In this document: piece after piece, positions 1 to 64,000 of the stretch
How positions within the stretch are numbered: position 1 is the stretch's first letter
Layout: every line of letters begins with the position of its first letter
Assembly (NCBI GenBank): GCA_973895155.1
Contig: OZ316895.1
Span: 20,722,803 to 20,786,802 of the forward strand
Length of the DNA: 64,000 nucleotides
Source: Marsupella aquatica
Lineage: Eukaryota; Plantae; Marchantiophyta
Reading direction: 5' to 3'
Translations under genes and position numbers: made by a program
Notes under the pieces: model-generated
Told to the model about the DNA's origin: nothing
The model's input: the letters and a program-made list of their open reading frames with translations, nothing else
Database searches by the model: none

Positions 1-1096
1 CAGAATACTCAACTTCTCCCCTTGGCAGAACAGCTTGGCATGGCCATGGATGATTTTTTGTGAGATCAGCTTGGCAAGGCCATGGATGAGTGTGACATTG
101 GGAGATTTTATCAAGACAATACTACAGTGGTCATGAGTTTCTAAATTTCTTTAGCTTTCGATCTATTCCGAATTCTACAATTGGTTGCATGAAACTTTTG
201 TCTCAAACAATTATGCAAAGTTAGTGATTTGATGACATTCTTTCTCTCTTCATCTCTCTGCGTGTAGAAATTGAAAATGATTACTTTTGATTGCTGAAGT
301 GGGCAATTAAGCTACCCACACATTAAACAGTAGTTCACATTGCAGCTAGTTTTGTGATTGATGTTAATTATGGTTGCCTTGGTAAGTTTGGCAAATGTTT
401 CAAGTGTCAAACATTGACTTGTCCATTTTTGAAAAATCAAAATGTAAATAAAACCATTATTGGGAGCAGTTTTACCTCAATCTTTTGTCTTTTGATTTGC
501 ATGTCAATTTTTTTTACATTCTCTTTTACGGCATGGCTTCCCAGTTTTTACAGAAAAGTTGTCACAAACACGAATGCAAAATTTAATTTTATCCCCAAAA
601 AAGTCTCTTTTGCAGCGTGCCATGATGATGTAGTGCACTGTGGAGCCTGGAATTTAGGAATGGGACCCCGTAAAAACAACAACAATGTAACCCTGTGAAA
701 ATGTTATAGCCTTTTGTTTATGGTCAAAAGCTTTTATCTGCAACTTTGAAGCTTTGAGACGCTCTAATGGATTGTTCACTTGCACTAAATTGCAGAATCT
801 CTTCTTGATCCTACATGGCAAGTAAATGCTCCTTTGGAGTGCTTACTTTGTCTAGGATTTTAAGCCACTGGAGAGGTGGTCCAAAAATTTGCAAACTTTT
901 AAGGGCTTTGTATTTAGTTAGCTTCATTGAAATTTCTAAAGATTTTTGGCGTGGACTCTAAGTATCGTAAACCACACTTACCCTTCAAAGCTACGGGTTA
1001 CCTGTAGTTACCATAAAAGTAGTTTTTCTTTGAGTTGTGGAGCAAACTGGCACGATAATGGAGAAAAATGAGTGGAATGTGGAACAAGCGGGAGGC

Positions 1097-1265
1097 CTTG
1101 GACACTTCCCCCTCGACATAGCCAGTGGTGGTTTAAGAAGAAGAAATGGCCCTCCAGTTTTGCTTTGCTGAAGAAAGGGGGAGGTCTTGGACACTTCTCC
1201 CTATATATGGCCATCAGTGGTTTAGGAAGAAGAAATGGCCCTCCAGTTTTGCTTTGATGAAGAAA
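1097..1265. repeat. Two-copy ~90 bp tandem duplication
   Basis: TTGGACACTT...AGAAGAAATGGCCCTCCAGTTTTGCTTTG occurs at ~1098 and ~1188. Confidence 0.8.
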
Positions 1266-3738
1266 CTTGCAAGTGCGCCCACCACTTGTAAAGCCACTCT
1301 AAATATCATCTGTAATAAAAGCTTTTCCATAAACTTGACCTATGGTTTGCAGAAAGATGAATTAGACAGGACTTACAGTTCAGAGACTCTCAACAAGTTG
1401 ACTTCAGGTGTAGTCTTTTTGTATCAAATGCCAATACTAATGTATTTGTCGTTTCATCAGAACCTGTAAGCCTAACCTATGGTCATAATACAACTCTCAC
1501 CTGTGATTCTAATAACAATCCAATATCCGCATGTTGCACAATATTGTCAATAATAAATGATGGTGAGCAAAAGTTTTGTTGAGTGTAAGTGAAATGACCA
1601 GCCAGTTGGACACTGCTGGGAGTAGGAGAGATGGCCTGGCAACTAGATTAGTATGCAAGCTACGGGTAGAGTGATGGGAGGGGCTCAAAAAAGGATGCAC
1701 AATGGCACTTTCAGTTGTCACCTTAATAAAACTAGTGAATCCTCCAGTCAGAATGACATTTCATAAATTATCATAAAGAAAAAGTGAGAGTAAAATAGTG
1801 TTTAAATGTCATTTGGAACTAATTCTGGGAGCTATCTGTATATATGACATCCTGGTAAATGGGCATAACTGGCTATATAATGCATTAAATAAAAGAGGGC
1901 GTGGGCTAGAGTTTTGAGGTGCTGTTATTGCCTGTGATACTATCCTAACAGGACTTTTTACCCATATAATCTAAGAGATTTTTCAATTATGTTTTCACCA
2001 TTTTTGTAAAAGTAGTGGAGAAGTTGCATGATTATACATCCAAATTTGGAATGGTATTCTTCTCCAAAGAAAATTCATTTAAAGGCAATAAATGACAGGT
2101 GGCCCCAAGACCGTCCACAAGAGGAAAGGCCTGGAAGGTCCCAATGACCCCATTCGTCAACCACGTTCAGGACCGTGAGAATGAATCATGACAATGGATT
2201 GAAGTTGATGATTCGTCATGCTCATCAAATTGCACAACGTTTATTAAATTATTGGCCACCAGCAGCTTTCCAATACTCCTGTAGAGGCACTGACTCGCTT
2301 CGTCAACTGATTTCGAGTTCGTATTGTATCTACTTGCAGAGCGGCCCAAAAGCGGACCGCTTTCTAATACTATTGTAGAGGCAACGACTCGATTCGTCAA
2401 CTGCTTGGAATTCGGATTGCATCACTCTACTTGCGAGGGGGTCCATAGTCGGTTCAGCTTTCCAATAGCTAGTGTCGAGGCACTGATGATTCAGCCTAGT
2501 CACTCAATGCTACGGGGCACCCGTAATCTGCTCTTGTCCTAACTGGTTAACTTCAAGTCTTCAACAATCTACAATCGACTGTTGTGTTGACTCACTTTTG
2601 CACTCTGGACATGAGTGCTCCTCGATCGTGCTAAGCATGTTTTCCGAATCTCGAGCACCTACAGTAGCTAGCTTTGTACTGCTGCTAGCTACTGAGGAAA
2701 AGTACAGGTTTGTTTTTCTTGGGACAAAGGAGGGAAACTACTGTATATTGTGAGGTCGGTGAGTAGGTTGCAAACGTCGTAAGTATGATCGCTCTACAGA
2801 TTCGGGATGATCCACACTAGAATGACAACAGACTTGCGAGCAAAATCTTCGCCACATACATAGCTTACTCACTAAATTTTCTCCACTTTAAGAATGCGTT
2901 TGGTTGTGTTGACTCTGCAATGGCCACAACAAGAGTCTGAGAGCTGGTTGTTGATGCATGCGCTTATTGCAACTACTGCTAGTTACGTGATGTTCAAACG
3001 GTGGCAGGCGAAATCTCAGTTTACATTACTGTAAGGTAATTTTGATACAATGGAAGTGCTTGCACCTTTTTCGGAATTTCCCAGCTGCAAAACATGAAAA
3101 CCTTCAGCATTAGGACAACTTCAGTCACTGGGTAGTCCGATCTGTTTAGTGTAATGGACAATGGCGGATTCATTCAGGGGAGTCTGACTGCATTCCACTT
3201 CCACTACAGACGGAAGGGCTTGAAGGGTTATGTCAGAAGGAGGAGGAGAATGGTGAGCTCAGGGAGGGACGATGCCTAGTATTCCCATCCGGCCAGCCGA
3301 TTACTTGCAAGTGTGTGAAAATCGACACGAGAGAGCTAGGCGCGACGGGTTCAGGCCCATTGGTGAACCGTGGAATATGCTGACCGAGGATCCATGGCTT
3401 GAAGGGCTTGAAGGGCGTGAGTTTTGGGGATTTTGACAGTTGGAACAAGCTGTATTTTCGTCGAGAATCGTACCTTTAATGTGGGGGAATTTTGCTGAGG
3501 AAGGAACTGTGTTTTGTTATTTGCCTTGATAGACGATCAACTTTAGAGCATGCTGAGGACAGAGCGGTGCCAGTTCTGCTTTTCCGGCATTGGAGTAAAA
3601 ACAGGCGCGTTGCTCAACACATTTTGCGAAGCCGATCCATAGCGGCCGGAGTCGCTTTCGTGTTTTTATCAAAGAAGCAACAAATTTAAAGGCGTATCCA
3701 AAGCCAAAAAAGGTCCTTAGCTTTATACAGATCGAGCT

Positions 3739-4629
3739 ATGAGCAGATTCTTTACAAACAATTGCTCACATCTTCTCGCAGGCATAACATTTTATATTTT
3801 TCTGCAATCCGCAACAGCTGATGTACATGCAGAAATCAATGTGAGGCGCAGCTTCGACAATGCCACGGTATCCAACCATACTTCGGCCCAGGCCAAAATC
3901 TCCAGCGAAATCCTATGCTACAACCTCCCATATGGGGGCCTTGGCTTTTTATCGCATGTCCTCACATACTACACGGCAGTGTGCATAGGCATCGGAGTCC
4001 GGCCCTTGTCGCCCTGGAAACAAACTAGCCGCAGCCGCCGGCGATGCAATTTGTTCATTGCAACACTACAGCTCATCGCCTCTAATGTCATTGCTATCAT
4101 CACGATGTTTAAGTGTCGGAATGAGTGGCAGTTTATTCTGATCAGCTTGTGGCATGCCTTCTTGAGCACAACGCTCGGTTCGATGGTTATTCACCGAGGC
4201 ACTCTTCAAAGGGACGAGGACGACGACTCCAAGGCTCCTTTTAAGTGGCTTGCCTTCTATGTGATTGGTGTGATCATTGGTCTCGTCGGTGTGTTTTCGC
4301 TTGTGACAGAAACGTGGGAGATTCAAGCTGTGAAAGACATAACATACGCCTTCGGTTCCGTCGGAGCTTTCTTTGCATTGCTTGCTGGCATCCTCTGGTT
4401 GCTGGTTGTACTTGAGGATGGTGATGGCTACTGCGAAACGTTGTGGGGAACGATAGGAATGACGCTTTTCGGCGCTGCTTCTCTTACGGGTCTTTTCGCG
4501 GCGTGGTACAGTGACTGGTTGCTGGGAGTAATGTCGGGAAATCTTGAAGGTGGGCCTGGACGGGGCGCTAACAAGGTTTTGTGGTGGATCTACTTTATGT
4601 CAAAGAGGTTGCCAATGTTAGTTCAGTAG
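3739..4629 (+). CDS. Intronless multi-pass membrane protein of unknown function (296 aa), fungal-like family
   Basis: Intact 296-aa ORF with signal-peptide-like N-terminus and ~7 hydrophobic segments. Motifs CYNLPYGGLGFLSHVLTYYT and YSDWLLG..GNL.G.P...LWWIYFMSKRLP resemble, from memory, uncharacterised fungal proteins. Confidence 0.75.
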   Translation: MSRFFTNNCSHLLAGITFYIFLQSATADVHAEINVRRSFDNATVSNHTSAQAKISSEILCYNLPYGGLGFLSHVLTYYTAVCIGIGVRPLSPWKQTSRSRRRCNLFIATLQLIASNVIAIITMFKCRNEWQFILISLWHAFLSTTLGSMVIHRGTLQRDEDDDSKAPFKWLAFYVIGVIIGLVGVFSLVTETWEIQAVKDITYAFGSVGAFFALLAGILWLLVVLEDGDGYCETLWGTIGMTLFGAASLTGLFAAWYSDWLLGVMSGNLEGGPGRGANKVLWWIYFMSKRLPMLVQ

Positions 4630-5429
4630 ACTTGAATAATCAACCGAGCTCATGTCGATCATTAGTCGTAAATATATGAAAGATTCCATAGAAAATTGCC
4701 ACTGTAGTCCATCTACATCTCAGAGTGACTGAGAGGTTGAGGGACTAGTCCACGAAGAATCCACCAATGCAGTGCCCCTGCTCCCTAAGTAACGGCTACC
4801 GCACGGCGTTCTCCATTCTCCTCCATGTGTGCTTTGCAAAGGGGTTTGAATTTTCGGTACTCTATCGAAGAATTGGATACTTTAAATGACGAGGAGTGGA
4901 CTCCTGGCGTTCGTCACTTATTTTGTGAGAAACATAGGAACGAATGGCATGAGCTCTTTGCCCCACTCATGTAGGAACACTGAGTGAGAGACTGCCAAAG
5001 TGGACAACTGCTAGCGATAATGTCGAAACACTCATTGTGCCGCAGATGATTCTGGAAGCGACAGATGCTCGGAGGGCCATACTGGGGAAGTACTGACATG
5101 AAGCACAGCAAAAATTGCGAGTTGGCCCTCAATTTCCGGCTCCCCCTAAACCGACTCCGAAATGTTCAATAAGCTCTTCAATTCTATTTCCCTTTGAATT
5201 TCGCTTCTGAGACTTGGCCCTCAATTTCCAGCTCCAGTAGAGATTATAAACCAACTCCAGAAAGTCTGGGTTGGCATTTTTTTAGAATCGGCCCTCAATT
5301 TGCTGCTTCCCTGGCGACAAAAAATCTCCCCAGCATTGGTTCGTCAAAGCTGGCTCCAAATATTTAACTAGTGAGATCACTACTTCTGTCTCGTCAACTC
5401 TGGTTCCCCAAGATTTCAAAACTCCCCAA

Positions 5430-5885
5430 TCTATGGATTACTGAATGACCCTCGATTCCTAGCCTTCCGTCCTATCTCTGTAGACTGAATTTCATTTCAT
5501 TCACGGTCATCGAAGCTCGGATTTTTTGAACTGATCCCCTGTGATAGTTCTTACTCCCTAATTCTGCGTATTACTGAATTGACCCTGGATTCCCAACTTC
5601 CTCTATTCTCTTGGTAGACTGACGTTCATTCACCCTCATCGGAGCTCGGATTTCCCGAACTGATCCCATAACAATTTTTGCTCCCTAATCTGCGGATTTC
5701 TGAATTGGCTTTCGATTCCCTATTTTCTTGGTAGACTGAATTTCAATTCACCGAGCTCGGATTTTCGGAACTGATCCTGTAATAATTCTTGCTCCCCCTC
5801 TAATCTGTGTTAGCCTCGATTCCCAGCTTTCCCTAGTTTCTGTGTAGACAGAATTACATTTCATTCATCGTCATCGAAGCTTGAA
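5430..5885. repeat. Degenerate tandem repeat, ~4 units of ~115-135 bp
   Basis: GTAGAC(T/A)GA...TCATTCA...GAGCTCGGATTT...GAACTGATCC recurs at ~5480, 5614, 5731, 5844. Confidence 0.75.
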
Positions 5886-7598
5886 TACGTGGGCCCGAAA
5901 GAAAAGTCACGTGCTGGGGCCACAAGTGAGCAGAGCTGTAGCGCAAAGAGACCAGTGAGAAACTGCTACTGTGCAAGTCCATCCAAAGCCTTTGCTTGTT
6001 CTGCGGACCGTCTAGGCCTCTAGCCTTGGAATTCAGCCACAGGAAGGATAGGAATGGGAATGAACCCTTTCGGATTCCTATCACGTGGGAAATGCACAAT
6101 CTGCTTTCTGGGAAAGTTCCCTTTGTCTCTCATGGGAAACGGAGCGGCTTTCTAATCATATAGTTTTTCATTTTTCGAAGGAAATCTTCCTTGTCTAATT
6201 TTCATCTTTCATGGAGGTCGAGGAGAGTTCTCTGGTAGTTCAGGTTCATGTACAGGGGACGCGGTCATCACTACCAAGACTCGTTCAAGTTAGGTTACCT
6301 TCATTTCAAGAGTTTGTGTCCATTGACCCTGTCCTCAAGCTATTAACCTGGGCCACTTTCACCATATCTAGCATTCTCACATAGGCAAGCCTGGATTCGT
6401 TCTTCAAGAGAGAAGGCATGGGCACTGGCTTGAGGCTAATCTAGTCAACCTTGATATGAGAAGTCTGGGTGGCCATGTGTTTTTTGTTGGGGTTATCACA
6501 ACAATTTCTTTTCTTGTGGGTTTACCTGTTTTCTACACTTGTGGAAAGTCTTGTGATGACACATGTGTCCATCTTCTTTAGGGCAGTATAGACACCACCA
6601 TATTAATTCATAATGTTGTGAGGGATGCTGGTGCCCAATCCTCTACAAGAGTTTGGTACACGTGAGGCAGGAGGTGGTGCTTGATTGACCTAGTTCTCCA
6701 CCGCAAACATTTCGCACCGGTCTTACCATGGTACAAGATGACAGGTGTACCTTGGTTGATGTTGTGGTAGAGCCAACCCTTTGCATGGGGGCATCGTCAG
6801 GATAGTGGCATCACAGGCAAGGGTAGCAGCAACAAGAGCAGCAACTGAAAAGTATGACACATATGCAACACAAGCATCATAAAATACTTTAGTTTGCTCA
6901 CCATTGCTATGGGAGACCCCCATCATTACTTTGATGAGCTCATTCAACAGGAAGCTCAAGACATTCATGTGCGGAGCAGTCCAATGGGACCACTGCAATT
7001 TGTTTTGACAACAAACTTCTATCAACAGATTATGATGACATTATGGGGGATCAAGCCCAGGAGATCCATTGTACATTTTGAACAGCACTAGTCCACCATA
7101 GCAAAGGCTTGCCCACTTAGAGTACATCCAATTATGCCCCACTTGCAAACTTACTTACAACTAGATGGAGACTATTCTAATTGATTTGATAATCACACTA
7201 TTGCATTGATAGATGTTTTGGTTAGTTTTCCTTCATTTTAGATTTTTGGGGTTCACATTTGCCCTCTTCTTTTGAGTTTTGTATTTGTCCTTTCTAGACC
7301 TCTTTTCTCTTTTACTCCACTGTACTTTGTTTGGCTGTTTCTGTTTTTTGCCTATAAAAAGGCAAAACATAAAGACTGGATAACCCAAAAGGGAGGCAGC
7401 CCAGGACTATTGTTGTGTCACCAAGTAATGATTTCTTTTTAGTGGAAATATCACAATTGAGGGCTCAGGGCTCAGGTCTGAGAGAGGCTCAAGAAAAAGG
7501 GGCCAAGTTCTTGATTGATTAGTGATGGGACAAAATGGGCCACACTCTTAGCTTTCTTTTTCAGGAAGGGAAACCTCAAGCCACACAATTGGGCTGAG

Positions 7599-7660
7599 AA
7601 CCCCAATTTAAGGAATACTGAAGTATTAGATTAATTCCAATTTTATCTAAATATTATAAG
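7599..7660 (+). repeat. Left terminal inverted repeat of the giant transposon
   Basis: AACCCCAATTTAAGGAATACTGAAG...AATTCCAA...CTAAATATTAT matches the reverse complement of ~32677-32732. Confidence 0.85.
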
Positions 7661-7810
7661 TTAATGAATGATCAACCTCTTTAACATTTGGTGGGATAGT
7701 CAAAAACTTCAAATGTTTTGTTGCAAGATCTTTATAACAATGCATCACTAAATGACATAGTACCTCTTGATCCATGCACAAATCCTTAATTAAATTGTCA
7801 TTCATTGTTT

Positions 7811-8345
7811 CAATTGTCTATTTAATTACTATAGGGTTGAATACAAAAAATATTGACCACCCTTTACAACAATTAATAGGATTGTTGTATATTACAATGT
7901 CTACTGGACATTCATTTGAATGTCAATAATATCATGCCTTAATATCACCAAACTAAGGCCCGGGCACTGTCTAACTAATATTATATCTTAAATAAACTAA
8001 CCAACTAACTAACTTGTCTATTTAATTACTATAGGGTTGAATACAAAAAAAGATTGACACGCACCAGGGTGCGTGACCTACAATCATAGTATCACCCTTT
8101 AATTTGTTAGTTTCTATTGTTTTGACTCAATCAGGCATGGAACCATATAAAATCAAAAATCATTGAAAGTTGAGTTCACTTGAAGGTGTAACTATAATTA
8201 TTATTTATTAATAGGATTGTTGTATATTACAATGTCTACTGGACATTCATTTGAATGTCAATAATATCATGCCTTAATATCACCAAACTAAGGCCCCACT
8301 AACTAATATTATATCTTAAATAAACTAACCAACTAACTAACTTAG
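7811..8345. repeat. Subterminal direct duplications inside the left end
   Basis: ~140 bp ATTAATAGGATTGTTGTATATTAC...CAACTAACTAACTT at ~7872-8015 and ~8207-8343; TTGTCTATTTAATTACTATAGGGTTGAATAC at ~7814 and ~8014. Confidence 0.8.
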
Positions 8346-8437
8346 ACGATAAGACTTGTCTAAACTTGAGTTCTCTAGCTACTACTATTCTGAGTTGCCT
8401 TTTAAACTGTATGCTAAACTACATGCTTCATTACTGT

Positions 8438-11400
8438 CTAGGATTTGTCACTTGCTATGCATGTCAAGAGATAGTCTCTAATTGCCTTGGCAGCAACATT
8501 CTTTGGAATTCCTACCAGCCGTGTCACTGGTCCTTTGCGTGCTTTGAAACACCACAAGGCAGAGGAAACATCTATTGTCTCAGCTTCCTTGTATATTGAA
8601 GTTGGATCACATTCCCATTTCTTATCCCAAGAATCTGCCCACCACTCTCTTGGCTGCCAGCCTGATTGACCACGTTGCTTCTTTGCCATAAATGGTCTAA
8701 ACCACTCAACGCCACATACATGAGTAAGAAGGTTTTGTTCATTCACTGGTCCTTCTACCACATCTGTAACAACTAACCCCATATGGACGGGATAAACATC
8801 CAGGTCTGAGTCGTCCGGCCGTACCAACACATAACAGCCCTTCACAACATCAACCCTAGGGTTAAAACTCTCAGGAGGTTTATCTTTTGCTGGTCCCACA
8901 TAATCCACTGTTGCCTCCAACTCACATGCCACATTTCGATATTCTGGTGGAACGTGCTCTCTCCATATTGATAAAGGCCAAAACCCGTATTCCAAGTTGT
9001 GTGCACCTTCAGGTTCATATTGCACCTGCTCACCCTGTAGAGTATCTACAATGTCATTCCAATAATTGATGAGAGTTGTCCAACGTCGCTTTGGTTCTTC
9101 CTCTTTTGTTCGCTTTAGAATAAACTCAAAGAATGACACATGCTTCTTCAACCCTGTCAGCACTTTAGGAAGCAATTTCAACTCCATCATTGGTAGCCGT
9201 TTGGGCACCCCAATTGGGATGTGAGGACTTTTGTCATCTTTCCATGACCACATTTCAATACCTTCCTTGGGTAACCATCCCTGATCAGTTGACTTCATTT
9301 TGTATTGGAAGCATGGCATATTATCATGACGAACATAGAACCTAAACAGCCTGGGTTTTAAATGCCCCACCCCAATGCCTCAGGGCCCTTCAACATGAAT
9401 AGAGCTAAGTAGTTTTTGAAATCTGGGACCTCTTGTAGAAAATGTGGGATTGCATTGGGTGTCCTTGCTCTCATGAACAAGGACATTAACTCAGGCAATG
9501 AGTATGTGGGGTTATGCATCATAGACTCTGAAAAATGCCCGAACATACTGTCAACGTCCTCATGAGTATGCCCAACCACCATAAAACCAAGATGAACCTC
9601 TTCAAACACCTCCCTTGCCGTCAACAATGACAAATAAGCCATCATATATTTGTTCTTGTTGTCTGAGGCACAATTATCCAGTTGTAGCTTCAATACTCGT
9701 GGAAGGGGCCTGAACTTTGGTGCCTCAGGTGCTGCATCACAATGTAACAATCTCATAATGCTTTTAAATAAAACCCTAGTCAGACCCTAAACCCCAATTT
9801 AGGGTTTAGGGTTTAAACCCTATTAATGAAACCTTGGCTAGGAGGAGCAACAACTACACAAAGTAGAGTGTCAGTGTGTGTGAGCTTATATTATTAAATA
9901 ATAATAAATTAAAGGATTGTGAGTAAAGTACCTAGGCTTGAGATGTAGGCAATGTCATCCTCAAATGCTCTAAGGACACTTGCCTCCAAGATATCTGCTC
10001 TCCCAAAAAGGAGGTCTTTAAAAAGACTTGTTGAGTCTGGCCCCTCCACAAGTGATTTGATCATTGGATTTGGGTTTTCCAACATCCTTAGTATTGAATC
10101 AATTGACCCAATAGTGATGTTGACATCACCTGGCCACACTCCAACATGATATTGGGCTATGGCCTTGGGACTATGATGACCATGAGTAAGGATACCAGTG
10201 ACAGTAATTGGGAACTTTTGGGCACCATCCACATGCTTAGGATTGAAGGGCATTCTTGGGAGAGCTGTCTTTGAATGATCCATCTTATCATGAATAAGGC
10301 ATAACACTTCCTTTGGACGATGGATGGACTCATATCTCCAGGTATGATAGCACATTCTTTGCTGTGTGTGGTCTTGGTGATGTTCCTCCTCGTCACGCCT
10401 TAGGCCCTCTAACTCTTCCTTAGCTCCTGTAAGGTTTGCTTTCCGTTGAAGCAACTCACTACAAGTTGTACACTTTGAAAAGTTGTTGCCCTTTTTGTGA
10501 CGTGAGAACTCCCTGAAATACATCTGATGTAGATGACTCAAGGTGGGTTGGGAAATTGGAGGAAGACCAGCCTCCTGGTTGACAACATTAACCCTGTTTC
10601 TAATATTCTCCCAAGTAAGATTTGTTGGCAATTCCCTCAAAACCATCCTTGTATTATCTGCCATGGTTCTCAACTTGGTTGGATGATGATCAGTTGCCTC
10701 CTCAATAATCTCTTTCATTGACATGAACGCTTGAGATAATTTCTCGGACATACGCCTTTTTCCAGCATTACCATGGGTACCCATGTTCATTCCAGCCATC
10801 ACAGTCTTCTTCAAGGCATAAAATTGAGTCTTTCCTCTTGAATGAATGATTCTCCATGCCTCCAAGCACAATACTTTGCCCTCCACTGCTAGAATCCTTT
10901 CTCCAGTACCCAAGTGTATTGTATTTTTAATAGCCTTGATTTCCTCCTCCTTGCGCTCCGCAAAAGATTTTGACCACCACTTTTGCCTAATTGCCATAGC
11001 CAAGTTGCGGTCCAAATATTGGCAACAATGTTCACTACAACAGTCCTTAGTGTTTATCAACAACACATCTTGACGTGCCAAAGATGTGTCTCTTCTAGAT
11101 GTCTGGGAAGATGGACTCTTTCTTTTCCTACTTTTATGGACGTAGGACCGCTCGCCACTTGTTGGAGATGTGTTCCCTCCCATAACTTGCCTGATGTTGT
11201 GGAAAGACAACAAGTTGCCATCCTTGGCAATGAGTTGGTCCATCGACCAAGCTTTTAAGCAATCTCTATGCTTCAGATGATCTATGGTAGCTCCCTCAAC
11301 AAAATCATTGATCAGAATTCCCACATGTGTATTCCCAAGGGTGACATCCCCAAGCTTCACTATAGGATCTAGAACATGTATAGTTGCCACTGCAAAAATC

Positions 11401-11846
11401 AACTTGTTCTCATCCACCACCTTTACAGGCATGCCCATCCACAAGGCCTTTGGTAAAACTACTTCCACACCAGACCGACTCTCATTATGGTTGTTCCCAT
11501 CAGAATTTTGATTGACTGGATCTTGATCATCACCAACAATGCCAAACACATCCTCCAATTCCATGGGAGCTCAAAAAAGCTGATTCCTTTCCCATACAAG
11601 GTAACCCCCAATCATGTCCTTCAAAAGTTCGCCATCTTCGCATAGAATGGTCTCGTCAAAAACTTCCTCCAATAGAAGAAGAACTCTGTCCGCCCCAAGA
11701 GGAACATTGTGACAAACCCTGGAAGGATCAAGACTTATCACACGACCTTTTCCAACCTGTTTCTCACGTATGCCTATAATAACTTGTCCGCCTTCCCTGA
11801 TCCAGACTGTCGATGTCACCATAATAATTATGATCCTGCACATCAA
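8438..11846 (-). pseudogene. Sola1-like (DUF7869-type) DDD transposase, spliced, with one in-frame stop and one frameshift
   Basis: ORF 11571-11846 joins 9932-11564 in frame through a TGA. GT-AG intron 9732-9931 joins in frame (..SL-A-PEAP..). Frameshift near 9370 into ORF 8438-9370. Catalytic-type motifs HDKMD, LQLDNCASDNKNKY and GHTHEDVDSMFG, plus Cys/His-rich KCTTC and CC.EHCC segments. The 5' exon was not located. Confidence 0.8.
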
Positions 11847-11899
11847 AGAATATCACTGTAAGCATACAGGCCTGTCACGTCCGTCAATTTCACTGCACT

Positions 11900-12480
11900 A
11901 TCCTGTCACGTTGGTCAATAAGCAGAATGTAGTCAATGCATTGCGCTGCACGCGTGACCCTAGAGGTACCACACATACTGGCAACAGACTATGCATGGTC
12001 CATCAGTCATTTCAAATGAATGAGAACAACCACAATCGATTACGATCAATCATTTCACATCCACTCAGAACAAATGAGTGGACAGTCAATAACTACTGAG
12101 GACAGTAATGCTAATAAGCGCCAGTAAAACGTCCATGAACTGCATTGTCCTATCACGACCGTCAATAAGTAGGCAAAATGTAGTCAATGCACTGCCCTGC
12201 ACGCGACTAGTCGCGTGACCTTAGTCAGAGGGTGTAGGGATAACAGGGTCTACGACGTAGAAGCTAGAAGGCTAGGCCCAAACTCTAGCTCGTACTTGGT
12301 ACTTCATAAGTAAGATACGATTGCGCGTGAGACAGGAAGATACAATTACGGATCTAAAGGCATCACACATACCGGTAACAGATTATGCATGGTCCGTCAG
12401 TCATTTCAAGTGAATGAGAACGACTACAATCGATTACAAACAATCATTTCAACTCCACTCAGAAAAATGAGTGGACAGTA
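11900..12480. repeat. Imperfect duplication upstream of the transposase
   Basis: GTCAATAAG...AATGTAGTCAATGCA...CACGCG..GTGACC and CACACATAC.GG.AACAGA.TATGCATGGTCC...AATGAGTGGACAGT each occur twice (~11914-12090 and ~12160-12480). Confidence 0.75.
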
Positions 12481-12864
12481 CCAGTTTACCAATGAGTGGA
12501 CACCGGACAGTTAGTAACTACTGACCCTCATAAGAAATCTCAGTACTTCACTAGCAATCAGTATTCCCGGGGCGGTTGCCAAACGTGAAATTAAAGCCAT
12601 AATTAGAGGATAACTGAACTTCCTGCCAATTCTAATACGCGCCAGTCAAACGCGCACTCTCTTCTAGAAACCACTATGTACAATGACTAGTGGAGACTAA
12701 GCAGTATAAAGCATTGAGATGATCCCTATTGCTCATTCCCCCACGCATTCCACTTTCTGGCTACTGGATAATCTATTCGCACATCAGCTCTCTCATTTCC
12801 AATTCTTAGTCTCGGTCCGCATCTCTTGTTTGAAGGGCGATGACTACTCCGCTGAGCTCGAAGA

Positions 12865-13380
12865 ATGGATGTTCCGATGGATGATTCAGAAGGTTTGACG
12901 TATCAAATTCATGGTACTCCTTACAGAATGTGTTAGCAATGTAATATAATGTTTACGGTGACTAAATCAGGTCAAATGTTTTGTGAGAGACGACATTGTT
13001 CGCCACATTTGTCGATGGAAGATCAGATGGAGACCAATCCGACAGAGATGACTACAAAGATGGCATCAGGGGAGAAGTTAAAGGGCAAAGCCCTTGTGGA
13101 ATCCATTTCGAGGGGGAAGAAGTTGAAGGCCAGAGCATGCGTCGAATCCATTTCGGGGGAAGCAGCAGCAGACGCTAAGACAGTCAAGAAGGAGGCCAAG
13201 AAAGTGGACGCACCGAAGAAAAGGCAATTAGAGATGAACGAAGATTCTGATTTGTATTACAGAAAGAGCAAGCCGAGAAAATCTATGGACGTTAGGACTT
13301 GGGCAAAGGAAGAATTTCTGGATTCAAGGGAATCCACACCAGACACCGATGAGTGGATGCCTTCATCTTGGAATGACTGA
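12865..13380 (+). CDS. Small charged hypothetical protein inside the transposon (possibly 2 exons)
   Basis: 143-aa Lys/Glu-rich ORF 12949-13380 with internal repeat GEKLKGKALVESIS/GKKLKARACVESIS. A possible exon 12865-12892 plus intron 12893-12970 joins in frame. Confidence 0.4.
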
Positions 13381-13624
13381 CTCGATCGAAGTCAACAATA
13401 TTTTGAGTAGTCGAAGATTAGAACTACAGATTCAAGAGTAGTTCAAGTTAGAACTTGTTATAGATACTGTGTAGCTTAATTTTGTCCCATGGAAAATAGT
13501 GTTCGAAAGACCAGGTCAGTTAAATTCCTGGATAGTGCTAGTGGATATGGATTCCACATCCAAAGTCCTTCGGGATCGATGTAACCATTTTTGCAATCAA
13601 CGAAAAATCATCCACGAGATTCCT

Positions 13625-15135
13625 CTGACCTCTAAAACATTTTTGCGACCGGGCGCGTGATGAAACGAAGACGTTGGTTTTAAAATAGATTTCTGGCCAA
13701 TTCGTTAGGCTGTTGACTACAATAAACAATATCAAAAGACACGAGATAAATTGGTTCACGCGACTGTGCGCGTGATGAACTACATGTGTAACCGAAAAAT
13801 CAGGTCATCCTACTAAGTTGAGATCAGGCAGATCTGAGAAATAAAGGGCGATTACGTCTAAGAGTGCAGAGTTTTCGCTGACCTCTAAAACACTAACACG
13901 ACCGGGCGCGTGATGAAACGAAGACCTCGATTTTAAAATATATTTCTGGCCAATTCACTAGGCAGTCGACTACAATAAACAATATCAAAAAGACCTGTGA
14001 TAAATTGGTTCATGCGACTGTGCACGTGATGAACTACATGTGTAACCAAAAACAGGTCATCCTACTAAGTTGAGATCAGGCAGATCTGAGAAATAAAGGG
14101 CGATTACGTCTAAGATTGCAGAGCTTTTGCTGACCTCTAAAACACTAACGCGACCGGGCGCGTGATGAAACAAAGACCCCGGTTTTAAAATATATTTCTG
14201 GCCAATTCACTAGGCAGTCGACTACAATAAACAATATCAAAAAGACCTAAGATAAATTGGTTCATGCGACTGTGCGTGTGATGAACTACATGTGTAACCA
14301 AAAAAATAGGTCATCCTACTAACAAGTTGAGATCAGGAAGATCTGAGAAATAAAGGGCGATTACGTCTAAGAGTGCAGGGCTTTTGCTGACCTCTAAAAC
14401 ATTAACGCGACCGGTCCCGTGATGAAACGCAGACCTCGGTTTTAAAATAGATTGCTGGCCAATTCGCTAGGCTATCAACTACAATAAACAATATCAAAAG
14501 ACACGAGATAAATTGGTTCACACGACTGTGCGCGTGACGAACTACATGTGTAACCAAAAAAATAGGTCATCATACTAACAAGTTGAGATCAGGAAGATCT
14601 GAGAAATAAAGGGCGATTACGTCTAAGAGTGCAGAGCTTTCGCTGACCTCTAAAACATTAACGCGACCGGGCGCGTGATGAAACGCAGACCTCGGTTTTA
14701 AAATAGATTTCTGGTCAATTCGCTAGGCTATCGACTACAATAAACAATATCAAAAGACACGAGATAAATTGGTTGAACACGCGACTGTGCGCGTGACAAA
14801 CTACATGTGTAACCAAAAAATAGGTCATCCTACTAACAAGTTGAGATCAAGAAGATCTGAGAAATAAAGGGCAATTACGTCTAAGAGTGCAGAGCTTTCG
14901 CTGACCTCTAAAACATTAACGCGACCGTGCGCGTGATGAAATAAAGACCTCGGTTTTAAAATATATTGCTGGCCAATTTGCTAGGCTATTGACTACAATA
15001 AACAATATCAAAAGACACGAGATAAATTGGTTCACGCGACTGTGCGCGTGATGAACTACATGTGTAACTGAAAAATCAGGTCATCCTACTAACAAGTTGA
15101 GATCAGTCTGATCTGAAAAATGGACCTCGATTACG
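13625..15135. repeat. Internal tandem array, ~6 units of 252-258 bp
   Basis: CTGACCTCTAAAAC starts at 13625, 13878, 14130, 14387, 14643, 14901; each unit has two ACGCG-N6-CGCGT-like palindromes. Confidence 0.95.
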
Positions 15136-17644
15136 TTTTATTTTTCTAGGCCGTCGACTATAATAAACAATAGCAAAACATACGGACAACTATACTTGAA
15201 CGCCATAAAATTTTAGACTAGAGAATTCATTCGGATCCTCTACTAGTACTTCTGTATACATTGCTTCTGTAGTTGCCTTAAATCACGCATTCAATGCATG
15301 AATTGAGTCAATGAAGTTATGGTCCAATTTCTCACTCCTCCTCGTCCCAGCCAACTAAGCCTCCTCCTTCGAACTCCAATTTCCTTGAGTATCGTGACCG
15401 AATCCCACCACCAGAGAATGACAACTTGTTGATCGTATCAAGATCAAAATCCTCGACCAGACAATGATTTCAGAATAGCCGCTCTTTGTTGATCCGCTAG
15501 AATGCTTCGATGAATGAGGCAGACTATGGAGGTTCTAAATGTTTGTCGTCTCGCTTTGTCGCAACTCTCTCGCTTGATCGGATGTGCTCTCCCCAAGATT
15601 GAAGGTGATACAACAAGAACTGCGCCAGCGTTGCTTGAATGAGCTCCGCCTCCGACTGGAATAGTTGAATGACCCAATCTGCTCCACCTCAAATGTGCCT
15701 TGGATCAGCCTTTGTTGAGAGCCCAGCTAGTATCCTGGTCAGGAGAAACTGAAAATGAAGAATGACCCGTGAGCAATGAGATCAGTCTATTGACTCCATG
15801 AAGGATGTGTTCATCTGGACTCGATTTTGATTTTGAAAATTGGTTGAGTCTCCAGTCATGAGAATCATTGTACAGGATTGATTTTGAATATCGGTTCTCG
15901 CCGACCGTGAGAATCGTTTTACGTTGTTTAGAGTATGGGTTTGAATTGGCAAGATAGAGAGTGGAGTACGGATCCGGATCCGACGGTCTCCACTACCAAA
16001 ATGGAATGATTTTGAAGTTCGCCTCCACTACGTGATGGAATGATCGTGAGAAAGTTGTCATTCATTCACATTTTGGATTTGAATTGGCAGATATAGTGAA
16101 GATACGGATCCGGATCCGGATCCGGGGGTCCCCACTAACAATCTTTCATAGTTGCATAATTACTGGTTTAAATTCAAATTGGCGATCAAATAGAAATCTC
16201 CTTTAGTATGGCAAATCAAAAGGAATCCGATAATCTTTTTTTCACGATTGCATAGTTTGTTAAGTCGATGGTGGAGTGTACAGAGATCATCTGGAACCTT
16301 CTTGTTGCTAGGCTGTTATTAGGGTTATGCTAAAACAATACCCTAATTAGTCCTTCCTTAGTGTCGGCGCCCACGGTCTCGAGTTCACTATTCATTGTTG
16401 TTGTTTCTCGCTCCCTAGACTTTCGCGTGCCTACTCTCGTCGCTCTCGCTCTTGCTCTTGCTCTCGCTCTCACTCCTGCCTTGGATTTCATTTTTGTCGT
16501 TGCAGCTCGTTCGTTGTGGTCAGGTGCTTGTCGGCGCGTTGCAGCTCTTAGTAGTTGTCGATTGTTTCGACCAGGAGCTCGTTGGCGCGTTGCAGCTCGC
16601 ATTTACAGCTCGTATTCACTTCTAGTTTGCTCGAAGGGATTCTTAGGAGCCCGTTGGGTTCGTTGCAGCTAGTTTTTTGGGAGTGCTTGTATCAGCTCGT
16701 GTCAGCCAATTTTAAGCTCATATCAGCTCGATCAACGTGTTTCAGCAGCTCGAACTACTTTTTTGCAGTTTGTTTCAGCTCCTTCCATTCAGCATTCAGG
16801 TTTGTTTCACCTCTTTGAATCTTCAGGTTTAGTGCGCTTTTATTCATGCTCAATTTGCCTATCCACAGCTTTCATTGTACTTTTGAAAGAGTGTTTTTAA
16901 CTCGGCATAATGAGTTCCTTAGCATTAAGCACATGTTATTCAATTGGTGGCAGCGAAGCTCTATGTATAGAAGTATAGAAACTGTGTTGTTGTTGCTTAG
17001 CATATTAATATCTTCAATCTTATATTTACTTTCTGGAATGCCGCAGCAAGGTCTTCAAGTGCTTGGACGTCAATCTCTCAGACGATTACATCAATTTTTC
17101 AGAATTCAGGTGCAATTTCTACATTTCCTGCTGGTGTTGATTGTTGTTTGCTAAAATTTCTCTTGATTGTTAAGCTGAGTTTTCATAATGCGGTTTGTTT
17201 GTAAACTCAAATATGTGTGAATCATACAAACTCACTAATTAAAATACAACCTGAATCGTCTTAAGTAAGTCATTACAAACTTGCACGTTGTGAATTTAAT
17301 CATATAAACTCTCATGTTATGTGAATCTCATTACACTGAATCCTTTAATTGACGAATACAACCAGTAGACTGCTAAATTGAATCATCTTAGCTGAATCAT
17401 TCTCTAAACTTCTGATATATAATAGTTTCACAATGACAGAGCTCAAACATCTGAATTATTGTAAAGTTCATGAATGAATACAAATGAATGAATACAAATG
17501 AATGAAATCATGCTTACTCGGATTTCCTTGTCCGTACGGGTCAGTAATCACAGTTGTATCACTATATTATTCTAGTGTCCAAAAGTTGTTTGAGCTGTTG
17601 ATGCGACCAGTCGCGTGAAAATATTGTGAGGTTCCATTTAGGAT

Positions 17645-18307
17645 CAATTGACGCGACCAGTCGCGTCTGAGGTAGCTCTCTCATTGACTGGTTCTGTTAG
17701 AGGAGGTAAGGTTCCTTTTAGGACCAGTTGACGCGACCAGTCGCGTGTGAGAAGGAAACTGGATAGATTTACTGAGTGCGTACCATATCCAAATCTCCAC
17801 AAGGAAGGTTCAGTGGATATAGTTGACTCTACCAGTCGCGTCTGAGGTAGCTCTCTCATTGACTGGTTCTGTTAGAGGAGGTAAGGTTCCTTTTAGGACC
17901 AGTTGACGCGACCAGTCGCGTGTGAGAAGGAAACTGGATAGATTTACTGAGCGCGTACCATATCCAAATCTCCACAAGGAAGGTTCAGTGGATATAGTTG
18001 ACTCTACCAGTCGCGTCTGAGGTAGCTCTCTCATTGACTGGTTCTGTTAGAGGAGGTAAGGTTCCTTTTAGGACCAGTTGACGCGACCAGTCGCGTATGA
18101 GAAGGAAACTGGATAGATTTACTGGGCGCATACCATATCCAAATCTCCACAAGGAAGATTCAGTGGATATAGTTGACTCGACTAGTCGCGTCTAAGGTAG
18201 CTCTCATTGACTGGTTCTATTAGAGGAGGTAAGGTTCCTTTTAGGATCAGTTGACACGACCAGTCGCGTCTAAGGTAGCTCTCTCATTGACTGGTTTTGT
18301 TAGAGGA
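17645..18307. repeat. Internal tandem array, ~3.5 units of 175 bp
   Basis: GGTAGCTCTC at 17671, 17846, 18021, 18196 (period 175); each unit carries GACGCGACCAGTCGCGT and a variant copy. Confidence 0.95.
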
Positions 18308-18448
18308 CGAAGCAATATTTATGATTTGTCACGTTGTGACCCGAAAAAATCACAGTCTCTCAAAGAATTGTTTATACATTCTAATTTGTAGACGTGACCA
18401 GTCGCGTGAAAATAATCTCTGGGATATGTCATTTGGCTGAAAAGAGTC

Positions 18449-19000
18449 ATGGGCGAACCTGGTCTGGAGAGCTTCAGATATCTATGCCCAATATTTGACG
18501 TTTTGGACAGAAGCCAAGATGGTCTACTGACGGGATATTCTGTATTTGTTGAAACACTACTACCTGGACTTCCAGATTTCATTGTCGCAAAATTGATATG
18601 GCCTCGGATCAAGGAGACTTTTAATTCCTCGACTAATGCAGGAAATTTCTCAATAAAGGAATTGGATGAGTTTGTAGGACTATCTTCGGTGTGTCACAGA
18701 TGGCACCACCTTGTTGGGAATACCTATCTTCTTGGTGTAATCAAGTTGAGTTTATTAGATTTGGCTTTCCCACGAAATCCTACTAAACCGATTGGAAATG
18801 AGTCTCTCTCATCGACAGTTCAAAGTTTCTTCCAGAAATACCCAAGAATTAAATTCATGGGGTCAATGTCCAGAGATCTTAGGGAACTCTTCACGAAGAC
18901 TTACGATGCTCTTCACCCTCTTGAAAAATGGAAATTTACAGTCAGATGCCACGAAGTTGGATACCTTGAGGGTGACATCTACGCTTTTAAGGAATTCTAG
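18449..19000 (+). CDS. Transposon cargo: F-box-like protein/unit 1
   Basis: LLPGLPDFIVAKLIWPRI ... LSSVCHRWHHLV, the plant LIPGLPDD-type F-box signature with an insertion. Confidence 0.6.
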   Translation: MGEPGLESFRYLCPIFDVLDRSQDGLLTGYSVFVETLLPGLPDFIVAKLIWPRIKETFNSSTNAGNFSIKELDEFVGLSSVCHRWHHLVGNTYLLGVIKLSLLDLAFPRNPTKPIGNESLSSTVQSFFQKYPRIKFMGSMSRDLRELFTKTYDALHPLEKWKFTVRCHEVGYLEGDIYAFKEF

Positions 19001-19065
19001 TTAACTTACGTGACCAAGCGCATCGTATGTCTTCTAACAATGTTTTGTGATATGATAAAAGTAGG

Positions 19066-19631
19066 ATGAGCCAACTTTTGAATGAGGCTCGAGATTTCCT
19101 TTCATCTCATGAAAGGAAACAGAAAACAATATGGGATACGCTGGATGAAACCTCCTCTAGTCTCATTGGAGGAATACCAGATGTTTCGGTCATTTCAAAC
19201 ATTTGGCCAATACTCTACGAACACTTTATTTCAATTGAAAGATTGCGTGGATATCGACACCTCGATAACAATTTGGTTATCGATAGGGCCGAGACCTTAT
19301 TCGGCTTGGAGCTTGTAGCAAGAAGTAAAACTTTTTAGTTACAAATACAAGGTTATGGGCTATCCTCAAACAAGCAAACCGGATTGTCAATGTCGCAAAT
19401 GAAGCTCTTTACGACATACCCAAAACTGACAAGTTGGAGTTTGACTCAGTCTATCGAGTTATTCGACAGGATATTTCTATGCTTCCAGAAATATTTGTTC
19501 TTGGGACTACTACTTCTAACGAAATCATATTGTTTACGAACAAATATAACTATTTAGATGAGGAAGAACGAGATGTTCTAATCGAAAGGTTTGGTAGATT
19601 TTCTCAGAATCTAGGTGGTCCTAGTTCTTAA
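19066..19631 (+). pseudogene. Transposon cargo: F-box-like unit 2 (disrupted)
   Basis: LIGGIPDVSVISNIWPIL is paralogous to unit 1; the reading frame is broken near 19330 and continues in ORF 19434-19631. Confidence 0.5.
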
Positions 19632-19683
19632 TGGATAGGTTCTTGTTCTTAATCTTTTCCATATTATGTTGCAGTCCTTTGAC

Positions 19684-20196
19684 ATGAATCAAAAATCTCA
19701 TCGTCAAATGATGATGGAGCGCATTGCACGTGCAAAGGTTATGAACCGAAACATGATATGGAGTCAAGCTTAAGACCTGATACCCGGTCTTCCGGACGAT
19801 ATTGTCAAGAAATATATTTGGCCATTAGTCAAAGAGTTTTTTCACTGTCTTGGGAATTTGTCGGATACTGCGATTAAAAATTAGGTCATGGACTTGATCG
19901 CCATTCAAACAATCAGTAAGAAGTGGTGCCACATAGTTACTTATAGTAGTACTTGGGCGACGGTCACCTTGGTAGCTTACGACTTCACTGATAGACCAGG
20001 ATATGAATTGCTTCAAAGGCATTTGACTTCACAGAGTGTAGCATTAAGATTTACAGAATCCATCAGAACTCTCCCGCCGCTGGACATTCTGGGTGGATTT
20101 GAAGGATCTGAACTTGACACGTTTAGGAACCTTTGGTTTTGGTTAGATGAAGATGAGCGAGAAGATTGGGTCAGGATAAACGTTCCTAAAATGTAA
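19684..20196 (+). pseudogene. Transposon cargo: F-box-like unit 3 (two in-frame stops)
   Basis: Frame from ATG 19684 reads DLIPGLPDDIVKKYIWPL ... QTISKKWCHIV with TAA at 19771 and TAG at 19882. Confidence 0.6.
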
Positions 20197-21820
20197 TTTG
20201 GCACGACGCGACCATGCGCGTGTTAGTATTTTATAATAAATGTTTAACTTTCAATATTTGTCTGTTTCAGAATGGATCCTACCGGAACTTCAAAGCGGAA
20301 AAGAGACTCATCTAAAATTGCTTCTCGTAAGAAAGCCAAGACAAAAATGACTCCCGCGGAGACATCCATACTTGCATATCGAGGAAAGTCAATCAGAGAG
20401 AGAACAATGGAGACAAAGAGTATCCATCTCTTTGAATCGACTGAGATATCCGATTTTGGAATAGTCGTTCGCAATGGGGCTGTCCGTCTTGTGGTGGCAA
20501 AAAATGATAAAGCTACAATTTTGGAGAGATCACAAATTCTTGGATGTTTCTTTGAGAAGAACATGAAAGTTAAAGAGTGTACAGAGGGATTGGTTCTGCT
20601 AGTCAGCGACGACCAGCAGGAGGACAAAATAAGCATTTGTTTGGATCGAACGCAATATGTAACCTTCAATTAGCCCAGAATCAATGATCTTCTAGGTGCA
20701 AGGCATGCCTTGGAAAAGGTTACTAGTGTGGGATATCCTTCCGATCCAGAGGGATCAACGGGAGATTTGATTTGTCAATACATTATTGACGTACTTGAGT
20801 TCCAGAGAGTTCCTTTCAACCAGGGATTTCGCTTGGGAAAGGCCCCGCCAGTGACCAAGGTTGAAGTATACTCGGCAGAGAATCTTCCGAAAGTAATTAC
20901 CTCAGCGAATGTCGGGGCTCTGTTCGATTCTTTCCTCAAAGAATATAGTGCTATGAATATATTTAACAGTAAGTCATTTTTTGTTGAGACATCACGTTCT
21001 CATCTTGCACTGGACCACATCAAGTGCCGAGAGTGGAATCAGGATTACACAGATAGGCTAAAGAATTCACTCCTCTCTCATTTGGCTATAAAGTTCAAAA
21101 AGCGATGCTGTTTTTTAGTCCCTGTGAAGTGGGTTCAGTCGGAGGCCGACAGAGATCCCGACTACAATGGGGCGCCCTACGATTCGGCGCCAAAGGAGGA
21201 GGACATTATGACCAGTCATTTTTGGATACTTGGAGGCCAGTACACAATAATGGCGTACAAATTGCTGAAAGAGGACGACAAAGTCAGCCAAGTTGTACGA
21301 GACGCTTGCGGTACTGTAGAAGCTGTAATGTTTTGGGCAACGCTCAACAACAACAATAATGTTCATTTGATGAGATTATCGAAAGCTCTGAACCACTGTC
21401 ATCAAACATCAATGGAAGAAGGACAGTTTCTCACCATTGTACGACAGTGTCGTAATATCTGGAACTCATTTGGGCGGCCTGGATCACATTATCGTCATCC
21501 AAATTGGAAGGTATATAAATAGCCCTCTTCGATCACATTATCGTTTAAACTTTTGTCACCGGTCGCGTCAAGCTTAGAATTGTCATGTTTCCATTGTTTT
21601 TCAGGTATTTATGAGAGCTACAAGTTTTGTTTGCCCATGGGCTCAAATGGGGAAGAACGAAATGATGAAATTTGGAGAATTGGCTCCGTTTCTCTTTACA
21701 ATGGAGGATGAAACATTCAAGAAGTGGATGGAGGTCTACGAACTATCAAGGACAGGAGAGCTTGTAATTTACAACGGAATTTTACAGAGGGACGCCGTCA
21801 AAATTGCAGATACACACTTA

Positions 21821-24496
21821 TGTCACCTGCTTATCAAACAATTTACACGACAAATACGTATTTACTCCTAAAAAATTTTGTTATCGTATGACGGGAACGT
21901 GGAGGGACGCTATTAGGATTCTATTATATGTAGGATGAGTATGTTTATTTCCGCTCCCGGAAATGTAATTTTTGATCAAGTCTACTGACTAGCCGCTCTG
22001 CTTTTGATCAAGTCCCATGGACTACGCCACACACACACTCCTACTGGTCATCGGTGGAGTGTTGTCACCACCCCTCCCTACTCACATGGTTGACCAAACC
22101 GTGCAAGGATTTCTTAGACGTTTCTTGGGGAAAGAACACAATCTTGAACCAGGAAAGGTAACACCACACCCAAAACTTGAGGAATCAAACCAAATCCATA
22201 TCTTTTGGCAAAACGTCGTAACACATTGCAAGGACAACCCGGCCTCCTGCCGTATGCCCAACTACTGCCTCACTGGGGCAAGTGCTACACCTCTACCTCA
22301 CTACTCTGGTTTGATTCCCTCTTCTAGCTATGAGCTAACTTCCCTAAGTAAACACTAGACTGAGTTCCCCCCCTCACTACTCCGGGGCTCTCCCCCTAAA
22401 TACCAAGAAAACACACCAAAGCACCCCTCACGGGGCCACAACGATGGCGGCTTACCCTAGCGGCGCCGCTAAACCCTTCACTAAGAAACCCCTAAACCAA
22501 AAGCATGTGGCACACACATGCTTCTAAAACCCTAAACCCTAAACTAACAATGGGGCCGATGGTGCCTTCGACGGCGCCCCAACATTACTCTGTAAACCGT
22601 GAAATTGCAAGGAACCCCACAATGGCCGAAACTAGGTGCCCTTCCAGTTGCACTTCTGAGTTCACCCCTGGATAGCCCTCCTCCTCCTGATCATGAATCA
22701 CTCAACCGCTCTTGAAACGGACATCGGACGACCAAGTTATGGTCGTTTCAGTATCTTGTAAACCCAACTTCGTCGGGCCCTAACTTGCTCATCCTGGCTC
22801 CGTTTGAGGAGCGTCGCCTCTTGTTGGAATCAGCTCCGCGAGCTCTTTCCAACAAGCCCGTGAGTGACCCCTCACAAAAAAGTTGGAAAGTCAAGGGGCC
22901 ATACAACCACGTCCGTACGACCACTCTAATCCTCCTCTTCACTCACGGTGCCCTGGCTTGAGCCCGGTGAGTTGGTCTCCTCATTAGTCCTCCTCCTCAC
23001 TCACGGTGCCTCCTCCTCACTCACGGTGCCCTGGCTTGAGCCCCGTGAGTTGGTCTCCTTATTAGTCCTCCTCCTCACTCACGGTGCCTCCTCCTCACTC
23101 ACGGTGCCCTGGCTTGAGCCCCGTGAGTTGGTCTCCTCACCGCTCTCCATTGGAGTGGATACTACTCTGCTAAACAAGGACTCACTTGAGTCCACCACCT
23201 CCTATCCTATCTATCTACCTTGCCTACCAGCCTCAATTCTCCTGATCGCCACCTCTGGTCCGTTGTAAAAGGGTCCGTTGTAAAAGGGGGGGCCCTATAA
23301 TTGTCGAAACTAAAATTTTCTCAGAATTCACTTCTGAAAACATATCTGAGGAGCCCTCCTCTTCCTGATCACGGTTCCGTAAACAGTGCACAAAACGGAG
23401 GTCAAACGGCCAAGATATGGTCGTTTAAGTTTTCACGGGGCACCGTCTCCCTCCGTTTCGTCCGTACAACACCAGGGGGCCCCGGCTTGCAAAACACAGA
23501 TCACGGGGTCCCCGTATGTGTTGCTACCTCCTCCTTCCAAAGCCGGGATCTCCTGTCGTACGGACGTCCGTACGGCCTCAAAAACCCCTATATTCTCAAA
23601 AAACGCGATCAGTTGTATCTCCCCCGTCTTAGCTCCGTTTTGGCCGTGTGACACATCGTTGGATTCAGCTCGGCGAGCTCATTCCAACAAGCCTGTAGAC
23701 TCCTGATTTTGAGATGGTCAAAAATCTGATGTTCGTACAACCAGGGTCCGTACACACGTTGAAAGCAAGCACAAGAGGAAAAGGGTTTAGGGTTTAGGTA
23801 TGGGTGGAAACCCCACAAGTGAGAATAGAAAAAAAAGGGAAGGAAGAAAGTGTGAGGGCCCCTTCTACGGAGTGCCCCTCTACGAAGTGGGGAAGGGAAA
23901 GAGAGCAAAAAACCATGTGAGGACCACGCAAAGGGTGAAGGGGAACACAAGTGTGGGAACCCCTTCCTTCTAAGGGCCTCCCACCATCACTACTCCAAGA
24001 TTGCCTAGTTTGCCGTTTTATGGGCGTTGAGGTCCCTCGAGATGTCACTGTTTGATATAGACCTAAAATTAAAGTTTCGCATGAGGCTCATTGAGGGCTT
24101 CAAAATGAATCCAAACATGACCATGTTTGGAATAGTACTAGCACAGCAACGTCTGTTTTAAGTTTCAACGTTTTCTATATTTTGGTCATTCTTCCCGTTT
24201 TGTGCCTTACATGGAGCCTCCGACCAGCCCCCACCCCTCCAAGATGCCCACACCTTGGCTCCAAGTCCTTGGGTTGCCTTGTGGCCTCCTCCCCCTCAAT
24301 GGTTCCCTTGTCATCCATCACCGCCCAACACCCCTCTCAACTTCGTTTCGTCTGGTTGTCGCATCCATTTATTAAAACTAACAAAAATGAAAATTTTGAA
24401 AATCCAAACACTTTTACTACACCTACTTGTCTTTCTACTTATATACGCAATTATAAGTTATCACTAAGTTACTACCGGGTTTGGGGCCCTGTCACA
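21821..24496 (-). repeat. 3' LTR (~2.6 kb) of the Gypsy element, containing a 78-bp tandem repeat x3 (~22945-23140)
   Basis: Starts TGT directly after the PPT on the minus strand; non-coding; CCCTGGCTTGAGCCC at 22951, 23029, 23107. Confidence 0.65.
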
Positions 24497-26054
24497 TAGC
24501 TCCCCTCTTAATTGCGAAGTGCCCCCGCGAGCACCATACTCCTCCTCCGTGTAGTACTTCTTTAGGCGTTCTTGATTGATCCGTGTGTTGAGTAGTTGCC
24601 CCTCCAATGTCTTGAGCTGAACCAATCCGTTGGAGTAGACGGTGTCTACTACGTGGGGCCCCATCCAATGTGTATGCAGCTTCCCCGGGAAATGCATGAA
24701 ACGGCTGTTGTAGAGGAGCACCAAATCTCCCTCCTCAATTCCAAAGAAATATTTCTCCGGATATAGCTTCAAGCAAGTCTCCCGGCACCGTTGAAAAGTC
24801 AACCGTAAATGTTCCATGCGATTGACCCGCTTGCCGTAGACAGCAAAATCATCAATGAAGATTTCTGGGAACCTCCGAAGGAAATCATGGAATATGTTCA
24901 TCATAAGCCGCTGAAACATACCAGGGGCATTGCACAACCCAAAAGGCATTCTTTGGAATGCAAAAATCCCCCACTCCGTAGTGAAAGCCGTCTTGAGTTG
25001 ATCCTCCTCCCGTATCCAAATCTGGTTGTAGCCGGAGTAACCATCTAGGAAGCTGTAAATCTCCCAACCGGCCACCATGTCTAACATGATATCAGTAAAT
25101 GGCAGCAGGTAGTGATCCTTCTTGGTGGCGTCATTCAGCTTCCGGAAATCTTGGCACACCCGTATCTTCACCTTACCGTCTGGCCCCTTCTTCTTGGGCA
25201 CAATCAAGATGGGTGATACCCACTCACTGTGCATGACCGGATAAATGAAGCCCGCATCCAACAACCGATCAATCTCCTCCTTCACCATGAGTGAGGACTT
25301 GGGATTGAGACGGTATTGGCGGTGCCTCACATGCCGTGCCCCGGATATCAAGTCAATGCTGTGCTCACCAAACTCAGGTGGCACTCCTTCCAAATCTTGG
25401 TGGCTCCAAGTAAAATACGTCTTGGTACTCCATTAACAACTCTTGAATAGTACGTTTCTCCGTAGCATCCAGCTTACTACCGATGTTGAGGGTCTTGCCT
25501 TCACCCACCTCCACCTTTGTGTACTGCTTCGGCCTGATCACGTCTAGCTTGTTACGTGTCTCCTCATCAAAGGTCTCCTCCAACCGTGCTAGTCGCATTC
25601 CTCCATACACCGGTGCATCGCTATCCTGCTGGTCTGACTGAGTTGGGGGTGGGTCTTTTGTCACATGGGCCATCATTTCTTCCATGTCAGATTCTTTGTA
25701 TTTGTAATGTGACAGTAGCTCCTCTCTAAATTCTTCATCCAAGAGGTCATTCAACCACTTCTCCCTCCGTTCATCGTCAAACAGGATGGCTTGAGCTTCC
25801 TGTCCCTCCTCACTCGTTCGTTCCTCCTCCTCAGTATCAACAAGCTGGGCCATTGGTGGTGCAAGTGGTTCTTCCCTGGTTTTCCTCTGCACAACATAAC
25901 TTTGGCGACGTGGTGCTTTTGTAACTCCCTCCTCAAGGGTAGCAGCTTGTGGGCCAAAGACATCTTCGTCCGTCAGATGAGAAATCAACTTTACCATGTA
26001 TACTTCGTCCTCGTCCTCATCTGAGGTGACCTCTGAATCATATTGCTCTTCCAT
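24464..26054 (-). pseudogene. pol: Gypsy pol fragment (protease-RT linker, RT, integrase tail)
   Basis: ORFs 25374-26054 and 24464-25393 are frameshifted; RNase H and the integrase core are absent. Confidence 0.85.
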
Positions 26055-29028
26055 AGAGGTAGTCTCCCCTTCAGGTGACTCTGCTGACCAGGGAATGATA
26101 ATAGTGGGAGTTCCAAACCAAATTGCGGGTCAAAGGAATGATTGATTGCTTTAAGCTCGACAAGATGGTGCTGAAGCAGTTGAGAGATGCGTTGAGTGGT
26201 TATCCGAAGAAGTGCTTAAATGTAAATATTAGTAATGATAATTTGTTGAAGAAAATCGACCCGATATTCTACAGGTTGGTGGAAGGAATACAGAAATCAA
26301 TTGATAGTCAAGGAAACCAACTAGTGCGGCCGGTCGGTGAGAGGCTGAAATTGCGATCCCTTCAGGATATACAAAATTTTGGGTTTGCAGACTGTATCAT
26401 ACGTGAAGACAAGAACCTTGCGAGCTTGATTTATTTTGATCCCTCATCAATGGGAGATTTGCGTCCACCAAATTGCTCATTCTTATTTCGTGCTACTAGC
26501 AAGATAGGGGCAAAACCACACCATGTGGTTATTATTGTAGCCTCTCCCGTTGAGTCTTACTTAATCAAACGGGAATTAGGGAAGTACACACACTACGTTG
26601 CTGTCAATAGCCATTATATTCAGAAGCGACCGAAGGAGAAGAAGCTTATTGTAACCTACGTTTTTCACAACTTGGCCTTCAGCACAATGGGCGATCCACA
26701 AGCCCTCGAGTTCCAATTGGTCTCCAAATATCGGATTGAGAAGATAGCCAATTTTGAAGAGAGCGGCGAGTTCACGACACCTTCCCCAGAAAAGATACTT
26801 CCATTCTTTGAAAGTATTGTTAGTCAATTCGTCCAATGTGGGGAATGGGCTATATGCTTTGGTGAGGGAACAAACTTGATCCAGTGCTTAATGGTAAGTT
26901 TTGAGATTTATATTTTGGGGTTTCGATTTTAAGATTATTTAGATTATTATATTCTCAATTAATATTGTGAACTAATTTCGGCTTTTTTTACAGGATGCTG
27001 GATCCAATGTAAAATATTACTGCCCTGTGGCAACGCATAGGGAGTTGTCTTGTTTCTTGCAACACACCACGGCGACAATTGATACAACGCTGTCATTGAT
27101 TGACCCAGTACGGGCTAGTATAGAAAAATGTATAGATAAATTAATGAAGTACCGTCCATCCGTAACTGCTCTCAGGGCTGATGTTTTGGATGTCCTCCGC
27201 GAACAACATATCCCTGATAATATTTGTAATCAATTATTGCAAGAGTATGCACTCTTTGAAGATTCCGATCGATTGTACATTTGACCAACGGAGTACCCTA
27301 GTGGGCCAATCCAAGGTAGGTTACTTTTGAAACCTCTTACTTTTTATTGCATCACGCAAACATGCGCGTGGACATTCATAACATTTCTTTTCACGCAAAT
27401 ATGCGCGTGAGTCATTCTTATCAAATGATCTGATTTTATTCAGATCAAGTCGACTGCGGCTTCAATGTTGAGGATGCAGGAAGCAATGGTGATGCGGATG
27501 GTGAGGGGGAAGGTGACGCGGAAGGTGACGCGGAAGGTAACGCGGATGGGGATGTCAATGACCAAGATCCAGAATGGATGACCGATACACAGAACGACGT
27601 CGGAGATTCTGACAATAGAGGAGATGAAGAGAGTGACGGAGAGGAGATGAAGGACGTTGAGGACGCTGATGAAGAGGACGAGGAGATAGAGGGTTCTGAG
27701 GACGTTGAGGACTCTGATGAAGAGGCCACACAAGAGCCTCGACATGAGGTGGACCGAGAGGAGGCGGCCCGGCAGGAGGAGGCCAGAGAGGAGGCGGCCC
27801 GGCAGGAGGAGGCCCGGCTGGAGGAGGCCCGGCTGGAGGCGGCCCGGCAAGAGAAGCTTCAAAAGAAGGAGGCAGCCCGGCAGGAGGTGGCCCGGCAAGA
27901 GGCGCTTCAAAAGAAGGAGGCTAAGAAGAAAAAGGCAGCAGCTAGAAAAGCAACTGCCGCGAAGAAGAAGGAGAAAGCCGAGGCTGAGAAAGCCGAGGCT
28001 GAGAAAGCGGAGGCTACGAGAGTCCTTTTAGTGATGGAGGCAAATAGGGCCAAGGCGGAGAGTGTGGCGGCTGAGAGGCTGCTGGCCAAGAGGATGGCGA
28101 ACAAGACCGCAAGACCGGAGAGGGTGGAGGCGGAGAAGTTGGAGGCAGAAAAGGTTGATTCCGCAAGACTGGAGAGAGAAGAAGCCGCAAGACTGGAGAG
28201 AGAAGAAGTCGCAAGACTGGAGGCAGCAAGGAAGGAGGCCGAGAGGGCCAAGGATCTTTTGCTTATTCCTGAGGCACAATGTCTACCGAAAATACAGTTG
28301 AATTTAAAGAAGCCTTCTTCACCCTCAGTTCGCCCGGAGTTTGAATTTAACGATCCACCCTTATGTACGGTCTTGTTGGATGATTGGAATAAATATTCAC
28401 CGGAGCAGCTTCGAGCCCAGGCAGTCCTTGCTTTGCAATATTGGAAGGGTCTTTTGATTACCAAGGAGAAGACTGCCACTGCATCTAGAATGGAGACAAT
28501 CATCAATAATGTCCGCTTTTCCGAGAATCGAGTGCAAGACCTGGGAATGTCTTTGGCACCAGACTCGGCTCAAGTCGTTAAGAGACTAACAACTGACTTG
28601 ACGCGATCGGGTTTGTGGTCTTGACCCTGATATATTGCAGAGGTCACTCGCGCAAAAATTGTGGCACCGGATATTTTGGAATCGGATTCCCAGATTGTGG
28701 AATATTTGAATCAAATGCCACAACCATTTGAAGGTCTTCCCGCCTCATCGCTCCAACCTTCGCAAACTGGTCCGGTGGAGCGATCACTGCGGTCTCGAGG
28801 AGGGCTGAAGGATGTTGTCGCGATTGAGGCACCCAAGAGATCAGCTGCGAAAAGGCCGGATCCACCCAATCCAAAGGTCATTCGCAAGCTATAAGCTTAA
28901 AGTTTCTATTATAGACGTCATTATTTTATTATTGATTTGTTATTGTTTCTGTTTTCTGAGGTAGAACCCTTAGGCTATAACCTCAGTACGTTATTTGAAG
29001 GCGTACTAAAATCTCTGTTTTTTGCAGT

Positions 29029-29720
29029 TTTTTGAAAATTTGGCTAGTCGAATAGATCAATGCCTTGATCCTTCTAAGGATATGGAAGAGCTATTGACCA
29101 AGTTCTTACAACACTCGATCAAGAGGAAACATATGATGTGTCTGAGACCGCGCGAGTTGCTCACTGATGATATAATTAACGCTTATTTAAGTTTTCTCGA
29201 ACTGATTCTCGATAGAGTTGGAAAGTCAGACCTTGTCAAATTCTTCCAAACACACCATTTTGAGCTTCTCTCCATGGATCCTACCATTTTCGACGAGGAG
29301 AGAGCAGCTTGGACAAAGGAGTTTCCGCTAAAAATCAATGAATACGACAAACTGGTCTTTCCAGTACAGAATGTTGTGAAAGAACATTGGTCATTGGTAG
29401 TTGTGTATCCGAAGGAGAAACAGTTAGAGTACCTAGATTCTCTAGTTCATAATCGACAAAATCCTGGGGTGCTAGATATTGTTGGGAAGTACTACGCCGA
29501 CGAAATTGGCTGGAGAACTGGTGTCAACTTGGATCTCTCAGGTTGGGAACGGATATATCGGAATGATATTCCTCACCAGAGTGACGGCCACGTACAGTTG
29601 TGGTGTGTTTATCTTGAGATACGCCAAGTGCTTGTGTCGAGGAAACAAAATTAATTTTTCTGCGGATCAAATTGAGAAATTCCGTAGGGAGATAGTCTTG
29701 TCGTTATTTGACATGGACTT
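29029..29720 (+). pseudogene. Ulp1/C48 SUMO-protease domain of the cargo gene
   Basis: LTDDIINAYL, EHWSLVVV (catalytic His), YLDSL (Asp), PHQSDG then CGVF (Gln/Cys) after a frameshift near 29590. Confidence 0.85.
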
Positions 29721-30084
29721 CCGCAAGCCGACGTCCGCAAGTAATCTAGTTATCGGGATCCGTGCTGCTATGATTGACATTTCCGGCGGAATTCCAGCAC
29801 TGAACGACCGTCTTGTACAGGTAATACACTTCATTTCAGTGTCTCTCTTTGTAGTCACGCGACCGTCCGCGTTATGAACTTATTTTCATTTCTTAATATT
29901 TTACAGAAGCCTATCCCGAAACCCCCTGATCGAGTATCGAAGGCACCAGTCCGGAAGTCCGGTGATCGTCCGGAGGCGGGAAACAAACAGACCGTTCTAG
30001 TACGTTCTCCAAACCCTGCGGCACAAAAATCACAGGTACAGATGGTGCCTAATCCATCAGCAAAGAGGTCACCGGTTCAAAAGA

Positions 30085-30812
30085 GACTTGTAATTTTTGA
30101 TCTGAATCGGGTACTTATCTGGTCAGAGAAGATCAGCCCTGGGATGCCCATTTGGTCAAGGGGTGTGAGACAGACGCACAAGGTCATCTATCCAAGGCCT
30201 GATTTAATGGAATTTCTTGAGAAGGTGGCAGATCTATACAACATTGCGATCTGGTCGTGCATGTTCAAACGGAATATTCTATCTTGTGTAAGGCTGATAC
30301 TTTGACCCAAAGTTTTGAAACGTATTAAATTTATATGGGGACAAGAATCAACTCGACTTATTGGGAAGAATAATAATGACATCCCCTTATTTGTCAAATG
30401 TCTCTCCGACATTGCCGCCGATATTAAAGATTACAACATCGAGAATATCATTCTTATCGATGACGCTACATATAAGACGAGCCTTAATGACTTCTATTCA
30501 TCGCTGTATCCCGATGCATATTTTGGGCTCGATGATGACCTGTTTTTTAGAAAGAAACTATATCCATATCTATGCGACATGTCAATTGACAAGTTGACAT
30601 TCCACGAGCTCCTTAGTGGATATGGGATTCCAACGTTCTCTCAAGAAAATCTTGAGAAAGATTATATTGATAAGACGAATCTTTGGAGGAGAAATGTGAT
30701 CATTCGTAATCAGGGGAATAAAGACCATTTAGAAAAGTTTGACAAATTTATGAAATACTTATCTGCCGAAAAAGACCATGCTATAGAAGCCCGGGATAAG
30801 TCCAATAAGTAA
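30085..30812 (+). pseudogene. FCP1/NIF-like HAD domain 1
   Basis: LVIFDLNRVL, RPDLMEFLE, IAIWS, FVKCLSDI, NIILIDD; in-frame TGA at 30303. Confidence 0.75.
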
Positions 30813-30943
30813 ACATTTATTATTTATTATCAATTATTATTTATAAATTGATTGAAATTGAACTTTATATTTTGGGAGTGACGCGCCCGGTCGCGTGGTT
30901 GTTTGCAATTGCATAATATGAGAATCGAATTGTTCATTTATAG

Positions 30944-31650
30944 GTGTCTAAGTGGAGCAGGTCGCGTCAACTTCTAGTTTTAGGACTGGAAACTTCCTGT
31001 GCTCTGTTTCAAAATATACTCCTCAGCTCAAGTCGACACCCGGAATTCGTATCGGATCTCTATGTGTCATTCCGAGGCCGCATCTTCATGATCTTATAAA
31101 ATTCTGTTATGATCATTTTGATGTGATGGTCTGGTCTATTCTCGACGATAAACTGGTTTATCAGATACTTTCAGAAGTGTTGTCGAGCACCGACTTGTCG
31201 CAGCTGATATATGTGTTCACGCGGGATCATTGCTGGAATCTTGGTTATGTGAAGAAAAATTATAAGACTGTTGTCTTCAAATCTATCGAGAGACTACGTG
31301 ATATGTTTCAAGATTATCGACCAGAGAATGTAATCCAGATTGATGCCTGTCCTTCCCATACATGCTAGACAGCTGTATGCGGATTATTGTTTGCTAAGTC
31401 GTTTCAAGGATCGTTGGATGATGTCTTTTTGAGGGATGACCTCATTCCATATTTACGAAAGCTATCAAATTCAGGGCTTTGTCTTGCGTTCGCTAACAAG
31501 TTTGATTATCCCATCTGGTCGATTAGAAATCTACATCGAGATTGGGATCTGAATGAGGATATGTGGGAGCATCTGTACGTGCAGAGACATGCGGATCAAG
31601 TTCTTATCAAGCACTTCAACAGACGTCACTTATCAATGGCCAGAGTGTAG
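30944..31650 (+). pseudogene. FCP1/NIF-like HAD domain 2
   Basis: PRPHLHDLIKFCYDHFDVMVWS, VFKSIERL, ENVIQID; in-frame TAG at 31366; probable N-terminal frameshift. Confidence 0.7.
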
Positions 31651-31736
31651 AGGATGTTTTCTCTGTAATATGTGATGCGACCATTCGCGTGACTACATCC
31701 ATACGGGCTCATGCATCTTCTTGTGTTTCTCTACAG

Positions 31737-32464
31737 GAGATTCATTGCAGCAAAGAAAATGGGCTCATAGTTTTAGACGTGGAGCATCTACTCTGTTACA
31801 CTGCACCGCACTCCCGACTGATGGCGGTCTCAACTGGAATTCGGATTGGGAATATATACATTTTTCCAAGGCCTCATCTTCACAAATTCTTGAGATTCTG
31901 TTTTGAGAATTTCGATGTAGGGATCTGGTCCTCTCTTGGGAAGAACCTTTTAGATCATATTTTAGCATCTATTTTTACTGCGATGGAAATGGCCTCATTT
32001 AAGTATATTTGGGATTAGTCTCATTGTTACTTTGCGATGGGGTGACATCAAATAAGCAGATATTTTTGAAGTGTTTTGAGAAGGTTGGAATTTATACGAA
32101 GGCGTATCTGCAGCAAAATATAATGCTTATCGAATCCGATGCATTTCATGCTTGTTTCGATCCTGTTGTTGGATCATTATTTCCGCCCAAGTATTTTGGG
32201 TCGGTCGACGACAGTTTCCTGATTAACTTGCTGATTCTATATCTTAGCAAGCTAGCAAACTCTTGTGAGCCACTTGTCATTGCCAATGGAAGAGATTATC
32301 CTGATTGGTAAGTTAAATCTATTTTTAGAGATTATGATTATAATCATACTCTATGGGAAGACCCTGTGATTCAGAGGCATGGAGATAGATATCTAGTAGA
32401 GCAATTTAACAGACGCCCAATTTTGGACGCTTCCAAAATAATAGTCAGCATGAGATCAGATTAA
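31737..32464 (+). pseudogene. FCP1/NIF-like HAD domain 3
   Basis: LIVLDVEHLL, PRPHLHKFLRFCFENFDVGIWSS, QNIMLIESD; frameshift near 32010 and stop at 32309. Can be spliced in frame to domain 2 by intron 31645-31736. Confidence 0.7.
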
Positions 32465-32676
32465 TTTGTATTGTTGTTCTAGAAACCATTTGTAAACTCC
32501 TTATATACTGGTTATCATATATAAAGGATCTCAAAGATTTATTTCTCTATTATTATTATTTGCGTGAACATGTCTCTTGGTCCCGTCAAGTTGGATTGGT
32601 TAAAATGTGACATTGCAGTCATTTTCAGGGTTTCACGCGCAGCCACGCGTCATGTCACCCCTTTTTTATTAAAATA

Positions 32677-32732
32677 ATAATATTTAGTGAATTTTGGAAT
32701 TTCCAAAGTTCGGTTTTCCTTAAATTGGGGTT
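32677..32732 (-). repeat. Right terminal inverted repeat of the giant transposon
   Basis: Ends TTCCTTAAATTGGGGTT, followed by the TSD TGAG. Confidence 0.85.
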
Positions 32733-33030
32733 TGAGGGGAAAACCCCACATCCTGAGCTTTGAGTTATCGGGAGTTCTCAGTAAACTAAATGCCCTTAGT
32801 GATTTTTTCTCTTTGCATTTTCCAGGGCTTTATTGGAGAAGAATCCACTCTCAAGATTTAGGTGAACTCGTTACAAACATTGTACTCTACTTTTACTCAA
32901 TTAATAAAAACATGTTATACTATACCCGTTACTTCATCGGGTTACTTCCTAACCCTAGTTAGGACCCATGTAACCCTGATCATTATCACACCTATATATA
33001 AAGCCACCCGAGGGAGAAGGGGTGACAGTT

Positions 33031-33668
33031 GGCCTCATTCACAATTGGAGGACCCAAAAGGAACGTCACACTCAAAAGTGACCATAGTTTATTATGCTTT
33101 AGGATATCATTTTTAGGGTGTAATGAGATGATATAGAAAATTTGATGTACTATACTTAATAAACATCCTATAGGTTGGTAACATTCATTAAACTATCTAG
33201 CATTTGAGACTTTGAAGCTTTCCTTATATGTCCTTCAAAGATTGATAAAAGGACTTGTCACGCAACGGGTCACATCATTTCAGGACTCAAAAGGACTCTA
33301 AAAAATGCATTTTAGATAATGAAATTTTACCAAAGCATGCATACTAATAGCATAATCTTATATTTCAAAACTTAAATAGTGACACACAGTAAACCTTTAT
33401 ATACAGGACAAAAATAATCAGTAATTTTGGCTTATTTAGGGCCATCAATAACAGGATCCCTTAAAACAGTTGAAACTTTGATGTATCTACACGGTGAGGT
33501 AGGTTACACCATGCAAAATAGTCTTGTGAAAAAATTAGACTTAAATGTCTTGAGATAAAATCATGATGAACCTTTTTCCATGTTACGAAAGTCATTTTTC
33601 ACTAAAAAAACATGTTTTTGAGTCTTGAAAGTGGTTCCTGCAAGGTACACCCAATTGTGAATGAGGCC
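33031..33668. mobile_element. 638-bp non-autonomous TIR element (MITE) inserted in the Copia 5' LTR
   Basis: Perfect 18-bp TIRs GGCCTCATTCACAATTGG / CCAATTGTGAATGAGGCC; AGTT duplicated at 33027-33030 and 33669-33672; the empty site is visible in the 3' LTR. Confidence 0.9.
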
Positions 33669-33789
33669 AGTTGGAGTTTTATCTTCAAACATGTTATCAG
33701 CATGAGACTCTCCGAGGCTGAGCAAGGAGGCTATGAAATTGTTTTTTGAAGGGCTTTCCATTCAACTACGCTTGACACGTCACTATACG

Positions 33790-36700
33790 ACTTATGGCAT
33801 ACCAGACTTGGACACCCTAGCATGACCATGTTTCACAAGATGAAAAGAGTAGTTAACCCACAAAATACCACCAAATGCACGCCCAACGAACCATAACCAA
33901 TCCTGCATGGCATGTTCTCAAGGAAAACTAATCCTTAGACCATCCGTCTCCAAGACAATCCATGAAATGCCCAGATTCTTGGAACGAGTACATGCAGACG
34001 TCTGTGGACCTATAGAACCACCAAGCGGACCATTTCGGTTTTTCCTAGTCATTATTGACGCATCCTCAAAATGGTCGCAAGTTTCATTGCTTTCCACACG
34101 AAACATGGTTTTCCCATGACTTTTAGCACACATTTTAAAACTAAAAGCCCAATTCCCTGAAAACCCTATAAAGACAATTAGGGTTGATAATGCAGGCGAA
34201 TTCACTTCGAAAACATTCGAAGACTTTTGCATGGAAACAGGGATAGACACCCAATACCCTGTACCCCATGTACATTCCCAAAATGGCATAGCTGAATCTA
34301 TCATTAAGAGAATACAGATGATAGCAAGACCCATGCTTATGCAGACGCAGTTACCAACAACCGCATGGGGTCATGTTGTATTACATGCAACAACTTTACT
34401 TAAATATCGCCCATCGGCGTATAACAACCAAACTCCATACCACCTAGCTTTTGGAGTAAATCCTGACTTATCACACGTCAGAACTTTTGGTTGCCAAGTA
34501 CTAGTCCCCATAATGGGACCCAAACGAACTAAAATGGGACCTCAAAGACAAAAAGGCATATATGTTGGTTTTGAGTCACCATCCATAATAAGGTACTTGG
34601 AATCATCAATTGTTGATGACTTTCAAGCAAGGTTCCCTGATTGCCATTTTTACGAGAATGTTTTCCCCAAACTATTTGAAGGGAAACCAAAATTTGAACG
34701 ACCTCGTAACTTAGAATTATGATGGCAAACTCAATCCACTAATTGGAACGATCCACGGATACGACAATGCGAAGAAGAAGTCCGCAGGATATTACAATTA
34801 ACCAAGATTGTGGAGCAAATGCCGGACGCATTTATAGATATTGCGCAGGTGACTAGATCACATATCCCTGCCGCAAACGCTCCAGCACGTGTACAAGAAT
34901 CCACACAACTAGCAACGGACCAACCACTGAGGGTAAAGCAGGGACGTCCGTTGGGATCTAAAGATACCCAACCAAGACAAAGAAAAACTATAACCACAAC
35001 AATATCACCTGCAATACCAGAAGTGATACCCACACCAAACCCTGTGGAAATCCCAGAAAATGAAGAAATCTCAATTCATTATATGAATACTGGGACCATT
35101 TGGAATAGAAATAATATTCCTATGGACGACAACTTTGCCTATCATATTTCCCAAAATATCACGGATACACAACATGACCCCAAAACAATCAAAGAGGCAC
35201 AGAAAAGCCCAGATTGGTCAGAATGGGAAAAGACAATTAACTCAGAATTGGATTCACTGATTAAAAGACAAGTGTTTGGACCCATCGTCCCAACACCACA
35301 AGACACCCACTTAACAGACTATAAGTGGACATTCGTCAAAAAGAGAAACGCACAAGGTCAAGTTGCAAGATATAAAGCACGCCTTGTCTCGAAAGGATAC
35401 ACACAAATACCTGGACAAGACTTTGACTTGACTACGCACCAGTGATGGATGCAATCACATATTGATACCTAGTTGGATTTTCCCTAGGTCATTGACTACA
35501 AATGCATCAAATGGATGTTGTAAAAGCATACTTATATGGATTAATGGATACTACCATATACATGAAAGCACCCCCCGAACTAATAAAGAGACAAACATAG
35601 CACATTCAGGGGGAGCGTAAAACACCATGGAGTGGACCTATTGTCCTCCATAAGAGTGGACCTATTGTCCCTCCAATACACAAATCCATACCTCTGGCCA
35701 AGGATGGATACGCTGTCCAAATAATGAGATCATTATACGGACTAAAGCAAAGCGGAAGAATGTGGTATCAGAGATTTTGAGACAAAATGTTAAATATGGG
35801 TTTTACCAACGAGGACAGTGCTCCTTGTTTATTCATTAAAAAACATGATGACGAATTTCTAATAATCGCCATCTATGTAGACGACATAAACCTATTCGGA
35901 CACTTAAACCTATTACAAAACACCATTAAGGTACTAAACCGCGTATTTGAGATGAAAGACTTAGGCCAAACTCACTACTGTTTGGGCCTACAGTTTGAAC
36001 ATCTATCTGATGGCATACTTTTACATCAAAGCACATATATACCACCAAAATCCTCAAACAATTCAACATGGACAAGGCACATCCCGTAACTTCTCCTATG
36101 GAAGTACAATCTCTAGACAGAGACAAGGATGCATTCAGAAAGAGAAATGAAAATGAACCATTACTTGGTCCCGAAAAACCATACTTATCAGCAATAGGAG
36201 CACTCATGTTCCTAGCCAACCAAACACGACCAGACATTTTCTTTGCAGTAAACCTACTAGCCAGACATAGTGCACAGCCTACTATACGCCACTAGAATGG
36301 CATAAAAAGAATAATGCGTTATCTTCAAGGAACTATTGATATGGGACTATACTTCCCTAATAACACTAATAATACATTAATAGGTTATGCGGACGCTGTA
36401 TATCTATTAGACCCAGACGACGCTAATCACAGACTGGCTACATATTTTTATATGGTGATACAACCATTTCCTGGAAAAGCACTAAACAAACACTAACATA
36501 CACTTCATCTAACCACACTGAGATCATTGCATTATATGAAGCCAACAGAGAGTGTATTTAGCTAAGAAGAGTAACCGACCATATTAATACAAACTGCGGC
36601 TTACCAGCACTAACCGAGCCTACTACACTATTCGAAGACAATCAAGCATGTGTTGAGCAGGTCTCGAAAGGATTCATCAAAGGAGACCGCATCAAGCATA

Positions 36701-36858
36701 TTGCACCAAAATTCTTCTTCACCCACGAACAACAAGGCGACACGATACAAGTGAAGACGATTGCGAGCAAAGACAACCATGCAGATTTATTCACAAAAGC
36801 CCTGACTCCAGCACTACATGCTACTCATTGTCAAGGCATAGGCTTACGTAGACTATAA
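33790..36858 (+). pseudogene. pol: Copia pol (GAG-pre-integrase, integrase, RT, RNase H), multiple stops and frameshifts
   Basis: LWHTRLGHPS, RVDNAGEF, QNGIAE, RYKARLV, IYVDDI, TRPDI, GYADA, FEDN motifs in integrase-RT-RH order. Confidence 0.9.
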
Positions 36859-39800
36859 AAACTCAGAGATTAAAAATTAATACTTTACTCTAGACGGGAC
36901 TCTAGATAGTCATAAACTACTGTACTCTTATTTGTAAAGGTGGTTGTACTCTTTCTCTCGCAGGAGTATGAGAGGGTTTTAATGAGGCGACACCTACATA
37001 AGACCAAAGTACAAAATATGAAACTTTTGTTGGAGAACGTAACTAGTATAGAGTTGCTTGCATGACTCCCATAATACAATCAAGGGGGAGTGTTATACTA
37101 TACCCGTTACGTCACCAGGTTACTTCCTAACCCTAGTTAGGACCCATGTAACCCTGATCATTATCACACCTATATATAAAGCCACCCGAGGGAGAAGGGG
37201 TGACAGTTGGAGTTTTATCTTTGAACAAAACAAAATTTCTTTACTTAGGCCTTGAAGTGTTTACTAAGGTCGTGTTACTGGAGCATTAGAGGCACTAATA
37301 GCTACTCAAAACTTGAACTAAAGCTCTCTTTTCTTGGGGCATTACATCCCACAAGGCCTTGTAAACGGGACCTTACTGTATACTTAATGCCCTTTGTGAT
37401 TCCCCCATTGTAATATTCAGTGCATAACAAAAGATAATGCCCATCTCAGGCTGTGCAAGGGCATTTTGAGATTTGTACTCTAGTTATCTCTTAGTAAATA
37501 AAACAAAAACTCAATTTGTATGGAAGTTGAGTTACTTTGTCTTCAAGAGTGAAAAAATGAGAAAACCAACCAGAAATCGCAGTCTGTGTGGAAAATCTTG
37601 CAAGGACTCACCTGCATTAACTGTTGTTACAAAGACAATCTGGGCAATAAACCTCAAATTTTAGGCTAAAGCCCTGATTTGGAGGGGCATTATAGCCCAG
37701 AATGCCCACTGACTTTTGCCTGTACAGCTCTCTCTTGTGCTTAAAATTGCAAGCATGTGTAATCTTCCTAAAGAGGGGATCCAAATCTTGACCGTGCACT
37801 GAAAATACAAAGGGAAAATTTACGAATGGCATTGTCTTTATCCTTTGTTTACACATGAAGAAGAATGGTAACTGAACTTTTACTGTGTCACTTGATAGAC
37901 AAAAAGAGGACAAATCTCAAAATACATAGTCCAGCTTCTACTAGACATTCTTATCCATAATCACCAAGAAAATACAATGTAAAGTATCTAGCACAGATTC
38001 TGGTTTGTTTGTTGTTCTTTTGACAGGTAAAGACAGCTATAAGCTCACATAGGATCTCCATCCAAAACTTTGGAAGCTCAGATACTTTCATAGGCAATAA
38101 GATCCCAAAGTTTCCTTTCTAGGTCAATGGTTTTCTCATCTTACTGTGGAGGTGTTTTCTTGACTAAGATTGCTTTTAAACTCAAATTATGTAAAACCTG
38201 CACATTGTCTCGAAAGGGTATACTCCTGGTTAGAGGGCATTGTGGCATACAATGTCCCCAAAACAAGGGCTCTAGCCCAAGTTTGAGGGGACATCATGGC
38301 CAACCATACCTGTAACCAGATATTATTGTGATTACATAGAAACTTGAGAGAGTTTTGATACGAAACCAAAAAAATGGGAAATTAAATAATATTATTCCAT
38401 AAATAATTAAATAATATTATTTTAATATAAAATCAACTGCCTCTCAACGCTTCCCATTATTAGGATTTAAAAAATGGCAAGAAGGGGGTTGGTTTTTGCA
38501 TCAAGGCGTGTTGCCCAAGATGTTTCAACCTAGAAAATGAGAGTACCATGGTGAGTCGGCACACAAAACAATGCATTTGCACAGTGTGACAAAATTGATC
38601 TCAATGTGACAAGCAATGGGCAAGTCACGAGACAGATTTAAAACTTTATGTTTTGATCAAACATTGTACGTTTTGAAGCAATGCAACTTGATCATGTTCA
38701 ACATAGACAACAATCGCAACGGCAAGCCCATGAACCATCTAAATCACAAGTAGTCAACATAAAAAGATATGTGGTTCACCTTAGTTGAGGCTACGTCATT
38801 GGCTACGTCCATGGGAAAACATGAGAACTTTACTGCATTTTAGGTCAGTTGGCCATATCAAGTCTCTGCAATACAAGATCTCATTATCTCTCAACTGACT
38901 CAGTAACAATGAGCTTGAGTTTCTACTATCCAAGCAAACACTCTTTGGGATATATTTTGCAACCTAGTTAACCCAACTTAGTCTGTGACTAGATAAGCCC
39001 TAATTATGATTACATTTCTAACCCTAGACTAAGAGTAAATGCCTCACAGACCGGGCCAAATAATAGAGACAACCAAGTCTCTAATGTGTGTGTTGTTCTA
39101 AAGAAAATTGGCATTTTTGAAACAAAATGATAGCATAAAGCTATGACTAAGGTCAGGCATGATATTAAATTTCATTCCGGAAAACATGATGCAAACAAGA
39201 CAATAACAAGAAACATTTGTTTGGTAACCTTTTATATATGATACCCGGAAGGGGGAGATTACAAATAGTTGCTCTATCCATAAAATAAAGTAATACAAAT
39301 TAATATGTATTGGAGCCACCTATTCAACTGGACTTCTATTAAACTTCTCTACTACTGTAGATATTCATTGTCGTATCTCTGAATGCCCGGGATTGTATGA
39401 TTGTACTTCAAATCTCTATAAGAGATTTAATTGACCAATAATGGATACTCTTCCATTGGCCAGGACAAGCATTTTTTTTACCATTTAGACCACAGGCAGA
39501 CATGATCCGAACATTTTCAAATTTTGGCTCCTTCATTCAAGGGATTTCATTTATTAAACTTCATTTCAAAATTTTGGTCTCCAGAGTGTCTTTTGATCAA
39601 GAAGTGATCATATGGTTTGCTTTGGTGAAAAGAACTTATAATTAACTCCCCCATGTCTTGTAAAGCAAACCTAACCCAGGTGGCAGAGATCCACTTGGCC
39701 AAGTGCAGTTTTGGGCTACTCTTCTCCTAACCTTTTGTGATGAGTGCACTTTTTTAGGGACCACTGTAATTTTTAATGGAGAATTAGTAATCACCATTAG

Positions 39801-41842
39801 TCCACTATTTTTACTACTCAAATTTTCGAATGCTGTTGTGCATGCCCATGCAACTGGGGCACACAAAGATATCTTTTGGAATAGAATACACATTAATTTA
39901 GCAGATATGCTTACTTCTGGGAAAACCTGCATGGATCACAATGTACAGATGGAGCATGTGTGTTTATATAGGAGTCAATACTATATTCACTTTGTATAAA
40001 TGCACATGAGTTCACCCATGTCAAGAGGACAAACATTAAAATTATAGTCCATCCCAGAATCAATTTCTCTGGATTGCTTATTTATATAAGTGTCATGCTT
40101 ATTTCATAATGTGTGACACGCAGACCAGTACAGTAAAGCAATTGGTTTTTTTACTTGCCCAGTTTTTGCCAATTTCACCTCATTCAGTTACGGGTAAATA
40201 AATAATACAAAGGAAAATCAAGGGGGAGAAACCGAGTTGCCAAAAAACACCTTTAGTTGCAATCAGAGATCTTTGAAAATCTGACGGCTTTCCTGACCAA
40301 AATTTGGGGTAGACATTTAGGGTGGCTTGGCACTTGTGCTATTTACCTGTCGCAGCCTTCTATTATTTTAATTCATCAATACATATGAGTAGATATTTGG
40401 TGGGTCCCACGGAATTACCCTCCCCACGCCCTTGAAGTCTTGAAGTAGTCCCTAATTATGTATTCAATTGACTGCAGTAAAGTTTATCCGCACGGGACGA
40501 GACAGAGCAATGTGGATGACGTGGCCCGACACGGGATATACGGAGAGGCGCCACCCGGGTCCAGATATCGGGGAATCGCCCGGCGGTGCGGGCCGAGCCT
40601 CGGGTACCTTCCAGCTTCGACACCAGGTCTGGTCAGAGAGCCGGGGTCTTGTCTTTGTTTCGGGGCTTGGGCCCATCCTTTGTTGGCCTCGTTCCTTCGC
40701 GTGTTTGGCCGAGCTCGATCGAGAATTGTGGTCCTGGCCATGCCGGACGCGAGGCGAACTTGCCAGTGGCCGTGGCCATCTGCACCCAAAGGGAGCCTGT
40801 GGCCGTGTGGCCCCAGGTGGCTCTTTTGTAGCTAGCGAGCCCCGCGGAGCCGCAGTGGTTCGTGACTCCTCCTCCTCTTGTTGGCCCTCTGCTCAACTCA
40901 CTCGATAACAGCAGCACCACTCTTCGAAGGAACGAGAAGAAGAACGTCGAGAAGAAGAAGGAAATTGGTGTATATTTTAGCTGTGGTTTGGTCGACGCGT
41001 TGATTTGCTTGGACTCGATGACAGTGCTCGATCTGATTCATCGAGCAGGTTTCGAATCGAGCGAATGTTATTAATTAATGGAGAGCTTTGCCGCGGAGGA
41101 AAATGAGCTCCTTCTTCTTACTCGCAGTTGAGTACACGGTATGGACTGCAGCAGCGCGAGTCGGTTTCATGTGATACGTGGTGATGTACTGCGAATCAGT
41201 CGCCTCCTTTAGTCTGTGTCCCTCTCTCCGTTGTGCTTATCGTCATTTTGACGAGCGATGTACTTTGAGGAATCGCTCGCAGTGGAGCTCTGTACTTGGA
41301 GGAATCACTCGCAGTGGAGCTCCGCAATTTGAGGAATCACGAGCAGTGGAGCTCTGTGTTCGTGGTGTTATGAGCGGGAACGGGCATGAATGAGAAAGGG
41401 AATGAGTGTTTCGTTTCGTATGAAAGGGATGATTGAGACTTGAGACTTGAGAGGGAAGGGGAGAGGAAGGGGATGCGGAGGATGGTCATTGATGTCTGTT
41501 GGTGTTGTCAATTCAGTTTGAATGACTCTCATCGGCGGGGTTTGAACGATTTGGTTGGCTTGGAATTTGAATGGAAATTGAATTGACGGGAGGGAGAATT
41601 CGCGGTCAGGAGTCTGGTTTGACTCGGTGAGCAATCGGTGAAGTCGTGGTTGAGAAAGGGGAAGTTGATCAACGTTGATGGATGACATATTGTGAGAGGA
41701 TTACATTTCCTTCCAGGTTGGCGGGGCGGGGTGGTGTTGGCGCGGAGAGTTCTTCGAAATCGTGGAGGAATTTCGATTGCCACTAGTGTTTTGTGAATTC
41801 TTATGCGGTGTAAGGCTTTAACATCGAATCCTACTCGGGAGG

Positions 41843-44800
41843 ATGGGGTGGAAGAGAGGAGGGGACTTCGTCCGAGCGGAGGTCGCCATCGCTCCGAAGA
41901 CGAATCCTCTGGCGGCGGCACCGATGGTCCCCTTCGATTTTGAGGTCCCGGACAATGTTTGTTGTGCTTCTCCCGCTTGCCTCTCGTTCATTAGTCTTCC
42001 ACTTCCGACACAGTCGTCGTCACCGTCCTCGCAATGCCCCTCCAGGGTGTGTTTAGATCTGTTCTCGGGCGCCGCATTACCCCCTCTGCTCATGAATTCC
42101 CTGTTCCCATCGCCTTTCTCTAGCTCCTCTCTCTACTCCTACTTCCCAGCGCACCTTACCATTCACCATTGTTCAGTATCGTCGCCATCGCCTTCTCCTG
42201 TTTTCAGTTACTCGGCGTTTGTCTCCGTTTCGTCGCCTTCCGTTGGACGATGGCGCCGAAGAGAGCCGAAAGTGAGAAGGCCGTCATCGAACAAAGTCGT
42301 CAGGCTGTCGTCTCCTGCTTCCCTCGCATCGCTGGCTTCCGCACTGCCTCCGTTCTCATCCGGGGGGAAGGCTTTTGTCGTCCACGAAGGCAAAGAGGAG
42401 GATGTCAAGGCCAGTAGCAGGGGTGGAACCCCGGAGCACGATGCTGGAGACGGCCTGCCTCTTGTCAGGAATTTCATAGCAGGGAATGCGAGATTAAGGA
42501 AGGAAGGTGCGATTTTTTTCAAGCAGCTGCGGTCGCAATTGCGCGGAATTTCGATACGAAATTATGGTCCAGCAGAGACGAGGAAGGACAGCGACGGTTT
42601 TAAAGTACCCCGGAGTGATGCGACAAGAAATGAAGACAGGGTGGAAAGCATTCGCGAAGGAAAACGGAAGGCGATCCAGACTTCCAAACATCTCCTAGCT
42701 GGAGCTATTGCAGCACTGGTGTCAAGGTTCGATGTCATGTCTCTTTCTCTCAACGCACAAATGTCTTTTGAGTCCTCAATGTCGGCTCACATTGGTTCAG
42801 GAAGTACTGAATTTCATCTACTGTCCATCTTGTCTTCAACTTAGTCTTGAACTCAACATGGGTCAAATTCGCAGTGGGAACAGTCAATGTCTTTTTGAGA
42901 CGTACTTAAGTTTTTGAGAGAGAACTAATGGCAGTGATTGAAGCTCGGGGGTCTTATTGGACAGACTTTCCCAAATTGAACAAAGTCTAGGAGAGCAGTT
43001 GTGCCGATAGAAGCCGGGAAGGAGAGTAATGATCCTGCTTGGTAAGAGTTTCAGTCACCGGTCCCATAGCTTTCGCTGAACACAGTGGACGACTCACATG
43101 AGAAAGGGAGAACAATTACTCTTCCAGCAGTGTCTGTCGTAGTTGAGAAAATGGGGGTTGACGGTTTAACCTCTTAGGGGTAGCCTCCTTACGGCAGCCT
43201 TCGGATATATTGGACAACAACGTGAATCTGCCACCGCTGGACTTGAACGTCATAGAGGTCTGGACCCGAAACAAATTTATTCGTAAACAAGATCTTCGTA
43301 AGAAAGAGGTTGGGCGTGGTCAATTTACGTCCCAATCAAATGGCAGGCCTTGGCTTTTAAAAATTGGATCACCGCATCGGTGACTCAAACTCTCGTCCTG
43401 AGGTAGGGCAGCCCCTCTCCGCACAATGAGAGATCGAGAGAGGGACTTTTTCGGCCTATTTTACTTGTGAAATTCTCCTAGCACAACTTGTAGTCGCTCC
43501 ATGTATGTGAGGTAGTTGTGGGTGGGAGAGTCTCTCTTATGTACAGAGCGAGACGTTCTCATATTCGTCAATTTGCTTGTCCAGGACTATTGTTGCGCCA
43601 CTGGAGAGGCTGAAACTGGAGTACTTGGTCCGGGGGGCCAAGGATGATGTGATCAAGACTTTGCAGACCATTTTCATGAAAGAAGGAGTTAAGGGCTTTT
43701 GGAAAGGGAACGGTTTGAACATCCTCCGCACAGCTCCATTCAAGTCTGTCAATTTTTTTGCCTATGATACTTTTCGAAGGCAGTTGTTGAAATGGGGAGA
43801 CAGAACTGAAGTGACCAACATCGAGCGATTAGCAGCAGGGGCAGCCGCCGGTGTTACTGCCACCATTTTGTGCTTTCCTTTAGATACTGTAAGTACCCTC
43901 CTGCAAGAACTGACGAACTGAAAATCACTCAACAAAGATATCGTTATGCTCGTTCATGATCTGCTTGCTGTGAATGATGTTGATGCTTCTATAGTCACCT
44001 CCGGTTGTCTGTTAACGGTTCTGAACTTCACCAGTACGTGGTACACACCCTAATTGGTTGAAATAATGAAGTGCAATTGATAGTCATATTCACGAAGACG
44101 TTTTCTGCTCTGTAATACGGCCTCAGAGTCATCTGCTGAACGTCTCAGTAGCTGAAAGTGTGAATGTGTAATGTGTAATGCTACAGCGGAGTAGCTCGGG
44201 CATTCAATAGTAATCACAAACTAATGCGTAACCGTGAACGGATTATGTTTCAGATCAGGACCCTCGTGGTTGCACCCGGAGGGGAAGCCTTAGGAGGGAT
44301 GCGAGGTTGCTTCCGCCATTTGATTAGAACGGAAGGCATTGCAGGGCTTTACAAAGGGCTGCCAGCAGCAGTGGTCAGTATGGCTCCTTCAGGTGCTGTA
44401 TTTTATGGAGTCTATGATATCTTGAAATCCTCCTATCTGAACTCACCTGAAGGACAAGAAATGCTGAAAGCAAGGCAAAAACGGGCTGAGGAAAGACCTG
44501 AGGAGAATTTGACACAGTTGGAGCTTGGAACCATGAGGACTCTGCTATTTGGAGCAATTGCAGGAGCATTCTCTGAGACTGTGACATATCCTCTAGAAGT
44601 TGTGAGGAGGGCTCAACAGATGCAGTTTGCAGGGAACAAGCTGGGTATGATTGCGACTCTTCAGGTTCTGGCAAAAAAAGGTGGATTTGGAGCCCTTTAT
44701 GCAGGCATTCTCCCGAGTACGCTGCAGGTCAGGATTCTGTGACATGCATTTTAGAAATGCTCGTGATTTTTGAGATGTTTCCTTTGTTTGTGTTGGCGTC

Positions 44801-45279
44801 TTGTGTTCGACCATCTATTGCCAAGGTTTTTTCCAGGGATAGTATTGGGTCCTTTTTTGGTGAGTTTCTAAGCTGGAACATGTAACTATTTGAGCTGCTC
44901 CAGTATGTTCGTGGTTTTTCTCAAGTTTTCAACTGGTAGTGTTGTTTAGGCTTTTGGCTTTGGAATGTCTCCTACGGCTACTGTGCATTCTCTGGGTGTT
45001 GAATTTAGTTCGCTGTCGGTGGAGTGGGGTTGGTGTTTATACTCCTGTGTATGACGGCTTCTTGTTTTAGGCTTGAAATTCCAAAATGGATGCTACATGA
45101 CGACTTATCAAGCCCTGTGCTTACATAGATACTTGTTTGATCGTTGAAAATTTTCTTCTAGACAATAAGTCCAGTACTGATTTTGATTTACCTGTGACGG
45201 TGTTGTGCAGGTTTTACCGTCAGCTGCACTAAGCTACTTCGTGTATGAATCAGTGAAAATTGCTTTCAAAATTCCTTAG
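41843..45279 (+). CDS. Mitochondrial carrier family protein, Brittle1-like (BTL3-like adenine nucleotide transporter); exons 41843-42726, 43585-43888, 44254-44727, 45211-45279
   Basis: Three carrier repeats with PxE/DxxK/R motifs (APLERLK, FPLDTIR, YPLEVVR); KHLLAGAIAALVSR; GT-AG introns all in frame. The start codon is uncertain. Confidence 0.9.
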
Positions 45280-48200
45280 CGGAAGTTCATGGCAATGTGT
45301 CACGTAAGAACAGGATCTGAGTTCAGTTAGGTTGTATCGCCACATAGACCAATTTTTCAGCGACCGTTCTCTTTCAGTACATATGTACAATATTGTGGTC
45401 CCGGGGACTACTGTGATTTTCATTGGACGGCTCACGGCTCACGGCTCTTGACTATCTTCTGCTTTTTCTGAAAGGCCTCCAAAGGAGCCTGACCAGGCAG
45501 AACATGTGGCAGATTCTATTCTATTTGATCAATTACTAATAGAAGAATACTCGTGGGTTTCAGTCTTTTCATACTGTACAAATACATCTCACAATTGAAT
45601 GCATCATTTCATGTGGTGTGTTCTTGGAGCGAGGCTTGCACTAAAGTCTCGCTTTGTGCAAGCCTCTTTGTCATGAAATGATCATGGTTCTTCTCTACTT
45701 GGCCCCAGACCAAGATAGAGGTTACCTCTCTCGGCAGCCTGAATTGGCCGTCCTGCTCTGCTGAACGAGTGTTCAATGTAATGGGGCAATTTGACGCATC
45801 TGTACTACAAATCACCTGCTTGAGGGCAATGCAATAAAACTGTTCTCTTAAACCGATACTCCCTTTGCAACAGGAATCCTTCAGAATGTTCATCTGGTTA
45901 TTTCTACTCTCCAAGGTATAGGTCGTGCATTCTACTTAAAGCGCTGGTTGCAGGGACTATGTGTCATCGTCGTCACAATGCATGGTCGTTGCAGGGGCCT
46001 TGTGGAGTGACCCTGCACCGTCAGAGAAATCTTCACAAAAGGGACAGAGCAGGTTCGGATTACCGTGACCACGACCCAAGTTCATTGCTGGATTGGACGC
46101 ACGTAATGGGTGCCAGGTGGGCCTGGTGCCTCTGCTGCCACAACTTCAGCCTCGACAGGAGCTCGGTAGTTTATAGCTGGGCCGCATGGCCACTACACGA
46201 AAACCCAAGCCTGACGGGCCTATTATCCTGCAAACTGGCCGAGAGCTGCTCGTCTGATGTGAACCGGATTTGGATGACCAGTCCACTAGCAAAATTGGCC
46301 AAGAGCTGGTCTAACGTGAACTGGATTTTGATGACCGAGGTAAAGCAAAGCTAGACGAGAGCTGCTCGTCTGATGTGAACTGGATTTTGATGATGGCTTG
46401 CGAGGTCGGGACCCAGAGGTGAGTCACCAGTCACCTTGTCACAGACAAGGTTCAAGGTGGCAAACCTCCCTATACGAACCCTAATCACATCCGTCCTATC
46501 CATCCTATGTCGTAAATGGGCCCATTCAAAAAAGTAAGAGAGGGACCTGCTCTACCCAATTTCTAACTTTTTGTTTTCTAGGAAGTGAAGCCTGGATGGA
46601 TTACCACGTTAGAGAGATTGCTCCCACTATGGGAGTTTTGGGTTTATAACTTGATTATTAGGAGTCTTAAAATAATTTTTAACTTTCACTGCAACTATAA
46701 TAGGAAGAGACGTAAAAAAAACACAACATGAATTAATCTAATAGAATCTCGTGTTGGAAACCAATTAGATTAATTCATGTTTTCAGCTTTGTCGCTCCAC
46801 ATAAAAACATTATAATTTCTAACTGTTAGTTTTATGCTTTGTCGCCCCACATAAAGGAATTCCAGGTAGCAATCATTTGTAAGTGTTCTTTTGCTTTGTT
46901 GCTAAACATAAAGAGCATCCAAGCCAAAATTTGGAGCACAGATTAAAGATGGTCCATCCAGGGAGGGCATCCGGTTAAGAAACCAAAATTGGGGGTGAGA
47001 TTAATGGTGGCTTGGCACTTGTGGCTATTTTTCAGTAAAGAAAATTGGAAGGCCACTTTGTTTTAAAGATAGACTCCAACCAAAAAATCTTTTAGAAATG
47101 ACGTTCAATAAGTGCAAATCCTTGAATTGAGGAGCCAAAGTTCGCAATGCTTGCATCACCACCTCTGGAGTTGGTCTAAAAGTCTAGAAAAAAAGTAGCA
47201 CTTCACATCAATCACTTGGGCCCACTCTTTGCCATGTAGGACACTAGACACTATCATGAATGGGCCCCAAGTTCTTGTAAACTTAGCCTATTGTGGTCTT
47301 TCCATTGCAAGTTTTGGGCTTTGTATTTTTGAGGGTATTTGTTTTCTACGATGCTCATCTTGCTCAGAAGTGAATTATGGACTGACCAATCAATCTAGCT
47401 TATGTAGTTCAAAGTACAAAGTTTTAGGATATGGAACAAAAAGTAAATTAATACCAGAAAACACAAATCTCAACATGGCCTAATGTCTCGGCATTAATAC
47501 TTCTTCTTTGTTCTTTACACACTTTTTGCAAGATCTTAACTTCCCTCATTTATCTGTTTCTGTTTCTTTCCAAAACCCACTCAATTTTTTGACATAAGTG
47601 AACATTTTGGTTGCGGAAATTGTGGGTCATAATGTCCCCTCAAACTTGGATAGGCTGAACCCCTCACATTGTTAAGGCATGACATCACACGATTCCCCCT
47701 TAACCATTACCCTATTAGTCATACTGTCCAGGTCTGAGGGAAAGGAAAAAAAAACAATTCTGAGAGGTATTTGTTTGAAGGGACCCCAAAATGTAATTTT
47801 CATTCAATAAAACCCTTGAAATTTTGGGTAAGTCAATTCAAGGCCAATCAATGATCTGGATCACTTAGGGGTGAGGTATTCGCTTGATTGACCCCCAAAA
47901 TGAAACTTGTTACTTGATCGACCCCCTGAGGTCCATCAACGGTCCAGATCTGAGATCGAAAGGTCTGGCCATCAACAGTCCAGATTGGGGAAAAGTATGG
48001 AGGGGGTTGATTAAGCAAACTTTTTTTTAGAAGGGGGTCTACTAAGCATATCTCTCCTTAAGGGTCCTATCATGTAGAACATGTCATTTTGGGATCCAGT
48101 CAAGCAAACACCTCACAATTATGAATTCTTGTATTGTAAAGCCACCCTAAAGACGTTCCATAAGGCCCCTCACAATTCCGAAGTCTTGTGTTGTAAAGCC

Positions 48201-50629
48201 ACCCTAAAGAGGTTCCATAAGGCGAGGTTTTCACACGTTGCATACGCTAAGATGGCCGGTTGTAATTTAGGGTTCGTGTTTCGTGGTTCTCTAAAATAGC
48301 TTCACAGGGTGCCGATTAGGTCAAACGCTCCCCACGAAATCAGCCCTTCTTGGGCGGTCATAAACCCCAGACTGAGATCCGCCGTCTGATTTCCATCTCT
48401 CCCTGGCTCTGGAAGGCTAGACATCCGACGCTTATAAGTTTCAGACGTCTCTTCGCTCTGCCACCTTGCTCGAGAACTCGACACTCAGTGATGTTCGTTA
48501 CAACGAGCCTCTGGTTCTCCCGATCGCTTGCCCGTTCTCTGGACAGAATTTCAGTACATCACGATCTTTCGCCGGGGCATTCCTTGGTTGGGTTCTATTT
48601 TTGTTCCCTTTGCTGTCGCTTGATGTGTTCATCTCCCGTCGAAATTTTGTAGCGCGACAGTCTTAAACTTCGGTGCGGTAGTGTAGTGATGTTTTACATG
48701 CCCAACTCTCAGTGATGTGTAGCACAATGTTCCTCTATTATCTGCCCAATTTTCTTTTCTATTGAATGTCAGTATATCTTCGCACGATTTTTTGTCCTCG
48801 TTTGGGGTTCTGATGGTTTTATTGGTCGGCCATCCTGATCCTCGATTTGGAACGCGTGCTTCCGGTCGTTTTATTGACCTATTTTACTTTTGCTTCAGTA
48901 CTGTGTTGCATTATATCCCTGTAGTTTGTAATAGGGTTTGCATGCTTGAGTTTCTCTCTTGCGATTTTCCTCTTGCGATTTTCCTCCCCTAAACTTGCAG
49001 TATAGTGTGGCGTTTTATGTTTTGGCGCGTCTGAATCATTGTGACAGCATGGAGATCTGTTTTTCAAAGGTCTCCTCCTACCCTTGGGTAGTCCATCCTC
49101 ATTGTCTGTGGTCTGCGGTCGTATCAGATGAGTCCCCGCACCCCTGACTTTTGCGCTGTCTCATTGCCGGTTATAGACCGATTATTAGGTGATTTATTGA
49201 AGTATGCAATAGCGACAGAAGTACTCGTAGGGAAGGTCGGGAAGAAGCGCGTCTCCGCAACATTTTGTCACCGTCTCCCGTCGGAGCCTATGTCAGTAAG
49301 GTTGTGCCTCTTTGGTGTTCCTAGTAGTGTCCCTCAAGGCTTCCTTGATTGCTATGTTCGAAACTGTCAGTCCTTCCACTATGATGACTCACATAACCCC
49401 AGCTCGCTTCGAGACTTTCGGGTCGGTGAAGAGAATTGGTTTCCAACACGACAAATACCTGAGTGGAATCTCATCAAGTCTTGCCGTATATTGTCAAGAT
49501 TTGAGGTCTTGTTGTCCTGCTGAATGGACAATATGTGCTGGAGAGCCTTTTAGCATGTTCTCGTTGTGGAGATGAATACCATCTCAGTTTGGTTCTGTCA
49601 GTCGCTCAGATGTTGCAAAGATGAAGTCCCGTGTACATTGGCACTCGAGTTTTGGCGGATGATGCATCCTGCTAGTTGCGTTGGTAGTTCCTTACATGAG
49701 CTATTGACCTTGTCAGGTTGCAGATAGTACACCCTGCAGCTGAATTAGTTGGCGTTGTCTTGGTTGATGCCGACCCCAGACGGCTGTGCACATGCGTCGT
49801 TGATATTACTTCTAGACATGTTGATGGATTTGACCTGTGTCTTATTTTTCATAGTCAAACATTCCTGACCAAATGTTTTCAGGAATGTTTTCGCATCAGG
49901 ATGATCACATCAAGTGAGTAGTGTAGCGGTTACTAGGGCATCGAGTCCATCAAAATGCCTATGCTCCGAACAAGTGGAAGGTCAAACATTCCTGACCAAA
50001 TGCAAAATGGCGAAAACTGCTTTGGCGCTTTTGTCATTTGATCTTTCGCCTGAGCCAGACAATTTAAGCTTTCAGTACATAATGGAACATGTCGTTGTAA
50101 TCCAAGTGCAGCGCTAGACCATGTTCAAAGACAACTCCTGTACCGTTTTTCTACCATCTTAGAGATGATTGTCATTGTTTTGTGATTGTGATCAAGAAAG
50201 TGTAGCCTTCCGTCAAAACTGTCCCAACCACTGTAACTTCATATCTTAGGTTTCTTTATGGTCCACTTTGTACTGTCGTTTCGGAGAGTTTGAGGGTGCT
50301 TTGTCGATATTTTTCTCTTTTGGTTTTGTACCGAGTTTTGTACCTTTTTGAGGGAATTGATTGCATAGTTCTCATCTTGCTTTCAATTCTATTGGTCCTT
50401 GTTGAAAATTAGGTCCTCCCCATTACCTGCCTGGGGTTTTAAACCTTGATGCACCTGTTCCAAAAACTTCCAAAAACATAACAAGCAAAGATAACAGGCT
50501 ACCATTGTTGTTTGACAATTGACCCTAAACGCAACTTCAAGCACCACAATGACATTGGAGGATGGAATAGTTTAAGGGGAATTTTGAGAGAGCTCTGGAC
50601 ACTCTTTAAGTACAGTAGATGACATTGTC

Positions 50630-51290
50630 ATATGTACATTGCACATTTACAAGTATTTAATCGCAGTCAAAAGGTACTCCTCTGGTCTATTGTCTAGTGG
50701 CTTTTACAAGTATATAATCGCAGTCAGAAGTACTCCCAAGCCTCTTAGACGGAACTGCACATTTACAAGTATATAATTGCAGTCAAAAGGTACTCTGGTC
50801 TATTGTCTAGAGGCTTTTACAAATATATAATCGCAGTCAGAAGGTACTCCTCTGGTCTATGGTCTATTGTCTACAGGCTTTCACAAGTATATAATCGCAA
50901 TCAGAAGGTACTCATCGGGTCTATTGTCTTTGAGTGAAGTCTCTAGACCCTGACTCTTAACTAAAGCATAATTGAATGAAGGTGCCAAGGTCCTTTGGTC
51001 TTTGTCTTTGAGTGAAGTCTCTAGACCCTGACTCTTAATTAAAGAATAATTGAATGAAGGTGCCAAGGATGGGGCATGGTACTCCTCTGGTCTATTGTCT
51101 GTGAGTGAAGTCTCTAGACCCTTAACTAAGGCATAACTGAATGAAGGTCTGTTGTCTTTGAGTGATGTCTCTAGACCCTCACCCTTAACTAAAGCATAAC
51201 TGAATGAAGGTCTATTGTCTTTGAGTGAAGCCTCTAGACTCTTAACTAAAGCATAACTGAATGGAGATGCCAAGGATGGGGCATGTGCAC
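50630..51290. repeat. Compound degenerate tandem repeat
   Basis: Recurring GGTCTATTGTCT, TGAAGTCTCTAGACC, TTAACTAAAGCATAA and TTTACAAGTATATAATCGCAGTCA units. Confidence 0.8.
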
Positions 51291-53489
51291 ACAAAAACAA
51301 GGACGTAGGTAAAGAGGGCATGCAATAGCAAGGAATCTTTCTTTTTGTTGCAAGGTCCCTTTTTGTCCTCCTCTCTATCTAAGTTCAAGGAATGAGTAAT
51401 TGAGCTAATGTACATAACTCCCTAAGCAAAATGAGGTCACAAGAGTACTGAGATATGCACTCACAGTACTACCATTGTGAGCAACCATACATAAGACACT
51501 TGGATGAAATCGGAGTAACACCCTTTATTCCAAAATGAATCATTTCCTGACTCTGTCAAACTTCTTCCCCCTGCTCATGTTTTTCTCTCCTCCTCGACTA
51601 AGGTGGGAACTTCTTCACCCTTGCTCAGGCTGTATTCAGTAACGTCCCAGCTCTATATTTTAGTAGTAAATATATTTACACCAACTAATTACACTTCGTT
51701 CATTAATTAGTCAACAGTTTTATTTGACAGTATAGACCCACTTTCCATTGCCCTAGAATTGTCAGTTGCCTTCTTGCCCTCACCAAAAGATATCAACGTC
51801 TTTTTGAAGTAAAAGCTTTTTTAACGAAAAATAAAAATATTTGAAACTATGTATCTTACAAGATTCCAACTCTTACAAAACTCACACTAAAACATGCACT
51901 CCTTCCACAATAAAGTTGTTTGCAGACCTATAGAGCCCTCAAGAGTTTAGATGGTAGATGCTCCAAAAAGCCACAGAGATCACATGGGCCCTTCCAACTT
52001 TACAGCCAACCTCCAATGCCATTGCCACTAGTCTAGAGCAAAAGTTCTCAAACCTTTCGTCCAGTTGCAAGCCAGTTCAATTTATTGCACCAAAACCCAA
52101 GGAGTTGAACATTCCATAAAGATCCCTCGTGGTCCACAAATTTGACATAAGGACAAATTTTATGTTGGGATGGAGTTGATGGAAGGAAGGTCTGATTTCA
52201 GGAATACAATGGACCAAGCATTTTTAGTATCACTTGAACTAATATAAAAAAATTAATTAGTAAGCTTGAATGGAATCCATTCAAACTTATGTATTTGGAT
52301 GAGAAAGGAACGTTTAAAGGTTTGATTTCAGGACTGAAATGAGCCAAGCAGTTTTAGTATCACATAAACTAATATAAATGAAGAGTTATACGCTTGAATG
52401 GAATCTATCCAAACTTATGAATTTGGATGAGATCCCATAATTCTCTTTGTATCAAGGGTATACATACCTCACGAAAACCATTGATCGTAGGTTTCTGAAG
52501 ATCCCATTGAAGTTTGAAAATTCAATCACAGGAGAAGGTTTGAAATGCAATCACAGTTCAGCTTCTTGTAGTTCCAAAAAAGAATGTCAAACTTCTTAAG
52601 ATATAACATTTGCAAGTGATCCATATGAATTGCAATTTAATATTAGAACATCTTCTACAAAGTCATGATAAATGGGGAGCTTCAATTCTCATTACTAGCC
52701 TGAAGCCCCATACGAATTGTAATTTATTATTCGAACATCTTCTACAAAGTCACGATCAATGGGAGCTTCAATTCTCATTACGAGCCTGACTGCCCATTTT
52801 TCCAATGTAAATAGAAAACGAGCCTGGATGCACACTTTTGAATGTAAATAGACACTATGACAAAAAGTATGTCTAATCATCACATGACATACATGTCCAC
52901 ATGCTGGACCCTAGTGTCATTGTCCAGAGGCTTCATTCAGGAACCCCTAAACCCCAACTCTAGCTTCTCTTCCATTTTATAAATAAGATACACAAATGAT
53001 GGATAATTTTGAAAGGTTTCCAGAACTCATGATACATTTCTTGTATTCGATTTTGGAGACAACTTTACTGACCAATCTCCGTCAATCCATCAAATTCGGC
53101 CATGAATTGACGTTGCAATCTTTTGAGGTGAGTGATAGGAAGCTACCATACTCATGCCCTCCACATTTCATTACACAGATCATAGACTCTTTCGCATGCC
53201 TCATGGTACAAATTCAGAGAATCCTTCTATCCAATTTTGGAGACCGCTGCTCTGCCGACCAATCTCGGTCAATCAATCTAATTCAGCCATGAATGGGCAT
53301 TGCAATCTGTTGAGGTGAACGATAGGAAGCTACAGCACTCGTGCCTCCAGACAATGAATCCAATGCAGTACCCTCCTGAGCCGTCCAAAAATTGGGCTCA
53401 AATGACCATCATGAATCTGGAGTGAACGTTTGTTCGGGCGAGCTCATCAGCAAATGTGGACGGAGACTGACTCCAATCGAGCGAGCATT

Positions 53490-55467
53490 CTAGTACGGGG
53501 CCATCGTTTCACAAGTGAGATTGGGCCCAGGGTCGACGCCCAAGAGATTGCAAAACTGGAGAAAGTACTTGACACGGTTCGCAGCTTGAGGACTGGATTT
53601 GCCGCACTCGAGTCCCCCATTGATGATGTCGATCGTCAGACCAAATCCGGGGAGACGGCCGAGGGCCTTGTCTTGCGCGGTGGGGGTGTAGTTCCCCGTT
53701 ATGACGTTGTGGATTGATGGAATGCTGCCGCTTGGAGTCGTCCAGAACCACAGCGCCGTTTTGAAGGCCAGCAGGGGATCCGTGGCCACGAGATCGGGAC
53801 TCGCCAGAATGTCCGCTCCCACCGCAGGACTAGCAGCTCCGTAGTTATAATTCCTGAACAGATGAAAGCAATCAAAGCTAAGGATTCAGTCACGGAACAT
53901 TTTGACATTCCAGAAATGTCACATGTTGGCACATAACCCAATGATCCACCAACGACTATGAAATCACCTCTGGCCTTGTCTCATTGTGGGAATACTTTCC
54001 AGGACTCGAGAAATCGTGGACAGTTAAACTGAAGCCCGTGACTGATATTTCTGCAACAAATTGATCGCTAAGGTGGACCAAATCCTTCAATTGAATTTGT
54101 GTGGTTTTGAGAGCATGTGCGTTGAGGAACTCACTGAAATTGAAGTACTTCGTTTTTATCCTGCCCATAACTTTAGTTGCCATACTTGAACTCAATTGAA
54201 CCCAATCCAGGTTATTGCCCTCTCGATTTGGTTTTCCTAATAATTCGAGCCTCCCTCTCTGGGTGTGCTAGCATAGCCTCAATCTGTTGTCATAGCTCGG
54301 GAGTTGGGCTACAAAGTGAATGGTAGTGGTGTCTGTTATTTCAACATGATAGTCTAGACTTACCAGCTGAGTTGCACTGGGCCTCTTCCGTAGTAAGTTT
54401 GATTTGTGGCGCACGGGTACTTCACATACGTGGGGTCGCAATAGTTGCCCGACTTGTCGATCTCTCTGATGTACACTAGACCTGCGATGCGCACACAACA
54501 AATTGAGAGAATGACTTCATGCACAATGTGTACTTTCTACATAATTTCAGAACTCACCGTTGTAATGTACCACGAAGTTGTTCCTCACTCTATCTCAATA
54601 GTCGCGCGCAATACATTGAAGGAAACACAGACTCGACCTCATGTCCGTCTCCCAGCCACTTCAAAGTCATTACAACTACTGCAGATGGACTCTTCTCGAG
54701 AAGCTTTTCTTGGCCTTGAAGGATTTCACTTCACGACATCGTTTCGGCTCACACTGAGAGAATTCATGTCTAACTGATGGATCAAACTAACCTCGATCAC
54801 ATACTTGAACGAAATTACTGCTGGTATTAGAATTTCAGCACATGCATTCCACCTATTGGAATGATTGAAGCACATCGACAAATTGAACGAATGATACTCT
54901 GGCCAGCTGAAATAAATCGTGGTGATTGGTTTCTTAAAATCGAAAGGGCAATCGAGTAATTTGTACCAGACGAGGAGTGACTTCCATGAATGCAGAATTC
55001 TAGAAGATGCTGCAGACTGACTGAGTCCTTGATTTACCTGCCGTCTCCTGTTGGACGTGAGCAGCAAAAGCAGCGATCTCTCTGAGGGCGCATTCCTTTA
55101 TTTTGCTCGTTCCGAACAGCGGGAACGCATTGCCGGCGAGAATCAACGAATTGTACTGGTAGAATCGGTTCCGGTCGGGCCAGAGCAGTTCGAACAGACT
55201 TTCGTTGAGGACTTTGTCCAAGCCGCTGGTGCTGAGCACCGGCGGAGCTGGAGGAGGAGTATTCGAGAGACATTGGCTTTGGCATCCGGTACCGCAGTAC
55301 GCCGCGCTGGCCCCGCAGAACCCGACCTGACTGCAGCACAGCCCGTCTTGACACAGAGTGTTGTTCGCAGATGTGCCGCATTGCGCTTCACAAAACTGGA
55401 CCTGCAGCTGCAGCAGCAGTGCGCACGATACCAAAACTCCCAACATTCCCATCTCCTGAACCTTCAT
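53490..55467 (-). CDS. GH19 chitinase with signal peptide and hevein (CBM18) domain, ~303 aa; exons 55038-55467, 54364-54481, 53490-53853
   Basis: QCG...[14 protein letters not shown]...[10 protein letters not shown] hevein domain, Pro-rich hinge, [47 protein letters not shown]; introns splice in frame (912 nt total). Confidence 0.93.
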
Positions 55468-56698
55468 TGCAAAGAGATGTCTCGTCCTGTTCGCAATGCC
55501 ACACTCAAGTCTCAACTCGCTCGCACCTCAACCCGTATCAATGGCCCAACGTCAACTGCGCGCATGAGTCAGTGCCTTTGTTCGTTCGTCTTCTAGAAAG
55601 GTTGCCGCAAAATTGATCTCTCAACACTCAATGCACTATAGCACTGTGAGAGCTCGGTATATGCTGGAAACTGATCGATCTTTGACTTCGCCTGGACATG
55701 GCGATCAAGACGGGCAGGTGCCGTGAAGGACCGGTACACTCGTGGCCATAGTGAGTCCACGACGAAGAAGATGGAGAGACCGTTCCGACACGGTGACGGC
55801 AATCTACCCCGGCATGCTCGCACACGTCTTAGTAAATGCGATCGATCGATCAATCTCCCCTCGACCAAATTCACTTTACTCTGCTGCTCTGCTGCAGTCC
55901 TATGCCAACTGTCTCAAAGTAACTCTCAATCGAAATTGAGTAGCTCCGCTTTCCTGCACTCACTACGTTGGCACTTCGCAGAATGATGATGATCGACAGA
56001 AAATCACTTCACGAATTTGAGCTCATCCAGCTCACTCTCTCGCAGCTGGATCAATCTCGCATCAGCGGGAAGCTCGAGAGCTGTGTGTGAGAGCGAGAGA
56101 GAGAGAGAGAGGGATTAAACACTCAAGAAACGACGTGACGACTCGTGATCTGCCACCGTTCCACTGTGAAGAACTGAGCATGAATGAGCAAACGGATTTG
56201 TAATTATACGCTTCGATGAAATTGAGGAAAGCAGCTGCAGGTGATGCTTTTATGCCCAGAATCATTCATTCTGCGCTAGCGAAGTCAAGCATTGGAGCCG
56301 CTGAAGTCTGAACCCACCACTGCTGAAGTCTGAGGCCCACCGAGACATTGACTCAATCTCACGAGCTCTCCACAGCCTCCACTTTGCACTCAGCTGTTCA
56401 TGATCTGACTTGCTGATGAATTGGTGCGGACTGCGTGGACTTCTAGAAAGACATCTTCCAAAGTCAGTCAGTTTCTGCTGCATTAATTGGGAGTGGACGA
56501 GTGGAGAGTGGAGACCATCATTATGTGTAAGAGGCCTTTGCATGTCAACGAATTACAGTCATCTCCCTCTAAGTGCATACTCTTGAGGAAGCATCCAGTG
56601 TGCAATTAAAGAGGGTTTCAGAAACGTTGTGCATTTTGAGAAGAATGGAGAGTGGAGACCATCATTCTGTGGAAAATGCCTGAAGAGGCCAATGAACT

Positions 56699-59329
56699 AC
56701 GGTAGACTCTCTCTAAGTGCATACTCTTGGGAAGAAGCATCCGGTGTGCACTTAAACTGGGCTAGCATTACATTATGTAAGTATAAAATTGTGGAATTGT
56801 GTACTTATTGATAAGGGCTACCTTCAACATGGATCTACACTTCATGATAAGTGCAAAACTTGGAATTATGCATTTATCTATAATAGCTACATTACTTCCA
56901 TGTGCAATGAATGAACTACAGTTGTCTCTCTTTAAATGCAAACTCCAAGGAAGTAGCATCTGGTTCATACTTAGCATGGTTTGCACTGCGTGATAAGTGC
57001 AAAAATGTGGAATTATGCATTTATCAATAAAGAGCTACACTTCCTCAAGACTCACATGCTAAATACTTGTCCTAGACACTATGGCCTAGCCTACAAGTGG
57101 CATTTTTCGTTGTGCATGAAAAAATGGGGAAATTTCCATGCACTTGTCAGTAAGTGCAAGTTGGATATGTATGCTTATCAATAAGTACTCATGAACACTT
57201 ATCAAGGGTTTTCACTTGAATGTTGAGTTTCATTTAGCAATTTGGGGCCTATGTTTACAAAAATTGCAAACTCCATGGAAAAAAGGGAAGCATGGGATGA
57301 ATTGCACTTATCCAAGGTCTTCACTTGCGGAGCGTGCACTCAATGGCTGTACAGCACAATAACCCATAGCCAATTCCATAGCTGAACAACCGTAGTGTTG
57401 GGACACCACCCCATGCAGCTCAACTTCCAAAAAATAATTCCAACCAAACTTGCAATTGCACTAAAGTTTATATTCCTTTGTATGTAGCATAATTTTTACA
57501 CATCTTACCAAGTGAAACCATTTTGTTCCTATCCAAACGAAGTTCAAGGCATGCTTTACAAAACCCCGTGCTACCATACCCGGTTTTGTGTTGTTGAGTG
57601 TGTCGCCCAGCACTACTGTAATGATAAGCATGATTATTTGGATAAATTTTGTTCCTATAGTGCAGATAGGAGATTGCTATATGGCGGGATACCTTCTCCA
57701 TATCTTGTCGTATTAGAAAAGATAGTATAGACATATGGTCTAGTCTATGCTTTCACTTTGTATTAATTTGAATTTAGCTATTTCTCTTACCCCCCTAATT
57801 TTTCAAGTCCTTAGTTTTTATTAGATATGTTATATATTCATATACTAAATTTTTCTTTTTTTGTATAATTTTTTTCTAATATTCTTCATTATTAGGTGAC
57901 AAGGTTCACCCACCAGACTCCACATGGACACAGCTGAAGGTTGCACTATATTACATATCCATTGGTCAAAAGTTTTTCCAATGTTTATGATATATACATT
58001 AATAGGAGTCACCCAATAGAGTATAGAGAGTCTCTCAAACTAGAGTCTGAAAGTATTTTACAAAATTAGAATATTTATTTTTCAATCACAAATAATATAC
58101 CCCTAAGGTACATTATATATTCTAATATACAAATATGGGTGTGTCACCCAAAAAGTAGAGTATCTCTCCTCACTTTAAAGGTATGCATTTTTATTTATTT
58201 TACTTTTTTAAATCATTGTTTCACTACATTTGAATAAGCCTGGAATATAATTTATTTCATAAACCAGTTAAACTTATCAGTACTCTAAATAGGGTAAAAT
58301 GGAATTTATTGTGAATAAGCTAAAATAGCATGGTCTTAAAATGGGCCAGCTATATATAGTTAGAAAGATGTGCAATGTGGGTTACTTGGGTCCCCATGAC
58401 GCAGCAGGGTACTTTCCTATACAAGGAGTGGTGAGCATTAGAGCTGATGAGGCCAGGTGAAAAGGAACCCTTGCCTATTTTGATGTTTATGTTTGCCATA
58501 TGTTTTTTAAGGCAATGTACTGAAGTCCAATTAACTTAGAACATGAATCACCCCCCAAGTGATTATGTAGAGTATCAATAAATACACTAAACTAAGGAGT
58601 ACTCAAATCAGGTTTTTGCCCTGTGCCAGCGTTTTGAAAGCGTCTTCTCATTGTTACCCCTTTTTTGGTCAGAAAATAGTTTGTCAACATGAGTGGACTT
58701 TGACCTGGGTCTTCCCATCTGTCTTTCCTTGAAAATTAATGTTAATAAGTGCTTGACTTTTGCCCGACTTTGTCAGTTGGTATCTGCTACTGTGCATCAC
58801 CAGCTACAGCAAATGTGGATAAGTGCAGTGTGGATAAGTGCAGGCCTACATGTAATCCCCAAGTATTACACTGATTTCCTTTATAAATGCACCCAAAAAT
58901 GTATTATGCATAAGTGCAGGTAGACCCTCTCTAACTGACAAAATAGCAGCACTCAACAACAAAATAATGCATAAGTTTAATTTTGTCTACAAGTGTACAC
59001 ATGTATTTATCAGTTACTGAAATGCATATTACTTAATATGCATTTATTTATAAATGCAGCAAAACAACTACATGGAGTAGTTCATGCATTTATCCAGTTG
59101 AATCATGCAATAAGAGGGCTTGGGGTATGAGGAGTCTGGTGTGTGTGACACAACACAACAGGGAAATGCTTAACCAATTTCCCATGCACTTCTTAGATAG
59201 TTCAGACTGTGCACATATGGAGAAGTGCATAAATCATGGCCTCTGCAATTACAGCATAGTGCATTCCAGGATATTAAGTGACTTCCCAAGGGCCTACACT
59301 CCCGCTTGCACTTAGACACAGTTCACAGT
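56699..59329. mobile_element. Possible highly decayed TA-flanked TIR element (Tc1/mariner/pogo-like)
   Basis: TACGGTAGACTCTCTCTAAGTGCA at ~56698 vs reverse complement of TGCACTTAGACACAGTTCACAGTA at 59307-59330 (19/24 identity); many internal TAAGTGCA motifs; no transposase recognised. Confidence 0.3.
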
Positions 59330-62300
59330 ATTAGTCTTCATTTGCTGTCTACATCAACACTTCGAAGTGGATGATCACCGATCATAGTTATTTAGTATAC
59401 CTAGGCTGTTGATTCAAATCATGACATGCACCAGTGTGTGATCACTTAATTAAAGGTACACGATAGTGTGCTTAGATTCCCTTTTGATTAGCGACCACTG
59501 ATTTAGACTCCTCCAAGTGTATGATCTGACTAGCGGGAGCACCATCTCTCTTTCATATTGACACATGTGACAGCATAAGTACCGTGACTGGCTTTTCTTA
59601 CTCAACTAATATATGTTTCCTTTCAATGACATGAAGCATGTGTGGACATTCTCATTTCCCGCTCTTCATTCTCAGTCTGGTAACTTTTTATCAGCCTACC
59701 TGGAGACCTGGATTTCACGTGCCAAACTAAGTTTTGAAGGTGCAATGTTTGCATTCTTGGGGCCAGTCTAGGGGTTTCTATTCTATTTCTCCATGGTGCT
59801 AATTAGGGCAATTTGTAACGCTAGTCCTTACCAGGGTGGTGAATGTCACCTTATATGAAGGAAAAGTTTAAACATTCCTTATCTAGTGTTCCTAGATTAA
59901 TTTATAACCATTAGATCTCCCTTGAGTTAAGGAGAACCATCAGATTTGCTAATGTCCGGCAATGATGCACGATGGCAGTAGTAAGTGATGTTGAACAGAA
60001 GTGTTATTGAGCCTAATTAAGTAATATGGCCAGACAATCGGACACTGTGGGGAGCCGACGAGTTGGCTTGGCAACTGGATTTCAAGGAGTATGTAAGTTG
60101 TGGGGAGAGTGACTGGGTTGGGCATGGAAAAGGTGCACAATGGAAACTTTAGGTTCATCTCATGGTTAAAAATGTCACCAAAATTGAACAGATACCATAG
60201 TCCCCCAAACCCAATGCCATGGCCCTGTATTTAAATAGTGGGCCATAGGGCACTCTATTTGAATAGTGCACCCGTGGCATTGTATTCGAGGTTTGACATG
60301 GTGTTTTCAATTTTTGTACTTGCAAGGCATTGTGCTCAAATATTGACTTTGTGTTTGAATATTGGCACTGTCATAAGATTCTTAAACTTTTAGTTTGTGC
60401 TCAATATATAACAGTTTTGGGTCAAATTAAACTTAAACACAACGCTCGGGCATTGTGTTAGAAAGGCATTGTGTTCGAATGTGCTTCTTGTTGTGGGAGC
60501 ACATTTGGTAAACAATGACAACAATTGGTAAACAGACCATGAAAAAGAAAGAGTTGGATCATCTATTAATATATTTAGATATTAGGTGGCATGGGTCACA
60601 CATATTTTCACCCATTGAAGCTTGGGCAGAAAACAATTTTTGAGGCAAAAATTTGCTGGATTGCAGCTCTCTCAAGAGTTTTCATCTCTTTTGGCCAAAT
60701 TGACTACTATAAGTTTTGTCTTTCATCAGCCAGTTTCCCACCTAGCCACCTACCCAAGTAGTCAGAATCTGAAGGATATCCTTAAATAGAGGGAGATCTG
60801 GTTAAGAAAGACAGTAATCTAGGAAAATTCGATCAACACTTTTCTTAGCATCTTCTCCTTTACGGAAAGGTGACATTTTGTCACCTTGGCTAAAATGAAA
60901 AAAAAACCTTTAAAATTATCCTACCTTGAGGCATTCACCAGTTAATCCCCTCAAAATCCCTCAAACATACCCCTCTCCTCACAGGTCATGAGTGTTTTCG
61001 TGCAACTTTCATAATAAAAATTTCAAAACAAAATACCAAAGAGATAACTCAACTTCAAGACTGGTTTGGTGCAATTTTGACAAAAAGATTTAAAAAATGA
61101 TTCCAATAGACATGTCCACAAAAAGTCATGAATGTCGGTGCATTTATTACAACAGGCTTTTAAAAATGCATACAATAACAAAAATGATTCCAATAGACTT
61201 GTCCCCAAAGGTCGCGACAATTTTCATGCAATTCTTACAAAAGTTCTCAAAAATTACAAGACTACTCACTCTTTTGGTGTGTTTTGGTGGCTGTTCTCGT
61301 GCAATCTTACAAAAAGTTCTCAAAAAACATTTTAAAAATCATAGGGACGACTGAGTGCCCATCCAAGTTCTGGATTTATTGTTGACTGGGATAGAGTCAA
61401 TGATGCTGTCAGATCTAACAGCCGCCGAGTGCCGACTTTGCATTATTTGTTTTCCTTTTACTTCATTGGTTAAAATCTTCATTCGGAGGGCGGCCTGAGC
61501 CCCACTGAATGACAGACTGACAGAGGATCATTTTTTTGGTTATCAAGTGTAACTGACAGTGCACAAGTAAACGAAGCCAGAGTATTTCTTTCGTGCCAAA
61601 AAACGAAGACAGAGGATTTCTTTATAGAAGGCGGGTTGGCTAATGTCACCATGTGTGGCTAATGTCACCATGTGAACAGGAGACATGCTAAGGATGCTCA
61701 TTCATTCTTGACTGTTAGATTTCCCTAGATTTAAGGAAAATGGTCAGATTCTGGCCAATGGGATATGTGGCTGGAAGGAAGACTGGCCAATGGAAGACAA
61801 AAAAAACATAGGGAAACTGGTCAATGGAAGGCACAAGAACATGGCCAAAAGTGGACGAAGAATCCTCAAGTGAGATGAAATTTGATGAATCTCTGAAAAA
61901 AATGGTTGAATGTAGAGCTATCCCAGTTCATGCTAACAATAAATTATCATGATGTATTTTGAGATTAGTGACAAAATATTTAGAGTGCTTCTGAAACCTC
62001 ACAAAAACTTGGTATACAAAATCTAAGATTGGTTTAAGCATCTTGATGTAAACACTGACTCATAAATTTCATAATTAAGAACTAAAACATGAAAATAATA
62101 TTTTGGAGTTGCATTGTTTACTCAAAGAAAAATAATTAATTCCAGAATTCAGGATAGTGCTACAGTATATCATTCAGGCTAAACCCTAAACTCTGTGCTG
62201 TCCTGTCTTGTATCCAGGTCTTGCCTCACCTTTCTCCCACTTTGCCCCTGCATTCCTAGACTCAAGAAGCCGCCCTTGAATTGACCACCATCTTGCGGGG

Positions 62301-64000
62301 ACGTCCAAGATAGGAAATGAGCACATCCATCTGATTCGAAAGGTGCAGATGGTTGCCTACAAATTTGATGCTGACCAGTGAGGTTTGCTCTTGAGGCAGG
62401 ACTCGACCTGGCACCCGCATGCCTTGTCACTTTGCTCACTAAATCTTCAAATGGCGGGGTGTTTTTTTGCTTGCACTAGTGGGAATGCTGTTACAGGGGC
62501 AATAGGCTGTCCACCTTGCCGTTAGCCTTAACTTGCATGTGAGAAAGCCTTATCCATGGCCTAAAGGATTTGGTTCAAGCATGAGAACATCTTTGACATA
62601 ATCATCTGGAAAGATGATTATGTCAAAGACCCAATAACTCAGCAAGGACATTGATCTTGGGACATTTCTTGGAACACAGTCAAATTTTTGCATACCTTCA
62701 GAGCCGTCTTTGAAACAAGTGCCGGTCTATCAAGATTCCAAAGGGCCTGGGAGAGAAATCTATGACTACCTTTTGAGACCTATCTATGTAGCTGGCCAAA
62801 AACTTTGGCCTCTCAAACTCCCTCAATTTCCAGGATAAAGCGCGAGGGACCACAGGATCTTCTTGTCTTTGTTTTTTTCAAAGGTCAGGACTTCAAGGGT
62901 CGGAGCATTTGCAGACTTTGGCCTCGGCTTTCCACTCAAGAAGCCATGGAGCCTGGCAGATGCTTCATTTCAGACACATTTTCTCCTTAAAAAATAGGCA
63001 GTGAGAACATTGGTTTTAGAGCCGCATACATGCAGGACAGAATTAAGCTCACGTTTCTCGGGAAATTTCAACATGCAAGAACCCTTGCCTCTCGCACTAG
63101 TACAGTGCTCTTGAGCTCATACCCAGTTACATGAGAGCTTGTTGTCCTTCCATTCTCAATAAGTGTAATCTCACCAATTTTCAATATGGCTTCCTTACCT
63201 CTCCTTTCCAAAAGAAAATTGAAAAACTGGAACTATTTAAAGGAGCTAGATTTTACTTGGGTAGGTGAGTCTTTTCAATGAATGCCTTATCCATAATGAA
63301 CTCAAAAGTGGTCACCACAATGAGATTGTAAAACTGTTTTCTAGACTTTCAAATGATTTTAAGTCATCTAGAGGGGAGTGAAGACATACTGTACTATTGT
63401 TTTAGCATTCTTCAACAAACATATTGTAAAATAAATTGTACAAAAACAACTTGACACCCAAACAAGCATGACATTCAAAATGAAAAGCAGTCATCAAGAG
63501 ATCATGCAAAACACAAAATAGAAGGGGAAATGCAAAAAATGTAGGTCATGACTGTCTGTAGAACTAAGACAACACTCACAATGGTGCACAAGATTATCTA
63601 ATGAACAAGTAGTTGACACAAAGAGATAAGTACGTGGTTCACTTTTGATGGGGCCAGTTCACAGGAACACACAAGAGCATTATTACACTCTAGACACATA
63701 AATCATACTAAATCTTTGCAGCATAGATTCAAAGATCATGATGCAACACACCTTATTTCTAGAAGGCAGTCCAAAAGCCAAGACCTCTTGTATGCAGATT
63801 TGATTCACCTTCTTTGGGTTAGAGCATTGTATGTTTCATTCCATCACAATGGACTCCCTGCCTTGCCAAGCCTCGACAAGTGAGGGTGGCCTTACAAGAG
63901 GTTGGGCTCATTGGGCTTTTTATTTAATACATTCTAAAATTAAATCTGGACCATGCAATGAGTGGAAACAACTGTAGTAGACATCACAGAAACTTTGGGG

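What the first reader, a model, noticed from the sequence alone, without database searches (positions are those of the whole stretch)
7599..32732. Giant cargo-carrying Sola1-like transposon with a protein-modification toolkit
Seen: TIRs (17 bp perfect) and a TGAG 4-bp TSD bracket 25,134 bp (~21 kb without the Gypsy insert). A DDD transposase points left, a cargo block points right, and two tandem arrays lie between them. Known: Sola elements make 4-bp TSDs and have DNC..NKN...GH...D-type catalytic motifs; Ulp1 cargo is known from Mutator and CACTA elements. Inference: a Sola-type element carrying F-box-like, ParB-like, SUMO-protease and FCP1-like modules together is not a combination I recognise. 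It may be an undescribed giant transposon family whose cargo manipulates host ubiquitin, SUMO and phospho-signalling.
Basis: partly seen in the sequence, partly recalled or inferred. Interest (0 to 1): 0.92.

Follow-up and report, generated by a model that had tools for sequence, protein, structure and literature searches.

The report
Giant plant transposon with self-guarding cargo
This 25-kb cut-and-paste jumping gene, likely present in dozens of near-identical copies in a plant, carries a passenger gene with a probably dead bacterial-type DNA methyltransferase and rows of one 16-letter mirror-image DNA word that the passenger protein likely grips to shield the element from silencing, a design already proposed for giant seaweed transposons.

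Summary
The element is real. TIRs (17 bp perfect, 59 bp at 81%) and a TGAG duplication bracket 25,134 bp (20,893 without a truncated Gypsy piece). Contig depth steps up at the left TIR to roughly 20-60 times the flank, over transposase, spacer and cargo alike. The transposase is DUF7869 with Sola1-profile motifs. (1) The ORF right of the Gypsy is the C-terminal part of the ParB-like gene; a 48%-identical relative folds as a beta-class N6A/N4C DNA methyltransferase (CcrM Z 11.9), and DPPY is absent in 10 of 10 sequences. (2) A palindrome, ACGCG-N6-CGCGT, occurs 25 times inside the element (arrays, introns, near the right end) and never elsewhere in the window. This matches the 21.5-kb Sola1-1_Ec32 of Ectocarpus (AACCG termini, 4-bp TSD, opposite-strand ParB-methyltransferase gene), so it is not an undescribed family. 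The plant version differs by a degenerate methyltransferase and added Ulp1, three pseudo-FCP1 and weak F-box-like modules. Best mechanism, inferred: VANDAL-like self-protection, not manipulation of host signalling. New variant of a known kind; interest 0.58.

The parts
7595..7598 (.). left target-site duplication TGAG
   Evidence: sequence
7599..7657 (+). left TIR (AACCC..., 17 bp perfect, 59 bp at 81%)
   Evidence: a unique flank contig of run X1 stops at 7626
8438..11843 (-). Sola1-like DDD transposase (DUF7869), about 1,070 aa, candidate intron 9931-9732. This copy has a stop at 11571-11573 and a frameshift near 9370 that the high-depth contigs lack
11892..12479 (.). duplicated upstream region of the transposase, with one palindrome at 12201
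12937..13380 (+). 147-aa lysine-rich ORF of unknown function
   Evidence: no Pfam hit above cut-off
13539..15121 (.). tandem array 1, 256-bp unit x5.9, holding 9 ACGCG-N6-CGCGT sites
17596..18414 (.). tandem array 2, 175-bp unit x3.6, holding 8 ACGCG-N6-CGCGT sites
18416..20196 (+). cargo gene 1: three internally repeated F-box-like units (weak assignment)
   Evidence: self tblastn E 3e-9; Pfam F-box E 0.03-0.08; Skp2 E 0.47; Atlas no hit
20272..21853 (+). cargo gene 2, N-terminal part: ParB-like domain (WILGGQY; GGQH in a relative) and helical linker, intron about 21511-21604
   Evidence: P0019 50% identical; P0011 bridges it to the methyltransferase-like part; Atlas DUF3723 0.95, ParB_N 0.91
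21879..26119 (-). truncated Gypsy retrotransposon (one LTR plus RT); about 85 codons of cargo gene 2 are missing at this point
26120..26893 (+). cargo gene 2: beta-class N6A/N4C DNA methyltransferase fold with degenerate catalytic motifs (YFDPSS; ICFGEGT)
   Evidence: the model is of relative P0006, 48% identical
26994..28894 (+). cargo gene 2 (inferred continuation): acidic and E/A/R-rich repeats; palindromes in the intron at 27354 and 27393
   Evidence: P0018 has a methyltransferase-like piece followed by an acidic region
29027..29820 (+). Ulp1/SENP-like SUMO protease domain with His, Asp, Gln and Cys present; a frameshift near 29590 in this copy
   Evidence: a high-depth X1 contig over 29211-29658 has 4 gap letters
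29908..32457 (+). three FCP1/NIF-like HAD domains lacking DxDx(T/V) (DLNRV; FRTGN; DVEHL); palindromes at 29857, 30881, 31675
32635..32650 (.). palindrome ACGCG-N6-CGCGT 82 bp inside the right end
32677..32732 (-). right TIR (...GGGTT)
32733..32736 (.). right target-site duplication TGAG

Best explanation
This is one decayed copy of a likely recently amplified, about 21-kb cut-and-paste Sola transposon whose opposite-strand passenger protein (ParB-like domain, likely dead DNA methyltransferase, SUMO protease, FCP1-like repeats) likely binds the element's own 16-bp palindrome and would thereby shield it from host silencing. Shown: the ends and TSD; the DDD transposase; multi-copy depth over all parts; the methyltransferase fold (in a 48%-identical relative) with lost catalytic motifs; an element-specific palindrome in arrays and introns; CpG kept where the palindrome lies and lost over the transposase. 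Inferred: (1) the transposase cuts at the TIRs and leaves 4-bp duplications; (2) the ParB-like domain reads ACGCG-N6-CGCGT as a dimer, like ParB on parS; (3) the dead methyltransferase domain serves as a second DNA grip that covers the CpG-rich sites; (4) Ulp1 removes SUMO from silencing proteins nearby, as guessed for Ulp1-bearing VANC/KIU proteins, and the FCP1-like and F-box-like modules act as docking decoys rather than enzymes; (5) host CG and CHG methylation overtook this copy, which then gathered stops, a Gypsy insertion and a deletion.
For: Ends and TSD. In run X1 a unique flank contig (depth 11.8, 0 differences) ends 28 bases inside the left TIR, and the longest element contigs have depth 399-729 over transposase, spacer, F-box-like, methyltransferase-like and Ulp1 parts, 34-62 times the flank; run X2 gives 21-46 times. 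Breaks at 9370, 11573, 20671 and 31366 are absent from high-depth contigs. Relatives join the ParB-like, linker and methyltransferase-like parts (P0019, P0011, P0006). The AF2 model (pLDDT 74.6) matches beta-class amino-methyltransferases in the top 11 VIA rows (CcrM Z 11.9, rmsd 3.8, 171 aligned) and in all 14 listed Foldseek rows at E up to 0.001. Palindrome with at most 1 arm mismatch: 25 of 25 sites lie inside the element and none in the 43 kb of flanks plus Gypsy; none at spacing 5 or 7; 8 sites outside the arrays against 0.08 expected (maximum 1 in 60 shuffles). CpG o/e is 0.29 over the palindrome-free transposase and 0.77-0.97 over spacer and cargo, 1.26 in array 1. The same logic is proposed for Sola1-1_Ec32 and Plavaka PAG3 and shown for VANC.
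Against: No binding, expression or methylation data. ParB identity rests on a motif and Atlas features; the AF2 model of that part failed (pLDDT 38.9) and HMMs gave nothing. This copy's own C-to-T changes fall in CG (16) and CHG (12) of 34 listed, against 24% and 17% background, and most lie in spacer and cargo, so protection was at best incomplete here. Genic-looking stretches elsewhere in the window also reach CpG o/e 0.8-0.95, so the cargo's CpG may reflect recent capture. No contig spans the element, no second TSD was seen, and transposase depth is about 1.5-2 times cargo depth. The fusion of the Ulp1 and FCP1-like exons to the ParB-methyltransferase part rests on candidate GT-AG introns only.
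Confidence: 0.52

Rival explanations
1. The palindromes are handles for transposition. The ParB-like protein (or the transposase) binds them to bridge or compact a 21-kb element and bring its ends together, or to drive the two divergent genes, without any role in silencing.
For: Sites lie near both ends (32635; a 2-mismatch site at 8059) and upstream of the transposase and both cargo genes (12201, arrays, 20206). ParB proteins bridge DNA (established knowledge).
Against: Most sites are central or intronic, not subterminal. It does not explain the Ulp1 and FCP1-like modules or the CpG contrast.
Confidence: 0.22
2. One reading: the cargo is a set of enzymes acting on host ubiquitin, SUMO and phosphorylation signalling at large.
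For: Ulp1 keeps His, Asp, Gln and Cys. NIF domains pass the Pfam cut-off. A DUF7869-BRCT-Ulp1 fusion occurs in locus L012.
Against: None of the 3 NIF domains has DxDx(T/V). The F-box signal is sub-threshold. These modules follow a DNA-binding-type core and carry palindromes in their introns.
Confidence: 0.1
3. The cargo is a functionless hitch-hiker, or the TIR pair comes from two independent small elements.
For: This copy has many stops. No spanning contig. Transposase depth exceeds cargo depth.
Against: The breaks that could be checked are private to this copy. Relatives at 24-58% identity keep long open frames. The palindrome ties both arms together. Depth is high and of one order across all parts. 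The same layout exists in Ectocarpus.
Confidence: 0.08
4. The methyltransferase domain is active through a non-canonical site and marks the element with 4mC or 6mA, as proposed for the algal proteins.
For: Beta-class fold; the Asp at the motif IV position is kept in 9 of 10 sequences.
Against: PPY is missing in 10 of 10, and the motif I region reads C/I-F-G/S-E/K-G without the acidic residue.
Confidence: 0.08

Closest known systems
Sola1-1_Ec32 of the brown alga Ectocarpus (PMC12477816; passages and supplement rows read)
   Same: 21,549 bp against 20,893 here; AACCG...CGGTT termini against AACCC...GGGTT; 4-bp TSD; ParB-like plus N4C/N6A methyltransferase gene on the strand opposite the transposase; self-binding and self-modification proposed; its best Repbase match is the moss Sola1-1_PPa transposase.
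   Different: Land-plant host. TIR about 59 bp against 282 bp. Methyltransferase motifs are degenerate here (their state in Ec32 was not seen). The cargo has about 2,400 codons if one gene, against 1,104 aa, with Ulp1 and three FCP1-like domains, plus an F-box-like gene. The passages read mention no palindrome for this element.
Plavaka elements of the red alga Bostrychia, PAG2/PAG3 (10.1101/2025.02.11.637652; passages and section 8 read)
   Same: 17-19-kb DNA transposons with a ParB-like accessory gene next to tandem arrays of inverted repeats and an N6-adenine methylase gene; self-binding proposed.
   Different: EnSpm/Plavaka transposase; ParB fused to a 2OG oxygenase, methylase fused to SET; no Ulp1 or FCP1 in the text read.
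VANDAL/VANC and Ulp1-bearing KAONASHI genes of Arabidopsis (PMC5735166 abstract and Results part 2; PMC13317346 passages)
   Same: TE-encoded accessory protein, sometimes with Ulp1; short target motif amplified in tandem arrays and introns of the element; sequence-specific anti-silencing (shown there).
   Different: Non-TIR Mutator elements; VANC has DUF1985/DUF287 domains and a non-palindromic 8-9-bp motif; no ParB or methyltransferase fold.
Sola superfamily in general, including Physcomitrium Sola1 (PMC10741241 and PMC3845634 passages; PMC5751038 supplement HMM parts 59, 60, 67)
   Same: DDD transposase, TIRs, 4-bp TSD; some members exceed 15 kb; the Sola1 profile's D-n-c-a-g-q-N-k-n and f-l-x-x-g-H-s motifs and their 36-residue spacing match.
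   Different: TSD TGAG is not the AWWT given as the Sola1 hallmark; most Sola elements are 2-9 kb.
Beta-class amino DNA methyltransferases (CcrM, M.BceJIV, MboIIA, RsrI, PvuII, rotifer N4CMT)
   Same: Fold.
   Different: Catalytic DPPY/SPPY and FxGxG motifs are degenerate; identity 6-14%.

Membership tests
Sola superfamily | DDD transposase of Sola type | tested here: met
   DUF7869 E 1.9e-33; LDNCASDNKN and FMVVGHT match Sola1 profile states 82-94 and 113-123 with the same D-to-H spacing of 36, compared by eye
Sola superfamily | terminal inverted repeats | tested here: met
Sola superfamily | 4-bp target-site duplication | tested here: met
   TGAG on both sides, one site only; feature from PMC10741241
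Sola1 (canonical) | AWWT target preference (PMC3845634) | tested here: not met
   TGAG at the single site seen; hence filed as Sola1-like. Sola1-1_Ec32 is also described with a different bias
Sola1 (canonical) | groups with Repbase Sola1 rather than Sola2 or Sola3 in a transposase tree | not testable with these tools
   no Repbase sequences on hand; the Sola2 profile part read did not cover a catalytic motif
Sola1-1_Ec32-type giant Sola | about 21 kb, AACC-type termini, 4-bp TSD | tested here: met
   20,893 bp without Gypsy; AACCC against AACCG
Sola1-1_Ec32-type giant Sola | opposite-strand gene with N4C/N6A methyltransferase domain | tested here: met
   fold of relative P0006, 48% identical to the window ORF
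Sola1-1_Ec32-type giant Sola | ParB-like domain in that gene | tested here: inconclusive
   GGQH-type motif; Atlas DUF3723 0.95 and ParB_N 0.91 with 118 shared features and 35% of members; low-confidence model and no HMM hit
active beta-class amino methyltransferase | (D/S)PP(Y/F) motif IV and FxGxG motif I | tested here: not met
   0 of 10 sequences covering the motif IV column have PPY; column assignment inferred from order in the fold; motif consensus recalled
Ulp1/SENP protease (C48) | His-Asp-Cys triad and oxyanion Gln | tested here: met
   EHWSL, YLDSL, PHQ, SCG; Cys lies past a frameshift in this copy
FCP1/SCP phosphatase | DxDx(T/V) motif I | tested here: not met
   DLNRV, FRTGN, DVEHL; consensus recalled
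F-box protein | F-box domain above cut-off | tested here: inconclusive
   Pfam 13.3-14.5 bits against cut-offs of 20.5 and 24.3; Skp2 E 0.47
VANDAL/VANC system | non-TIR Mutator element with a VANC (DUF1985/DUF287) gene | tested here: not met
   TIRs and DUF7869 transposase; no such Pfam hit among the 35 ORFs scanned
VANDAL/VANC system | element-specific motif in tandem arrays and introns | tested here: met
VANDAL/VANC system | accessory protein binds the motif and causes hypomethylation | not testable with these tools
   needs binding and methylome data

The most novel reading that the evidence does not exclude
A land-plant lineage of giant Sola transposons built a VANDAL-like anti-silencing machine independently, from prokaryote-type parts. 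A ParB domain reads a parS-like 16-bp CpG-rich palindrome, and a dead DNA methyltransferase masks it. A SUMO protease and three dead CTD-phosphatase domains on the same 2,400-residue chain strip silencing marks and dock RNA polymerase II at the element. The system would have driven a recent burst to dozens of copies, and the ParB-like module would be shared with Starship DUF3723 cargo.
Probability: 0.27. Interest if true: 0.85.

Novelty: new variant of a known kind. Interest (0 to 1): 0.58.

Why it matters
VANDAL is the only transposon known to bind and modify its own sequence, according to the Bostrychia preprint. The ParB-methyltransferase accessory genes of algal giant transposons are an untested second candidate. 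This element extends that design to a land plant with CG and CHG methylation, supplies an exact candidate site (ACGCG-N6-CGCGT) and appears to exist as a young multi-copy family with intact frames, so binding and anti-silencing can be tested directly. It also suggests the methyltransferase can be kept as a pseudoenzyme. If it works as proposed, it is a natural sequence-specific epigenome editor.

Tried and rejected
No whole genome is held, so other copies, their TSDs and the empty site could not be read. Names and sources of P0001-P0005 could not be looked up. No RNA holder was listed; this says nothing on expression. phmmer, profile, Pfam, NCBIfam and PHROGs searches did not recognise the methyltransferase-like or ParB-like parts; only the fold did. 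The ParB-region model was poor, and its Foldseek and VIA results are meaningless. A search for full-length fused relatives of 796-2270 aa found none among 7957 candidates, which is weak evidence. No relative of P0019 in viral contigs and none of the transposase core in prokaryote genomes. The Atlas gave no usable hit for the F-box-like ORF (best 0.76). P0017 is a chance repeat-protein hit and was dropped; P0018 was left out of the alignments. A1 used 10 and A2 used 11 of the 13 hits. Considered and rejected: the TIR as a chance telomere-like word. A 15-mer with one mismatch lies in the transposase intron at 9792, but the terminal pair extends to 59 bp, has the TSD and coincides with the depth step. 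Also rejected: the 26120 ORF as a separate gene (relatives join it to the 21605 exon). Literature: Bao et al. 2009 (Sola description) is not held, so what it says about cargo in moss Sola1-1_PP is unseen. PMC7466625 has no 'Sola' and PMC6431247 no 'Sola', 'Ulp1' or 'ParB'. Searches found no paper on a plant Sola with this cargo. Supplements of the two bioRxiv preprints were not seen and may list related elements.


Full report
Observation. TGAG stands at 7595-7598 and 32733-32736. Inside it the two ends match perfectly for 17 bp (AACCCCAATTTAAGGAA) and at 81% for 59 bp, E 4e-7 within the window. Of 4 perfect inverted pairs of at least 17 bp and at least 1 kb apart in the window, only this one has a 4-bp direct flank; 20 Markov shuffles gave 4 such 17-mer pairs in all. 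The span is 25,134 bp, or 20,893 without the Gypsy piece at 21879-26119. Two arrays (256 bp x5.9; 175 bp x3.6) lie between a leftward transposase and rightward cargo. The host is a plant by inference (class I chitinase, Gypsy and Copia elements; CG plus CHG decay). A seed-free plant is likely but was not established.

One multi-copy unit. No genome was held, so I laid run contigs. 7 runs hold the left 5.9 kb; 4 of them hold half the words or more, from 2 studies and 2 organism codes. In X1 a 6.4-kb unique contig (depth 11.8, no differences) runs from the flank to 7626 and stops 28 bases inside the TIR, as expected where a repeat begins. X1 may be the window's own source. The longest X1 contigs have depth 698-729 on the transposase, 399-456 on the spacer, 492 on the F-box-like part, 434-459 on the methyltransferase-like part and 476 on Ulp1: 34-62 times the flank. 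X2 gives 21-46 times. The tool warns that contig depth is no copy number, so 'dozens' is a rough reading. These contigs differ from the window by about 1-2%. They lack the stops at 11573, 20671 and 31366 and the frameshift at 9370, and a contig over the Ulp1 frameshift has 4 gap letters (only 40 difference rows per table were shown, 747 and 942 were not). Against: no contig spans the element, no second TSD was seen, and transposase depth is about 1.5-2 times cargo depth, which allows cargo-less or diverged copies.

Transposase. Pfam DUF7869 (E 1.9e-33). With a candidate intron at 9931-9732 it has about 1,070 aa; P0001, P0002 and P0004 lose similarity at the same donor and L001 reads through it. 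The motifs are HDKMD, LDNCASDNKN and FMVVGHTHEDVD. The published Sola1 profile reads i-l-y-s-D-n-c-a-g-q-N-k-n and I-e-l-k-f-l-e-p-g-H-s, with 36 states from D to H, the same as here (PMC5751038 supplement parts 59 and 60, compared by eye). The Sola2 part read held no catalytic motif, so Sola2 and Sola3 were not excluded by test. TGAG is not the AWWT called the Sola1 hallmark. I file it as Sola superfamily, Sola1-like.

Cargo. The ORF at 26120-26893 had no Pfam hit. 13 proteins matched it among 1.84 billion (one, P0017, is a chance hit). Five of them carry upstream the exon found at 21605-21853, with about 85 further residues that the window lacks: the Gypsy insertion and a deletion split one gene. 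P0019 joins the 20272 ORF to the GGQH-type ORF, and P0011 joins that to the linker. An AF2 model of P0006 (48% identical to the window ORF; 13-row alignment; pLDDT 74.6) matched beta-class N6A/N4C DNA methyltransferases. Foldseek gave 17 matches at E up to 0.001; the 14 listed are M1.HpyAVI, CcrM, TTHA0409, MTA1 and MboIIA chains. In VIA the top 11 rows are CcrM (Z 11.9, rmsd 3.8, 171 aligned), BceJIV, MboIIA, RsrI, PvuII, rotifer N4CMT and kin. The motif IV position reads FDPSS, LDCSV, FDSTL and the like: Asp in 9 of 10 rows, PPY in 0 of 10; motif I is also altered (consensus recalled, columns placed by order in the fold). It is most likely a pseudoenzyme. The ParB call is weaker: the model failed (pLDDT 38.9), HMMs were blank, and the Atlas gave DUF3723 clusters at 0.95 and a ParB_N cluster at 0.91 with 35% of members. 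Downstream lie acidic and E/A/R repeats, a Ulp1 domain with catalytic residues (SENP2 E 1.4e-8) and three NIF domains, none with DxDx(T/V). Candidate GT-AG introns allow one gene of about 2,400 codons; the joins beyond the acidic region are untested. A separate gene at 18416-20196 has three mutual repeats with only sub-threshold F-box similarity.

Palindrome. ACGCG-N6-CGCGT with at most one arm mismatch occurs 25 times, all inside the element and outside the Gypsy; spacings of 5 and 7 give none. 17 sites are in the arrays. 8 are not (12201, 20206, 27354, 27393, 29857, 30881, 31675, 32635), against a mean of 0.08 and a maximum of 1 in 60 shuffles; spacing 8 gives 3 and spacing 9 gives 1. Four of the 8 are in candidate cargo introns, one is before the ParB-like start codon and one is 82 bp from the right end. 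CpG o/e is 0.29 over the transposase, which has no site, and 0.77-0.97 over spacer and cargo. Against a simple reading: genic-looking 2-kb windows elsewhere also reach 0.8-0.95, and of 34 listed C-to-T-type changes of this copy 16 are in CG and 12 in CHG context (background 24% and 17%), mostly in spacer and cargo. This copy was methylated there too.

Mechanism. Shown: a mobile-element anatomy, a family with open frames, a methyltransferase-fold pseudoenzyme fused to a ParB-like domain, and an element-specific fixed-spacing palindrome. Inferred: the ParB-like dimer binds the palindrome; the dead methyltransferase helps grip or mask the CpG-rich sites; Ulp1 and the decoy domains counter silencing locally. 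I give the element itself about 0.92 and this mechanism 0.52; a role in end-bridging or gene control 0.22; action on host signalling at large 0.10; an active non-canonical methylase 0.08; no function or two elements 0.08.

Comparison. I reached the closest paper through the scan's own notes (e1-6729154 and e1-9571947 name it) and then read it. PMC12477816 describes Sola1-1_Ec32: 21,549 bp, AACCG-CGGTT termini, 4-bp TSD, best match Sola1-1_PPa, and an opposite-strand 1,104-aa ParB plus N4C/N6A methyltransferase gene proposed to bind and modify its own element (passages and supplement rows). The Bostrychia preprint reports ParB-like PAG3 beside tandem inverted repeats in Plavaka elements and names VANDAL as the only proven case (section 8). 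VANC targets sit in tandem repeats and introns (PMC5735166 abstract and Results part 2), and some VANC genes carry Ulp1 (PMC13317346 passages). Sola elements over 15 kb and a moss Sola are known (PMC10741241 passages). Note e1-7364000 reports a decayed element of this layout in another moss-like genome (unchecked, not independent evidence). PMC4738411 (passages) lists ParB-HTH-Dam fusions in chlorophytes and chytrids, a different methyltransferase group. PMC9033089, PMC3845634, PMC5751038, 10.1101/2021.09.26.461848, PMC6431247 and PMC9156397 were seen as passages; PMC7466625 returned no passage; Bao et al. 2009 was not held. Searches found no description of a plant Sola with a pseudo-methyltransferase, Ulp1, FCP1-like and F-box-like cargo; subscription papers, Repbase entries and preprint supplements were not seen.

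Verdict. Observation confirmed; interpretation partly supported. It works like the algal ParB-methyltransferase giant transposons and, by inference, like VANDAL. It is a Sola-superfamily member, not a new family. New here: the land-plant host, the degenerate methyltransferase, the added modules, a defined 16-bp site and an apparently young family. New variant of a known kind; interest 0.58.

Noticed in passing
L012:1-1932: A DUF7869 transposase piece, BRCT and Ulp1 in one open frame in a metagenome contig with a eukaryote-like neighbour gene: a second Sola-type/Ulp1 pairing.
   Followed up: partly
P0019 residues 200-410 (relative of window 20677-21510): The nearest Atlas clusters are fungal DUF3723 (0.95), a conserved Starship cargo gene of unknown function (PMC9156397 passages); DUF3723 may be a ParB-like accessory shared among giant elements.
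   Followed up: partly
window 32913-37210: Copia-type element with 120-bp direct repeats 97.5% identical, integrase and RT pieces, 176 bp right of the Sola end.
   Followed up: no
window 9784-9812: A 29-bp hairpin in the transposase intron contains a 15-mer one base off the TIR, among CCCTAAA-like words; also present in high-depth contigs.
   Followed up: partly
window 5600-34600, runs X5 and X6: Run X5 (another organism code) holds transposase, spacer and F-box-like pieces at depth 10-24. Run X6, under the same organism code as high-depth X2 and X4, has cargo at depth 5-9 and about 90% identity. Copy number may differ sharply among close relatives.
   Followed up: no
window 12937-13380: 147-aa lysine-rich ORF with an internal repeat between the transposase promoter region and array 1.
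   Followed up: no
window 44179-44742 and 55000-55527: Host-type genes: a mitochondrial carrier and a class I chitinase with chitin-binding domain.
   Followed up: no
window 50623-51275: Cluster of 57-, 63-, 64- and 78-bp tandem repeats outside the element.
   Followed up: no
L001:471-3456: Plant-like relative of the transposase (39-44% over the core) that reads through the position of the window's intron and has CpG o/e 0.86.
   Followed up: partly

What the first reader, a model, noticed from the sequence alone, without database searches (positions are those of the whole stretch)
8059..32650. Element-wide palindrome ACGCG-N6-CGCGT placed in introns, spacers and both arrays
Seen: copies at 8059 (ACGCA-CCAGGG-TGCGT), 12201 (perfect CACGCGACTAGTCGCGTG), two per unit of both tandem arrays, 17601, 18392, 19008, 20206, half-site 21564, 27354, 27393, 29857, 30881, 31675 and 32635. 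Arms and the 6-nt spacing are conserved while the spacer varies, as expected for a dimeric protein binding site. Full copies lie in non-coding gaps, roughly one per intron or spacer. I saw none in the Gypsy insert or outside the TIRs. Known: Arabidopsis VANDAL transposons amplify short non-coding motifs in tandem as targets of their own VANC anti-silencing protein, and bacterial ParB binds palindromic parS. Inference: this is the cis target of an element-encoded factor.
Basis: partly seen in the sequence, partly recalled or inferred. Interest (0 to 1): 0.88.

Follow-up and report, generated by a model that had tools for sequence, protein, structure and literature searches.

The report
Plant transposon tiled with parS-like palindromes
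A 25-kb jumping gene in a land plant carries 31 copies of one mirror-image DNA word, placed in its spacers and predicted introns but never in the predicted protein-coding parts of its passenger gene, and they are likely landing sites for a bacterial-style ParB-fold protein that this passenger gene is predicted to make, which would let the element recognise and regulate its own copies.

Summary
The motif is real: 15 exact ACGCG-N6-CGCGT copies, none at 12 other spacings, 31 by profile, all inside a 25,134-bp Sola1-like DNA transposon (7599-32732; TGAG target duplication; DUF7869 transposase; roughly 40-60 near-identical copies by contig depth). It is better written ACGCGAC-N2-GTCGCGT. In the cargo gene, 7 of 7 matches lie in predicted introns (9.6% of its length), and paralogous introns kept the site while their exons diverged to 22-33% identity. 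The cargo is a predicted 2,900-residue protein: two F-box-like, PH-like, ParB-fold (model matches KorB/ParB), possible degenerate methyltransferase (unconfirmed), Ulp1 and three FCP1-like domains. Related transposon groups carry their own, different palindromes (5 of 9 groups); none carries this one. Most likely these are binding sites for the ParB-fold cargo protein; the transposase is the main rival. Binding and any anti-silencing effect are inferred. The transposase gene is CpG-poor while the motif-bearing part is not, but there is no gradient around sites. A ParB cargo with inverted-repeat arrays was proposed in 2025 for algal transposons, so this is a new land-plant variant, not a new kind.

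The parts
7595..7598 (+). Target-site duplication TGAG, left copy
   Evidence: Same 4 bases at 32733-32736
7599..7657 (+). Left terminal inverted repeat, begins AACCCC
   Evidence: 81% over 59 bp with 32677-32732; loose contig ends at 7599 and depth rise
8059..8074 (.). Left subterminal site (symmetric variant ACGCA-N6-TGCGT)
8438..11564 (-). Sola1-like DDD transposase gene, one intron at about 9780-9930 with telomere-like repeats; frameshifted near 9370 in this copy; CpG-poor; no palindrome
   Evidence: DUF7869 E 1.9e-33; HDKMD / LQLDNC / GHTHEDVD conserved in homologues; 2-base difference from other copies; CpG O/E 0.22-0.32
11949..11958 (.). Collapsed site (centre lost) in a duplicated upstream block
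   Evidence: context matches the 12201 site
12201..12216 (.). Perfect site upstream of the transposase
13625..15121 (.). Tandem array 1, 256-bp unit, 12 sites
17601..18407 (.). Tandem array 2 (175-bp unit) with flanking sites, 10 sites, just upstream of the cargo reading frame
18449..20192 (+). Cargo exons 1-2: two paralogous F-box-like regions; intron 19000-19064 holds a weak site (19008)
   Evidence: 31% identity to each other, E 5e-11; Pfam F-box-like only E 0.035; intron predicted
20193..20270 (+). Predicted intron with site 20206
   Evidence: GT-AG, in-frame join
20271..21510 (+). Cargo exon: PH/PTB-like domain plus ParB-fold domain; stop at 20671 and Y for the conserved H are lesions of this copy
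   Evidence: homologue P0001 is open across it; model pLDDT 85; KorB Z 8.6, ParB top Foldseek hits, PH/PTB Z 5-5.8; H in 12 of 12 homologues with the motif
21511..21604 (+). Intron with half-site 21564
   Evidence: homologues P0053, P0056, P0058 read straight across it
21605..21888 (+). Cargo exon: conserved helical region after ParB, candidate DNA-reading part (fold untested)
   Evidence: 40-43% identity to three homologues
21889..26119 (-). Nested, truncated Gypsy piece (one LTR plus part of pol) interrupting the cargo gene; no site
   Evidence: RVT_1 E 2.4e-18; higher depth; P0058 matches both sides
26120..27315 (+). Cargo exons: possible degenerate N4C/N6A methyltransferase-like region (by eye and by analogy; not confirmed); intron 26894-26993 has no site
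   Evidence: 28% to P0058 over 172 aa; no family or structure hit
27316..27443 (+). Predicted intron with two sites (27354, 27393)
27444..28876 (+). Cargo exon: acidic tract and E/A/R/K-rich repeats (likely coiled coil); next intron 28877-29027 has no site
29028..29820 (+). Cargo exon: Ulp1-family SUMO protease domain with H, D and C residues present, frameshifted in this copy
   Evidence: Peptidase_C48 E 4.3e-11; translation
29821..32400 (+). Three paralogous FCP1/SCP-like (NIF) exons, each preceded by a predicted intron with one site (29857, 30881, 31675)
   Evidence: NIF E 2e-5 to 4e-8; 22-33% identity among them; introns unalike outside the site
32635..32650 (.). Right subterminal site, about 100 bp inside the end
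32677..32732 (-). Right terminal inverted repeat, ends GGGGTT, followed by TGAG

Best explanation
The palindrome is confined to the non-coding parts of a Sola1-like transposon and is likely the binding site of the ParB-fold protein that the element's cargo gene is predicted to encode, which would let the element mark and regulate its own copies. Shown: the site, its confinement, the element's ends, the ParB fold of the cargo family. Inferred: a dimer reads the dyad with the helical region that follows the ParB fold, as ParB reads parS and KorB its plasmid operators; arrays in front of both genes and one site per intron give full-length coverage without cost to the protein; the fused Ulp1, F-box-like, FCP1-like and possible methyltransferase-like domains act on local chromatin so that the promoters and the cargo gene stay unmethylated and expressible, as VANC does for VANDALs. 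I put the binder at 0.55 and the anti-silencing outcome, given the binder, at about 0.6.
For: 15 exact sites at spacer 6 against 0 at 12 other spacers and 0.017 in shuffles. 7 intronic and 0 exonic matches where introns are 929 of 9,719 bp. The three NIF exons are 22-33% identical and their introns are unalike outside the site, yet each kept it. Arm changes break pairing in 13 of 21 cases, which fits duplex recognition. Model of homologue P0001 (pLDDT 85): the 10 best PDB Foldseek rows are ParB, Noc, PadC or SbnI; VIA-align best is KorB (Z 8.6, rmsd 4.2, 116 aligned). 5 of 9 groups of related elements carry repeated dyads of their own, 0 of 80 loci carry this one. ParB-like remnants lie near related transposases at 2 of 52 places (17-18 bits, reversed control 2.1). 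In red algae, inverted-repeat arrays lie beside a ParB gene in an unrelated (EnSpm/Plavaka) transposon (10.1101/2025.02.11.637652, passages), so arrays go with ParB across superfamilies. NCG codons are 5 of 206 in the site-free transposase against 69 of 352 in six cargo frames (p 3e-10).
Against: No binding, expression or methylation data; no RNA run was laid. No HTH was shown: the region after ParB was not folded. Box II has H in place of the R needed for nucleotide binding (12 of 12 homologues; R-to-A abolishes binding, 10.1101/2025.10.10.680097), so a CTP clamp is doubtful. Fold scores are modest (best PDB E 0.015; Z 8.6 is near the tool's background of 7-8). ParB remnants were found at only 2 of 52 related places and not in three upstream consensus sequences of the largest group, though most contigs are short or decayed. 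CpG level does not fall with distance from a site (rho -0.11, p 0.35; +0.23 without the transposase), a host gene at 3721 is as CpG-rich, and array 2 flanks are CpG-poor; transposases of L003 and L014 are not CpG-poor; CpGs within sites do decay (7 of 54 against 13 of 49 outside, p 0.13). The methyltransferase reading has no tool support.
Confidence: 0.5

Rival explanations
1. The transposase itself binds the dyad. Sites about 100 bp inside each end help assemble the cutting complex, and the arrays and intronic copies are extra sites through which the transposase activates its own element.
For: Sites lie about 100 bp inside the ends in the window (32635; 8059 once a 335-bp duplication is allowed for) and in L062, L069, L077. 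The transposase is the only protein shared by all 80 loci. Arrays lie upstream of the transposase in L003, L006, L007, L010, L011, L013, L014. AtMu1 transposase and TnpA bind clustered motifs and demethylate their elements (10.64898/2026.08.24.746577, section 3 parts 1-2). One homologue has a weak Transposase_23 hit at its N terminus (P0004, E 0.014).
Against: The loci were selected by transposase, so its universality is circular. TnpA and AtMu1 act at termini, not in each intron. L010, L011/13 and L014 have different outer arms while their transposase cores differ by about 0.03-0.07 changes per site (the binding domain was not in that tree and the inner TCG-N2-CGA is shared). Arrays also go with ParB in Plavaka elements.
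Confidence: 0.27
2. A host transcription factor with a CG-rich site (CAMTA CGCG box or FHY3/FAR1 CACGCGC type; recalled) is recruited by the element to keep its genes active.
For: Each half-site contains CGCG, often CACGCG; sites sit in promoters and introns.
Against: Strict 6-bp dyad spacing; 0 exact or one-mismatch sites in 38.8 kb of flanking DNA that includes host genes; relatives use wholly different dyads, which a conserved host factor would not explain.
Confidence: 0.07
3. The ParB-fold protein binds the sites but to restrain, not activate: a KorB-like long-range autorepressor or an organiser of the 21-kb element for transposition.
For: KorB is the best structural match and regulates plasmid genes at long range; Ulp1 and FCP1-like domains could dampen transcription as well as free it.
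Against: The site-bearing part keeps its CpGs and the family reached tens of near-identical copies, which suits escape from silencing; neither is decisive.
Confidence: 0.11
4. The motif is an RNA hairpin or the relic of a small mobile intron, or only a by-product of tandem duplication.
For: 22 of 31 sites lie in or beside two tandem arrays; three NIF introns and two F-box introns probably descend from duplications, so independent placements are fewer than counted.
Against: No pair among 36 intron pairs is alike outside the site (z > 2 in 0 of 36); 13 of 21 arm changes break pairing; sites also lie at the termini; flanks carry almost no information beyond 2 bp.
Confidence: 0.05

Closest known systems
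Sola1-1_Ec32 of Ectocarpus (PMC12477816; passages of the main text and matching rows of supplementary files seen; figures not seen)
   Same: About 21 kb, 4-bp target duplication, AACC-type termini (AACCG there, AACCC here), accessory gene on the strand opposite the transposase with a ParB-like domain; proposed to bind and modify its own element.
   Different: Land plant host; cargo about 2,900 aa against 1,104, with F-box-like, PH-like, Ulp1 and three FCP1-like domains; methyltransferase not confirmed here; no binding site is described there ('palindrom' 0 hits in the main text).
Plavaka (EnSpm) elements of Bostrychia with PAG3 (10.1101/2025.02.11.637652; passages; supplements closed)
   Same: Giant DNA transposon, ParB-like accessory protein, tandem arrays of inverted repeats next to its gene, proposed self-binding.
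   Different: Other transposase superfamily, 2OG-oxygenase effector, red alga; only arrays beside the gene are reported, not single sites in introns and near both ends.
VANC proteins and motifs of Arabidopsis VANDAL elements (PMC5735166, parts 1-2 of 6 read; PMC10398659 passages)
   Same: Family-specific short motif in introns, intergenic and terminal regions, amplified in tandem; differs between related families.
   Different: Mutator superfamily; oriented 9-mer, not a dyad; VANC has DUF1985/DUF287, not a ParB fold; binding and demethylation are shown there, untested here.
KorB of plasmid RK2 and ParB/parS (PDB 8qa8, 7bnr; passages of 10.1101/2025.10.10.680097; parS geometry and KorB operators recalled)
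   Same: ParB fold; a mobile element's own protein acting from dyad sites spread over the element; 7+2+7 dyad like parS (recalled).
   Different: H for R in Box II; HTH and dimerisation not shown; no ParA partner seen; eukaryotic, spliced, fused to chromatin-type domains.
Spm TnpA and AtMu1 transposase as sequence-specific activators (10.64898/2026.08.24.746577; abstract and section 3 parts 1-2 of 3)
   Same: Element-encoded protein binds clustered, family-specific motifs and causes local CG demethylation.
   Different: Acts at termini only; no Sola, ParB or palindrome mentioned (0 hits).

Membership tests
Sola1 DNA transposon | DDD transposase of the Sola type | tested here: met
   DUF7869 E 1.9e-33; three aspartate motifs conserved in homologues. 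That DUF7869 marks Sola is recalled, not shown by a call.
Sola1 DNA transposon | 4-bp target-site duplication | tested here: met
   TGAG on both sides; TCAT at relative L025, 1 of 5 distinct places with both repeats; 4 bp for Sola1-1_Ec32
Sola1 DNA transposon | Terminal inverted repeats with AACC-like ends | tested here: met
   59 bp, 81%; AACCC here, AACAC in relatives, AACCG in Sola1-1_Ec32
Sola1 DNA transposon | Groups with named Sola1 transposases rather than Sola2/3 | not testable with these tools
   No named Sola sequences were held; tree has only unnamed rows
ParB-CTPase DNA clamps (ParB, KorB, Noc) | ParB/Srx fold | tested here: met
   Model of homologue P0001 (50% identical); no Pfam ParBc hit
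ParB-CTPase DNA clamps (ParB, KorB, Noc) | Box II GxxR arginine | tested here: not met
   GGQH in 12 of 12 homologues with the motif among 33 scanned; GGQY in this copy
ParB-CTPase DNA clamps (ParB, KorB, Noc) | HTH domain after the ParB fold | tested here: inconclusive
   KorB alignment runs to model residue 412 / chain residue 184 in a low-confidence tail; Atlas model of P0058 unusable, pLDDT 0.35
ParB-CTPase DNA clamps (ParB, KorB, Noc) | Dimer that binds a dyad and slides with CTP | not testable with these tools
ParB-methyltransferase transposon accessory genes (Sola1-1_Ec32 type) | Gene on the strand opposite the transposase with a ParB-like domain | tested here: met
ParB-methyltransferase transposon accessory genes (Sola1-1_Ec32 type) | N4C/N6A methyltransferase domain | tested here: inconclusive
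   No Pfam, NCBIfam, PHROG or PDB hit; Atlas no named hit; a methyltransferase is the top structural row for P0058 at TM 0.31, under the bar; by eye FDPS and CFGEGT resemble degenerate DPPY and FxGxG
VANDAL/VANC anti-silencing system | Mutator-like transposase | tested here: not met
   DUF7869, 4-bp duplication
VANDAL/VANC anti-silencing system | VANC domains DUF1985/DUF287 | tested here: inconclusive
   No hit in the element's open frames scanned; broken stretches were not all scanned
VANDAL/VANC anti-silencing system | Family-specific motif in non-coding parts, amplified in tandem | tested here: met
VANDAL/VANC anti-silencing system | Protein binds motif and lowers methylation | not testable with these tools
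   Only indirect CpG counts

The most novel reading that the evidence does not exclude
A land-plant transposon runs a bacterial parS/ParB-type self-recognition system: a ParB-fold dimer loads at a parS-shaped dyad planted in nearly every intron and before both genes, spreads along the element, and carries a SUMO protease, F-box, phosphatase-like and methyltransferase-like toolkit that keeps the element unmethylated; each Sola1 family across non-seed plants has its own dyad-and-reader pair, a second sequence-specific anti-silencing code in plants, independent of VANC.
Probability: 0.25. Interest if true: 0.9.

Novelty: new variant of a known kind. Interest (0 to 1): 0.62.

Why it matters
Only VANC, TnpA and a Mutator transposase are shown to bind and reactivate their own elements in plants (papers read). 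For ParB-type accessory genes of algal transposons, self-binding is only a proposal and no site is defined. Here a candidate site is defined base by base, its placement shows selection (introns only, kept across ancient duplications), relatives offer different dyads as specificity controls, and the family is young and multi-copy. That makes the proposal directly testable with one binding assay, and would show a prokaryotic chromosome-handling module reused for chromatin control in a land plant, with possible use as family-specific epigenome tools.

Tried and rejected
No whole genome was held, so genome-wide enrichment could not be counted. No RNA holder listed. Single-sequence fold of the ParB exon failed (pLDDT 34). 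Longer-homologue search found none among 909 candidates; near search found 1 of 257. Sequence searches of the ParB region against PDB, PHROGs, NCBIfam, Pfam and phages gave nothing usable; a metagenome scan with it found 0 of 441 candidates. The methyltransferase reading found no support. Contig tables list only the 40 best differences (of 1,073 and 125), so conservation of sites across copies could not be counted. A CpG gradient around sites was tested and not found. An alternative right end at 32779-32781 (GAGAAC inverted match) was rejected: no duplication there, while 7599/32732 gives TGAG. tblastn of 13 non-transposase queries against 80 loci gave only two NIF hits; 34 upstream frames gave one weak NIF hit in Pfam. 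Paper searches that found no description of this in land plants: Sola+transposon+DUF7869 (0); Sola+transposon+bryophyte+cargo+Ulp1, 4 of 5 terms (0); ParB+transposon+Sola+methyltransferase+eukaryot (18, one relevant); six-term search from 2023 (5, two relevant); one search failed. Subscription papers, Bao 2009 on Sola and Iyer 2011 were not seen; bioRxiv supplements were closed and may describe the Plavaka repeats.

Full report
Observation. The exact pattern ACGCG-N6-CGCGT occurs 15 times in the window, all between 12201 and 32635, and never at the 12 other spacers from 0 to 12. Sixty dinucleotide shuffles of 7600-32800 give 0.017 on average. A profile trained on 12 sites finds 31 at 12 bits or more inside that stretch and one weak hit in the 38.8 kb outside. 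Fourteen sites chosen to limit array redundancy show high information in the five-base arms, some in the AC/GT inner bases and two outer bases, and almost none beyond: the site is a dyad ACGCGAC-N2-GTCGCGT within a 20-bp consensus. Twenty-two of the 31 sites lie in or beside the two arrays (12 and 10).

The element. Inverted repeats at 7599-7657 and 32677-32732 (81% over 59 bp) are flanked by TGAG on both sides. Public contigs agree: in run X1 a contig of depth 11.8 matches the left flank without a difference and ends at 7626, loose ends gather at 7599, and contigs inside have depths of 600-740. The ratio suggests about 50-60 copies in X1 and 37-47 in X3; the tool warns that depth is no copy number, and X1 may be the window's own sample. 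The window copy differs from the collapsed contigs mostly by transitions in the C-to-T direction: it is a decaying copy of a young family. The minus strand encodes a DUF7869 transposase with three conserved aspartate motifs. A 4-bp duplication and AACC ends match Sola1-1_Ec32. The host is a land plant (class I chitinase); a non-seed plant is my inference.

The cargo. Nine GT-AG introns join the plus-strand frames from 18449 to about 32400 into one predicted protein of about 2,900 residues, broken here by stops, frameshifts and a 4.2-kb Gypsy piece. Only intron 3 has outside support: three homologues read across it, and P0058 also spans the Gypsy break. Order: two F-box-like regions (weak), a PH/PTB-like domain, a ParB fold, a conserved helical region, a possible degenerate methyltransferase, an acidic and coiled-coil region, Ulp1 and three NIF domains. 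The ParB call rests on 32 homologues and a model of P0001 (pLDDT 85): the ten best PDB rows are ParB-family chains (E 0.015-0.058), the viral library returns mostly ParB-like proteins (best E 9e-4), and VIA-align ranks KorB (Z 8.6, rmsd 4.2, 116 aligned) and PadC (8.3) first, with the first seven rows all ParB/Srx folds. Box II carries H, not R. The methyltransferase reading is by eye and by analogy only; five tool routes failed to confirm it.

Placement. Within the cargo, matches with up to two mismatches number 7 in introns and 0 in exons, although introns are 929 of 9,719 bp. Coding constraint explains part of that, but not why the sites exist. The three NIF exons and two F-box regions are old paralogues (22-33% identity); their introns share nothing detectable but the site (0 of 36 pairs above z 2). 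So placements are less independent than they look, yet the site was kept while all around it changed, which is the signature of selection. Arm changes more often break than keep base pairing (13 against 8), against an RNA hairpin.

Relatives. The best 80 of 378 metagenome matches to the transposase (eukaryote-like, host not determined) are 52 places in 9 DNA groups. None holds this motif. Five groups hold repeated dyads of their own, mostly with a 2-bp centre and arrayed upstream of the transposase: GGTTTGGGTCG (L006), TTACGAACG (L007), TTTACGGACG (L003, also in the transposase intron), CCACTCG, CCTCTCG and TTCCAGTCG (L010-L014), and TGGTG-GC-CACCA in the large AT-rich group, where sites also lie about 100 bp inside the ends. 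Two groups have one or two copies of the last type and two (L001, L029) none. ParB-like remnants were found at 2 of 52 places and NIF-like remnants at 2; most contigs are too short or decayed to test.

Methylation footprint. The transposase gene, which lacks sites, has CpG O/E 0.22-0.32 and 5 NCG of 206 NCN codons; the cargo has mostly 0.6-1.0 and 69 of 352. This fits long protection of the site-bearing domain. Against it: no gradient with distance, a CpG-rich host gene nearby, CpG-poor array 2 flanks, decay of CpGs inside sites (7 of 54 against 13 of 49, p 0.13) and low CpG throughout three old dyad-bearing loci. Gene-body methylation of the transposase or a recent cargo origin could give the same pattern.

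Mechanism. Most likely the ParB-fold cargo protein, as a dimer, reads the dyad and brings its fused domains to the element. The transposase is the serious rival, because of the subterminal sites and the shown activity of AtMu1 transposase and TnpA. What tips it to ParB: a dyad shaped like parS (recalled) beside a ParB fold, internal rather than only terminal placement, and inverted-repeat arrays beside a ParB gene in unrelated Plavaka elements. Earlier AI notes of this scan report like pairings in animals, a moss-like plant and an unclassified transposon; they led me to the Ectocarpus paper and are not counted as evidence.

Known and new. Sola1-1_Ec32 already has the layout and a ParB-methyltransferase gene, and Plavaka elements already have ParB plus arrays; both papers propose self-binding without a test. 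VANC gives the shown precedent for motif-in-introns anti-silencing. PMC4738411 (passages) places ParB-HTH methyltransferase fusions in chlorophytes and chytrids. My searches found no land-plant case, no defined site and no such polyprotein. Verdict: real; new variant of a recently proposed kind; interest 0.62.

Noticed in passing
window 9790-9830: The transposase intron holds plant telomere-like repeats (AAACCCTA / TTTAGGG) in both orientations.
   Followed up: no
window 7599-11570 versus 11571-32732: Sharp CpG boundary at the transposase start: O/E 0.12-0.32 to the left, mostly 0.6-1.0 to the right.
   Followed up: partly
window 20182-20222: In run X4 one contig shows a 41-bp step back across this stretch, which contains site 20206: possibly a site being duplicated in other copies.
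   Followed up: no
window 7872-7961 / 8207-8296 and 11960-12073 / 12354-12467: Local duplications (335 and 394 bp apart) around the left and upstream sites; loose ends in X4 suggest other copies hold a further site near 12363.
   Followed up: partly
window 12937-13380: 147-codon basic open frame between the transposase and array 1, no family hit.
   Followed up: no
window 30085-30105 and 31760-31780: NIF domains read DLN and DVE where active FCP1 phosphatases have DxDxT (recalled): likely pseudo-phosphatases.
   Followed up: no
L003:6976, L004:1549, L009:1644: This group keeps its own palindrome inside the transposase intron, and its transposase is CpG-rich, unlike the window's site-free, CpG-poor transposase.
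   Followed up: partly
L025:314-13357: 13-kb relative with both repeats, TCAT duplication and NIF-like remnants on the opposite strand.
   Followed up: partly
L069:12312-13660, L074:8683-9124: A second dyad type, TTGCGA-N11-TCGCAA, five times downstream of the transposase; may belong to another element.
   Followed up: no
window 7250-7598 and 32733-32912: The element sits inside another, lower-copy repeat (depth about 200 in X1), and a Copia element (LTRs 32913-33032, 37091-37210, 117 of 120 identical) lies 180 bp to the right.
   Followed up: no
window 41800-44900 and 53490-55530: Host genes: a mitochondrial carrier and a class I chitinase (hevein plus GH19), marking the host as a land plant.
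   Followed up: no
window 50623-51275: Nested tandem repeats of 57-113 bp between the host genes.
   Followed up: no
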